From positions 6,510,001 to 6,574,000 of the forward strand of contig CATNEN010000007.1 of the NCBI GenBank assembly GCA_950097015.1: DNA of 64,000 bases. The letters run 5' to 3'. A program made the translations under genes and the position numbers. This DNA comes from Macrostomum hystrix. Its lineage: Eukaryota; Animalia; Platyhelminthes. Below are positions 1-64,000 of this stretch, piece after piece. The first letter of the stretch is position 1, and each line of letters begins with the position of its first letter. Below the pieces are notes generated by a model that made no database searches, was not told where the DNA came from, and worked only from the letters and a program-made list of their open reading frames with translations.

Positions 1-511
1 GCTCTACTCAGGTAGAGAGGTCGGCGGGGGTCGTCGCAAAGCGTCCATAGCAACAGCTAGCCCGAGGGGGCAGCAGAAGCAGCTACGGAGTGTGTTGCGA
101 AGCAGAGAAAAAAGTGAAAAGTGAGTTAGTGCGCGCATTAAGCGTGTGAGGTCTATCTTGAGCACAGCAAGATGTCTGGCAAAGGCTGCTGCAAAGAAAG
201 GACAAGAAAATAACTGCATCTTATTTTCTTCTGCGCAAATTCAAAACAAAGCCGCTGTGCAGACTGACACGCCTGCTTTTGCAGAAAAAACTGCGATTGT
301 AAAGATAAATATCAGCAGTGTCAGATGAGTCTAAATCTCGTGGGAATTAAACGTGTTTCCAACTTAAATCGCTTGTTGTTCATCGCTCGCCTTTTTACAA
401 TCGTGTGAACTCCGTGTCTCATGAAGAAAATGCGGAAAATATTTAGAGTCAGGGTGAAATTGAGATGAGTGGCGATGATGTTGATATTTTATCAGAGTTG
501 TATCGGCTCAC

Positions 512-2332
512 CTTCAGCGAGCGCGATTTGGCAGCGTTGAGGACACCCAGCACCTGCTTGACATCGGCCGACTTGAGCTGGTCCAACAGGTAGTTGAACT
601 TGGCCATGCGCCGCTTCCAGTACTCCAGCTCGGCGCGCGGACCAACATTGTCGGCCTCGCGACGAATCTGCTCGGTCTCGGCCAGCACCTGCTCGATCTG
701 CTTCATCCAGCCGGCGGCGCAGTCCTCGATGGCCACCAGGCTCTCGGCGTGCGACGCCGCCACGCTCAGGTCGGTCACCGTCTTCAGGCGGCGCAGGTCG
801 TAGCCTGAGCACGGCTTCAGCACGACCTTATCGTTGATGGTGTCTTGCGCGCCTGCAGATGGGAAAACAGAGTTTTGTTCCCCACTGAATTTCAAGTCTT
901 TCAGTCCAAGAAGCGCAGAAATAAAAGTGCAATCAAATGACTCACTGTTGAGCATGCCGACAAAGCTCTCCAGACTGTTGAGAAAATTCTGCTTGGCCTG
1001 CTCCTGACTCTCCAGCTGGCCCCAGCCGCCTTGAAGCTCGCGCAGCTGCGGTACCAGCAGCTGTGAGAGGATCTGCTCGATTCCGCGCAGCACGCCGTCC
1101 GAGCCGTCGATGCTCAGAAAGTTGACCTCCTTGGCGATGTTGGCCTCGGTGATGGCCGTCTGGCAGCTGGACCGCATGAACACTGCGCACGGGCCTTTGA
1201 TGGGCGCCGAGCTGCCGTCGGAGACGAAGATGCGGGGCTTCTGGGCCCGCATCGACTTCGTGCCCGGCTGGCCGATGCGGATGTGGTCGGCTGTGAGGTG
1301 AGGTGAGCTGGACTTGCTCAAGTTCCTTGCATTCTCTGCCTATGCTTAACTTTTTTTTCTCATGGGTTCTCAAGCAATACCACATGACCGCATCACAATA
1401 CCATTCAACTGGAACATGAGTCCAGGATCAGTTTGGATTTTTTACAAATAAAACTATTCTAGCTATAAAATACTAGAAGCAGAAAGCATTAGGACTCAAT
1501 CAGCTATAGCTTGTATTGCTGTAATAAGACAGTTTAGGCTCTAAATTTTAACTACCTTGCTCGTCAAAATATGAAAAATACACATATGCTCATCAGGTGT
1601 AGTAGCTTTCACGAACCCCACTGCATAAATATACGAGTAGATAGGTACAAAGCAAAGCAAGTGTTTGAGATCATTGAGTTCAAGTCAAATTGGTGCGAGT
1701 GATTCAGCAGGGAAGCAGAAATTACACCGGAAAAATGTAAGTGATCAATTCAGCTGACACGCAGTGAAACAAAGTTCGTTGATTGTTAGGGCAGTAATTT
1801 TTTTAATGCAGTAAAAATCCGCGTAGCATAAATGTTGACGAAAAATAGAGAATTTATTATTCCACCTGTGACCTCGAGCTTTGTAATTCTACCTGTGGAG
1901 TAGAACTCTGGTGAGTCCTCTGGGCCGGACTTGCCCGCCGCCGCGCGCTGCCTCTGAGACCGGTGGCGCTGCTCTGAGGCGGGATTCGCCGAGAAAGTTT
2001 TTTTCGCACGTCGAGTAAGCGTATTAATAAACGTAAATTTAAATCGGCGCGCTTTTTTGTTGATCCCAAATTTCAAACAAAATTTTCCAACTAGAATAAA
2101 GTAACTCACGGGCCTCCTTCTCCAGGTCCGGCTCCTGGTAGTGCACGAAGATTTTGCACGGCCCGTCAACTGCGAAGAAGTGCTCCATCTGGTCGACACT
2201 GTTGCCATCCAGGATGCCGTCCTCGACCTCGGATCGGTCCAGGCAGTAGAAATCGGCCACCTGGGCCAGGAGGTGGTGATGCCGGTCATCCAGCTGGTTG
2301 CGCTTCGCCTCTCGCTCTTCTTTGAGTTTTTG
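512..2332 (-). CDS. DNAH5: Axonemal outer-arm dynein heavy chain (DNAH5/DNAH8-like), 5' coding exons ~2332-2110, 1290-946, 852-512; first exon not located, gene continues off the left edge
   Basis: Peptides QKLKEEREAKRNQLDDRHHHLLAQVA..EVEDGILDGN and VLAETEQIRREADNVGPRAELEYWKRRMAKFNYLLDQLK resemble, from memory, the DNAH5 N-terminus/DHC_N1 region. Canonical AG/GT sites bound each exon. Confidence 0.85.
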
Positions 2333-2665
2333 CTACAAAGCGGGACACGTGGAATCCTTTGTTCGATTGGGTGTTTGAGAAACAAAGGTTTAAAAAATCT
2401 CTAGTCTCTAGAAATATTGAACTAACTTTGCGCAGAAGCATTTCAGCCGGGGAGTAGCTGCGGTGTCCCAGAGAAAGGATCACCAACTATTTGGTTGAGC
2501 TGTCTTTGATTTAGATTCCTGTTAAACAAAACTATTGCCGAGTCTGTGCGGCAGTTTGACTCTGATTAGCCTGTCTTGTGCTTCGAACAATTTATTCGCG
2601 CGAATATGTATAGCGTCTTCCCCTCTCAAGCCACCCAGGCTGCCTGCCCCCGCCCCCGTCCCCTG

Positions 2666-2680
2666 GTTTCCAGGGGCAAC
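2666..2680. promoter_or_regulatory. RFX X-box (GTTTCCAGGGGCAAC) upstream of the dynein gene
   Basis: Matches the GTNNCC-N(1-3)-RGYAAC X-box consensus typical of ciliary gene promoters. It lies ~330 bp 5' of the first identified dynein exon, next to a GC box (CCCCGCCCC). Confidence 0.55.
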
Positions 2681-5600
2681 GCCGCTGCCACGAAGTCTGG
2701 CGCTGCACTGGGGGGAGGGTCGCCAGCCAGCGAGTGTCATGGCTCTGGAAAGCAGTTTGACGGGCCTGATGGCTTGCGGAAAGCGAAAGTCCCGCGGAGT
2801 CACAGATTAAGAGCCAAAGCGGTAGGTAGAGAAAGACAGAAATTAAAGAGATTCTCGAACTGGCAGGTGTGAGCGCGGCATGCTGCTTAGGCAAATAATT
2901 AAGACCCAATAAGAAAGCGCCCAGACTGTCTGGCAGACATTGGATGTCGATTGCTGAGTTGCATTTACCGACTGCGCCAGGCGACTATGCAATGGCTTTT
3001 CTTATTTGTCTACCATTCAGAGACAATCAGGGCCGGCCTGCATATTTCTTACTCGTTTCTCTGCTTTTTAGCCAATTAAAAGCAATGATTGCAGTGTTAT
3101 TGGCATGTTTCTACTGTCAAATGGTTGAAGTTTGGCATGCCTGACCTTTCTACTATAACAAATCTAAAGTTTATAGCACAACAAGCACTTTCTCTACTAG
3201 CTATAAACAATGAAGTTTAAAACGCACAATAAATATTTCGGGTTGTAAAGAACGCGAATTTGTCTTTGCTGCAAGAAGCTAGTTTTCACGCTCAGCATAC
3301 TGCAGAATAGTAATAATATTAGTATACTCGTATTACTAGTAGAAAGTACCTGCGCACTGCGCAGGCCTTCTGACCTAACATTTAATTCAATTGGAAGCCA
3401 GAAAAGGTACACACACATATGTACATTGATTGGCTTGCATTCATTTTAGCCTATAGCACAAGGGTAAGAGAGAATGCATTGGGCACTGATGCAATCTAAT
3501 AAAATGCCAAATTTTTAGCAAGCCAGAGCAGCCAAGCAGGTTTGACCTTTAAAAAACTCGGCCAAAAAAATGATGTTTTTCGAATATTTAATCCCTTTGG
3601 AACGAAGCAATTTCAACCAAAAAAGTTGTGTACCGTTTCCAGGAAATTTCCAATATATAGATTGGTGCCACTAGACCCACAGCCAGCGAAGAGGCAATTC
3701 TGCCAATTTCGCTGACTTGATTGACTTCCTGAGCACACACGCACACAGATACTGTACGCAGGCACACGCTCACACAGGTGTGTACATCTGCCCTGACTTT
3801 CTCATCGTCGAACAGTTTACACTTCACTGTGCCTTGGAGGTCGGCCCTCAGGGGCGTAAATTGCACGACAAGCCCCAAGTCTTCTCTCTACGCCTGTTTC
3901 CAATGTGGCCTCACCACGGAATAGAGCTCAAGGACTTCGCGAGAGGCAAACGCGCTAACCACACTCCACAGTGTACTCCAGAAATTAATGAGCAATTTCA
4001 AGCCACTGACATTTGCTTAATTTTTTGAAAAATCCTTTAAAAATTGATAAAACTGTTTAGACATTTAATCAGATTTTTGTAAACTTTCAACTTCTCATTT
4101 TGATTAATACAAGACTATTAATTGCATATAAAAATGATTCTGTATACTACTTTCACTATGGCTAACACTCTTAATAATAATATAATAGAGAATTAGCTAT
4201 TTTACAAGAAAAAGCCCACTGTATATTAATAAATAATAGACTTGAATTCAAGTTATTTTTCTATGTAAAGAGCAGTAAAGTAAAAACTATCCTCCAAATA
4301 CACTTCATATGTTAAGCAACATGCTAAACTTTGGAAATTACACGAGTTGTACTGTCTAATATATATATACATATAATCCATCAATATTTTTTAACTAAGT
4401 CGTCATTTTTTGTTTTACATTTTTTGTTTTCGGTAAGGGAAATTATATTACTCTATCAAAATCTATACTGGATCAACACTATTAAACAATGAAATAAATA
4501 TTTCACCATGCCCACATTTGTCATGATCATGAAATAAACCCAGTAATACCAGTGTATTTTAACATAACCTTGTTAGCTCTGAATAAAAGTTTGAATCATG
4601 GACTCGCGCACCAACTCTCACAGATATACTAAAGTACCTCGTATTCCAAATAAAGGTCAATTTTTGGATATTTTTTGTTTAATCAATAGAATTTATTTTG
4701 GAGACTCGACTTCCATAGGAGAAAAAGTTTACTAATTATATTTCCTCATATTTTATGCTTAAGTATAAGTTAATGTAACTTATATTTTAGCAAGAAAAGA
4801 TTAATCATACCTGTTTTTCCTTTATGTTTTCTCCAGACGTTAAAACTGAAACCCGTGCCTTGGTCTTCTGGGCACTGGTTGTACGCCTCCCTTGTTCTGG
4901 ATCCCCAGGCATCTTTGTACTCTAGGGCAGGTACATGTTTTAAAATGTATATATTTAGACTCCTGAATTATTAATGACGTTAAATTTGCCAGCTAGAAGT
5001 TGAGTGTTAAGTTATGTGCAATTCGTGAGACAGGGCTCCATGGTAGCAATTAGTAAAACGAAGATGATAGCTTAGAGCTCTATGAATGATTTAAATGCTG
5101 GTTTACTAATTTTTCAAATTATATAACAACTTTCTTATGCTATAATAATAAGAAAGTAGATAAGAAATTGTACTTTAAACACCGTTGTACTGTACGTGCC
5201 AACGACCAGAAGAAGAAGAATTTTCTTCTTAATGAAAAGAATCATCATCTTCTTCTAGTTGTCCTTGGTATGTGCATGTGTGCAATAACATCTCTATACT
5301 ACCACTATTGTTAATGAACTTTGTTGTTCATTATTATTTAATAACGGCCAGATTAGGAATTTGTTCTCAATAGGATGATATAGTTGTGTTGCCATGTAGA
5401 CAACATTCAAGCATTCAAGCATCGCTGAGATCACGGTTGACAAGGAAAGGTTAAATTGTTCCAAGCAGATTGCTGCTTAACACAAGCAAAACATATTGAA
5501 TGTTTTATATTTCCTGCATCGGACATGAGCAGTTCACTTCATCTTATACATCCTGTCTATTTGATGTGCTCATGTACCTCTTACCGTCTAACTTAAAATA

Positions 5601-6440
5601 ATTTTTCTACGAGTATAAATTAATTACATCTTTCGATAGCATTAGAAATTCGATGACAATAATAACTTTAATAAAACCTTGCTATATTGTATTGATGTTA
5701 AGTCAGTTTGTGACCTCAAAAGAGCACAATATGCACAATAACAAAACTTTTCTGCATCACATAACTTATATAGCAGTAGAAATAAATTCGCAGTGCACCA
5801 AAATGTTTCAAACCCAGTTTGCATTTCCGTAGAACAATTAGTGCAATCTAGTACAATATGCTGCATTAGTTGCCATTTTGGCTCAACGATATCGCTTGCA
5901 TGCATATACCACCAATCGTAGAACTTTGAACTACGATACGGAGAAAATTCCATTTCCATTGCAATATAGTTGCGGCGGTGATGAACGAAACTGCAATAGC
6001 CTGTGCTGTGATGGCCTGAGCCTTTAAGATCAATTCAATTGATAATAGGAGGTGCAGATAGTGGTCTGTGCGCCAGCCAAATGAATCTAAGATGGCGAAT
6101 GCCATGAAGAACATCATGACTTGCACGCATTGACGAAAGCATGCAGCATGCAGCTTTTTAGCGAAGTTCTTGACGTTTAAGCTCAAAGCCTGCACCGAAT
6201 AAGTTTAAATGGTGTCAGTTCAAATGCTATTGTAAAACAAGGCTTGGGTCATTAAATGTACTTTTCTCTAAACTAAATAGATCTTATCTTCGCGCAGTCT
6301 CTCAGCTTGTGGCCTTCAAACATTGAATATTTAATCGCTTAACACTCGAGACTATAATTGCTAAAAGAGGCTAGCGAAAGTCCAGCGTGTGTTCAAAGCC
6401 TGGCCATGCAAAGTAATCATCTGTGGCGGATAAACTCGAC

Positions 6441-9400
6441 ATGACCTCAACAACTGCACTAAGAGAGGCGGCGAGGTGGCCATGGCTGCAGCCGATCGCT
6501 GGCCATCTTCTGCTTTTAGCCATTGCGGCGTGCAGCTATACCTGTGAGTGGCTCCCTCTTATGATTTCGACTCAAGTGACTTTGAGAATAGTTAGAAAAA
6601 ATTAACTGCGATTCCGCGACTCAAGTAGACTCATGCAGTTTCATTCTGCCCTCTCTTAGGAGAAGAAGAAATATAAATTGCGGGCCCTGTGTTACCTCAC
6701 TTTTCATGGGCCCGGGCCGACCGCTGCCGCTGCTGCTGCTGCTGTTGCTGTTTGCTGCTATAGTTGCATTTACTCCTTAAGCTGTTTTTCCGTTGCTAAA
6801 CTACTAAGCGCTGCTTTGGCCACAGCCCTCGGTCCTCTCTCCACTCTCTCTCTATCAGCCGGGCCACACAGCACAGCCTGCTCGGGCCCAACATGTCCAG
6901 AATCTGGCTCAGTGCAAGCCAAGGCTATTGCTGTTGCTAGCTATGGCTCGGGGAGCTGGGCAGAGGGAACCGGACCGGAAAAAAAGGGGGCTGGGAGAGG
7001 AGAGGAGAGGAGAGGACGCTGCTGCACAGCCTCCGTTCATGAATGGCGGCTCCAAGCAGCAGCAGCAGCAGCAGCAGTTAGTAACCCAAGGTCATACAGC
7101 AACTCGGGTGAACTGATTTTCAAACCTTCATATCCTAATTTTCTGTTCTGTGATCCAAGAGTTTAACGAAACAAATGATTATTTTATCAAACTCCTAAGC
7201 TATTACCGCCACTGTGATCGAAGACCTTTACTAAAACTGTTCGACCAGTCTGGGAGTACAGAAAAAAACTATTTGACCGCCCCATTCTGCACCTGCAACC
7301 GCAAGGCGAGAGGCCATGGAGTGTAGGTGCAGGTGCTCATACACTGGCATTGACCCGCTGATCCCAGTGCACTTCCCGCCCAGCTGACTAACTCTATCGG
7401 TTATAGGGAACACAATGTGCGGAACTATTGTGAATGTGGCTCGCTTTGGAAGATTGTAAACTGTTGTAAATTGTAAACATGAGAGAATGGGAAAGAGTGG
7501 GTGAGACTGTTTGTGAGCTAATTTGCCTGCTATAGCACGCGGTATTGTAGGTAAACGGGAGAAAGAAGAGATGCCCCACAGCCACTGATCCCCCAAATCT
7601 ACTGATCCCCCAAATCTACAGATCCACCAAATCTACAGATCCCCCAAATCTACAGATCCACCAAATCTATACAGATCCGCCAAATCTACATATCCCCAAA
7701 ATTTACAGATCCCCCCAAATCTACTGATCCCCCAAATCCACTGATCCCCCAAATCTACAGATCCACCAAATCTACAGATCCGCCAAATCTACAGATCCCC
7801 AAAATCTACAGATCCCCCCAAATCTACAGATCCTTCAAACCTACGAATCCCAAAAATCTACCAATCTTCCAAATCTTCTGCTGATCCCAAAATGTACCGA
7901 TCCCAAAATCTACTGATCCCAAAAATGTACCGATTTCAGATAATCTAATGATCCCACGAGTCCCACTAGTCTACCGATTTTCCAAATCTACTGATCCCAA
8001 AATCTACTGATTCCCAAAAATCTTCTATCAATCCCTAGATCTCTCAAAATGCCAGTTCTCCCCAGTCAGCCGTCTGACCAACTCTCTGACCCACTCCCAC
8101 CCCACCACTCGGCACTCGCAGCGTCGGCGATGATCATCGATCCAGCGGCTGGCGGAGTCGCCTTCCTGGCCGAGCCGCCCGCCACTTTCCTTGTGAGCTC
8201 GCCGGCTGCCACCAGCGTGAACTGCAGCCTGCTGGTTCAGGAGCACGGCCTTCGCCTGCGCTGGCGCTACGAAGAGATCGACCTGTCTGGCGGCGTCGGT
8301 GCCTCCGCCAGCATCGCCGCTTCGAATTACGTCGGCACAGACGCGTCGGCGGCGTCTAGCGCTGTTGGGCCGCCGTTCTACGACGCCGGCAACGGCCAGC
8401 TGGTGTTTCTGGCCGGCAGCAACGACGCCGACTTCGTTGCCAACGGCCTGCCGAAGTACAAGCTCTACTGCGAAGCTCGCACCAGCGGCGGGGTCGTTCG
8501 GTCCAGAATGCTTCAACCGAAGAAAGGTTTGCACTTTTATTATAACAAACCCCCCAACCCCTAGCCCGACACAGACCGATTTGGGCTGGCGAAGAGAAAC
8601 AACACCCCAAGCCCGGCACAGACCTGCTTGGGGTGGGGCAGACAAACAACACCCCAAGCCCGGCACAGACCTGTTTGGGGTGGGGCAGACAAACAACACC
8701 CCAAGCCCGGCACAGACCTGTTTGGGGTGGGGCAGACAATCAACCCCCAGCCAGGCACATACGGGTTTGGGGTGGGACAGACAAACAACCTCCAGCCTGG
8801 CACATACGGGTTTGGGGTGGGGCAGACAAACAACCTCCAGCCTGGCACATACGGGTTTGGGGTGGGGCAGACAAACAGCGCCCCAGCCAATCAGACGTTA
8901 GAAGGTCGCATGTACTGATAGGGTGGCGTGAGCCACGTACACAATAATGTCTCCGAAAGATTCTTAGAAATTCCGCGATTCACTAGTGCTCAAGAGAAGA
9001 AAGAGTGCAACTTCTCTGAGAAATTAAGCCTTCTCGCAGTGCAGTACTGGACCCGAGAAGAAGAAGGGAAATGGAAGACTGTGCAACAGACGACAAATTA
9101 AAGAGAGGGAGAATGAAAGGGGGTGACGGCGGGTCATCTCCATCCAAGTGTGTAATTCGGAATACTTTTGTAAATGTAAGATTGGATTGTAAATCTAATT
9201 CCAATCCCTGCCGTATCGGAGTCTGCTCATAGCCCCAGACTGTTCTGTAGAAATTGAAAGCTTGTGTGGAGAATTTTGAGTTGCTACGCACTCATTCGCG
9301 TTTTCACATCCAGAGGAGTGAGCGCGACATATTTTAATTGTTCTGCTGGGCATTTCTGTTAGTTAATTTCGCATTTAGAATTTACATTTGGCGCCTGTGT

Positions 9401-12400
9401 CAGCACGTGACGTGACTGTGAAGAAGAATTTGTGCTTATAGTCTGATGTAGTATTGCCAAGCGCTGTGTAGTCTTAGTAAGTCGTATAACGTTTAGTATT
9501 TGTATTAAACGATCTATAGTTAATATTTCTGCATATAGAATTTCTTCTGCTCCTCTTCCTTCTGCTCCTCCCCTTCTGCTCCTCCCCTTCTGCTCCTCCC
9601 CCTTCTGCTCCTCCCCTTCTGCTCCTCCCCTTCTGCTCCTCCCCCTTCTGCTCCTCCCCTTCTGCTCCTCCCCCTTCTGCTCCTCCCCTTCTGCTCCTCC
9701 CCCTTCTGCTCCTCCCCTTCTTCTCCTCCCCCTTCTGCTCCTCCCCCTTCTGCTCCTCCCCCTTCTGCTCCTCCCCCTTCTTCTCCTCCCCCTTCTTCTC
9801 CTCCCCCTTCTGCTCCTCCCCTTCTGCTCCTCCCCCTTCTGCTCCTCCCCCTTCTGCTCCTCCCCCTTCTTCTCCTCCCCCTTCTGCTCCTCCCCCTTCT
9901 GCTCCTCCCCCTTCTTCTCCTCCCCCTTCTGCTCCTCCCCCTTCTGCTCCTCCCCCTTCTGCTCCTCCCCACCTTCTCCTTCTCCCTCTCTCATCTCCGC
10001 CACGTCTCTCTCACCCTGCCGTAGCCTCACTGCCTCACAGTCACTCGCTGGTAAGTTGCCATTCTTACCTTTGAGATGAACCATTTCCTATTCTCCATGC
10101 ATAAAACGCATTGCCAAAATTGCGGCAACAATAAGTGCATCCAGTTTCATCCCCCCGGGGCTGAAACTTCCCTGCGGCCTCCTCTCTGTTTTCTTCTCCA
10201 CCTCGATCTGAATCACTTCTGCTATTCTTCGCAGTTGCAGGTGCGCGGAGAGTTGGGGCGCAGAGCGACTGGCTCGGTGCCAACTTAATTTTTTAACTGC
10301 GTGTCACCGGGTCAAACTTTTCCTTAAAAGATGTAATCCTGGTCAAAGCTAAGACTTTAGTATGACTTTTTGCGGCTTTGCAATGCAGCTATCTACTGCA
10401 GGCAAACGACAATTTCAAATTTAGCTCAGTTTAATGTGCTTTTGGCCCTGCCTCTTAACACCTCCAATGGGAACTAGCTCAGGCTTAATTTCATACCAAA
10501 CACTTTCAGTCTCTATTTTCTGTCTCCATTATTCCCTTTTTAATCTCTCATCTTCCCTCTATCCTTCTCCCTCCTTCAATCTCTGTCTCTTCCTCTCCCT
10601 CTCGCCTCTCTCTCCTCCCTCTCTCTCTCCTCTCCCTCTCTCCCCTCTCTCCTCTCCCTCTCTCCCCTCTCTCTCTCCTCTCCCTCTCTCCTCTCCCTCT
10701 CTCCCCTCTCTCTCCTCTCCCTCTCTCCCCTCTCTCCTCTCCCCCTCTCCCCCTCTCCCTCTCTAACCTCTCTCCCCCTCCCTCTCTAACCTCTCTTCCC
10801 TTCTCCCTCTCTAACCTCTCTCCCCCTCTCCCTCTCTCCCCCTCTCCCTCTTTCCCCCTCTCCCCCTCTCCCTCTCTCACCCTCTCCCTCTCTAACCTCT
10901 CTCCATTTATCTCTGATTTCTTTTTCTCTAAACTTTCTCTCTAGCCGCCAGTCCTTTCATGTTCCGGCACACTTTGATGTTAGCATGCGAATTCACAGCC
11001 GGCAGTGTACGCACAGCTCTGTGCAGCTGAGATTGTCCAAAATGGTAGGTACTGGCAGTGCCAGCCAAGCAAGCCTTATTTATGCTATACGCAGCGGAGT
11101 GAAGAAACGCAGAAAACGTCATTGCCAATGTTTAGCTACAGTACACACTGCATGTATATGGCTTATGGCTCACAAGGGTTAGCGATATTGAGTTACGAAC
11201 CGATGCATCTCTACTGGCTTTCAAGCCATGGGGTGGGACTGAGGCAGACATGCTCGCATGAGAATCAATGCGGAACTAAGCAATGTGAATCAGATTGGCC
11301 AACACGATTCCCGTGCCCGCAGTGAGCACCTTGCGCACCTGCAAGCCGGTGCTGAACTGTTTCAGCGGCCATCTAAACGGCTCTGTGGTTTGCCAGCTGC
11401 AGACCGACCCCAACCTGCAGCGGCTCAGCGACAACTTCAAAATCGACTACTTCCGGGAGCCTCTGGCTGCTGACGATCGCTGCAGCAACAGCAACCAGGA
11501 GCTGCTGGTGTACAACCCGGCCAGGCCCAAGTACGCCACCTTCAACGCCGAGCGTGGCCAGCTGCACGTGATGTCGCTGAACCAATCAGATACCAGGTAC
11601 TGCTACCGGGCCAGGATCTCCCTGCTGGACTCGGCGAATCGCGAGGTCTACTGGAACATGTCGGAGCCCAGGCCCGTGCGAATCATCGAGTCTGTTGTCA
11701 GCCGGATTGAGGTCAGCCGGACCGAGGTGTCCTACAACTATCGCGACGGACTCAGTGTGCTGCTGCCCTGCTACGCTGGTGGCACAAGCCGCGGCGGCGC
11801 CGGCTACAGCTGGCGCAAGGACGGCGTCCCGCTGCCAGTTGGCGCGCCCGGCACCAACCAGAAGTACAACTACCTGGATGCCAATTCTGGCAACCTGCGG
11901 CTGCGCGTCGATGGACGGAATGACTCGGGCAGCTATGAGTGCCAACACAATGACCATACTGTGCAATATGCCACCCTGCACCTTTACAGTGAGGACGGGA
12001 GACTGAAGATCGGCTTGCTCAGTTTAAATCCTATTCTCCACCTTGCCTCTGCCTCTCACCTTCCTCTGCCTCTCACCTTCCTCTGCCTCTCACCTTCCTC
12101 TGCCTCTCACCTTCCTCTGCCTCTCACCTTCCTCTGCCTCTCACCTTCCTCTGCCTCTCACCTTCCTCTGCCTCTCACCTTCCTCTGCCTCTCACCTTCC
12201 TCTGCCTCTCACCTTCCTCTGCCTCTCTGCTCTGAGATGTACTTATTTTGCACGCCCTAAGCGGCTGTCGTTCCCGCTCTCCCACCCACCCAGAGCCGCT
12301 GGAGGCGCACCTGCCAGTGCTGCAGGTGAGCGTGGATCACAATGCCAGCCTGTTATTGAACTGCACTGTCCGCGGCTGGCCGCTGAGCCGCATCTTCTGG

Positions 12401-15400
12401 CTGCGGAACGGTGTCCGCCTGCCGGCCGGCGATTCGCGCTGCCGCATGGAAACAATCATCGACGCCCAGGGGGACGGCGAGAGCGCCGGCCGGCTGACCA
12501 TCGCTGGAATCGGTCTGGCCGACAGGGGTGCCTATCAGTGCGTGGCCGAGCGGGACCTGGCCGTCTCGTCTCTGGTGCCGTATGACTCGGCTCAGGACAC
12601 CCTGATGCTGACCGTCAACAGTGAGAGCTTGCGTCATTAGCAACATTTAGAAACAATGTCATTAGCAACCATTGTTCCGAGAGCCCTTAAAAACGATGTC
12701 ATTAGCAACCATTTTCCCCAAACCCTCAGAAACGATGTCATTAGCAACAATTTTCCCCAAACCCTTAGAACCAATGCCACTAGCAACTGGAATTCAAACC
12801 TCGAACCGTCTCACTCGCAGAGGCTCCGCCGCAGCTGATTGAGCAGTCGCCAGAGCTGCCATTCGCCCCGGCCTTTCTCAACGGCAGCGACTCCGGGCAG
12901 TTCAGCTGCTTGTTCCGCGGCTTTGTCCAGCCCGTCATTCGAGTTACCCTGGACGGCAGCGCTGCCTTGTTCGACGACTTGCAGAGCCGCAGCGTGTTCC
13001 ACTTCCAGAAGGACGACCGTGGTCTCGGAGACGTGTTCGCGGTGCTCAAATATTATCCCAGCAGCCTTGAGCACACGGGGCGCATTGCTATCGAGGCCAG
13101 GAATGCCTATGGAGTGGCCAATTGCAGGATGACTCTGTTTGCCGCTGTGCAGCGTGAGTAGCCTTGCTCAGTACCCTGCGTTTTGCATATTTCCCCTCAT
13201 CTACCTGGCCCTCCCTTCATCTACCTGGCCCTCCCTTCATCTACCTGGCCCTCCCTTCATCTACCTGGCCCTCCCTTCATCTACCTGGCCCTTCCTTCAT
13301 CTACCTGGCCCTCCCTTTATTTACCTGTTTCTCAACTCGTCTCCTCCCTAACCATCCCTTCATCTCCTCGCTAACCATCCCTTCATCTCCTCCTAACTCT
13401 CCCTTCATCTCCCCCTAACTCTCCCTTTATTTCCACCCTAGCACTCTCTTCATCTCATCCCTAACTCTCTCGTCATCTCGTGCCTGCTAATCACGCAGCT
13501 CCGGTGCTGCTGGTGCGAGATTTCGAGCGACAACAGCTGGCCGTCTCCGACAAGCCGTTCAACCTCGACTGCAACGTCCTCGGCGGCCTGAACGCCATGG
13601 CTTCGTCGGCTCTGGAGCGAGTGCGACTGGCCTATCCTGGACTCCGGGTGCCCACCTACAGCCTGGAATGGCAGATGCAGCCGGGCTCGGGCCAGCTGCT
13701 AGTGCTGCCCAAAGACCACCGGATGCTTGTCAACGATCCCGCCTTGCCAGACCGTCTGCATGTGACCTCTGTGGAGTTCGCCGACGCTGGAATGTGAGCC
13801 CAAATCACATTAGAAATCACTCGGATTTTTTAAATTCACGTCCTAATATACGGTCCTATAAATATTTATACCAAAAATTTTACCCTAAAATACTCCGAGT
13901 TAAAATTTCCCGCAATATCCCAAATTGAAATATCCCAAACTTAAATTTTCCTAATGAAAATATCCCAAATGATAAACTACCGAATTAAATATTCCCACTA
14001 ACAAATGCTCATATCCCAGACAGGAAATTTCCAGATTGAAATATCCCACATTCCCAATGTCACTTCCCAATCGACCACGTCAGTTACACCTGCAAGGCCA
14101 AGCAGGGCGATAGTCGTACGGCCTACACGGTCACGACTCCAGCGCCGCAGGCCTCCACCACCGTCTCTGTGGTGCACGGCATCAGCGTGTCCAAGCTGCA
14201 GGACCAGCTCAACCTGGAGTCCGGGCTGGCCATTGCCGATACCTGCAAGCCCATCAACTCACCCACTGGCTGGTGGCTGGCCTGGTGGACCTACCGGCGC
14301 GACGGAGAAGCTCACGACATGCCGCTGCCGGACGGCGCTGTAGGAGTGCGTGGCCTTGCAACATGGATGGCGGGCTAACAGTAGCCATAGACAGTGGACT
14401 AGCAGTAGCCATAGACAGTGGACTAGCAGTAGCCATAGACAGTGGACTAGCAGTAGCCATAGACAGTAGACTAGCAGTAGCCATAGACAGTGGACTAGCA
14501 GTAGCCATAGACAGTGGACTAGCAGTAGCCATCGACAGTGGACTAGCAGTAGCCATAGACAGTGGACTAGCAGTAGCCATAGACAGTGGACTAGCAGTAG
14601 TCATAGACAGTGGACTAGCAGTAGTCATAGACAGTGGACTAGCAGTAGCCATAGACACTGGACTAGCAGTAGCCATCGACAGTGGACTAGCAGTAGCCAT
14701 AGACAGTGCACTAGCAGTAGCCATAGACAGTGGACTAGCAGTAGCCATAGACAGTGGACTAGCAGTAGCCATAGACAGTGGACTAGCAGTAGCCATAGAC
14801 AGTGGACTAGCAGTAGCCATAGACAGTGGACTAGCAGTAGCCATAGACAGTGGACTAGCAGTAGCCATAGACAGTGGACTAGCAGTAGTCATAGACAGTG
14901 GACTAGCAGTAGTCATAGACAGTGGACTAGCAGTAGTCATAGACAGTGGACTAGCAGTAGCCATAGACAGTGGACTAGCAGTAGCCATAGACAGTGGACT
15001 AGCAGTAGCCATAGACAGCGGACTAGCAGTAGTCATAGACAGTGGACTAGCAGTAGCCATAGACAGTGGACTAGCAGTAGCCATAGACAGTGGACTAGCA
15101 GTAGTCACAGACAGTGGACTAGCAGTAGCCATAGACAGTGGACTAGCAGTAGCCATAGACAGTGGACTAGCAGTAGCCATAGACAGTGGACTAGCAGTAG
15201 TCATAGACAGTGGACTAGCAGTAGCCATAGACAGTGGACGAGCAGTAGTCATAGACAGTGGACTAGCAGTAGTCATAGACAGTGGACTAGCAGTAGTCAT
15301 AGACAGTGGACTAGCAGTAGCCATAGACAGTGGACTAGCAGTAGCCATAGACAGTGGACTAGCAGTAGCCATAGACAGTGGACTAGCAGTAGTCATAGGT

Positions 15401-17397
15401 ACTTCACAGCTAGTGTAAATAGCCGTAGACCAAGAATAGTTAAGTAGAAGCAGCCCAGAACTAAATTCCCAATTTCCCCATCCCTTTTTCGATCTCCTAG
15501 CACGCTGGCCCCAGCCACGCCGCCAGCGAGTACTCATACGACTCATACAACACCGTGGACCTGACAGATCGCTGTCGCAAACTGCAGGTCGACCTGCTGC
15601 GAGAGGCTGGACTGAGCCACGGCTACAGCTTCTGGAACCGCCGCGCAATCCTGCAGCTGCAGCCGAAGATCTTGTCAGCGGATGAGCCGCACAGATACCA
15701 GGGCCTCTTTACCTGCCACATCGCCAGCTGCTTCGATCGCAAGTCCGCCGTCAAGCGGGTCACTTTGAAGGGTGAGTTTAGAAACTGAATTTTTTCTGAG
15801 CTTACAGAATTGCGCTTGCGATCCTCCCGATCCACAGACCCTGCGGATAATCGTTTATCGTTAATAATTGATGCTAACTTTCAGGGGAGTACCACTTCCA
15901 GGCCAACATGCCGCCAAACAGTCAGGAGGTGGTGCTCGACAGCCAGCTCAATGTGCACTGCGCCGTGGTGAACCCGGGCAATCCGCCGCCTCAGATCAGA
16001 TGGTACGAGGGCAACCGGCCACTGGACAGTGAGTGCCCCCTGCCTGACTGTCCTGCCTCATGCACCTTCCCTTCTCCGCCTCTCCCTTCCCTTCTCCGCC
16101 TCTCCCTTCCTTTCTCCCACTCTTCCTTCCCTTCTCCGTCTCTTCCTTCCCTTCTCCCACTCTTCCTTCCTTTCTCCCACTCTTCCTTCCCTTCTCCCCC
16201 TCTTCCTTCCCTTCTCCCCCTCTTCCTTCCCTTCTCGGTCTCTTCCTTCCTTTCTCCCACTCTTCCTTCCCTTCTCCGTCTCTTCCTTCCTTTCTCCCAC
16301 TCTTCCTTCCCTTCTCCCACTCTTCCTTCCCTTCTCCCCCTCTTCCTTACTTTCTCCGTCTCTTCCTTCCTTTCTCCGTCTCTTCCTTACTTTCTCCCAC
16401 TCTTCCTTCCCTTCTCCCCCTCTTCCTTCCCATCTCCGTCTCTCCCTTCCCTCATCCGTCTCTCGCATAGTCACACTGTTTTGAGTCGCACAGTCACCGC
16501 CTCTCCTCCCGCCCCGCCGCAGGCTTAAAAGTGGAAATGTACCGGCCTGATGCGAGTCCGCCGCAGCGCATCGCCCAATTCGCCAACGCCACATTGCGAA
16601 TCGCCAAGGTGCTGAAAACCGACCAGAACTTCCTGTGCGCCGTGGACGGCAGCCGGTCGGCTACGCTGAACTTGAACATCCGCCTGCCCGCCACGGTGCA
16701 TCCGTTTGAACCGGCCCGCATCGAGGTGCCCGTCGGCAGCAGCCGCAAGGTGCAGTGCAAGGTCGAAGGCGATTGGCCGAACACAGTCCACTGGTTCGGC
16801 AAGTTCCAGGCCTCCGGCAACGTCAGGTGCAACCTGTCCTCCGAGTTCCAGTACGAGCTGCTTCCGGCCTGTTCAAAGTCTTTGGCCGCCCTGGACGGCG
16901 GCCCGGCGGCGCAGATCCGCGTGACTGGCGACACACTGCAGTTCGTGAGCGTCAGTCAGGGCCTGCGGGGCGAGTACAGCTGCCGGGCCACCAACCGGTT
17001 CAGCCGAAAGGCCAGCGAGCAGAGCTTCGAAGTCCTGGTTGTCGAGCCGCCCAGCATCGTCAGGTCGCTGCAGCTGACCGACCGCGGCCACGAGTCGCTG
17101 ACGCTGCAGTGGGAGGCGCCGGCGAGCAGCGGGCACAAGAGCATCCTGCACTACACCATTCAGTTTCAAAGCGCCGATGGTTCGCGAAGGTCGCTGAATG
17201 TGAGCGAGCTGGACCGCAAGTACACGGTGACCGGCCTGCAGCCCGGCTTCAGCTACGACTTCGCCGTCTCCGCCGTTAACAGCGTCGGCGCAGGGCCAGC
17301 CGAGCACTGCAGCGGCACCACCAGGGAGCGGCCGCCGTCCGGGCCGGCGCGCGGCCTCCGAGTGCGGGCAGTAATTGATTGGGCAGTTGATTGTTAG
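6441..17397 (+). CDS. Dscam-like Ig/FN3 protein, left copy, 3'-truncated after FN3-1. Exons ~6441-6543, 8122-8526, 11323-11988, 12294-12620, 12821-13153, 13499-13793, 14084-14345, 15501-15771, 15885-16028, 16523-17397
   Basis: Signal-peptide exon (MTSTTALREAARWPWLQPIAGHLLLLAIAACSYT). Ig motifs (AFLAEPP, WRKDG..DSGSYEC, DRGAYQC, GEYSC) and FN3 (LTLQWEAP..YTVTGLQPGFSYDFAVSAVNSVG). GT/AG sites have compatible phases. Stop TAG at 17395-17397 lies just past the duplication junction. Confidence 0.8.
7588..8020. repeat. ~17-bp intronic tandem repeat (GATCCACCAAATCTACA); paralog 47968-48165
   Basis: Directly visible. Confidence 0.9.
8560..8880. repeat. ~45-bp intronic tandem repeat; paralog ~48706-48975
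   Basis: Units GGCAGACAAACAACC..GGCACATACGGGTTTGGGGTGG. Confidence 0.9.
9546..9971. repeat. 14-15-bp intronic repeat (CTCCTCCCCCTTCTG); paralog 49650-50384
   Basis: Directly visible. Confidence 0.9.
12046..12228. repeat. 17-bp intronic repeat (CTTCCTCTGCCTCTCAC); paralog 52466-52950
   Basis: Directly visible. Confidence 0.9.
13195..13326. repeat. 20-bp intronic repeat (CCCTCCCTTCATCTACCTGG); paralog 53965-54577
   Basis: Directly visible. Confidence 0.9.
14379..15397. repeat. 21-bp intronic minisatellite (CAGTAGCCATAGACAGTGGACTAG-type)
   Basis: Homogeneous array without spacers. Confidence 0.9.
16066..16450. repeat. 20-bp pyrimidine-rich intronic repeat (CTCTTCCTTCCCTTCTCCCA); paralog ~57297-57660
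   Basis: Directly visible. Confidence 0.9.
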
Positions 17398-17901
17398 GGC
17401 AGTAAATTTTTTTATGCAGTAAAAATCCGCGTAGCATAAATGTTAACGAAAAATAGAGAATAAATTATTCCACCTGTGACCTCGAGCTTTGTAATTCTAC
17501 CTGTGGAGTAGAACTCTGGCGAGTCCTCTGGGCCAGACTTGCCCGCCGCCGCGCGCTGCCTCTGAGACCGGTGGCGCTGCTCTGAGGCGGGATTCGCCGA
17601 GAAAGTTTTTTTCGCGCGTCGAGTAAGCGTATTAATAAACGTAAATTTAAATCGGCGCGCTTTTTTTGTTGATTCTTTACTGAGCGTATAATCTTGGCTC
17701 AGTAACAGAACAAGATCAGCACACCCCTTTAACACCGTCTAATCAGCACTGAACTTCAGTACAGCTTTGCCAATCTCAATGTCTAATTAAATTTAATTGT
17801 CATTTACAAAAATCCATGAAAAAACTTTCTAGCGCAAAATACCATCAAGTTTGAAAAACGCTGTTCAAACAAAATTTTCCAACTAGAATAAAGTAACTCA
17901 C

Positions 17902-18124
17902 GAGCCTCCTTCTCCAGGTCCGGCTCCTGGTAGTGCACGAAGATTTTGCACGGCCCGTCAACTGCGAAGAAGTGCTCCATCTGGTCGACACTGTTGCCAT
18001 CCAGGATGCCGTCCTCGACCTCGGATCGGTCCAGGCAGTAGAAATCGGCCACCTGGGCCAGGAGGTGGTGATGCCGGTCATCCAGCTGGTTGCGCTTCGC
18101 CTCTCGCTCTTCTTTGAGTTTTTG
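17902..18124 (-). pseudogene. Orphan duplicate of the dynein heavy chain exon 2332-2110
   Basis: Near-identical to 2110-2332 with splice sites retained. Upstream promoter and downstream exons are missing in this unit. Confidence 0.85.
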
Positions 18125-21100
18125 CTGCAAAGCGGGACACGTGGTATCCTTTGTTCGATTGGGTGTTTGAGAAACAAAGGTTTAAAAAATCTCTAGTTGA
18201 GATGAGAGAGCTCAAACCAAAGAGACCAGAGGAAAAGTCGAGCGAAGCGACAGCGCGGACTTTGAGCTGCTTGATTGAATACAGCATACCTGGGCCTAAC
18301 ATTTGAGTAGGGTTATGTTTTCAGGTTTGCACTTTTACAGGTAAATTGCACCTGTTCTCTACCTGTACACTCTGACTGGGGTGCTATTCGAACCGTTCCC
18401 GATTACGCAAGGACAGTCAGCTCGAGCCAATTCGGTACGTATTTTACTTAATCTGGATGAGATCTATATGGAAAGGTTGGTTTCAGACCGATTGAGTGTT
18501 TTGTTCATGTGCTGTGGGGTTGTAAACCCGGAAAACATGATTTTCGTCATTTTTCGTCATTTTTCGATCTACAAATGTCCAAAAAATAAGAATCCACGAT
18601 ATGCTGATGACAGGAAACTGCATAGCTAAGATGCACAACAAATATGCGCACAATATGTACATCTCGATTTGTCTTAATATGTCACTGTTATTTGCTGTGG
18701 TTCGAAAAACACAAATTACGGCACTCTGAGGGACATGAATTCGAATAAACATATCGTCGTACAACTTTTTTCTCCTGCATCGCACAAATATGAGCTTGGT
18801 GTCGCTGAACTACATTTTAGATGAACTTTCATTTGACGCTAGAGAAAAGTACATATGTGCACTTTGTATTCGTACAGTATTCAAATTTGTGCATGTACAG
18901 GTGTACATGTACTTGTACACGATAGTACAAAAATAAGAAAGTCGCTCTAAAATTGCAGAAAACTGCTCAGACTCGTAGAACTAGGTGTGTAGACAAAAGT
19001 TTATATTGAAAATTAAGCTCTGCGTGGAACTATTGTTGATCCAAATGAGGTCAAAGGTGGAAAACGTTGTTTTTGCAGTTTTTTGCACTTTTTCGACATG
19101 AAAAATTTTACGCTCGAAAAACATATTACTATTTAGCCCAATTTAACCTATTTGCCCCCAATGACAACATATTTTGGCTAATTATGTACACCTCAGTTAA
19201 GCCGTGAAAATTCGTTTTTCCTGTACAGGTCAGATCACCTGTGATCACGACACACGGGTGGCTTCACAATTTAAGGTACTCCTTTTAGTGTAACTTTTGA
19301 ACACTTTATTTTAAGACATTGAGTGAGGCGTCGTTTAGTAACACTTTAATGCGGCAATAAAATGACGCATAACACTTGTGTCATCTCATAACAGGTAAGC
19401 GTCAATACCCGATTGTATACCTGTACAGGTAAAAATTTGCGGCAAATTTGGTCTGGAATTGAGGCAAACGCATTAATTTAGCTGAAAACGGTGTCAAATA
19501 ATATGTGTAGGTGTTGTATAAGAAGTGGCACTTCAGGTTTTTCAAAAGATGTCATTGTAACTTTTAAAATCGGTCTCAAATAAAAATATCGTGTTTTCGG
19601 GTCCATTTTTTGCTGTTTTTGTCGTTAGGCCAAAAAGTGAATTTTGCATCGCTATAAGACGCTTAGTACCTCGGAGTAAACGTTGTGCGCCTCGAAATTC
19701 TACATCGAATGTATGTATCGTGTGTTCTGGGAAAATTCGAAATAGTTGAAAAATAGGAATAAAGGTGCAAATTAGTGCATTTTTATAAGTCTGTGTAATT
19801 TGAAATATGTAAAAGCGTTGGTATAACAAAAGTTTATGTCTAGCATTGAAAACGTAGTAACGTAGTACGCTTTGGCATATATACAGCGCAAAAAAATATT
19901 TTCTAAACGTTTTTCATTGAATTTCAGGTTATTCGAGTTGTTTCATTATGGATAATTAAATTTTCGCTTTTCTTCGTTGTATTAATTTAAAATTTTGGCG
20001 TATGCGATTTAGTTTATCACAAATTCTAACGTATATACTATGTTGTAGGGCTCTTTTATTAAAATCTCACAGCCGTCACTAGTTATCGAAAAGCCCTTCT
20101 CTCTATTTTTATTCTTTATAAATTACTTATATTTATCCACTGCAAAATGCTTATTAAATGTCAACTTTCGTTATGTTTAAAATCTCCCAATTTATAGGGA
20201 AGTATAACACTTTAATATATATTCAATTACTGCGGTAGCAAATCATAAGTGCCCGAGCGGTAAGACACTTTTACTTTTAACTGTATAGAATTACTCTTTT
20301 AATAATTATTAATCACACCCAGTCTTTAAGGCTCCAATGGATTGGAGGGTACCAGACACACACAACGTATTTATTTCTATCCAAAACTGGCCTTTTGCTA
20401 TCGTCTCAATAATAAACTGTCCTCCAATACGTTTTATATATTCCCAACGTTATTTCCTCTTTTATAGCAAATTTTATTCAAAGAACACGTGCATTCAGCA
20501 TATTTTATTCTTGAACTTGGGTTATGCTCCCGAAAGTTAGTTTTTCTCCTTACAGCGCGCGTGTATTTATAGCAAGAAATTGGGGGTGAGTGTGCATATT
20601 TAAACAAAATTAAAGCGTAGTTAAACAACGGTGAATTTCTACAATTTCCTAGAATTAAGCGAAGTTACGGTAAAATACAAGCTACGCAAAATATAGCCTC
20701 TTACAACTAATTTTGCAATCAAAGTATTTTGTGCGCAATTCCCTGCGTCACATAAGAAGGCATTTCGACTTTAAGTTTGTAGCTACGATGAGTTTAATTA
20801 TGCTGTTTACATTGCTATATTACTATCTGATATACAGAAGGATACTGATAGAACAGTGTTGTATCTCTTTAAGTTGGTTTCAATCTGCACAAGAAAGTGA
20901 GTAGCAGTAAGTTTTCATGTGCTTGTAAAGTATCCATAATTTATCAAACCATCCCAAATTTAAAATTTTATGTAAAAATGAAAACAGTATGCTTATAAAT
21001 GGTGAATGGGCAATATAAATAACTGTAAATAAATAAAACAACTATAACTAAATTATATGACTATATTTTATGATATAAAATTATAAATGAAAGCAATAAT

Positions 21101-21991
21101 AAAAGCATAATTTCCATATAAATAATTATGAATAAGAAATATATAGTGAAATATAATGATAAGGCAAAATAATAACGATATATATAAGCGCAAAGCGGGG
21201 TCAAGGGGGCGCTCAGCCCCCTTGTGGGGGTGTGGGGGCAAAGCCCCCACATAACGATAAGGCAAAATAATAACAATATGCTTATAATGGTCAATGGGCA
21301 ATATAAATAACTGTAAATAAATATAACAACTTAAACGAAATTTTATGACTATATTTTATAATATAAAATTATAAATGAAAGCAATAATAAAAATAAATGT
21401 TAGGCATATTTATCCTAATTATTTTAATAATTATAATCATTTCCATTTTTGCTTAAATCGTTCAACCTGTAAGGTGTATGAACAGCAAAATAACATTTTG
21501 ATGTAGTGGCTATCGACAGTTTTGAACAATGTCCGACGCTTTGAGTTTGGTTCACAGCAGGAATACCCACACTTTCTATTCAAAATTTAACCCCTTCGCT
21601 TTTGACCAGTTTTTTATTTTGTGTAATACTGCCTGTGAACAAATATGGGTTTGCCAATAATGATTAGGCTGTAAATATTCAGCTGAATTCTAAGGCACAA
21701 TAGTTCACTGCAAAGTCGTATCTGATGGTTTCACGTACCTGTGGGTGTTCGACTGTTCATTGAATAAATAGTAGGCTTCTCAAAAGTCTCATTTTCAATG
21801 GCAGCAAACAAAATCGGAGCGGCAAAGTATTTGTTTTGTTTTGCACTGCTTCATATCGTTCTCCCTAAATTTCTCAATTGCTTGACTGTCTCCAGTACTC
21901 GTACGAGTAATTTAAAAAGTGATTTCTTGTTTTTTTATTTGCTCGAAAGTGTTCTATTCGTTTGATTAAGTACGAGTTTTGTTTTGTGTAG

Positions 21992-23012
21992 TATCAATGT
22001 AACCGTTAACCGCCGCGGTGGCGGCGTCCAAGGTGGCGGCCGAGGCGGCGGTGGCGGCGTCCACGGTGGTGGCGGCGGCGGTGGCGGCGTCCGCGATGGT
22101 GGTGGCGGCTACGGCGGCCGAGGCGGCGGTGGCGGCGTCCACGCTGGTGGCGGCGGCGGTGGCAGCGTCCGCGGCGGTGGTGGCGGCTTCGGCGGTGGCG
22201 GCGGCGGTAGCGGCTATGGCGGTGGCGGCGGCGGTGGCGGTTACGGCGGTGGCGGTCAAGGCGGCGGTGGCGGCTACGGCGGTGGCGTCTACGGCGGTGG
22301 CGGCTATGGCGGTGGCGTCTACGGCGGTGGCGGCGACGGCGGCAGTGGCGGCCTAGCGCCTTTCGGTGGCGGCTACGGCGGCAGTGGCGGCTACGGCGGC
22401 GGTGACGGCCGAGGTGACGGCCGAGGCGGCGGTGACGGCCGAAGCGGTGGCGGCCGAGGCGGTGGCGGCTACGGCAGCGGTGGCGGCGGCGGCGGCGGTG
22501 GTGGCGGTGACCGAGGCGGTGGTGTGCGCGGTGGCGGCCGTGTTTGTGGAGGTGCCAGCGCTGGCCGTTTATGTTAGTTTTCCATTTAGTTATCATTTGA
22601 ATAGAGCATTTTTTCATAGAGTGCATGAGTTTCTTTCTATTTACTTTGGTTTTTTTATTTGCAGTATGCCATCGATGTTGCGGTCTCGGGCATGTTGCCC
22701 GAGACTGCAAAAAGAGAAGCCGCAGCCGCAGCCGCAGCGGCGCCCGCTGTGAAAACAGCAGCCGCCGCCATAAAAGCAGCAGTAGCAACAGCAGCAGCAG
22801 CAGTAGCAACAGCAAAAGCAGTAGCAGCAGCAGCAGCAAAAGCAGCAGTCGCGTAAGTTTCTGCGTTCGAACAGAATTATATATTTTGTATTTAAAAAGG
22901 CAATAAATTTTCATATTACAAATGTAAGGTAATCCTCTTCAGCAGGAGCAGCCCCAGCAGCAGCAGGAGCAGCCCCAGCAGCAGCAGCAAGAGCAGCCAC
23001 AGCATCAGATAA
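21992..23012 (+). CDS. Cargo gene fragment in element A: Gly/RGG-rich exon (~21992-22572), CCHC zinc knuckle + RS/Ser-rich exon (~22665-22852), short Ser-rich terminal exon (~22943-23012)
   Basis: GGYGG/RGG repeats. A phase-1 intron (GTTAGT..TTGCAG) joins them to CHRCCGLGHVARDCKKRSRSRSRS. A GTAAGT donor follows at ~22853. Confidence 0.55.
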
Positions 23013-23066
23013 GGCCAAAGCAGCCCTGCGTCATGCAGTAGGGGCAAAATTGAAATTGTTTAACAG

Positions 23067-23340
23067 AATAAGGGAATAGCTGATGGGGAATAAGGTAGTA
23101 GCTGATTGGGAATAAGGTAGTAGCTGATTGGGAATAAGGTAGTAGCTGATTGGGAATAAGGTAGTAGCTGATTGGGAATAATGTAGTAGCTGATTGGGAA
23201 TAAGGGAGTAGCTGATTGGGAATAAGGGAATAGCTGATTGGGAATAAGGGAATAGCTGATTGGGTTTAAGGGAATAGCTGATAGGGAATTTGGGAATAAG
23301 GGAATTGCTGATGGGGAATTTGGGAATAAGGGAATTACTG
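23067..23340. repeat. 22-bp tandem repeat (GGGAATAAGGTAGTAGCTGATT) inside element A
   Basis: About 12 directly visible, partly degenerate units. Confidence 0.9.
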
Positions 23341-24724
23341 TGGATATTATTTTGGCGCAGGCCTGTGTTTGGCAATCCATGTGCCTCTGGATTAAAAAAT
23401 GAGGTAATAATTTTGCCAACAGTATACTCTGTGCAGTTTATGCAAATGCAGACTGTGGGTATGCAGTTGTCTAAATTTACCGTTAAGCATCAACCAACAG
23501 CATGTGGATTCTTATAGTTTGCATTTTCCCTTAATCTACTTTCAATTTATGAGTCATTAGCTGTGCTGTTAATGGCTTATTTAAACTTTTCAGGCAAGAA
23601 ATTTTGCGCAAAATACTCTGCTCTCTCATCTCAATGAAGATCACATCTTCATTACTAGCCTAGTTAGGTCGAAGTGCAGTCCGGAAAAATTGCCAACGAG
23701 GAGCGAAGCGAGCGTAGCTCCTCGTTGGCAATTTTTTCGGACAAACGAGACCGAGATAAGATGTCCCGGAGACTCCCCCAACGTAAAATCAACGTTTTGG
23801 AAAATAAAATTGATGCAGAATTAAAACCACTTGAGATGAAACCATGTGTGACCCCTCTATGGACGTAAAACATTTAGGGCTACAAGATGTGTGACGTGAA
23901 AGTTCCATAGCAACGCGTCTTGGTTGCCATGGCAACAAAAAAGTGACTTTTTTAGACCCGTCCAAATCTTGAATCTCAAAAAATAAGGATTCACAATATG
24001 GAGTCAAAAATTGATTGAACCCAACTTTTGGCGAATTTTCAGACCTACAAGACACTGATTGGTTATTTTCCGCTAAATGCTTACCTTGATAGGTAATTCT
24101 GTAAAAGTGTGTTTTTTAAGTGTCAAAAAATGCGCATTTTTTTCAACTTTCAACTTCCTTTGAGCTGCGTCATTCTAACGATGGCACCTGGGACTCTTAC
24201 ATGACGCACGACTTTAACCAAGATACTCACTTTAAGTGTACATTCGCACCTGTTAATTACATTAGAATATTCGACGGTAGGTATTCGAACCGAAATAAAG
24301 GAAATTCAACCTTGTTGCGAGACTCTAAAAAGTACATGAATGCGGTCATTTAGGTAAGATCTACATGTTTATAATACATTTTGAGCCGTTTCGTTGCACT
24401 GACTCTGAGCCATACACTGCTAAAGTCGATAAACGTGATTTAGGCTATTTTTATGCATTTTTCATGATACAAATGTACAAAAAATAAGAAACGACGACAT
24501 GCTAGGAAAATCAGACTTTTTAGGCAAGGTGCACAACTAAATTGCGCACAATATGTATATCTTGAAATTTCGTCTTAGTTTATTGAAGTCGCTGCCGGTA
24601 CAGAAATGTACTTTAACGACGGTACGGGGGGCTTGCATATCGAACATACTTTTTAGCCTGTAACTTTTGAGCGGATTACCGGAGCGCGACGCACTTGGTG
24701 TCATTGAACTACATTTTAGATGTA

Positions 24725-25790
24725 CTTTAATTTGAATGTATGTTCGCTGTCATTGCACGATGCGTTGTACACCTCAGGTCAGGTCACGTGACTTTCTGGA
24801 AATGAAATAATGAATTTGTACCTATACTAAGGATAGGTGAAGCGTAAGAATGAGCCAAAATTTGTACTTATTAGAAACACCTAGATGACTACTATCAGAA
24901 AAAATGATATTCACGTCTGTCAGTTGCAAAATTTTGTTATAATTGACTTATATCGAAAAATCGAAAAACGTGATTTTGTGCAAAAACAACCCATATGAGC
25001 ACACATAGGGTGAAAAATTTATTGATTTTCGCTATGAGGTTCTTAGCTTCCAAGAGCACTATTGTGCCCAGTAAACACGTACAGATGACTGCTATCTTCG
25101 TTAGTGTGCGAAAATTCGTATTTTTACGCTAATAACATTTACCGAATTACGAGGTTCCGGTGTTATGCGTGTTTTTGCTATATTTCACGCTACCATTTAT
25201 TAACGATGCTACGCCAGGCCTTCAGTGTGGTGTCAATAATTAGCATTTAAAAAGTGCTTTAATTTGAGTGTATGTTCGCTGGCATTGCACGATGCGTTGT
25301 ACACCTCAGGCCAGGTCACGTGACTTGCTGGAAATGAAATAATGACTTGTACCTATACTAGGGATAGGTGAAGCATAAGAATGACCCATATTAGTACTTA
25401 TTAGAAACATCTAGATGACTACTCTCAGAAAAAGTGACATTCACGTCTGTCAGTAGCAAAAAAATTTTTTAATTGACTCTTAAAATCGAAAAACGTGATT
25501 TTGTGCAAAAACAACCCATTTGAGCACTACATAGGGTGGAAAATATATTAATTTTCGCTATGAGGTTCTTAGCTTCCAAGAGCACTATTGTGCCCAGTAA
25601 ACACGTACAGATTGCTGCTATCTTCGTTAGTGTGCGAAAATTCGTATTTTGACGCTATTAACATTTTACCGAATTACGAGGTTCCGGTACTATGCGTTTT
25701 TTTGCTTTATTTCACGCTGCCATTTATTAACGATGCTACGCCAGGCCTTCAGTGTGGTGTCAATAAATAGCATTTAGCAAGTGCTTTAAG
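24725..25790. repeat. ~533-bp internal tandem duplication in element B (single copy in C)
   Basis: TTTAATTTGA(A/G)TGTATGTTCGCTG at 24725 and 25258 is followed by colinear sequence. Only one copy is present in C (~31740-32270). Confidence 0.85.
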
Positions 25791-26060
25791 ATGACATCAT
25801 GCGCATTGCGTTGCGTAAAAGTGTGGGTCCACAGTTCTGTAATAAGTTAAAATGACCTGATTTCGCAAAAATCTTTAAAAGAAAAAATACCAAGTAGGTA
25901 ACTAAAAAGCCTTCTGACACTGAATAAAAAATGCACAGAAAAGTGCTATTTTGTAACGTAAAAAGTCTTGCGTCCTGCAAAATTTTCTATGGTGACTTTT
26001 TGGAGCCTTTAAGTGTACAAACGTGCGCATTTTTAAAGCTGTTGAACTTACTTTTTGAGT

Positions 26061-27136
26061 TTCAGGCACAATTAAATTGTGCCTGAGCAGCTGGTAACGG
26101 CTGTGATGGCCCTGTACCAGGAGACCAGGGCGGCAGTTGTGACGCCGGACGGCCTATCCGATTTCTTCGACACGACCTCCGGTGTGCTGCAGGGCGACAC
26201 ACTCGCCCCCTTTCTGTTCGTCCTGGTCCTGGACTGGGTGCTGCGCACTGGCCTCCCTGACGACGCCAACGGCTTTCTGCTCTGTCGCAGGACAAGCAGC
26301 CGACACCCCGAAAGACGACTCTCTGTCCTGGCGTACGCGGACGACCTGGCGCTGCTGTCCAGCTCAATCGAAGGTGCTCAGCATCTGCTGGACAAGCTGA
26401 CTGCGGCGGCGGCAATGGTCGGGCTGTCCGTGAACACCAAGAAAACAATGGTGCTGACCGTCCCAAATGACCTCAACGGCGAGATCCTCTGCCACAGCGT
26501 AAATGGGCAAGCGGCATTGCTGCCGCGCTGCGAGACCTTCATCTATCTCGGCGGTCAAGTGCCCGACATCCTGGACGACATGGCGCGACGCAGGGCGCTT
26601 GCCTGGGCAGCCTTTCGCACCCTGCGGACTGTCCTGCAGTGCCCCACGCTGCCGGATCGGCTGAGAGGGCGGTTGTTTCAAGCCGTCATAGAGACCGTCT
26701 TTCTCTACAACGCTCAAACGTGGACTCTGAACGGCACACAGGAGAAGCAACTCGATGCCGCCCACGCCGGACTCCTGCGAGCCGCCTTCGGCGTCCACTA
26801 TTCGCCGACTGCCGTCACCAACACCAGCAACGATGAGCTCTATCGCCGGGCCCAGCTCTGCCGGCCAAGTCAGCTGCTGCGCATCCGGCGCCTGCAGCTG
26901 GCTGGCCACGTCATCCGTGCGGAGCAGCGCTGCCCCGAGCCACTGCAGGACGTGCTGCTGCTTTCCCTGCAGGGGCCCCGGCGGCGTGGTCAGGCGAGGG
27001 CGCTACGCTATCCTGAACTGCTATTGACTGACGCTGAGATCTCTGACCCTCGTGGACTGACAATTCTGCGCCACTCTGCTCTTGCGCGTGCCTTTTGACG
27101 GCAGCCCCTCTGGCTTCGGCCTTGGGTTGTCGTCCT

Positions 27137-27166
<30 letters not shown>
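26061..27166 (+). mobile_element. 5'-truncated RTE-like non-LTR retrotransposon (RT C-terminal half, ORF 26079-27098) with (TTG)n tail
   Basis: RT motifs GVLQGDTLAPFLF and LAYADDLAL. 3' (TTG)n tail. Absent from the homologous site in element C (~32540), with TGAGT duplicated at the flanks. Confidence 0.9.
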
Positions 27167-27169
<3 letters not shown>

Positions 27170-29351
27170 AGTGCATATTTTGAAAATAAGCATTTTATAA
27201 ATTGTATAACAAAATTTAATATAAAAAAAAATAAGTTGCTACAGAAACTGAAAAAAAGCATTTTTAAATAATAAAATTGTACATTACAGTCGTTCTGTTT
27301 CTTATAATTTCTACAAAAAAAATAAATTTAAATCGGTTATGTTTACAATAGTTTAATTGCTGTAGGACAAATTTGACCTCAAATTTTCAAAGCAACTTAT
27401 CCAAGCAAACGCTATCTAAATCTGAAATCTTTTCAAGCTTCAATTTGTAGCTATAATATTCGGTTTTGTTAAGCTATTTATTTGTATCCTACTACCTTAT
27501 ATATAATTATTGTACAATATATTATATTATTCAAGTTTTAATTGTAATATATTCAATTGTTATCAATTTTACACTGTAAGTCTAAGCTTCTAATTTTATT
27601 TTAAATACTAACTGATGTATAAAGCTCGCTGTCTGTTGTTCGTTGACTTTTTATAATTTTTTTAGAGACTCAAGCAAGCAATTATTTTTATTATTCAAAC
27701 TGTCTTTACTTTTTGAAGGTGTGAATGGTTAAGCAGATGCGTTTAAGTATTGAATGAGATTCTTAGCAGTTAAATGCAATAATGCAGTTTTGTGATCGAT
27801 AGTTGCTGAATTTTTATCAAAGAAAAGCTCTTGAAATACACCATTTGCTTTTTTGTCAATTAATTAATTGCCTTTTGGTGATTTATAGTGTAATTCGCAG
27901 CAATGGCTGGTGAATTCTTTTAAGCAAAGCACTTAAAAAGAAAATCACTTGCCTTTTTGGCGATTAATTGCCTTTGGTGATTAATAGCACAATGTGCACT
28001 GCAATGGTTGCTGAATTCCTATGAGCAAAGCACATGAAATGCACAATTTGCCTTTTTGGTGATTAATTGCCTTTTGTCAATTTATTGCCTTTTGGCAAGC
28101 AATTTGCACTGCAATGGCTGCTGAATTTCTATAAGCAAAGCACTTAGAAAGCTTATGTTTGCTTGAGATACAATTTAAATATTCTTTTTAAAAAATAAAC
28201 ACTATTGAGTGGGTGCTGTGCATAAATTTGCCTTTTGGCAGCTTAAATACAATTTTGTGAATAAATTATTGCATACAGCACTGTCTACAAACTGTGCAGT
28301 GAAAGTCCTTTAAAATGTGAGTAGCATTTATTAACCTCCACAGTGTAAAATATTTTTACTGTCTAAAATTTCTATAAAAATATTGTTGTTTGCTTTGTAA
28401 GTCTCATTGTACCATGAGGTTAGTTAAATGTTCAACGCTTTTTGTTTTTGACACAGCAGTATTTTTCTCTCAACATTGATTTTGATATTGATTGATTGAT
28501 TTGTTTTGTTTTGCATTTTTTAAAAGCTGTTGTGTCTAATTTTGGACTTAGCTAAATGATCAGGCTATACCTACCTAATGTTGGGTAACTTTTATTGAAT
28601 GGCAATGCATTTCACTGCAAAGTTGCATCCAGTGGTTTTACTTACCTGTGGGTATTAAAAGTCTACTTTTAATGCTGAATGTCTTGGAAAATATCTTTTT
28701 AAATTATAGTGAACAGAATTGGAGTGCCAAACAGTTTTTAAAAACTAATTTTGTTGTTCATTCTAAGATTATTTTTACGTAAAATGTAAAATTAATTGAG
28801 GTAGCATGTTCACTTTTAACTTTGTAATTATTACTATTGCCAGCTATGCTACTTAGCCCAGTTGCACAATAATTAATAAACAATATTTTATTGTTTTTAT
28901 TATTGAATTCTGAATATATTGATTACATGGTATTTTTCTACCAATAGCATATATTTTATTTTTCTGATTTTTCTCTTTACAATTTGTAATCCAAATATAC
29001 AGAATGTCTAAGATTTTCTATTATGAGTATTATTTTATTATTTCTGAGACCTTTGTATACAGTGTTAATTTATGTTACTGGGTTCGATTTTCAAGTCTAT
29101 TTAGTGGAACTTTATGATAAGAAATTAATGAATAGTTAATTATAACTAATTAGTTGCACAGGACATCTGTAACTAAAAATACTTAGCATCTCTAAGTAGT
29201 TTACAATAGTTTAGCATTTTTAGGGTTTTTTATGTGTTGCAAAACTGTTTGCTTTCTACAGTATTTTGTTTAGGGCTGCATCTGTAATTGGAAACAATAA
29301 GGTTCTGGATATCTACGTTTCAGGCTTCAAAACATTATTATTTTTTTATTG

Positions 29352-29515
29352 GGGGTGACACCTTTGCAGAAGACTACAGCAGCGGTGGCGGTGATCGCGG
29401 AGGCGGTGGTGGCTTCGGCCGTGGAGGTGTCTTTGGCCACGGCGGTGGCAGAGGCCGCGGTGGTGGCTTTGGAGGAGGCTTCGGCGGAGGTGGAATCGGC
29501 CGCAGCGGCAATTGA
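29352..29515 (+). pseudogene. RGG/Gly-rich exon-like fragment in element B
   Basis: GGGDRGGGGGFGRGGVFGHGGGRGRGGGFGGGFGGGG, a GC-rich island in AT-rich DNA. Confidence 0.45.
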
Positions 29516-29702
29516 GGCGGCCACAGTGGAGGAGCCGGCCGCAGCGGCAATGGAGGCGGCCGCCAAAAATGGAGGCGCCCCCAAATCCACTAATTCGCCC
29601 TTAAACCCAATCACCGTGTGCAGTTCAAAAGCTGCATTCCATAAAAAATTTTCACAGAGAGCAGTCAAGTCGAATGCTGCTGTCAGCGACGACTCCGAAC
29701 GG

Positions 29703-30245
29703 GGGGCGGCTGCTGCTAGCGCGGCGAGCGACTTTTGCAACCCCAACCAAGGGGCGGCTGCTGCTAGCATGGCAAGCGACTTTTGCAACCCCAACCAAGG
29801 GGCGGCTGCTGCTAGCGCGGCGAGCGACTTTTGCAACCCCAACCAAGGGGCGGCTGCTGCTAGCGCGGCGAGCGACTTTTGCAACCCCAACCAAGGGGCG
29901 GCTGCTGCTAGCATGGCAAGCGACTTTTGCAACCCCAACCAAGGGGCGGCTGCTGCTAGCGCGGCGAGCGACTTTTGCAACCCCAACCAAGGGGCGGCTG
30001 CTGCTAGCGTGGCAAGCGACTTTTGCAACCCCAACCAAGGGGCGGCTGCTGCTAGCGTAGCAAGCGACTTTTGCAACTCAAACCAAGGGGCGGCTGCTGC
30101 TAGCGTGGCAAGCGACTTTTGCAACTCAACCAAGGGGCGGCTGCTGCTAGCGTGGCAAGCGACCTTTGCAACTCAACCAAGGGGCGGCTGCTGCTAGCGC
30201 GGCGAGCGACTTTTGCAACCCCAACCAAGGGGCGGCTGCTGCTAG
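29703..30245. repeat. 48-bp tandem repeat (~11 units) inside element B
   Basis: Units GGGGCGGCTGCTGCTAGC(GCGGCG/ATGGCA)AGCGACTTTTGCAACCCCAACCAA. Confidence 0.9.
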
Positions 30246-32740
30246 AGCTGCTGCCGCTACCAGCGCTAACGATATTGAGAGGGGGGCTGGTCGGGAAGGC
30301 CAGTAGCTGCAGCTGACTGTTAAACGGGGCTTCATCTCGCTGCTTTTAATATATTTTTTATTAATTAAAACTAAAGTTCTTGTCTTCGTTCCTCGAACCC
30401 AGTTTCTGTTTAAGGCAGTGTTTTCACACTGTACTCATTAAGCACTCTTAAGTACTCTGGTAGTCTTTAAGGGCGTAGCAATAGAGTACTCTGGTATTCT
30501 TTTAAAGTGCGTACTTTAAAGTAGGCAAGCACTTTTTAAAGTGCAACGCATTTCAGTCTGTCATCATCAATCCTAATTTTGTACTATATAAAAGTCTCAA
30601 TAATCGCTGGTACAACGTAAAATTATTATATTTATTATATGCATTTTAAAGTTACCATGCTTAGTGAATAACAAATATGTTCGGTCCCATTAATTATATC
30701 CTACGTACTGAAGTAACGCAACATCTAAATTATAAATTAATTTAGTATTTAAATATTATGTTCCAACCTGTCCATCCTGGTGATTCGAGTTGAATAACTG
30801 AGCATTTTAATTAATTAAATTTAATATATATGGTAACGTGGCTTGATGGCACCGCTCGTGTGTGTGTCTGCCCATTCGTGTTGTTGCATGTACAAAACAA
30901 GTGCTGTTTTGGATAAAAATTTGTGGATCATCTTTCCTTTAATTATCTGTTTACGTTTTTTGACAGGTGGGCATAGGTAGATAGATCTACTGTCTCTCTC
31001 ACTCTCCGATTCTCCACGCTCCCTCCCGCTGTTTTCAATTATGTTCCCTAATAAAAACTAAAAAATCGCTTTCCTCCCTCCATATGTGGGTCCGATTGGA
31101 GGTAGGGGGCGATTTTTTGATGCAGTAGTCTGCTTTATTAAAGTGCTTCAGTCAGTATCCTCAGTACAAATAGGCCGCTAAGTTTTGAAATATTTACAAA
31201 GGTTTTTGTTCATTTTATTGGGTGACATGATGAGAAGTAAAAAATAATTTCGAAATATTAAGCAATATTAATGCACTTCGACCTGCTAAGGTGGCACACC
31301 TTCAATCTAGTTAGGTCGAAGTGCAGTTCGGACAAACGAGACCGAGATAAGATGTCCCGGAGACTCCCCCAACGTAAAATCAACGTTTTGGAAAATAAAA
31401 TTGATGCAGAATTAAAACCACTTGAGATGAAACCATGTGTGACCCCTCTATGGACGTAAAACATTTAGGGCTACAAGATGTGTGACGTGAAAGTTCTATA
31501 GCAACGCGTCTTGGTTGCCATGGCAACAATAAAGTGACTTTTTTTAGACCCGTCGAAATCTTGAATCTCAAAAAAAAAGGATTCGCAATATGGAGTCAAA
31601 AATTGATTGAACCCAACTTTTGTACTTTAACGACGGTACGGGGGGCTTGCATATCGAACATACTTTTTAGCCTGTAACTTTTGAGAGGATTACCGGAGCG
31701 CGACGCGCTTGGTGTCATTGAACTACAATTTAGATGTACTTTAATTTGAATGTATGTTCGCTGTCATTGCACGATGCGTTGTACACCTCAGGTCAGGTCA
31801 CGTGACTTGCTGGAAATGAAATAATGAATTTGTACCTATACTAAGGATAGGTGAAGCGTAAGAATGACCCATATTTGTACTTATTAGAAACATCTAGATG
31901 ACTACTCTCAGAAAAAGTGACATTCACGTCTGTCAGTTGCAAAAAAGTTTTATAATTGACTCTCAAAATCTGAAAACGTGATTTTGTACAAAAACAACCC
32001 ATTTGAGCACTACATAGGGCGGAAAATATATTAATTTTCGCTATGAGGTTCTTAGCTTCCAAGAGCACTATTGTGCCCAGTAAACACGTACAGATTGCTG
32101 CTATCTTCGTTAGTGTGCGAAAATTCGTATTTTGACGCTAATAACATTTTACCGAATTACGAGGTTCCGGTACTATGCGTTTTTTTGCTTTATTTCACGC
32201 TGCCATTTATTAACGATGCTACGCCAGGCCTTCAGTGTGGTGTCAATAAATAGCATTTAGCAAGTGCTTTAAGATGACATCATGCGCATTGCGTTGCGTA
32301 AAAGTGTGGGTCCACAGTTTGGTAATAAGTTAAAAAGACCTGATTTCGCAAAAATCTTTAAAAGAAGAAAATACCAAATAGGTAACTAAAAAGCCTTTTG
32401 AAACTGAATAAAAAATGCACATAAAAGTGCTATTTTGTAACGTAAAAAGTCTTGCGTCCTGCAAAAATCTTCTATGGTGACTTTTTGGAGCCGTGAAGTG
32501 AAAAAACGTGCGCATTTTTAAACCTATTGAACTTACTTTTTGAGTGCATATTTTGAAAATAATTATTTTATGAATTGTATAACAAAATTTAATTGAAGAA
32601 AAAAATAATTGCTTCAGAAAATAAATTATAATAATTTTTATATAAATTAATTGTACATTTCAGTCGCTCTGTTCCATATAGTTTCTACAAGAAAATAAAA
32701 TTCAAATCGGCTATGTTAACAGTAGCAAAATTTGTCGTAC

Positions 32741-32786
32741 AAGGACCACTAGAAGAAGATCTTACCTCTTCTTCTAGTGGTCCTAG
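32741..32786. mobile_element. 46-bp hairpin micro-insertion flanked by a 9-bp direct repeat
   Basis: 18-bp perfect inverted repeat AGGACCACTAGAAGAAGA / TCTTCTTCTAGTGGTCCT. TTGTCGTAC occurs at 32732-32740 and 32787-32795. Absent at the homologous position in B (~27360). Confidence 0.6.
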
Positions 32787-34106
32787 TTGTCGTACGGCAA
32801 ATTTGACATAAAAATTTCAAAGCAACTTAACCAAGCAATCACTATCTAAATCTGAATTTTTCAAGCATTTAGTCTGTAGCTATTATATTCACTTTTTACT
32901 CTATTTATTAGTATCCTACTACCTTATAAATACTTGTTTTACAATATTGTATTCTACAAGTACAAGTTTTACTTGTAAATAATTCAATTGTTACATAGGC
33001 CTATTTTACATTGTAAGTGTAAGCTTATAGTTTTCTTTTAAATACTAACTGATGTATAGTATTTTAATAATATTTTATTATTCAAATATTCTTTACTTTT
33101 AGAAGGCGCAGATAATAAGGCAGAAGTGTTTATTTATTAAACGAGATTCTTAGCAGTTTAATGCAATAATGCAGTTTTTTGATCGATAGTTGCTGAATTT
33201 TTACCAAAGCAAAGCTCTTGAAATGCACCATTTGCATTTTTGCAATTAATTGCCTTTTGGCGATTTAAAGTGCAATTTTAAGCTACAATGGCTGCAGAAT
33301 TATTATAAGCAAAGCATTTACAAAACAAACCATTTGTCTGTTTGGCAATTAACTGTCTTTAGGCAATAACTACTGTGAGATTAGTTAAATGCTCAATGCT
33401 TTTTGTTTTAGGCATGGCAGTACTTTTCTCTCAACATTGATTTGGATATTGATTGATTGATTTGATTTGTTTTGCACATTTTTAAAGCTACTATGTCTAA
33501 TTATAGACTTAGCTAAATAATTAGGCTAGGCCTACCAAATGTTGGGTAACTTGTATTGAATGGCAAAGCATTTCACTGCAAAGGCACATCTTGTGGTTTC
33601 ACGTACCTGTGGGTGTTATGAGACTATTTTTACAGAAATTTTCAATTCATTAAGGTAGCATGTTCACCATCAAATTTTTAATTATTACCATTGCTAGCTA
33701 TTCTGCTTAGCCCATTAGTAAAAAAGCTAATAAACAAGATTTTATTTTTTATATATTTCGAAAAAAATTTATTACTTGGTATTTTTCTACCAATAGCATA
33801 AATTGTATTGTTCAGATTTTCGTCTATATAATTCCTAATCCAAATATACAGAATATCCAAGATTTTCTATTATGAGTATTATTTCTTGGACCTTAGTATA
33901 TGATGTTAATTCATGTGTCTCAGTTTGATTTTTAAGTCTATTTAATTGAACTTTGTGATAAAAAATTGATAAATGGTAAATTATAATTAATTAGTCACAC
34001 AGGACATCTGTAACTAAAAAACTTAGCATCAAAGAGAGACTTGTCAACATATATATTTGCTTCTTGGAGTCAATCGATACAAAATACAACAAAGTTATTG
34101 TCAAAA

Positions 34107-34478
34107 TGTAACAGGGCTTGTCTCTCTACTTTTCTCTCTAATGGTAGCGTATCACTCGGCACGAGTGGTTTAACCTTCTAAGGCACTGGCTTACTATTCT
34201 CCAGTCTTTGCTGGGTGTTTTCTGTGGATCAGAGGGTCACAGCCTCAAATAACCAACTCAACACTTTTCTTCTTCAGTAATAGCTTATTTGCTTTTCGCC
34301 ACACTGGCACGTTGATTTGTCTCAACTGAATTACACTCGTTTATATACACAAAAGAAAATGTTTGTTAAAGTCAACGAATTTGACAAAATTTTACATATA
34401 AAAAATATTTAGCGCGTTCAAACAAAGGCATAGGCACGAATTTGACTTTAAAGAAATAATAAAAGCATCCCTACTACA
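34107..34478 (-). repeat. 3' LTR (372 bp)
   Basis: TGTAACAGGG...CTACTACA, matching 40247-40509. Confidence 0.92.
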
Positions 34479-34676
34479 ACTTGCCTTCCCTAAAATAATG
34501 TTTGAATAAAGCATGAGTGATATTTTTAGTAATAATGTTATTTAAGCCGCATGAGTCAATTTTACTTTATGTAGCATCAGGTCACCGTCCTCAGTCCCGT
34601 CGCCTCTGCTTCTACGCTGCTGCTGCCGCCGCTGCTGCTGCCGCCGCTGCCACTGCCGCCGCTGCTACTGCTGCCG

Positions 34677-37600
34677 TCACTGGTAGTGGGAGTACCGCTT
34701 CCTCGGCACAAAGCCATACTTGTTAGGCTTACGCGGTGCCTCCCGGTGATTCGTGACAGGTGTCGGACCCACTGGCTCATTGATGACTGGGCATTTTCTT
34801 GGCCGCAGGTTGTACCGCACCTCTTGCCACTGAAGTGGTGCCGCCGCTTCGCTGGCTGCATCCGCTCGGTCCTCAGCTTCCTCCTCGCGGGCTGGTTCCT
34901 CTACAGCATTATGGCCTGATGGCTCCGCTTCAGGTTCTTCTTCACTATCTTCTTCCGACTCTTCTAACTCTTCTTCCATTTCCATTTCAGAGTCCTCCAT
35001 AAGTTCTTCTGCCGAACTTCCAGATTCCGTGTCTGGGCCTCCATCAGTTTCCTCAACCTCACTTCCACTTATGTCTGTCCCTTTGCGGGCTCTCCATTGG
35101 ATTCTTTCCTCCTCTGAGTCAGAGCTTTCTTCTTGCTCGATTTCCTGGATTGGCCTTTTCACCATCCTAGGTTGCGCTTCCCTTCTCTTTTTGGTCTTCT
35201 GAGCAGTCTCCTGCCTTCCCTTATCTGTTTGTTCTCTCTTCTCTACGTCAGAACTTATGGTCATATCCGTGGCTTTGACCGAGTTCGGTACAGGAGTCAG
35301 ATTATTCCGGTGTACCAGCATCATGGCACCGATTAGTTTTCCATCCTCCTCTTTTTGAACTCGGAAAACTGTATCCGAAAGCTTAGCTAACACTCTGTAA
35401 GAGGCTCTCTTCTTTCGGTGAAATTTATGACTCTCGTCACCATGCAACTGTGGATTGTTTATCAATACGAGACCGCCGATTGGCACGGCCTTGGTGATCA
35501 CTGTCTCAGCAGCCTGCTCCCGACGGTCTCGCACCTTTTCTAATTTCTTCTGAACCACCTTCTGCATCTCCTCAATTCTTTTAGCATGATCGGCTACATA
35601 GCTAGGATAGTCGTAGTACAATCTGGGCCTTTTGACTACACTGTCTATTGGCAACTCCGCCTCACGTCCGAACAATAGATAATGTGGAGTGAATCCTGTT
35701 GTCTGATTTACACTCGTTCGAACAGCCACTAAAGCTGCTGGGATCAACAGGTCCCAGTCGGAGTGGTCTTTCTCAACTAGACAGGTGATGATGGACTTTA
35801 TCTGACAGTTAAATCTTTCTACAAGGCCGTTGCTTTGCGCATGATATGGCGTCGTGCAGGTATGCTTGATACCATACAATGTACAAAACGCCTGGAACTG
35901 ACGGCTCACAAAAGTTTTCCCGTTGTCAGTGTGGATCCAACGACACTGACCATACTCACTAAAAATTCTTTCTTGTAGGAGTTTAATAACTGTGTCCGAC
36001 TTTTGATTCCTGATTGGAAATGCAAACGGGAACTTAGTAGTGCTGTCGATGACTGTTAGCACGTACTTGTGTCCTCGTCGGCTTTCTTTAGAAATCGGCC
36101 CAATCAGATCAATGTGTAGGCGATGGAATGCCTCGCACACAGGAAATGTTTGCACCGGTGCCTTCACCTTATTACCTGCTTTACTCTCGAGGCATGGGAT
36201 GCACTCGGCCACATAATTCTCTACAGTAGTAACTAGGCCAGGTTTCCAGAATCGCTCTCGTACCTTTTGTACGGTTTTATCTCGTCCAAGATGTCCTGCT
36301 AAAGGACTGTCATGCAATTCTCGGAGGACCTCTTTTTCTATTCCACTCGGAAGTACTACTTTCCGGGTACCGTCATTCACGATGGTTAACATTCCATCCT
36401 CAATCTTCATCTGCTCGTATGATTTGATCATCTTTTTCAGCTCGTGGCTAGCCCCTGTGGGTAATTCTGGCCTCAGTATTCCTTGTTCCTTCCACTCAAT
36501 CAGGATTTTAACGTCCTGATCCTCTCTCTGTGCAATAACCAGCTGTTCCTTCGTCAGTGGTACTGACAGGAAATCTGTTAATAATTTTCGGCATGCCGTT
36601 GTCTCTTCCAATTCCTCATCTTCGAAATAGTCTCTTGCGTCCACGAAAATTTCATTCGCATCATCATCATCTGTATCGATGCCACTGTCTGTCTGACAGC
36701 TCTGACTCATCATGGCTCGTCCAGTGATTTGACTTTGGTTAATCTTTGCTTCAGAAGCCTCTTTAATTTCCGATGGTCTTCTAGACAAGCTGTCTGCATT
36801 GCTATGCTTAGCTCCGCTTCTATGCTGGATCTCGTACTGAAACTCACTCAACCGTTCTAACCACCTTCCTAAAATACCCTGGGCTTCTGTTTGACGTAGT
36901 AGCCACAGGATCGCTTTGTGGTCGGTACGTGCCAAGAACTTCTTCCCGATCAAATAGAATCGGAAGTGTTTCATACCATCCACCAAGGCGAGCAATTCCT
37001 TTCGTGTTATCGGATATCGTTTTTCAGATTCCGTCATTGCCCTGCTGAAATAGGCGATTGGTCTTTCTACTCCATCTGCCTGGATTTGTCCAAGACAGGC
37101 TCCTATCCTTCCTTCGGATGCATCAGTGTCTAACACCATTTTGACATATTCTGAGAATTCGGGATAAGCCAACACATCGGTGGACATCATTTTCTGTTTT
37201 AGAAGTGCAAACGCCTCGTCATGTTTCGAGTTCCATTTCTCCTTAAAGTTCGTTATACCCTTTTTGGTTAACTGAAACAGCGGATGCGCTGCTTCGGCAT
37301 AGTCTTTAACGAATCTACAATAGTAGTTGCATAGGCCCAAGAAACTTCTTAATTCCTTGACGTCTTGCGGAGTAGGCCATGATCGGATGGCTTCGATTTT
37401 GGCCGGATCTGTTCGAATTCCATTTCGGCCTACTATGTGGCCTAGATATTTCAGTTCTTCTTGAAACAGATTACATTTTCTTGGTCTCAATTTCAGTCCA
37501 GCTTCGGATAATCTCCGGAACACTTCTCGTAGGTGACACAGATGTTCATCGAATTCCTTCGAGTAAGTAACGATATCGTCGATGTACGACATCGCGAACT

Positions 37601-39287
37601 TGTGTTGAATGCCGATCAACACAAGGTTCATCAACCTCTGGAAGGTTCCAGGTGCATTTGACAAGCCTTGAGCCATTACTTGGTACTCAAACTGGCCCCT
37701 AGTTAATGTCGAGAATGCCGTCATATGTTTGTGTTCTTCTTTAATTGGGACTTGCCAGTATCCAGAGTTAAGGTCTAAACTGCTGAAATACTGACTTCCA
37801 GTAAGGTGAGAGAATGTCTCCTGAATATTAGGTAACGGATACGGATAGTACTCCACACGAGAATTCAGTACTCGAAAGTCACTCACGATCCTTATTGTAC
37901 CATCCTTCTTTGGTACTATGACCAAGGGTGTCGAATAGGTGCTATAACATGGCCTAATCAGGTTTTTGGCCAGCATGTCATCAAGCAAATCATCCACCTG
38001 TTTTTGCAAATGAGGCAGAATTCTGCGAGTCGGTATTCTGACTGGCGTAGTATCTTTAATAGCAATTTCATGCGTCACCAAATGTGTCAGACCCATATCT
38101 TGCTCGGTCTGAGAGAACGCTGCTCTGTTCTCTTTCAGCAATTGTATAACTTGTTCCTTTTGTTCCGAATTCATCTCTCCGATGTTAACCTCCTTGATCC
38201 ATTCATCAATGTCCTTTGAGGCTTCCTCTCTCTTTACAGCATTGACTTGTCCGGTATTTTGACTCGAATTGATTGAATTAACAAAATAATTCAAGTTCTT
38301 CGCTGTTAATGGCTTGGCATAGCCAATAAGAGCTGCTCCTTTCACTTTGACTTCTCTGTTCTGTTTATTGACTAGTTCTATGACTCCAACTCCTTCGTTC
38401 AAGGTTACTAATGCTGGTACTAGCTCCAGATCATAACCTTTGGCTGCAATATAGCCGTCATTAGTCTCAATCACCATGCGAGTACCGTAATTAGCTTCGG
38501 CATTTTCTCCCAATCGGATTGGCACTTTCAAAGCACTATTCGCTGGTATCGTGATCTGATTCTGGCAATAGACTCGTCGAATTCGAACAGGTAGTCTTGT
38601 GAACTGAATTGGGATGCAGATCCCATCTTTCAGTACCAAGACTCCTTTACTGAAATTGATACCATCACAGTAGTCTGTGAGAAAGTCCATTCCAAGGATG
38701 TCGTCACAGTCGTGGTCACACAGAAGAAATCTTGTCTCAATCTCAATTTCTCCGAACTTCACTTTAAGCATTGCTTCACCTCTAAGTGACACAACTGATC
38801 CGTCAAACGTGGTGACTCTCAAATTGCATGGTTCTATCTCGTCGTCACAAACCACTCTCTTCCATGAACTCCTACTTAAAAAGTTGTTTCCGGCTCCTGT
38901 GTCTATCAAAAACATAATATCTCGCTTTCGTATCTTTCCATTCACAATTGCTTCCTGACCTTTCTTGACCGGCTCTGGAATTCTGATCGTCTCAATGGGT
39001 GACTCACTTTTAATTTCTTTGCTAGCGGCTTTCTGACTTGTTTCACATGGTGTAACTGGTGCTTTCGCATGTGCTTGCATTTTTGCAGTGCTGGGTGCAT
39101 ACGCATGGTGCTGTCTCATTTCTCGCGGCTGATTAAACTTGTTGAAATAATAATTATTTTTCTTGTAAGCAAAACGTTGGTTATCAATTTTATACGCACT
39201 ATTTACAAACTCTGAGGCCTGGAATTTGTTAAAGGATTTTCCGGAGGAACGGGGCCTCGACTTACGTCCCTCGTATTTTAGTTTCCC
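34677..39287 (-). CDS. pol: Gypsy Pol (PR-RT-RNaseH-IN), entered by -1 frameshift; ATG-defined ORF 39119-34677
   Basis: Motifs LIDTGA, YIDD, TDAS..RTDH, HHCC (LHDSPLAGH..CIPC) and integrase core (IDLIGP, TDNG, SNGLVER). The -1 frame is open from the gag stop through to 39119. Confidence 0.95.
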   Translation of the reverse strand, partial: GKLKYEGRKSRPRSSGKSFNKFQASEFVNSAYKIDNQRFAYKKNNYYFNKFNQPREMRQHHAYAPSTAKMQAHAKAPVTPCETSQKAASKEIKSESPIETIRIPEPVKKGQEAIVNGKIRKRDIMFLIDTGAGNNFLSRSSWKRVVCDDEIEPCNLRVTTFDGSVVSLRGEAMLKVKFGEIEIETRFLLCDHDCDDILGMDFLTDYCDGINFSKGVLVLKDGICIPIQFTRLPVRIRRVYCQNQITIPANSALKVPIRLGENAEANYGTRMVIETNDGYIAAKGYDLELVPALVTLNEGVGVIELVNKQNREVKVKGAALIGYAKPLTAKNLNYFVNSINSSQNTGQVNAVKREEASKDIDEWIKEVNIGEMNSEQKEQVIQLLKENRAAFSQTEQDMGLTHLVTHEIAIKDTTPVRIPTRRILPHLQKQVDDLLDDMLAKNLIRPCYSTYSTPLVIVPKKDGTIRIVSDFRVLNSRVEYYPYPLPNIQETFSHLTGSQYFSSLDLNSGYWQVPIKEEHKHMTAFSTLTRGQFEYQVMAQGLSNAPGTFQRLMNLVLIGIQHKFAMSYIDDIVTYSKEFDEHLCHLREVFRRLSEAGLKLRPRKCNLFQEELKYLGHIVGRNGIRTDPAKIEAIRSWPTPQDVKELRSFLGLCNYYCRFVKDYAEAAHPLFQLTKKGITNFKEKWNSKHDEAFALLKQKMMSTDVLAYPEFSEYVKMVLDTDASEGRIGACLGQIQADGVERPIAYFSRAMTESEKRYPITRKELLALVDGMKHFRFYLIGKKFLARTDHKAILWLLRQTEAQGILGRWLERLSEFQYEIQHRSGAKHSNADSLSRRPSEIKEASEAKINQSQITGRAMMSQSCQTDSGIDTDDDDANEIFVDARDYFEDEELEETTACRKLLTDFLSVPLTKEQLVIAQREDQDVKILIEWKEQGILRPELPTGASHELKKMIKSYEQMKIEDGMLTIVNDGTRKVVLPSGIEKEVLRELHDSPLAGHLGRDKTVQKVRERFWKPGLVTTVENYVAECIPCLESKAGNKVKAPVQTFPVCEAFHRLHIDLIGPISKESRRGHKYVLTVIDSTTKFPFAFPIRNQKSDTVIKLLQERIFSEYGQCRWIHTDNGKTFVSRQFQAFCTLYGIKHTCTTPYHAQSNGLVERFNCQIKSIITCLVEKDHSDWDLLIPAALVAVRTSVNQTTGFTPHYLLFGREAELPIDSVVKRPRLYYDYPSYVADHAKRIEEMQKVVQKKLEKVRDRREQAAETVITKAVPIGGLVLINNPQLHGDESHKFHRKKRASYRVLAKLSDTVFRVQKEEDGKLIGAMMLVHRNNLTPVPNSVKATDMTISSDVEKREQTDKGRQETAQKTKKRREAQPRMVKRPIQEIEQEESSDSEEERIQWRARKGTDISGSEVEETDGGPDTESGSSAEELMEDSEMEMEEELEESEEDSEEEPEAEPSGHNAVEEPAREEEAEDRADAASEAAAPLQWQEVRYNLRPRKCPVINEPVGPTPVTNHREAPRKPNKYGFVPRKRYSHYQ
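39214..39287 (-). promoter_or_regulatory. -1 ribosomal frameshift signal: G GGA AAC slippery heptamer + predicted H-type pseudoknot
   Basis: The heptamer (39287-39281) directly precedes the gag TAA. After an 8-nt spacer come stem1 GAGGGACG/CGUUCCUC and stem2 GAGGCC/GGCCUC. Confidence 0.8.
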
Positions 39288-40186
39288 TGGTTCTGGAAGT
39301 TCTGCTGACCGTTGCCCATCCTCATAGGACAGAATCTGGCAATATGGCCGAGTTTTCCGCAGTTGAAGCAGGTTCGGTTCTGGTTCAAGAATTGCGGCCC
39401 ATTGTACTGCGTATTCGGCTGTTGCAGGAACTTAGGTACATATGGCTTCCTTGGTCCGTACTGTTTCTCAGCCATTTTGCTGGTGAGCTCCTGCAAGAGT
39501 TTCTGCTGTCTTTCAATTTCTTCCTTCTGCTGCACAATTGTTGCCCTTAGAGACTCCTCTTCCTCTTCACCATTTCTGGTAATCCTTACTCCGGCACCTT
39601 TGTGTGTCATGCTCCAGGCGGCTTCCAACCTTCTAAGCATTCTCTTTAGTTCCTGTAGATTGGCAGGCTGAGCAAAGATTAGTTTCTCCCTCATGTCAGC
39701 GGATATCTTGGCTCCCTTGATGTATTGCTCAACCAGTTCATCTTCTCGTTGCTCCATTGTCATGTTTGGGAAGGCTCTGGCAGCCAGTTCAATCAGACTA
39801 TCTGAATAGGCTTCTACCGACTCATTCTTGCCTTGCATTCTTCCTCGAAACTCTTCTCTGAATTCTGCTGGGCTTCCAGTTCGTCCGAATCTTTCTGCTA
39901 TCCGCTCCTTGAATTCTTCGTAGTCAAGGTTTTCTGGGAGGTTCATTCTCTGTACAGAGGCAAATGCTGTGGACAAGTCCAAGTTGGCAAGCGATTCCTG
40001 CTTTCGATGGTCCACATCAATTCCTTCTGTCTCGCATCTTTGATCAAATGCGGTGAGCCACACCTGAATATCCTGATTAGGTGTGAACTTTTGGATCTGC
40101 ACATGGCGTGTTGGAGCAATCTCCAACCGATTTCTCAGCTCTTCCGCGAGTACAGCCATCAAATCTTGTGCTTGAGCTTGATCCAT
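39278..40186 (-). CDS. gag: Gypsy Gag
   Basis: 302-aa ORF with a retrotransposon capsid motif (QGKNESVEAY) and CCHC knuckle CFNCGKLGHIARFC. Confidence 0.93.
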   Translation of the reverse strand: MDQAQAQDLMAVLAEELRNRLEIAPTRHVQIQKFTPNQDIQVWLTAFDQRCETEGIDVDHRKQESLANLDLSTAFASVQRMNLPENLDYEEFKERIAERFGRTGSPAEFREEFRGRMQGKNESVEAYSDSLIELAARAFPNMTMEQREDELVEQYIKGAKISADMREKLIFAQPANLQELKRMLRRLEAAWSMTHKGAGVRITRNGEEEEESLRATIVQQKEEIERQQKLLQELTSKMAEKQYGPRKPYVPKFLQQPNTQYNGPQFLNQNRTCFNCGKLGHIARFCPMRMGNGQQNFQNQGN

Positions 40187-40246
40187 TGTTACTCCTCAAT
40201 GGGGTTATTTCGCTGTTTCTCTGATCCTTTCCGCTGCCACCAAAGT

Positions 40247-40509
40247 TGTAACAGGGCTTGTCTCTCTACTTTTCTCTCTAATGGTAGCGTATCACTCGGC
40301 GCGAGCGGTTTAACCTTCTAAGGCACTGGCCACACTGGCACGTTGATTTGTCTCAACTGAATTACACTCGTTTATATACACAAAAGAAAATGTTTGTTAA
40401 AGTAAACGAATTTGACAAAATTTTACATATAAAAATTATTTAGCGCATTCAAACAAAAGCATAGACACGAATTTGACTTTAAAGAAATAATAAAAGCATC
40501 CCTACTACA
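40247..40509 (-). repeat. 5' LTR (263 bp; ~109 bp shorter than the 3' LTR)
   Basis: Same termini as the 3' LTR, with a gap after AGGCACTGGC. Confidence 0.92.
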
Positions 40510-41736
40510 AAAATAACAAATATAAAATACGAAAATAAATCGACAAGGAAAAAACGAGCACTATTTTTAATCCACACAAGGCATGCTGTCCACAAAGAAT
40601 GACTACTATTTTGAAATTTAAAAGTACACAAAAAACCTTAACAAAATAAAGATTCGTCCCATTTACAACTGCAATAAGGCGGAAAGCCTTTTTGTTTACG
40701 AGTTGGAGTGGTAGCGAAGTTTGTGTGCTGCATTGCACGTATATTTATATACAATGCAAGAGCGAGATAGAGGGGTCTAGGGAGGTGCGAACTGGTGGCA
40801 TGACTTCATACCCCGGCTTAGCGAGCCGGCTGGCTGGGTGCACCAACCCCCACCTCAACTAGACTGAGGTTGAGGGGTTTTGGGTGCGGCTGCACTGGCG
40901 CTGGCTGGTCGCGTGTTGACTCTCCACCACAGCAAAGTATTATTCTTTTAGTTTCGATGACAAAAAGAAATTCTTGTAGTGAAAAGTTCCAAGGCAAGGA
41001 TGAAATGCAAAGATTCATTTCTACACATTGCCATCATTTCAAAGAAATAAGCATATTGGCAGGAGTAAGTCATGAAATAAAATCAAAATGGAAGCAATAA
41101 CCAAAGCACAGGCACAAACTTTGTCACTTCTGAGATGCTAATTAACCCTGATCACAGATTGACATTCAAATAAAAACTGTTGATTTCGTTATTTAATAAC
41201 AATATTGGCAAATTAAAAGCTGAAAATTGAGCAAATGTTCTATCGATCAGGCACAAGGTTCGATTAAAATCAATCAATGCAGCCATATCAAATTGAACTA
41301 AGAAGACTAAAAAACTAAAAAGACAGGGGGAAGCTAAAAACATTAAATAAATCATAAAAACAACATTGGACAGCACAAAGGACATAAGATCTAATTGATT
41401 TTAGCTGGGGAAGCGATACCAAGCAAGGGGCACCTTAATTTTTTGTAAAATGACACAAACAGTAGCAACCAACATTAATAGTGCGCTAGGTCCCACACAA
41501 CTAGTTTCCAAGCAGTTCAATTAGACCCTGACTGGCCAGCGGCCATGGCTAGACCGGTCCACAATGTGCCTATTGTAACTGATGGTGACACGCAGGCCGC
41601 CAGTGTTGGCCTCGCCGAGGCACACCAACTGACAGGGCAATTCCTCGTCGCTTTCCTCATCGACTCTGATAACAGACAGACAGACCCGCTGCCGCTGCTG
41701 CTTATAATCAGACTGATAATAGTTAGCGTTTTCATC

Positions 41737-42153
41737 TCAGCCCCGAGAAGACTGAATAGTAGTGTAGCGCGGTTTATAGCAACTGTGAAGCTTCTCCTGC
41801 TGGAGTGCATGCTGGCCAAAGCTCTGCGATCGAAAAGTGCCACCACCTTGACTAGCGCCTTGGTTGGACTTGGCGCCGCCTGTTCTCTGTCGCTGGATAA
41901 GCGAGCAGATGTGGCTTGTCTCCTCTGTTTCTCGACCAAATGCGACTAACTCGCCATTCACTAGGTGGATGTAGCCTACATTAGGCAAGCTGCACATTAG
42001 TGAAGTCACATTTTCATGTCCAGCCAGATCAAGGGCGTGCCCGGCCAGGGCCCTGTACTGGGCCTGCAGCTCGCATAGTCGGACACCATTCTTAGTGCTG
42101 AGAAGTACAGCCCGAAGCAGGCTGTCTTGAGCAGTGGGGCTGGGAGTCGACAT
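41737..42153 (-). CDS. Stand-alone extended LOTUS (OST-HTH) domain ORF, TDRD5/TDRD7-like N-terminus, cargo of element C
   Basis: MSTPSPTAQDSLLRAVLLSTKNGVRLCELQAQYRALAG..SLMCSLPNV..ETSHICSLIQRQR resembles, from memory, the TDRD7/TDRD5 eLOTUS domain including its C-terminal extension helix. A splice acceptor TTTTCAG lies just upstream of the ATG. Confidence 0.75.
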   Translation of the reverse strand: MSTPSPTAQDSLLRAVLLSTKNGVRLCELQAQYRALAGHALDLAGHENVTSLMCSLPNVGYIHLVNGELVAFGRETEETSHICSLIQRQRTGGAKSNQGASQGGGTFRSQSFGQHALQQEKLHSCYKPRYTTIQSSRG

Positions 42154-42897
42154 GAATAAACAGCTGAAAATCAATATATAAGGATTAGAGCAAAGAGGCT
42201 AGCTAAGGAAAATGCTGTATACTTCATAAATATATAAATATTTGTAGAAATTGATTTATTAGGCCTAGTCTAAGTGCTAATTAGACAATAAAAACAATTG
42301 AAGTATGCAGCTAAATATTTTGAAAAGCCTACTCCTAACATTTACCAAACTAGTGTTTAGCATTAAGAAAGTATATTTGCCTGTTTAAATTGCACTTTTT
42401 GTTGTTGTGATTTGGAATCACATTAACAACAATTATAACACAGCTGTTTTTAATAACAAAATGAATAATAAATAATACACAAATAAAGAAAAAAAATTTT
42501 AACAATCCATTTTAGATTTAATTTAAGACTACAAATGATTATAATGTTAAAGTTAGAAGCATTATATTTCTATAGGGCCTATGTTTTGTTTTTATAACAA
42601 TAATATAGACAATATGATATTTAAGCCTAACTATCTTTGTTTGTTCCTTTTTAAACAGCTATAACAGTGTAATATGACAATATAATATGGTGCCTAGAAA
42701 ATGTAGTGTCCTAGTTGTGCCACTATCAGTAGGCCTAGGCCTATTTGATATCATTTGATGAGATGCCTAAGCAACAAGATAAGCAAAGGCAAATTAGCAG
42801 TTTTGTTATTGACAAAGTTAATAACTAGCTGTACAGGTGGATAGTAGCATGGCCAATATAGCATTGGGGCCTAGTCAGTAAAATTAGTAAAATTTTA

Positions 42898-43062
42898 CAC
42901 CACTTCACACCTCTTCAGATGCAATGCCAGGCCTACGGAGCTCACGTTAGAAAACCTCTGGACTGATCCTGTTAAGGCCGCCACCTTCCTGAGACTACCG
43001 ACGAGCGAGGTAGAGTGTGAGCGTCCCGAACTAGCCTAAAGGAAGGCTACAACATACAACAC
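42898..43062 (+). mobile_element. Short 3'-end fragment of a non-LTR retrotransposon
   Basis: Encodes TTSHLFRCNARPTELTLENLWTDPVKAATFLRLP..*, a LINE ORF2 C-terminus-like motif (H-L-F-x-C..LW..P...A.FL), followed by a CAA-rich tail. Confidence 0.55.
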
Positions 43063-46000
43063 ATTGCTAATCCGGGCTGCATCTCGCTGCTTTTATATAT
43101 TTTTTGTTAATTAAAAGTAAAGTACTTATCTTCGTTCCTCGAACCCAGTTTCTGTTTAAGGCAGTGTTTTCACAGTGTACTCTTTGAGCACTCTTAAGTA
43201 CTCGTACTCTGGTACTCTTTAAGGGCGTAGCAATAGAGTACTCTGGTATTCATTTAAAGTGCGTACTTTGAAGTGGGCGAGTACTTTTTAAAGTGCAACG
43301 CATTTCAGTCTGTCATCATCAATCCTAATTTTGTACTATATGAAAGTGTCAATAATCGCTGGTACATTAGTACATTCTCGCAACGTAAAATTAGTAGATT
43401 TATTATATGCATTATAATTATGCATTATATGCAAGATACCTTGCTTAGGAAATAACAGATATGTTATCAGTCCCATTAATTATACCGTACGTACTGAAGT
43501 AACACAACATAATATATATGGTAACGTGGCTTGATGGCACTGCTAATGTGTGTGTCTGCCCATTCGTGTTGTTGCATGTACAAAACAAGTGCTGTTTGGA
43601 TAAATCTTTCCTTTAATTATGTTTTACGCTTTTTGACAGATGGGCATAGATAGACAGGTAGATAGATCTCATACTGTCTCTCTCACTCTCCGATTCTCCG
43701 CGCTCCCTCCCGCTGTTTTAATTTTGTTTATTTTGTTCCCTAATAAAAACAAAAATTCACCCTCTCCCTCCATATGTGGGTCCCACATTCGGCTGTCAGT
43801 CAGTCAAGGAGATATTAGCGCTCATCAAGATTTTGATACAGGAGTCAATGATGCAGTAGTCTGCTCTATTAAAGTGCTTCAGTGAGTATCCTCAGTACAA
43901 AGGCCGCTAAGTTTTGGAATATTTATTAAGTTTTTTGTTCAATTTAATGGGTGACATGATCAGAAGTAAAAAATAATTTCGAAATATTGAGCAATTAATG
44001 CACTTCGACCTGCTAAGGTGGCACACCTTCAATCTAGTTGTCCTTGGTATGTGCATGTGTGCAATAACATCTCTATACTACCACTATTGTTAATGAACTT
44101 TGTTTTTCATTATTATGTAATAACGGCCAGATTAGGAATTTGTTCTCAATATAGGATGATATAGTGTGTTGCCATGTAGACAACATTCAAGCATTCAAGC
44201 ATCGCTGAGATCACGGTTGACAAGGAAAGGTTAAATTGTTCCAAGCAGATTGCTGCTTAACACAAGCAAATCATATTGAATGTTTTATATTTCCTGCATC
44301 GGACATGAGCAGTTCACTTCATCTTATACATCCTGTCTATTTGATGTGCTCATGGACCTCTTACCGTCTAACTTAAAATAATTTTTCTACGAGTATAAAT
44401 TAATTACATCTTTCGATAGCATTAGAAATTCGATGACAATAATAACTTTAATAAAACCTTGCTATATTGTATTGATGTTAAGTCAGTTTGTGACCTCAAA
44501 AGAGCGCAATATGCACAATAACAAAACTTTTCTGCATCACATAACTTATATAGCAGTAGAAATAAATTCGCAGTGCACCAAAATGTTTCAAACCCAGTTT
44601 GCATTTCCGTAGAACAATTAGTGCAATCTAGTACAATATGCTGCATTAGTTGCCATTTTGGCTCAACGATATCGCTTGCATGCATATACCACCAATCGTA
44701 GAACTTTGAACTACGATACGGAGAAAATTCCATTTCCATTGCAATATAGTTGCGGCGGTGATGAACGAAACTGCAATAGCCTTTGCTGTGATGGCCTGAG
44801 CCTTTAAGATCAATTCAATTGATAATAGGAGGTGCAGATAGTGGTCTGTGCGCCAGCCAAATGAATCTAAGATGGCGAATGCCATGAAGAACATCATGAC
44901 TTGCACGCATTGACGAAAGCATGCAGCTTTTTAGCAAAGTTCTTGACGTTTAAGCTCAAAGCCTACACCGAATATGTTTAAATGGTGTCAGTTTAAATGC
45001 TATTGTAAAACAAGGCTTGGGTCATTAAATGTACTTTTCACCAAACTGGCGACAATATTCGGATGCAGTCAGCAGGCGAGCTCTGATTTTCCCTGTCAAC
45101 AGCTCCAGTTCGGCCAGCAGCAATTTATTTGGCGGAATCGACATGCAACTCCTGCATGTTGAACTGGAGCGAACCTTGAAGCCTGTATAAGACAGGTAGG
45201 TAAACAATGCGGGACAATATGCCACCCACCCCAGCCTAGCGCCAAGTGAATTATAGTGTTAAGAGTACAACGCAATGGGAACTGGATGCGCTTCGGTATG
45301 GGAACCAGCGCGCACAATTATGTACAGTCATGCCGCCCCAAGCTACTGTACTAGCTGCTGCTGCTGCTGCTGCTGTTGTGCGCATGTTTATACGTCAACC
45401 CCTCGCAACCAAATTGCACCAGCCAGCGAGTTACTCAGTGCAGTGCAATAAATAATCAATTTTTTAGGAGAAATTGCCAGGAAAATAAGTAGCGACTGCT
45501 CGGGGTGGGTCCGTGCGTTATCAAATTTCAAAATTCAGAATGGGCCTAAATTAATGAACCAAGCAAGGCCAAGCTTGGTTTGGTGAAACCGAAATGAATC
45601 AAGTGTTGAATGAATCAGTATTGAATAGGAGCAACTATTGTTACTACGCAGTAGGCCATTAAACTTGGCTTACAACTGCCCAGCATTCATACTCGGATAA
45701 TTAAGTTGCTGGCCAGAAAGTATCTGGTGTTGGGGCATGGTGGCTTTCTGGAGAGTGCAAGAGGGGATTTTTTCACCAATTTAGCATTACCAGCCCCGTC
45801 CTCAACCCTCCGGCTGTCGCTTTGTTGGCGTATTGATCTGGTTCTGCTAGTCCTTTCTCTCCCTCCGTTCTCTCTCTCTCCCTTCTCTGGAGGCCGTGTA
45901 CTGAAGCCGGCGGCGGAGGTGGGGCGGGCCGGGCGGGTGAGGAGGCTTTGCGGGTTCGGCTTGAATTAACGCCGGGCTGGGAGGAGTGATTATGAAAACG

Positions 46001-46823
46001 GACTGAGGAGTGAAAGGCCTGGGACAGGGCAGGGGCTGTTACGCGTGATGCGTGGAAGGGCGAAGTGACCCGCTTCTCCCTCTCCCCTCCAATTTCAGGG
46101 TTGGGGCAATAAAACCAAACGCGCCCTCTGAAATGGGATAGAGGAGAGTGAGAAGAGGGGAAGTTAAAATGCCCCGCAAAGCAAAAGCATAGGAAAAGGC
46201 CGGTGGGAGGTTGGCATGAGTGAGCGCGGGCGTTGAGGGGCAATTCCTGCAAGGCCTACAGTGTACATAGTGTACATAGCCCTCTCTCTAGTGTACATTG
46301 AGGCCTCCCCTCCCCTGTCCCCGGAATTGGCCAACCCTAGCCCAGGGCTGGCTGACTGTAAAGCATTGCACGCCAAGGGGTTGGCGGTGAAAACCGAATT
46401 GGGGAGGCTAGGCGTGGCTAAGGCGTTCTTAAGGATAAATTCATCAGTCCCGTTACGCCGTGCAGTAACTGCGTTGCGGCAGCTGCCAGTGTGTTATTAT
46501 TTTTATTTGTAGACATTTATTGATTACAAAGACTGACTGCAGGAGGGGCACGGGAGGAGGCCGAAGTCCGCTTAACCCAGGAGACTCAGAACTACACCAA
46601 GCGGCCGAAAGCAAGACGCCTTAATAGAATTGTTTAAAGCTATCTTTTCTCTAAACTAAATAGATCTTATCTTCGCGCAGTCTCTCAGCTTGTGGCCTTC
46701 AAACATTGAATATTTAATCGCTTAACACTCGAGACTATAATTGCTAAAAGAGGCTAGCGAAAGTCCAGCGTGTGTTCAAAGCCTGGCCATGCAAAGTAAT
46801 CATCTGTGGCGGATAAACTCGAC

Positions 46824-49800
46824 ATGACCTCAACAACTGCACTAAGAGAGGCGGCGAGGTGGCCATGGCTGCAGCCGATCGCTGGCCATCTTCTGCTTTT
46901 AGCCATTGCGGCGTGCAGCTATACCTGTGAGTGGCTCCCTCTTATGATTTCGACTCAAGTGACTTTGAGAATAGTTAGAAAAAATTAACTACGATTCCGC
47001 GACTCAAGTAGACTCATGCAATTTCATTCTGCCCTCTCTTAGGAGAAGAAGAATTATAAATTGCGGGCCCTGTGTTACCTCACTTTTCATGGGCCCGGGC
47101 CGACCGCTGCCGCTGCTGCTGCTGCTGTTGCTGTTTGCTGCTATAGTTGCATTTACTCCTTAAGCTGTTTTTCCGTTGCTAAACTACTAAGCGCTGCTTT
47201 GGCCACAGCCCTCGGTCCTCTCTCCACTCTCTCTCTATCAGCCGGGCCACACAGCACAGCCTGCTCGGGCCCAACATGTCCAGAATCTGGCTCAGTGCAA
47301 GCCAAGGCTATTGCTGTTGCTAGCTATGGCTCGGGGAGCTGGGCAGAGGGAACCGGACCGGAAAAAAGGGGGCTGGGAGAGGAGAGGAGAGGAGAGGACG
47401 CTGCTGCACAGCCTCCGTTCATGAATGGCGGCTCCAAGCAACAGCAGCAGCAGCAGCAGCAGTTAGTAACAGTACTCGTTAGTAACCCAAGGTCATACAG
47501 CAACTCGGGTGAACTGATTTTCAAACCTTCATATCCTAATTTTCTGTTCTGTGATCCAAGAGTTTAACGAAACAAATGATTATTTTATCAAACTCCTAAG
47601 CTATTACCGCCACTGTGATCGAAGACCTTTACTAAAACTGTTCGACCAGTCTAGGAGTACAGAAAAAAACTATTTGACCGCCCCATTCTGCACCTGCAAC
47701 CGCAAGGCGAGAGGCCATGGAGTGTAGGTGCAGGTGCTCATACACTGGCATTGACTCGCTGATCCCAGTGCACTTCCCGCCCAGCTGACTAACTCTATCG
47801 GTTATAGGGAACACAATGTGCGGAACTATTGTGAATGTGGCTCGCTTTGGAAGATTGTAAACATGAGAGAACGGGAGAGAGTGGGTGAGACTGTTTGTGA
47901 GCTAATTTGACTGCTAGCACTCGGTATGGCAGGTAAACGGGAGAAAGAAGAGATGCCCCACAGCCACTGATCCCCCAAATCTACTGATCCCCCAAATCTA
48001 CAGATCCACCAAATCTACAGATCCACCAAATCTACAGATCCACCAAATCTACAGATCCACCAAATCTACACATCCACCAAATCTACAGATCCACCAAATC
48101 TACAGATCCCCCAAATCTACAGATCCCCCAAATCTACAGATCCCAAAATCTACTGATCCCCAAAAATCTTCTATCAATCCCTCGATCTCTCAAAATGCCA
48201 GTTGTCACTAGTCAGCCGTCTGACCAACTCTCTGACCCACTCCCACCCCACCACTCGGCACCCGCAGCGTCGGCGATGATCATCGATCCAGCGGCTGGCG
48301 GAGTCGCCTTCCTGGCCGAGCCGCCCGCCACTTTCCTTGTGAGCTCGCCGGCTGCCACCAGCGTGAACTGCAGCCTGCTGGTTCAGGAGCACGGCCTTCG
48401 CCTGCGCTGGCGCTACGAAGAGATCGACCGGTCTGGCGGCGTCGGCGCCTCCTCCAGCATCGCCGCTTCGAATTACGTCGGCACAGACGCGTCGGCGGCG
48501 TCTAGCGGTGTTGGGCCGCCGTTCTACGACGCCGGCAACGGCCAGCTGGTGTTTCTGGCCGGCAGCAACGACGCCGACTTCGTTGCCAACGGCCTGCCGA
48601 AGTACAAGCTCTACTGCGAAGCCCGCACCAGCGGTGGGGTCGTTCGGTCCAGAATGCTTCAACCGAAGAAAGGTTTGTACTTTTATTATAACAAACCCCC
48701 CAACCCCTAGCCTGACACAGACCGATTTGGGCTGGCGAAGAGAAACAACCACCAGCCAGGCACAGATCGGTTTGGGGTGGGGCAGACAAACAACCCCTTG
48801 CCCGGCACAGACCGATTTGGGCTGGCGAAGAGAAACAACCACCAGCCAGGCACATACGGGTTTGGGGTGGGGCAGACAAACAACCTCCAGCCTGGCACAT
48901 ACGGGTTTGGGGTGGGGCAGACAAACAACCTCCAGCCTGGCACATACGGGTTTGGGGTGTGGCAGACAAACAGCGCCCCAGCCAATCAGACGTTAGAAGG
49001 CCGCATGAACTGATAGGGTGGCGTGAGCCACGTACACAAAAATGTCTCCGAAAGATTCTTAGAAATTCTGCGATTCACTAGTGCTCAAGAGAAGAAAGAG
49101 TGCAACTTCTCTGAGAAATTAAACCTTCTCGCAGTGCAGTACTGGACCCGAGAAGAAGAAGGGAAATGGAAGACTGTGCAACAGACGACAAATTAAAGAG
49201 AGGGAGAATGAAAGGGGGTGACGGCGGGTCATCTCCATCCAAGTGTGTAATTCGGAATACTTTTGTAAATGTAAGATTGGATTGTAAATCTAATTCCAAT
49301 CCCTGCCGTATCGGAGTCTGCTCATAGCCACAGACTGTTCTGTAGAAATTGAAAGCTTGTGTGGAGAATCGTGAGTTGCTACGCACTCCCCCGCATTCGC
49401 ATTTTCTCATCCGCAGAGGAGTGAGCGCGACATATTTTAATTGTTCTGCTGGGCATTTCTGTTAGTTAATTTCGCATTTAGAATTTACATTTGGCGCCTG
49501 TGTCAGCACGTGACGTGACTGTGAAGTGGAATTTGTGCTTATAGTCAGATGTAGTATTGCCAAGCGCTGTGTAGTCTTAGTAAGTCGTATAACGTTTAGT
49601 ATTTGTATAAAACGATCTATAGTTAATACTTTCTGCATATAGAATTCCTTCTGCTCCTCTTCCTTCTGCTCCTCCCCTTCTGCTCCTCCCTCTTCTGCTG
49701 CTCCCCTTCTGCTCCTCCCCCTTCTGCTCCTCCCCTTCTGCTCCTCTTCCTTCTGCTCCTCCCCTTCTGCTCCTCCCCCTTCTGCTCCTCCCCTTCTGCT

Positions 49801-52800
49801 CCTCCCCTTCTGCTCCTCCCCCTTCTGCTCCTCCCCTTCTGCTCCTCCCCCTTCTGCTCCTCCCCCTTCTGCTCCTCCCCTTCTGCTCCTCCCCTTCTGC
49901 TCCTCCCCCTTCTGCTCCTCCCCCTTCTGCTCCTCCCCTTCTGCTCCTCCCCCTTCTGCTCCTCCCCCTTCTGCTCCTCCCCTTCTGCTCCTCCCCTTCT
50001 GCTCCTCCCCCTTCTGCTCCTCCCCCTTCTGCTCCTCCCCTTCTGCTCCTCCCCCTTCTGCTCCTCCCCCTTCTGCTCCTCCCCCTTCTGCTCCTCCCCC
50101 TTCTGCTCCTCCCCCTTCTGCTCCTCCCCCTTCTTCTCCTCCCCCTTCTGCTCCTCCCCCTTCTGCTCCTCCCCCTTCTGCTCCCCCCCCTTCTTCTCCT
50201 CCCCCTTCTTCTCCTCCCCCTTCTGCTCCTCCCCCTTCTGCTCCTCCCCCTTCTGCTCCTCCCCCTTCTGCTCCTCCCCCTTCTTCTCCTCCCCCTTCTG
50301 CTCCTCCCCCTTCTGCTCCTCCCCCTTCTGCTCCTCCCCCTTCTGCTCCTCCCCCTTCTGCTCCTCCCCCTTCTGCTCCTCCCCACCTTCTCCTTCTCCC
50401 CTTCTCCCTCTCTCATCTCCGCCACGTCTCTCTCACCCTGCCGTAGCCTCACTGCCTCACAGTCAGTCGCTGGTAAGTTGCCATTCTTACCTTTGAGATG
50501 AACAATTTCCTATTCTCCATGCATAAAACGCATTGCCAAAATTGCGGCAACAATAAGTGCATCGAGTTTCATCCCCCCGGGGCTGAAACTTCCCTGCGGC
50601 CTCCTCTCTGTTTTCTTTTCCACCTCGATCTGAATCACTTCTGCTATTCTTCGCAGTTGCAGGTGCGCGGAGAGTTGGGGCGCAGAGCGACTGGCTCGGT
50701 GCCAACTTAATTTTTTAACTGCGTGTCACCGGGTCAAACTTTTCCTTAAAAGATGTAATCCTGGTCAAAGCTAAGACTTTAGTATGACTTTTTGCGGCTT
50801 TGCAATGCAGCTATCTACTGCAGGCAAACGACAATTTCAAATTTAGCTCAGTTTAATGTGCTTTTGGCCCTGCCTCTTAACACCTCCAATGGGAACTAGC
50901 TCAGGCTTAATTTCATACCAAACACTTTCAGTCTCTATTTTCTGTCTCCATTATTCCCTTTTTAATCTCTCATCTTCCCTCTATCCTTCTCCCTCCTTCA
51001 ATCTCTGTATCTTCCTCTCCCTCTCGCCTCTCTCTCCTCCCTCTCTCTCTCCTCTCCCTCTCTCCCCTCTCTCTCCTCTCCCTCTCTCCCCTCTCTCTCT
51101 CCTCTCCCTCTCTCCTCTCCCTCTCTCCCCTCTCTCCTCTCCCCCTCTCCCCCTCTCCCTCTCTAACCTCTCTCCCCCTCCCTCTCTAACCTCTCTTCCC
51201 TTCTCCCTCTCTAACCTCTCTCCCCCTCTCCCTCTCTCCCCCTCTCCCCCTCTCCCCCTCTCCCCCTCTCCCTCTCTAACCTCTCTCCATTTATCTCTGA
51301 TTTCTTTTTCTCTAAACTTTTCTCCTTGTCTCTCTCTGTCCCACCCTCTCGTTCGCAGCCATAGCCGCCAGTCCTTTCATTTTCCGGCACACTTTGATGT
51401 TAGCATGCGAATTCACAGCCGGCAGTGTACGCACAGCTCTGTGCAGCTGAGATTGTCCGAAATTGTAGGTACTGGCAGTGCCAGCCAAGCAAGCCTTATT
51501 TATGCTATACGCAGCGGAGTGAAGAAACGCAGAAAACGTCATTGCCAATGTTTAGCTACAGTACACACTGCATGTATATGGCTTATGGCTCACAAGGGTT
51601 AGCGATATTGAGTTACGAACCGATGCATCTCTACTGGCTTTCAAGCCATGGGGTGGGACTGAGGCAGACATGCTCGCATGAGAATCAATGCGGAACTAAG
51701 CAATGTGAATCAGATTGGCCAACACGATTCCCGTGCCCGCAGTGAGCACCTTGCGCACCTGCAAGCCGGTGCTGAACTGCTTCAGCGGCCATCTAAACGG
51801 CTCTGCGGTTTGCCAGCTGCAGACCGACCCCAACCTGCAGCGGCTCAGCGACAACTTCAAAATCGACTACTTCCGGGAGCCTCTGGCTGCTGACGATCGC
51901 TGCAGCAACAGCAACCAGGAGCTGCTGGTGTACAACCCGGCCAGGCCCAAGTACGCCACCTTCAACGCCGAGCGTGGCCAGCTGCACGTGATGTCGCTGA
52001 ACCAATCAGATACCAGGTACTGCTACCGGGCCAGGATCTCCCTGCTGGACTCGGCGAATCGCGAGGTCTACTGGAACATGTCGGAGCCCAGGCCCGTGCG
52101 AATCATCGAGTCTGTTGTCAGCCGGATTGAGGTCAGCCGGACCGAGGTGTCCTACAACTATCGCGACGGACTCAGTGTGCTGCTGCCCTGCTACGCTGGT
52201 GGCACAAGCCGCGGCGGCGCCGGCTACAGCTGGCGCAAGGACGGCGTCCCGCTGCCAGTTGGCGCGCCCGGCACCAAACAGAAGTACAACTACCTGGATG
52301 CCAATTCTGGCAACCTGCGGCTGCGCATCGATGGACGGAATGACTCGGGCAGCTATGAGTGCCAACACAATGACCATACTGTGCAATATGCCACCCTGCA
52401 CCTTTACAGTGAGGACGGGGGACTGAGGATCGGCTTGCTCAGTTCAAATCCTATTCTCCCACCTTGCCTCTGCCTCTCACCTTCCTCTGCCTCTCACCTT
52501 CCTCTGCCTCTCACCTTCCTCTGCCTCTCACCTTCCTCTGCCTCTCACCTTCCTCTGCCTCTCACCTTCCTCTGCCTCTCACCTTCCTCTGCCTCTCACC
52601 TTCCTCTGCCTCTCACCTTCCTCTGCCTCTCACCTTCCTCTGCCTCTCACCTTCCTCTGCCTCTCACCTTCCTCTGCCTCTCACCTTCCTCTGCCTCTCA
52701 CCTTCCTCTGCCTCTCACCTTCCTCTGCCTCTCACCTTCCTCTGCCTCTCACCTTCCTCTGCCTCTCACCTTCCTCTGCCTCTCACCTTCCTCTGCCTCT

Positions 52801-55800
52801 CACCTTCCTCTGCCTCTCACCTTCCTCTGCCTCTCACCTTCCTCTGCCTCTCACCTTCCTCTGCCTCTCACCTTCCTCTGCCTCTCACCTTCCTCTGCCT
52901 CTCACCTTCCTCTGCCTCTCACCTTCCTCTGCCTCTCACCTTCCTCTGCTTCTCTGCTCTGAGATGTACTTATTTTGCACGCCCTACGAGTAAGCGGCTG
53001 TCGTTCCCGCTCTCCCACCCACCCAGAGCCGCTGGAGGCGCACCTGCCAGTGCCGCAGGTGAGCGTGGATCACAATGCCAGCCTGTTATTGAACTGCACT
53101 GTCCGCGGCTGGCCGCTGAGCCGCATTTTCTGGCTGCGGAACGGTGTCCGCCTGCCGGCCGGCGATTCGCGCTGTCGCATGGAAACAATCATCGACGCCC
53201 AGGGGGACGGCGAAAGCGCCGGCCGGCTGACCATCGCTGGAATCGGTCTGGCCGACAGGGGTGCCTATCAGTGCGTGGCCGAGCGGGACCTGGCCGTCTC
53301 GTCTCTGGTGCCGTATGACTCGGCTCAGGACACCCTGATGCTGACCGTCAACAGTGAGAGCTTGCGTCATTAGCAACATTTAGAAATAATGTCATTAGCA
53401 ACCACTTTTCTGAGAGCCCTTAAAAACGATGTAATTAGCAACCTTCTCCACAAAAACGATGTCATAAGAAATTATTTTCCTCGGAACCCTTACAATCGAT
53501 GTCATTAGCAACCATTTCCCCCAAACCCTTAGATACGAAGACCCTTAGAAACAATGCCACTAGCAACTGGAATTCAAACCTCGAACCGTCTCACTCGCAG
53601 AGGCACCGCCGCAGCTGATTGAGCAGTCGCCAGAGCTGCCATTCGCCCCGGCCTTTCTCAACGGCAGCGACTCCGGGCAGTTCAGCTGCCTGTTCCGCGC
53701 CGTTGTCCAGCCCGTCATTCGAGTTACCCTGGACGGCAGCGCTGCCTTGTTCGACGACTTGCAGAGCCGCAGCGTGTTCCACTTCCAGAAGGACGACCGT
53801 GGTCTCGGAGACGTGTTCGCGGTGCTCAAATATTATCCCAGCAGCCTTGAGCACACGGGGCGCATTGCTATCGAGGCCAGGAATGCCTATGGAGTGGCCA
53901 ATTGCAGGATGACTCTGTTTGCCGCTGTGCAGCGTGAGTAGCCTTGCTCAGTACCCTGCGTATTTCCCTTCATCTACCTGGCCCTCCCTTCATCTACCTG
54001 GCCCTCCCTTCATCTACCTGGCCCTCCCTTCATCTACCTGGCCCTCCCTTCATCTACAGGCCCTCCCTTCATCTACAGGCCCTCTCTTCATCTACCTGGC
54101 TTTCCCTTTATCTACCTGGCCCTCCCTTCATCTACCTGGCCCTCCCTTCATCTACCTGGCCCTCCCTTCATCTACCTGGCCCTCCCTTCATCTACCTGGC
54201 CCTCCCTTCATCTACCTGGCCCTCCCTTCATCTACCTGGGGTTCCCTTCATCTACCTGGGGTTCCCTTCATCTACCTGGCCCTCCCTTCATCTACCTTGC
54301 CCTCCCTTCATCTACCTGGCCCTCCCTTCATCTACCTGGCCCTCCCTTCATCTACCTGGCCCTCCCTTCATCTACCTGGCCCTCCCTTCATCTACCTGGC
54401 CCTCCCTTCATCTACCTGGCCCTCCCTTCATCTACCTGGCCCTCCCTTCATCTACCTGGCCCTCCCTTCATCTACCTGGCCCTCCCTTCATCTACAGGCC
54501 CTCCCTTCATCTACAGGCCCTCTCTTCATCTACCTGGCTTTCCCTTTATCTACCTGGCACTCCCTTTATTTACCTGGTTCTCAACTCGTCTCCTCGCTAA
54601 CCATTCCTTCATCTCCTACTAACTCTCCCTTCATCCCCTCCTAACTCTCCCTTTATTTCCACCCTAGCACTCTCTTCATCTCATCCCTAACTCTCTCGTC
54701 ATCTCGTGCCTGCTAATCACGCAGCTCCGGTGCTGCTGGTGCGAGATTTCGAGCGACAACAGCTGGCCGTCTTCGACAAGCCGTTCAACCTCGACTGCAA
54801 TGTCCTCGGCGGCCTGAACGCCAAGGCTTCGTCAGCTCTACAGCGAGTGCGACTGGCCTATCCTGGACTCCAGGTGCCCACCTACAGCCTGGGATGGCAG
54901 ATGCGGACGGGCTCCGGCCGGCTGCTGGTGCTGCCCAAGGACCACATGATGCATGTCAACGATCCCGCCTTGCCAGACCGTCTGCACGTGACCTCTGTGA
55001 AGTTGGACGACGCTGGAATGTGAGCCCAAATCACATTAGAAATCACTCGGATTTTTTAAATTCCCATCTTAATATTCGGTCCTAAAAATGATTATCCCAA
55101 AAAATTTACCCGAAAATACTCCGAGTTAAAATTTCCCAAAATATCCCAAATTGAAATATCCCAAACTTAAATTTTCCAAACGAAAATATCCCAAATGATA
55201 AACTACCAAATTAAAATATCCCCACAAACAAATGCTCATATCCCAGACTGGAAATTTCCAGATTGAAATATCCCACATTCCCAATGTCACTTCCCAATCG
55301 ACCACGTCAGTTACACCTGCAAGGCCAAGCTGGGCGACAGTCGTACGGCCTACACGGTCACGACTCTAGCGCCGCAGGCCTCCACCACCGTCTCTGTGGT
55401 GCACGGCATCAGCGTGTCCAACCTGCAGGACCAGCTCAACCTGGAGTCCGGGCTAACCATTGCCGATACTTGCAAGCCCATCAACTCACCGACTGGCTGG
55501 TGGCTGGCCTGGTGGACCTACCGGCGCGACGGAGAAGCTCATGACATGCCGCTGCCGGACAGCGCTGTAGGGGTGCGTGGCCTTGCAACATGGATGGCGG
55601 GCTAACAGTAGCCATAGACAGTGGACTAGCAGTAGCCATAGATAGTGGACTAGCAGTAGCCATCGACAGTGGACTAGCAGTAGCCATAGACAGTGGACTA
55701 GCAGTAGCCATAGACAGTGGACTAGCAGTAGCCATAGACAGTGGACTAGCAGTAGCCATCGACAGTGGACTAGCAGTAGTCATAGACAGTGGACTAGCAG

Positions 55801-58800
55801 TAGCCATAGACAGTGGACTAGCAGTAGTCATAGACAGTGGACTAGCAGTAGCCATAGACAGTGGACTAGCAGTAGCCATAGACAGTGGACTAGCAGTAGC
55901 CATCGACAGTGGACTAGCAGTAGCCATAGACAGTGGACTAGCAGTAGCCATAGACAGTGGACTAGCAGTAGTCATAGACAGTGGACTAGCAGTAGCCATA
56001 GACAGTGGACTAGCAGTAGCCATAGACAGTGGACTAGCAGTAGCCATAGACAGTGGACTAGCAGTAGTCATAGACAGTGGACTAGCAGTAGCCATAGACA
56101 GTGGACTAGCAGTAGCCATAGACAGTGGACTAGCAGTAGCCATAGACAGTGGACTAGCAGTAGTCATAGACAGTGGACTAGCAGTAGCCATAGACAGTGG
56201 ACTAGCAGTAGCCATAGACAGTGGACTAGCAGTAGCCATAGACAGTGGACTAGCAGTAGCCATAGACAGTGGACTAGCAGTAGCCATAGACAGTGGACTA
56301 GCAGTAGCCATAGACAGTGGACTAGCAGTAGCCATAGACAGTGGACTAGCAGTAGCCATAGACAGTGGACTAGCAGTAGCCATAGACAGTGGACTAGCAG
56401 TAGCCATAGACAGTGGACTAGCAGTAGCCATAGACAGTGGACTAGCAGTAGCCATAGACAGTGGACTAGCAGTAGTCATAGACAGTGGACTAGCAGTAGC
56501 CATAGACAGTGGACTAGCAGTAGCCATAGACAGTGGACTAGCAGTAGCCATAGACAGTGGACTAGCAGTAGCCATAGACAGTGGACTAGCAGTAGCCACA
56601 GACAGTGGACTAGCAGTAGTCATATGTACTTCACAGCTAGTGTAAATAGCCGTAGACCAAGAATAGTTAAGTAGAAGCAGCCCAGAACTAAATTCCCAAT
56701 TTCCCCGATCCCTTTTTGGATCTTCCAGTACGCTGGCCCCAGCCACGCTGCCAGCGAGTACTCATACATCGAAACATACAACATCGTGGACCAGACAGAG
56801 CGCTGTCGCAGCCTGCAGGTCGACCTGCTGCGAGAGGCTGGACTGAGCCACGGCTACAGCTACTGGAACCGCAGCGCAATCCTGCAGCTGCAGCCGACAA
56901 TCTTGTCAGCGGATGAGCCGCACAGATACCAGGGCGTCTTTACCTGCCACATCGCCAGCTGCTTCGATCGCAAGTCCACCGTCAAGCGGGTCACTTTGAA
57001 GAGTGAGTTTAGAAACTGAATTTGTTCTGAGCTTACAGAATTGCGCTTGCGATCCTCCCGATCCACAGACCGTGCGGATAATCGTTTATCGTTAATAATT
57101 GATGCTAACTTTCAGGGGAGTACCACTTCCAGGCCAACATGCCGCCAAACAGTCAGGAGGTGGTGCTCGACAGCCAGCTCAATGTGCACTGCGCCGTGGT
57201 GAACCCGGGCAATCCGCCGCCTCAGATCAGATGGTACGAGGGCAACCGGCCACTGGACAGTGAGTGCCCCCTGCCTGACTGTCCCGCCTCATGCACCTTC
57301 CCTTCTCCGCCTCTCCCTTCCATTCTCCGTCTCTCCCTTCCTTTCTCCCACTCTTCCTTCCTTTCTCCCACTCTTCCTTCCCTTCTCCGTCTCTTCCTTC
57401 CCTTCTCCCACTCTTCCTTCCTTTCTCCCACTCTTCCTTCCCTTCTCCCCCTCTTCCTTCCCTTCTCCCCCTCTTCCTTCCCTTCTCGGTCTCTTCCTTC
57501 CTTTCTCCCACTCTTCCTTCCCTTCTCCGTCTCTTCCTTCCCTTCTCCCACTCTTCCTTCCCTTCTCCCCCTCTTCCTTACTTTCTCCGTCTCTTCCTTA
57601 CTTTCTCCCACTCTTCCTTCCCTTCTCCCCCTCTTCCTTCCCATCTCCGTCTCTCCCTTCCCTCATCCGTCTCTCGCATAGTCACACTGTTTTGAGTCGC
57701 ACAGTCACCGCCTCTCCTCCCGCCCCGCCGCAGGCTTCAAAGTGGAAATGTACCGGCCTGATGCGAGTCCGCCGCAGCGCATCGCCCAATTCGCCAACGC
57801 CACATTGCGAATCGCCAAGGTGCTGAAAACCGACCAGAACTTCCTGTGCGCCGTGGACGGCAGCCGGTCGGCTACGCTGAACTTGAACATCCGCCTGCCC
57901 GCCACGGTGCATCCGTTTGAACCGGCCCGCATCGAGGTGCCCGTCGGCAGCAGCCGCAAGGTGCAGTGCAAGGTCGAAGGCGATTGGCCGAACACAGTCC
58001 ACTGGTTCGGCAAGTTCCAGGCCTCCGGCAACGTCAGGTGCAACCTGTCCTCCGAGTTCCAGTACGAGCTGCTTCCGGCCTGTTCAAAGTCTTTGGCCGC
58101 CCTGGACGGCGGCCCGGCGGCGCAGATCCGCGTGACTGGCGACACACTGCAGTTCGTGAGCGTCAGTCAGGGCCTGCGGGGCGAGTACAGCTGCTTGGCC
58201 ACCAACCGGTTCAGCCGGAAGGCCAGCGAGCAGAGCTTCGAAGTCCTGGTTGTCGAGCCGCCCAGCATCGTCAGGTCGCTCCAGCTGACCGACCGCGGCC
58301 ACGAGTCGCTGACGCTGCAGTGGGAGGCGCCGGCGAGCAGCGGGCACAAGAGCATCCTGCACTACACCATTCAGTTTCAAAGCGCCGATGGTTCGCGAAG
58401 GTCGCTGAATGTGAGCGAGCTGGACCGCAAGTACACGGTGACCGGCCTGCAGCCCGGCTTCAGCTACGACTTCGCCGTCTCCGCCGTTAACAGCGTCGGC
58501 GCAGGGCCAGCCGAGCACTGCAGCGGCACCACCAGGGAGCGGCCGCCGTCCGGGCCGGCGCGCAGCCTCCGAGTGCGCGCCGTCGGCTCGGCCGGCCTCG
58601 AGCTGGTCTGGGACGAGCCAGATGTGATGCTGAGGAACGGCTTCATCACCAACTACTCTGTGCACTTTCGCGACGTCTCCGCCGGCGCGCTGACGGACTG
58701 CCCGGACGACGCATCCGTGGCTTCTGGCGGCTTTCAAATGGCGCTGCGCTGTCCGAGCCTGAGGGCAGTCATCGGCGTCGGCGACTCCGTGGCGCAGTGC

Positions 58801-61800
58801 CGCAACGCCAGCGTCGCACTGCGCGCCTTCACCGACTACCAGATCCGCGTGACGCCGGCCAACGCGGTCGGCAACGGGCCGCCCGCCTGCGCTGTGGCGC
58901 GCACTCTTGAGGCCAGTGAGTGCTGGCAACAAATTAAATATGCTCATATTCGAAACGTCTACTTTCAGTAGCTAGTGTGAGTAAAAACTCGTAAATTGAA
59001 TGCCCACCTTAACATTCCATCCAGCCCCAAGATTGCCGCCGCGCCAAGTCCGCTGCACGCCTAAAAACCGCAGCCAGATTCTCGTCACCTGGATCGAGCC
59101 CGACTTCGGCAGCGTCAACGGGGATGTCGAGAAGTATCACGTGCAGTACATGCCGGCTAGGAGCTTCAGGACCGAAGGTAGCCACTGGAGTTTCTAAAAA
59201 TACTACTATAAGTAGGCAAGTAGCGAGTTTAAACAATGATTTTTATTCGGCACCAAAAACTTTTGCACAGACGAGACGCAAGCAAAGGAGGCGGACGCAG
59301 CCGGGCACAGCCGGTCGCTGCTCATCGAGGACCTTCAGCCGTACACCGAGTACGCCTTTGCCGTGTCCGTCTCCAACCGGCGTGGCAGGTCGCCCCGCGC
59401 CCTACCACCCGCTATCTGCCGCACCGAGCCGGCGCCGCCGGAGCCGCCGTCGACGCCGCGCGTCCTTGGCGCCAACGCCAGCCGGGTCGTGGTCTCCTGG
59501 CGCCAGACTGCCAGCCCGAATGGCCGCCTGCAGGCCTACCAGCTGTCCGTGCAGCGGCTGAACGGCTCCCGTCCAGCCAGTGAAGCGCCCCGGTTGCTTA
59601 GCAACAACTTAACAGATGAGCCGAGGCGGCACTACGAGCGGCTGGCTGTGGACGGACTGGACCCGGGTGGCAGCTACGAGTTCAAGGTGCGCGGAGTCAG
59701 CGTCGGCGGGGGCGTCGGCCGGTTCAGCGAGCCAGTCAGGCTGACTCTGACTGATCGACGTGAGTTGACCAGTCATTGACCAGTGCTTCCACTGACCCAG
59801 TGCTTCCATTGACCCAGTGCTTCCACTGACCCAGTGCTTCCACTGACCCAGTGCTTCCACTGACCCAGTGCTTCCACTGACCCAGTGCTTCCACTGACCC
59901 AGTGCTTCCATTGACCCAGTGCTTCCACTGACCCAGTCATTGACCCAGTGCTTCCCCTGACCCAGTCATTGACCCAGTGCTTCCACTGACCCAGTCACTG
60001 ACCCAGTGCTTCTACTGACCCAGTGCTTCCACTGACGCAGTGCTTCCACTGACCCAGTGCTTCCACTGACGCAGTGCTTCCACTGACCCAGTGCTTCCAC
60101 TGACCCAGTGCTTCCATTGACCCAGTGCTTCCATTGACCCAGTGCTTCCATTGACCCAGTCATTGACCCAGTGCTTCCACTGACCCAGTGCTTCCATTGA
60201 CCCAGTGCTTCCATTGCCCAGTGCTTCCATTGACCCAGTCATTGACCCAGTGCTTCCACTGACCCAGTGCTTCCACTGACCCAGTGCTTCCACTGACCCA
60301 GTGCTTCCACTGACCCAGTGCTTCCACTGACCCAGTGCTTCCACTGACCCAGTGCTTCCACTGACGCAGTGCTTCCATTGCCCAGTGCTTCCATTGACCC
60401 AGTGCTTCCATTGCCCAGTGCTTCCATTGCCCAGTGCTTCCATTGACCCAGTGCTTCCATTGCCCAGTGCTTCCATTGACCCAGTCATTGACCCAGTGCT
60501 TCCACTGACCCAGTGCTTCCACTGACCCAGTGCTTCCACTGACCCAGTGCTTCCACTGACCCAGTGCTTCCACTGACCGAGTGCTTCCATTGCCCAGTGC
60601 TTCCATTGCCCAGTGCTTCCATTGCCCAGTGCTTCCATTGCCCAGTGCTTCCATTGACCCAGTGCTTCCATTGCCCAGTGCTTCCATTGCCCAGTGCTTC
60701 CATTGCCCAGTGCTTCCATTGACCCAGTGCTTCCATTGACCCAGTGCTTCCACTGACGCAGTGCTTCCACTGACCCAGTGCTTCCATTGCCCAGTGCTTC
60801 CATTGCCCAGTGCTTCCATTGCCCAGTGCTTCCATTGCCCAGTGCTTCCATTGCCCAGTGCTTCCATTGCCCAGTGCTTCCATTGCCCAGTGCTTCCATT
60901 GCCCAGTGCTTCCATTGCCCAGTCATTGACCCAGTGCTTCCATTGACCCAGTCATTGACCCAGTGCTTCCATTGACCCAGTCATTGACCCAGTGCTTCCA
61001 TTGACCCAGTGCTTCCATTGACCCAGTGCTTCCATTGCCCAGTGCTTCCATTGCCCAGTGCTTCCATTGCCCAGTCATTGACCCAGTGCTTCCATTGACC
61101 CAGTCATTGACCCAGTGCTTCCATTGACCCAGTCATTGACCCAGTGCTTCCATTGACCCAGTGCTTCCACTGACGCAGTGCTTCCATTGCCCAGTGCTTC
61201 CATTGACCCAGTGCTTCCATTGCCCAGTGCTTCCATTGCCCAGTGCTTCCATTGACCCAGTGCTTCCATTGCCCAGTGCTTCCATTGACCCAGTCATTGA
61301 CCCAGTGCTTCCACTGACCCAGTGCTTCCACTGACCCAGTGCTTCCACTGACCCAGTGCTTCCACTGACCCAGTGCTTCCACTGACCCAGTGCTTCCACT
61401 GACCGAGTGCTTCCACTGACCCAGTGCTTCCACTGACGCAGTGCTTCCATTGCCCAGTGCTTCCATTGCCCAGTGCTTCCATTGCCCAGTGCTTCCATTG
61501 CCCAGTGCTTCCATTGACCCAGTGCTTCCATTGCCCAGTGCTTCCATTGCCCAGTGCTTCCATTGCCCAGTGCTTCCATTGACCCAGTGCTTCCATTGAC
61601 CCAGTGCTTCCATTGCCCAGTGCTTCCATTGCCCAGTGCTTCCATTGCCCAGTGCTTCCATTGACCCAGTGCTTCCATTGACCCAGTGCTTCCACTGACG
61701 CAGTGCTTCCACTGACCCAGTGCTTCCATTGCCCAGTGCTTCCATTGCCCAGTGCTTCCATTGCCCAGTGCTTCCATTGCCCAGTGCTTCCATTGCCCAG

Positions 61801-63773
61801 TGCTTCCATTGCCCAGTGCTTCCATTGCCCAGTCATTGACCCAGTGCTTCCATTGACCCAGTCATTGACCCAGTGCTTCCATTGACCCAGTCATTGACCC
61901 AGTGCTTCCATTGACCCAGTGCTTCCATTGACCCAGTGCTTCCATTGCCCAGTGCTTCCATTGCCCAGTGCTTCCATTGCCCAGTCATTGACCCAGTGCT
62001 TCCATTGACCCAGTCATTGACCCAGTGCTTCCATTGACCCAGTCATTGACCCAGTGCTTCCATTGACCCAGTGCTTCCATTGACCCAGTGCTTCCATTGA
62101 CCCAGTGCTGACCCAGTGCTGACCCAGTGGTTTCACGGCATTCTCAGCGCTCTCTCGCTTCCTTTCAGCGCCGCCGCACATCGTGTCGTTCCCGCACACA
62201 TTCCACGTCGACCGCAACGCCAGCGTCATGCTGGACTGCGAGGTGGTCGGCGTCGGCACCGGGCAGCCAAAGTGGAAATTCCCACCGGTCGAGTGAGTGA
62301 TCGATTGTGTTCGAAATCCCTTATTCACAGGTCTGATCCGACTTAATCCCCAGTCCTGAGGTTTGATCCTTCATAATCCCTAGTCCTGAGGCTTGATCCT
62401 ACATAATCCCTAGTCCTGAGGCTTGATCCTACATAATCCCTAGTCCTGAGGTTTGATCCTTCATAATCCCTAGTCCTGAGGTTTGATCCTACATAATCCC
62501 TAGTCCTGAGGTTTGATCCTTCATAATCCCTAGTCCTGAGGTTTGATCCTAGATAATCACTGATCCCCAGGTTTGATCCTAGATAATCACTGATCCCCAG
62601 GTTTGATCCTAGATAATCACTGATCCCCAGGTTTGATCCTAGATAATCACTGATCCCCAGGTTTGATCCTAGATAATCACTGATCCCCAGGTTTGATCCT
62701 AGATAATCACTGATCCCCAGGTTTGATCCTAGATAATCACTGATCCCCAGGTTTGATCCTAGATAATCACTGATCCCCAGGTTTGATCCTACATAATCAC
62801 TGATCCCCAGGTTTGATCCTACATAATCACTGATCCCCAGGTTTGATCCTAGATAATCACTGATCCCCAGGTTTGATCCTAGATAATCACTGATCCCCAG
62901 GTTTGATCCTAGATAATCACTGATCCCCAGGTTTGATCCTACATAATCACTGATCCCCAGGTTTGATCCTAGATAATCACTGATCCCCAGGTTTGATCCT
63001 AGATAATCACTGATCCCCAGGTTTGATCCTAGATAATCACTGATCCCCAGGTTTGATCCTACATAATCACTGATCCCCAGGTTTGATCCTAGATAATCAC
63101 TGATCCCCAGGTTTGATCCTAGATAATCACTGATCCCCAGGTTTGATCCTAGATAATCACTGATCCCCAGGTTTGATCCTAGATAATCACTGATCCCCAG
63201 GTTTGATCCTAGATAATCACTGATCCCCAGGTTTGATCCTAGATAATCACTGATCCCCAGGTTTGATCCTAGATAATCACTGATCCCCAGGTTTGATCCT
63301 AGATAATCACTGATCCCCATGTTTGATCCTAGATAATCACTGATCCCCAGGTTTGATCCTAGATAATCCCATGTCCTGAGGTTTGATCCTACATAATCCC
63401 TAGTCCTGAGGTTTGATCTTTCATAATCCCTAGTCCTGAGGTTTGATCTTTCATAATCCCTAGTCCTGAGGTTTGATCCTACATAATCACTGATCCCCAG
63501 GTTTGATCCTAGATAATCCCATGTCCTGAGGTTTGATCCTACATAATCACTGATCCCCAGGTTTGATCCTACATAATCCCAGACCCTCTAAATTTGACCT
63601 CCAAAAATCATCCATCTCCTCACACCCGTCTGCTCAATCCAGCCCGCCGCCGATCGAGTCCCTTAGCAACGGCTCCCTGCTGATTAAGCGAGTCCTGCAC
63701 GACGGAGAGTTCAGTTGCAGGGCTGGGCAGCACGATGACGCTGACTCGATCACCTACACAGTGAAGGCTGTCA
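46824..63773 (+). CDS. Dscam-like Ig/FN3 receptor, right copy (continues beyond window). Exons ~46824-46926, 48268-48672, 51743-52408, 53027-53353, 53601-53933, 54725-55019, 55311-55572, 56729-57002, 57116-57259, 57734-58915, 59025-59177, 59271-59759, 62169-62292, 63643-63773
   Basis: A signal peptide, a long Ig array, four FN3 domains and then another Ig domain (PPHIVSFPHTFHVDRNASVMLDCEVVG...GEFSC). Ig(n)-FN3x4-Ig is the Dscam arrangement. Splice phases are consistent. Confidence 0.85.
55606..56624. repeat. Paralogous intronic minisatellite in the right copy
   Basis: Same unit as 14379-15397. Confidence 0.9.
59768..62128. repeat. Complex intronic satellite of 17/16/12-bp units (TGACCCAGTGCTTCCAC, TGCCCAGTGCTTCCAT, TGACCCAGTCAT)
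   Basis: Directly visible, with higher-order block duplication. Confidence 0.95.
62345..63580. repeat. 30-bp intronic minisatellite (GTTTGATCCTAGATAATCACTGATCCCCAG)
   Basis: About 41 units, with two subtypes (edges vs core). Confidence 0.95.
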
Positions 63774-64000
63774 GTAAGTGCCATTGTCTTAACTAGCCAA
63801 CTCCTAATTGATTCCAAATCTAAATACTTTCACCCGTAACCCATTTGGCTCATTGCAGATCGAGACGCGAAAAGTGAGTCCCACCTGGCCATGGACTCGG
63901 AGTTCGATTTCATGATTTGCTCTGCCCGAACTGCCTCTCCGAATTTCAACACATTTCCGCCACTACTCTTACTAGAATTGCATCCGCCCTTTCCTCATAT

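What the first reader, a model, noticed from the sequence alone, without database searches (positions are those of the whole stretch)
18197..44037. Stack of Helentron-like elements whose cargo is RNA-binding / germ-granule-type modules (RGG, CCHC, RS, eLOTUS)
Seen: three tandem non-autonomous elements with IR/hairpin/CTAG termini and no transposase. A carries spliced RGG-CCHC-RS exons, B an RGG fragment, and C an eLOTUS ORF. Known: eLOTUS domains (Oskar, TDRD5/7) bind Vasa-type DEAD-box helicases, RGG + CCHC tracts occur in Vasa/GLH/CNBP-type proteins, and Helitrons capture gene fragments. Inference: this lineage may preferentially carry germ-granule/piRNA-pathway modules, possibly as decoys or modulators of transposon silencing, rather than random host DNA.
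Basis: partly seen in the sequence, partly recalled or inferred. Interest (0 to 1): 0.82.

Follow-up and report, generated by a model that had tools for sequence, protein, structure and literature searches.

The report
Helitron train carrying a captured LOTUS gene
Three rolling-circle jumping genes sit exactly end to start at one site in a flatworm genome, and one of them has picked up and multiplied a small germline-type (LOTUS) gene, but nothing shows that such genes are picked up on purpose.

Summary
The structure is real. A scanner for the terminal signature finds exactly three elements in the 64-kb window: A 18197-23663, B 23664-31310, C 31311-44037. Each runs 5'-TT...CTAG-3' with 13-15-nt subterminal inverted repeats and a 3' hairpin. 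Both families are dispersed, and 14 of 15 independent 5' flanks end in CTAG. A shares its last 532 nt (96.6%) with a Rep/Hel element. "No transposase" holds only for Rep/Hel: C holds an uninterrupted Ty3/Gypsy gag and pol, and B a LINE RT fragment. Cargo: the C subfamily carries a complete 208-aa eLOTUS gene, 43% identical over 94% of its length to a Macrostomum lignano protein. It is intact in 5 of 8 aligned copies and broken in the window copy. A carries three exon-like G-rich/CCHC-RS/Q-rich pieces with no detectable parent gene. B's "RGG" is low-complexity sequence with no match in canonical B copies. The LOTUS ORF shows no significant constraint (omega about 0.7, p=0.08), and canonical B copies carry only satellites. 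Preferential capture and decoy function are therefore unsupported. Earlier notes of this scan describe Helitron trains elsewhere in this genome.

The parts
18193..18196 (+). Host CTAG immediately 5' of element A. It is the target motif and is also present in the paralogous copy at 2402-2405.
18197..23663 (+). Element A, 5467 bp, non-autonomous Helitron2/Helentron-like. 5' subTIR 18197-18211, 3' subTIR 23620-23634, hairpin 23635-23651, tail ending CTAG 23652-23663.
   Evidence: The last 532 nt are 96.6% identical to the 3' end of a Rep/Hel element.
21984..22566 (+). A cargo, exon-like piece 1: Gly-rich (GGY/RGG) open frame with no in-frame ATG. GT donor at 22567.
   Evidence: ORFs are open in several frames because of (GGN)n-type repeats.
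22665..22852 (+). A cargo, exon-like piece 2: one CCHC knuckle (C-X2-C-X4-H-X4-C), four RS dipeptides and a Ser-rich tail. AG acceptor at 22663-22664, GTAAGT donor at 22853.
22943..23041 (+). A cargo, exon-like piece 3: Gln-rich, ends in TAG.
   Evidence: Present only in the window and C11 copies.
23664..31310 (+). Element B, 7647 bp. 5' subTIR 23664-23678, 62-nt 5' palindrome 23679-23742, 3' subTIR 31272-31284, hairpin 31288-31302, tail CAATCTAG 31303-31310.
24696..25789 (+). About 530-bp tandem repeat units inside B (also in C at 31710-32272): satellite-like central repeats.
26078..27157 (+). Nested 5'-truncated non-LTR retrotransposon fragment (RT ORF 26079-27098, (TTG)n tail). Skipped by the three contiguous canonical B copies.
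29100..30245 (+). B-specific extra (29100-29865), including the G-rich 'RGG' stretch at about 29380-29560, and the 48-bp minisatellite 29703-30245.
31311..44037 (+). Element C, 12727 bp, same family as B but the LOTUS-bearing subfamily. The 5' palindrome is largely deleted in this copy. 3' subTIR, hairpin and CTAG at 43999-44037.
34107..40509 (-). Nested Ty3/Gypsy LTR retrotransposon. LTRs 34107-34479 and 40247-40509 (about 97% identical), gag with CCHC 39278-40186, pol (PR-RT-RNaseH-IN) 34677-39119, AAAA on both flanks.
40510..42574 (-). Captured host segment (continues at 34035-34106 on the other side of the Gypsy). It is homologous at 85-92% to a non-element locus at C37:4282104-4283689. 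A SINE/MITE-like insert of about 260 bp lies at 40672-40931.
41737..42153 (-). eLOTUS ORF, the window copy: 138 codons plus a TGA that is CGA in the other copies. The family ORF is 208 aa and continues to about 41521.
2406..5254 (+). Segment at the paralogous position of the train in the other copy of the segmental duplication. It starts TC and ends CTAG, but its first 905 nt and last 555 nt are single-copy, so it is not shown to be a transposon.

Best explanation
Window 18197-44037 is a head-to-tail train of three non-autonomous rolling-circle (Helitron-superfamily) elements. They have Helitron2/Helentron-like architecture and lie in a Macrostomum-like flatworm genome. All three sit at one CTAG|T site between a duplicated dynein first exon and a Dscam-like gene copy.

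Shown:
- Each element is 5'-TT...CTAG-3' with subterminal inverted repeats and a 3' hairpin.
- The two families are dispersed.
- Elements land after a host CTAG and before a T.

Inferred: the Rep nuclease recognises the same CTAG|T at the donor ends and at the target. Every insertion therefore recreates target sites at its ends, and trains grow.

B and C are separate insertions of two subfamilies, later hit by a LINE and a Gypsy element.

Cargo is ordinary Helitron gene capture.
- The C subfamily took up a roughly 2.1-kb host block holding a whole small eLOTUS gene (208 aa, a full-length relative and probable orthologue of M. lignano BOX15_Mlig017850g3) with about 0.4 kb upstream and 1 kb downstream. 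The probable source is a locus like C37:4.28 Mb. The subfamily then amplified it to at least 9 copies.
- Family A carries the 3' exons of a G-rich/CCHC/RS/Q-rich gene of unknown origin.

Since capture the cargo has drifted about neutrally. The window's LOTUS copy is dead.
For: Termini and train
- A de novo scan finds only A, B and C in the 64 kb, on both strands.

Dispersal
- At least 21 other places hold B's first 2.4 kb at 95-96% identity.
- Three places hold the canonical 5.8-kb form as contiguous pieces.
- The A family has about 6 copies.

Target
- 10 of 11 B-family and 4 of 4 A-family 5' flanks end in CTAG, while CTAG occurs at 0.0036 per position in the window.
- All independent 3' flanks begin with T.
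- The CTAG 5' of A is also in paralogue X, which lacks A.

Superfamily
- A's last 532 nt are 96.6% identical to the 3' end of an element encoding DUF6570, Helitron_like_N, PIF1 and Pif1_2B.
- The genome has 67 Helitron_like_N matches.

Independent insertion of B and C
- B is 96-98% identical to C3:9068004-9073791 and C's cargo segment is 95-96% identical to C38:21012954.
- B against C is only 81-86% identical in the middle part.

LOTUS gene
- PDB matches to Oskar, TDRD5 and TDRD7.
- Oskar A162 and L228 align with Ala15 and Ile82.
- One M. lignano protein of 218 aa matches at 43% identity over 94% of the query, including a shared C-terminal motif.
- The segment is present in at least 8 C-type copies.

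Donor-like locus
- C37:4282104-4283689 has no B/C flanks, lacks the SINE-like insert, and its left edge coincides within 5 bp with the B/C homology break.

Neutral drift.
Against: - No autonomous partner sharing B/C termini was identified.
- The 5' end of the A-like Rep/Hel element was not found within 2.6 kb upstream.
- CTAG on both sides of each element is formally also what a 4-bp CTAG target duplication would give.
- Only 3 of 15 upstream flanks show a perfect hairpin of 6 bp or more. Targeting is therefore to CTAG|T in general, not only to resident Helitron ends.
- The segment at the paralogous site (2406-5254) is single-copy, so the empty-site argument is not clean.
- The tests for selection have low power: 76 and 23 changes.
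- 5 of 8 ORFs are intact, and a second LOTUS paralogue fragment abuts another C-type copy. This leaves room for a non-random link.
Confidence: 0.73

Rival explanations
1. This Helitron lineage preferentially captures germ-granule/piRNA-pathway modules (eLOTUS, RGG, CCHC, RS), and these act as decoys or modulators of transposon silencing.
For: - The eLOTUS cargo is carried by the whole C subfamily, in at least 8 copies.
- Its Vasa-interface positions are compatible with binding.
- 5 of 8 aligned ORFs are intact.
- 6 of 14 OST-HTH matches in the genome are element-borne.
- A 3.07-kb piece of a different LOTUS paralogue starts exactly at the CTAG|TT end of another C-type copy.
- Family A carries G-rich, CCHC and RS exons in 6 copies.
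Against: - There are only two family-level cargo items.
- G-rich, S-rich and Q-rich tracts are triplet-repeat low complexity, open in several frames.
- B's RGG has no match in the canonical copies.
- Canonical B and other variants show no coding cargo.
- No significant constraint on the LOTUS ORF.
- The window copy and 2 others of 8 are broken.
- 3 of the 5 other A copies have lost the last exon-like parts.
- Unchecked earlier notes of this scan report unrelated cargo (ETS/Hes genes, a methyltransferase-like gene) in other transposons of this genome.
Confidence: 0.07
2. The small eLOTUS gene is a working host gene that now survives only as Helitron cargo. The ancestral locus died, one or more element-borne copies supply the function, and amplification changed its dosage.
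For: - The only close copies in the genome are the C-type cargo copies (88-100% protein identity to the window ORF) and the broken C37 locus. The next paralogue is 42% identical.
- The whole 208-aa architecture is conserved with an M. lignano protein.
- The captured block includes about 0.4 kb upstream, and an AG acceptor lies about a dozen nt before the ATG. That could serve spliced-leader trans-splicing, which is known in Macrostomum (recalled, not checked here).
Against: - Omega among copies is not significantly below 1.
- No expression data.
- The C37 locus may itself be an old copy rather than the ancestral gene.
- Gene loss is equally possible.
Confidence: 0.12
3. The elements are not rolling-circle elements but cut-and-paste transposons that duplicate a CTAG target.
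For: Every element is flanked by CTAG on both sides. 5' TT and G|T junctions depart from the canonical Helitron 5' TC and A|T (passages of PMC4067079).
Against: - The inverted repeat is terminal at the 5' end but 27-29 nt inside the 3' end, and is followed by a hairpin.
- A shares its 3' end with a Rep/Hel-encoding element.
- Junctions inside the train hold a single CTAG, not two.
- No DDE transposase is associated.
Confidence: 0.03
4. The train was made by local tandem duplication or unequal recombination rather than by successive targeted insertions.
For: B and C belong to one family and share 94-98% identity in their first 2.4 kb. An earlier, unchecked follow-up note in this genome attributes about half the copies of another train to unequal recombination.
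Against: - B and C differ by subfamily-level structure (cargo block, 81-86% identity in the middle).
- Each is closer to copies on other contigs than to its neighbour.
- A is an unrelated family.
Confidence: 0.05

Closest known systems
Helentron / HINE, Helitron2 and proto-Helentron elements (Thomas et al. 2014, PMC4067079; passages read)
   Same: - 13-15-nt subterminal inverted repeats.
- A palindrome near the 3' end and another near the 5' end.
- Central tandem repeats in the non-autonomous copies.
- 5' TT and 3' CTAG, as in proto-Helentron-Pi.
- A Rep/Hel partner without a visible endonuclease, as in Helitron2.
   Different: - The target here is CTAG|T (5' flank G), not T|T (Helentron) or A|T (proto-Helentron, Helitron).
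- No APE endonuclease was seen in the one related Rep/Hel element examined.
- A partner for the B/C family was not found.
- Target-site details of that paper are in additional files that I could not see.
Head-to-tail Helitrons in maize and bat (Du et al. 2008, PMC2267711; passages read)
   Same: Precise CTAG|T junction with no host base between two elements. Insertion next to a resident element's end was already discussed there.
   Different: Here the junction is CTAG|TT between Helitron2-like elements of two families, and solitary copies also sit after a host CTAG. The train therefore follows from the general target motif.
Helraiser read-through capture (Grabundzija et al. 2016, PMC4778049; abstract and passages read)
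   Same: The 3' hairpin acts as terminator, bypass transduces flanking host DNA, and the circle junction is CTAG joined to the 5' end.
   Different: The LOTUS block lies inside the element between family sequences, so simple 3' read-through does not explain it without a later recombination. The C2 locus (a LOTUS paralogue piece directly after a C-type 3' end) looks more like read-through.
eLOTUS domains of Oskar, TDRD5 and TDRD7 (Jeske et al. 2017, PMC5458760; passages read)
   Same: Winged-helix LOTUS sequence match with the C-terminal extension. A small residue stands at the Oskar A162 position and Ile at the L228 position.
   Different: A 208-aa stand-alone protein with a short conserved C-terminal motif and no Tudor or OSK domain, encoded inside a transposon. 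Binding to Vasa is untested.
Satellite-carrying Helentron non-autonomous elements of the Pacific oyster (PMC7492417; search listing and start of the abstract only)
   Same: Non-autonomous elements that carry tandem-repeat arrays.
   Different: A different phylum. I saw no mention of gene cargo in the part I read.

Membership tests
Helitron superfamily (rolling-circle) | An autonomous relative encodes Rep (HUH) plus a PIF1-type helicase and shares the termini | tested here: met
   For family A only. The last 532 nt are 96.6% identical to the 3' end of L052, which encodes DUF6570, Helitron_like_N, PIF1 and Pif1_2B with frameshifts. No partner was found for B/C.
Helitron superfamily (rolling-circle) | 3' end CTRR preceded by a short palindrome | tested here: met
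   CTAG ends, with hairpins 8-12 nt upstream, in A, B and C.
Helitron superfamily (rolling-circle) | No target-site duplication | tested here: inconclusive
   CTAG lies on both sides of each element. Paralogue X shows that the 5' CTAG pre-exists, but no clean empty site was available.
Canonical Helitron | 5' TC terminus and insertion between A and T | tested here: not met
   5' TT. The 5' flank ends in G of CTAG in 14 of 15 copies.
Helentron / HINE | Subterminal inverted repeats of about 12-15 bp plus a 3' stem-loop | tested here: met
   A: TTGAGATGAGAGAGC / GCTCTCTCATCTCAA. B and C: AGGTCGAAGTGCA / TGCACTTCGACCT.
Helentron / HINE | Insertion within a TT dinucleotide | tested here: not met
   Flanks are CTAG on the 5' side and T on the 3' side. 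The second 3' base is T or C in family A.
Helentron / HINE | The autonomous partner carries a C-terminal APE endonuclease | tested here: inconclusive
   In L052 the last helicase ORF overlaps the start of the A-like 3' region, which leaves no room for an APE domain, but that copy is degenerate.
Helitron2 | Asymmetric terminal inverted repeats, palindromes at both ends, Rep/Hel without endonuclease | tested here: met
   ATIRs, a 62-nt 5' palindrome in B and in 10 of 10 other copies, and L052 without a visible endonuclease. Rep phylogeny was not done.
eLOTUS domain (Oskar/TDRD5/TDRD7 type) | LOTUS (OST-HTH) domain | tested here: met
   PDB phmmer gives Oskar 2.5e-6, TDRD5 8.7e-5 and TDRD7 1.5e-4. 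Pfam gives 21.1 bits for the window copy (below the 23.8 cut-off), while other cargo copies score 24.1-25.7 bits, over the cut-off.
eLOTUS domain (Oskar/TDRD5/TDRD7 type) | C-terminal helix extension with interface residues (small residue at Oskar 162, Leu/Ile at 228) | tested here: met
   The alignment runs to the end of the Oskar construct. Ala15 and Ile82 stand at those positions.
eLOTUS domain (Oskar/TDRD5/TDRD7 type) | Binds and stimulates Vasa | not testable with these tools
   Needs a pull-down or ATPase assay.
zf-CCHC zinc knuckle | C-X2-C-X4-H-X4-C with the GH..ARDC-type signature | tested here: inconclusive
   The motif CHRCCGLGHVARDC is present. Pfam scores 17.9 bits against a cut-off of 20.8.
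RGG / RS low-complexity RNA-binding regions | Clustered RGG boxes, or a run of RS dipeptides, in a real expressed protein | tested here: inconclusive
   RGG/GGR motifs and 4 RS dipeptides are present. The DNA is a triplet-type repeat open in several frames, and no parent gene was found.

The most novel reading that the evidence does not exclude
The 208-aa eLOTUS protein carried by the C subfamily is made in germline or stem cells, for instance through spliced-leader trans-splicing at the acceptor just upstream of its ATG, and binds Vasa. A Helitron family would then spread a regulator of the nuage/piRNA machinery. That could blunt silencing to the element's benefit, or the host could now depend on element-borne copies because the non-element locus is dead. 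A second LOTUS paralogue piece attached to another copy's 3' end would then hint at repeated recruitment.
Probability: 0.08. Interest if true: 0.8.

Novelty: new member of a known kind. Interest (0 to 1): 0.4.

Why it matters
Helitron trains and Helitron gene capture are both known, and this scan has noted trains many times in this genome. Three things here add to that:

1. A clean case in which the same CTAG|T motif marks donor ends and target. This gives a simple reason why trains form.
2. The capture and roughly nine-fold amplification of a complete, species-conserved stand-alone eLOTUS gene. Known relatives of this domain recruit and stimulate Vasa in germ granules.
3. The only non-element copy of that gene is broken.

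My two searches found no paper that links Helitrons with LOTUS domains: 12 of 68 papers listed, none holding the word Helitron; Helentron, gene capture. If the cargo were expressed, it would be a testable link between a DNA transposon and the germline silencing machinery in an experimentally tractable flatworm genus. As the evidence stands, it is ordinary, neutrally drifting captured DNA.

Tried and rejected
- Parent gene for A's cargo. A protein search of the CCHC part against the own genome gave 16 matches: the 6 A-family copies plus 10 at 40-43% identity with E of 0.05 or more, 9 of them inside open frames of 492-2607 aa. No parent was found. The G-rich exon was not searched in the large protein databases, because a low-complexity query would return noise and the search is costly.
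- Spliced model.
- Segment 2406-5254 as a Helitron. It starts TC, ends CTAG and has a 3' palindrome, but its first 905 and last 555 nt match only themselves. The whole-segment search was swamped by a nested 310-bp repeat. I therefore dropped the claim that the same site was hit independently in both paralogues.
- Upstream flanks as Helitron ends. The idea that all upstream flanks are 3' ends of resident Helitrons fails: only 3 of 15 have a perfect hairpin of 6 bp or more, against 14 of 461 control CTAG sites (Fisher p=0.013).
- Helitron-like termini around the other LOTUS loci (C37, C3, C2, C24): none found in the 10-20 kb held.
- Other coding cargo in B/C and A copies and in 2406-5254: the only other open frames of 100 aa or more (80 aa in the two window segments) lie in flanks or low-complexity sequence, and none was run against Pfam.
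- ESM Atlas: it does not hold the sequence.
- Supplementary files of papers were not opened. The target-site figures of PMC4067079 are in additional files.
- Organism. It was not named by any tool. 'Macrostomum-like flatworm' comes from earlier unchecked notes. It agrees with the single hit of the large protein search being an M. lignano protein at 43% identity, which also suggests the species is not M. lignano itself.

Full report
**Setting.** The window is animal DNA. Earlier unchecked notes of this scan call the genome a Macrostomum-like flatworm. The only hit of the large protein search is a Macrostomum lignano protein. The assembly has 220 Mb in 42 contigs, and the window is C7:6510001-6574000.

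A self-comparison shows a tandem segmental duplication:
- 1778-2405 matches 17386-18197 at 97-99%. This is an exon-bearing piece on the minus strand.
- 5254-17366 matches 44033-58577 at about 90-97%. A first-reader note calls this a Dscam-like gene.

The finding's coordinates are exactly the stretch between these two blocks in the second copy. In the first copy the same position holds an unrelated 2.85-kb segment, 2406-5254.

**The observation.** The junctions read as follows:
- host ...AAAATCTCTAG | TTGAGATGAGAGAGC... (start of A)
- ...TTACTAGCCTAG | TTAGGTCGAAGTGCA... (A to B)
- ...CACCTTCAATCTAG | TTAGGTCGAAGTGCA... (B to C)
- ...CACCTTCAATCTAG | TTGTCCTTGG (C to host)

In A the first 15 nt recur as a reverse complement at 23620-23634. 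A hairpin follows (TGAAGAT-CAC-ATCTTCA), then a 12-nt tail ending CTAG. In B and C, AGGTCGAAGTGCA recurs as TGCACTTCGACCT, followed by the hairpin AAGGTG-GCA-CACCTT and the tail CAATCTAG.

I wrote a scanner for this signature: CTAG|T, then a 12-mer whose reverse complement (at most one mismatch) precedes a hairpin and a second CTAG|T. On both strands of the whole 64-kb window it returns only A (18197-23663), B (23664-31310), C (31311-44037) and the B+C combination. The structure is therefore real and specific.

None of the 67 Helitron_like_N matches in the genome falls in the window. 'No transposase' is thus right for Rep/Hel, but the stretch is not free of mobile-element genes:
- C contains a full-length Ty3/Gypsy element (34107-40509, minus strand). 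It has gag with its own CCHC knuckle and a 1480-aa protease-RT-RNaseH-integrase ORF, both without stops. Its LTRs are about 97% identical, and AAAA lies on both flanks.
- B contains a 5'-truncated non-LTR RT fragment with a (TTG)n tail.

**Dispersed families.**
- B's first 2.4 kb occurs at 95-96% identity in at least 21 other places.
- Three places hold a contiguous 5.8-kb canonical form. It skips the RT fragment and 29100-29865.
- The RT fragment matches 9 other loci over its whole length at 100%, so it comes from a young LINE.
- A is a mosaic family of about six copies.

B and C are separate subfamily members rather than a local duplicate. B is 96-98% identical to C3:9068004-9073791, and C's cargo segment is 95-96% identical to copies such as C38:21012954. 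B against C is 94-98% identical in the 5' part but only 81-86% in the middle.

**Target and train formation.**
- 10 of 11 B-family and 4 of 4 A-family independent 5' flanks end in CTAG on otherwise unrelated sequence. The exception ends in TTAG.
- All independent 3' flanks begin with T: TT in 6 of 6 for B/C, TT or TC for A.
- CTAG occurs at 0.0036 per position in the window.
- The CTAG before A is also present in paralogue X, which lacks A. It therefore belongs to the host.
- Only 3 of 15 upstream flanks contain a perfect hairpin of 6 bp or more, against 14 of 461 control CTAG sites (p=0.013). Most insertions are at plain CTAG|T sites and a minority at ends of resident Helitrons.

My inference is that the nuclease cuts the same CTAG|T at donor ends and at the target. 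Each insertion then leaves CTAG|T at both its ends, and trains follow.

Head-to-tail Helitrons with a G/T junction are described for maize, and for bats as cited there (PMC2267711, passages). The 3' hairpin as terminator, read-through transduction and CTAG-to-5' circle junctions are described for Helraiser (PMC4778049, abstract and passages).

**Which kind of Helitron.** A's last 532 nt are 96.6% identical to the 3' end of an element at C1:10694000-10702000. That element encodes DUF6570, Helitron_like_N, PIF1 and Pif1_2B in frameshifted ORFs. Its last helicase ORF overlaps the start of the shared 3' region, so there is no room for an endonuclease domain. Its 5' terminus was not found within 2.6 kb upstream.

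I compared the elements with the definitions quoted in PMC4067079:
- They have the subterminal inverted repeats and stem-loops of Helentrons/HINEs and Helitron2.
- They have the 5' TT and 3' CTAG of proto-Helentron.
- Their target (CTAG|T) matches none of those groups.
- 'Helentron-like' is fair for the ends. Helitron2-like is the closer label as far as tested.
- No partner for B/C was identified. Further Rep/Hel loci could not be fetched.

**Cargo of C.** The C-specific block is 34035-34106 plus 40510-42574, split by the Gypsy element. It is present in at least 8 other C-type copies at 95-96%. The ORF in 8 aligned copies:

| Copies | State |
|---|---|
| 4 | intact, 208 aa |
| 1 | intact, 206 aa |
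| Window copy | TGA at codon 139 where the other 7 have CGA, plus a 6-bp insertion |
| 1 | frameshift |
| 1 | two stops |

. By the protein search, 5 of 9 C-type copies have open frames of 221-223 aa.

- Domain. The ORF matches Oskar LOTUS (2.5e-6), TDRD5 (8.7e-5) and TDRD7 (1.5e-4) through the C-terminal extension.
- Interface residues. Ala and Ile stand at the positions of Oskar A162 and L228, the two interface residues tested by Jeske et al. (PMC5458760, passages).
- Relative in another species. The large protein search gave one hit, 'hypothetical protein BOX15_Mlig017850g3, partial [Macrostomum lignano]'. It is 218 aa and 43% identical over 94% of the query. It shares the LOTUS part and a C-terminal motif (LVRL..GG..LRVTISN..RWP). 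The cargo is therefore a complete small gene conserved between species, not a fragment of a Tudor protein.
- Relatives in the own genome. The only close relatives are the cargo copies and one locus without B/C flanks, C37:4282104-4283689. That locus is 85-92% identical and lacks the 260-bp SINE-like insert. It carries a roughly 146-bp deletion that breaks the frame. Its left edge lies within 5 bp of the point where B/C homology stops. I read it as the likely donor, or as a relic of it. Synteny could not be checked.
- More distant paralogues. The nearest is a 574-aa single-exon eLOTUS plus RGG gene at C37:4447314, 42% identical. Of 14 OST-HTH matches in the genome, 6 are cargo copies.

**Selection on the LOTUS cargo.** Differences of the 8 copies from their majority consensus are 24 synonymous and 52 non-synonymous, against a neutral site ratio of 1:3.16. 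That gives omega of about 0.7, one-sided p=0.083. Consensus against the C37 locus gives omega 0.82, and 0.57 in the LOTUS part from only 8 changes. There is no significant constraint, but the power is low.

**Cargo of A.** Three exon-like pieces follow one another with canonical signals:
- A Gly-rich frame up to 22566, with a GT donor.
- 22665-22852, CHRCCGLGHVARDC followed by KKRSRSRSRS and a Ser-rich tail, with a GTAAGT donor.
- 22943-23041, Gln-rich, ending in TAG.

Piece 1 joins piece 2 in frame (phase 1). There is no in-frame ATG, so this looks like the 3' part of a gene.

The cargo is shared by the six A-family copies. Three of the five others lack everything from about 22800 to 23441, and one has a tRNA-like SINE in the first 'intron'. 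The knuckle part has no other relative in the genome above 43% identity, so no parent gene was found. The Gly-, Ser- and Gln-rich parts are triplet-type repeats, open in several frames. They are therefore weak evidence for RGG or RS 'domains'.

**Cargo of B.** The G-rich stretch at about 29380-29560 lies in 29100-29865. The canonical copies skip this part, and it is only partly matched at a minisatellite locus on C39. It is not family cargo. The DNA search skips simple repeats, so the absence elsewhere is weak evidence. Apart from this, B and the other variants I could read hold tandem repeats (about 530-bp units, 99-bp units and a 48-bp minisatellite). The only other long open frames I saw in those copies lie in flanks or in low-complexity sequence, and I did not check them against Pfam.

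**Verdict.** The anatomy is confirmed, and the 'Helentron-like' label is broadly right. The inference of preferential germ-granule cargo acting as decoys is not supported. There are two family-level cargo items, one of them mostly low complexity, and there is neutral-looking drift with broken copies, including this one.

One observation keeps the idea alive at low odds. At C2:4775133, directly after the CTAG of another C-type copy, begins a 3.07-kb copy (89-92%) of the C3:15552081 locus. That locus carries a different LOTUS paralogue, and the homology starts exactly at a CTAG|TT in both places. It looks like 3' read-through, but I could not follow it further.

**Literature.** My two searches for Helitron with LOTUS, OST-HTH or Tudor, and for Helentron with gene capture, listed no paper linking the two.

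Noticed in passing
window 1778-17366 and 17386-58577; 2406-5254: A tandem segmental duplication covers a dynein-like first exon plus a Dscam-like gene. At the exact position of the train, the other copy holds an unrelated 2.85-kb segment. It starts TC and ends CTAG after a palindrome, yet its first 905 and last 555 nt are single-copy. It is unresolved whether this is a one-off Helitron-like unit or ancestral DNA.
   Followed up: partly
L043 5133-8198 (C2:4775133-4778198) and L039 4082-6757 (C3): Directly after the CTAG of a C-type copy starts a 3.07-kb copy (89-92%) of a locus downstream of a myosin VI gene. That locus carries another LOTUS ORF, 39% identical to the cargo. The homology begins exactly at CTAG|TT in both places, which suggests possible 3' read-through transduction.
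   Followed up: partly
window 26078-27157; nine other loci: The non-LTR RT fragment in B matches 9 other loci over its whole length at 100% identity, all truncated at about the same point. This points to a very young or active LINE family.
   Followed up: no
G000:C1:24629418-24677751: At least five B-family variant copies lie at about 10-kb spacing on one contig. They form a higher-order array of elements and carry a 665-bp repeat that is also present in A (window 20041-20705).
   Followed up: no
C38:19325762/19332186, C38:21972392/21978188, C8:3071806/3084505, C38:3041731/3054358: Rep/Hel-encoding elements with long open frames (1418-2100 aa) also occur as same-strand pairs 6-13 kb apart. Autonomous elements may therefore form trains too.
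   Followed up: no
L052 2368-2760 (C1:10696367-10696759, minus strand): An ORF with an ISXO2-like (IS1595-family) DDE transposase domain (Pfam 4.3e-20) lies just beyond the 3' end of the Rep/Hel element.
   Followed up: no
L038 7315-9039 (C37:4447314-4449038): A single-exon 574-aa gene with an N-terminal eLOTUS followed by an RG/RGG-rich region. It is the nearest intact paralogue (42%) of the cargo gene and lies about 165 kb from the broken non-element copy on the same contig.
   Followed up: partly
window 20975-21392: A GC-rich palindromic insert of about 160 bp (about 21180-21250) sits between two 130-bp direct repeats (20975-21104 and 21264-21392, 91.5% identical) inside element A.
   Followed up: no
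L017 (C3:160793-165112), within the first 'intron' of the A cargo: A tRNA-like SINE of about 380 bp is inserted in one A-family copy between the G-rich and CCHC pieces.
   Followed up: no
window 31311-31350 versus 23664-23745: The window's C copy has lost most of the 62-nt 5' palindrome that B and 10 of 10 other copies keep. The deletion lies between the two palindrome arms.
   Followed up: partly
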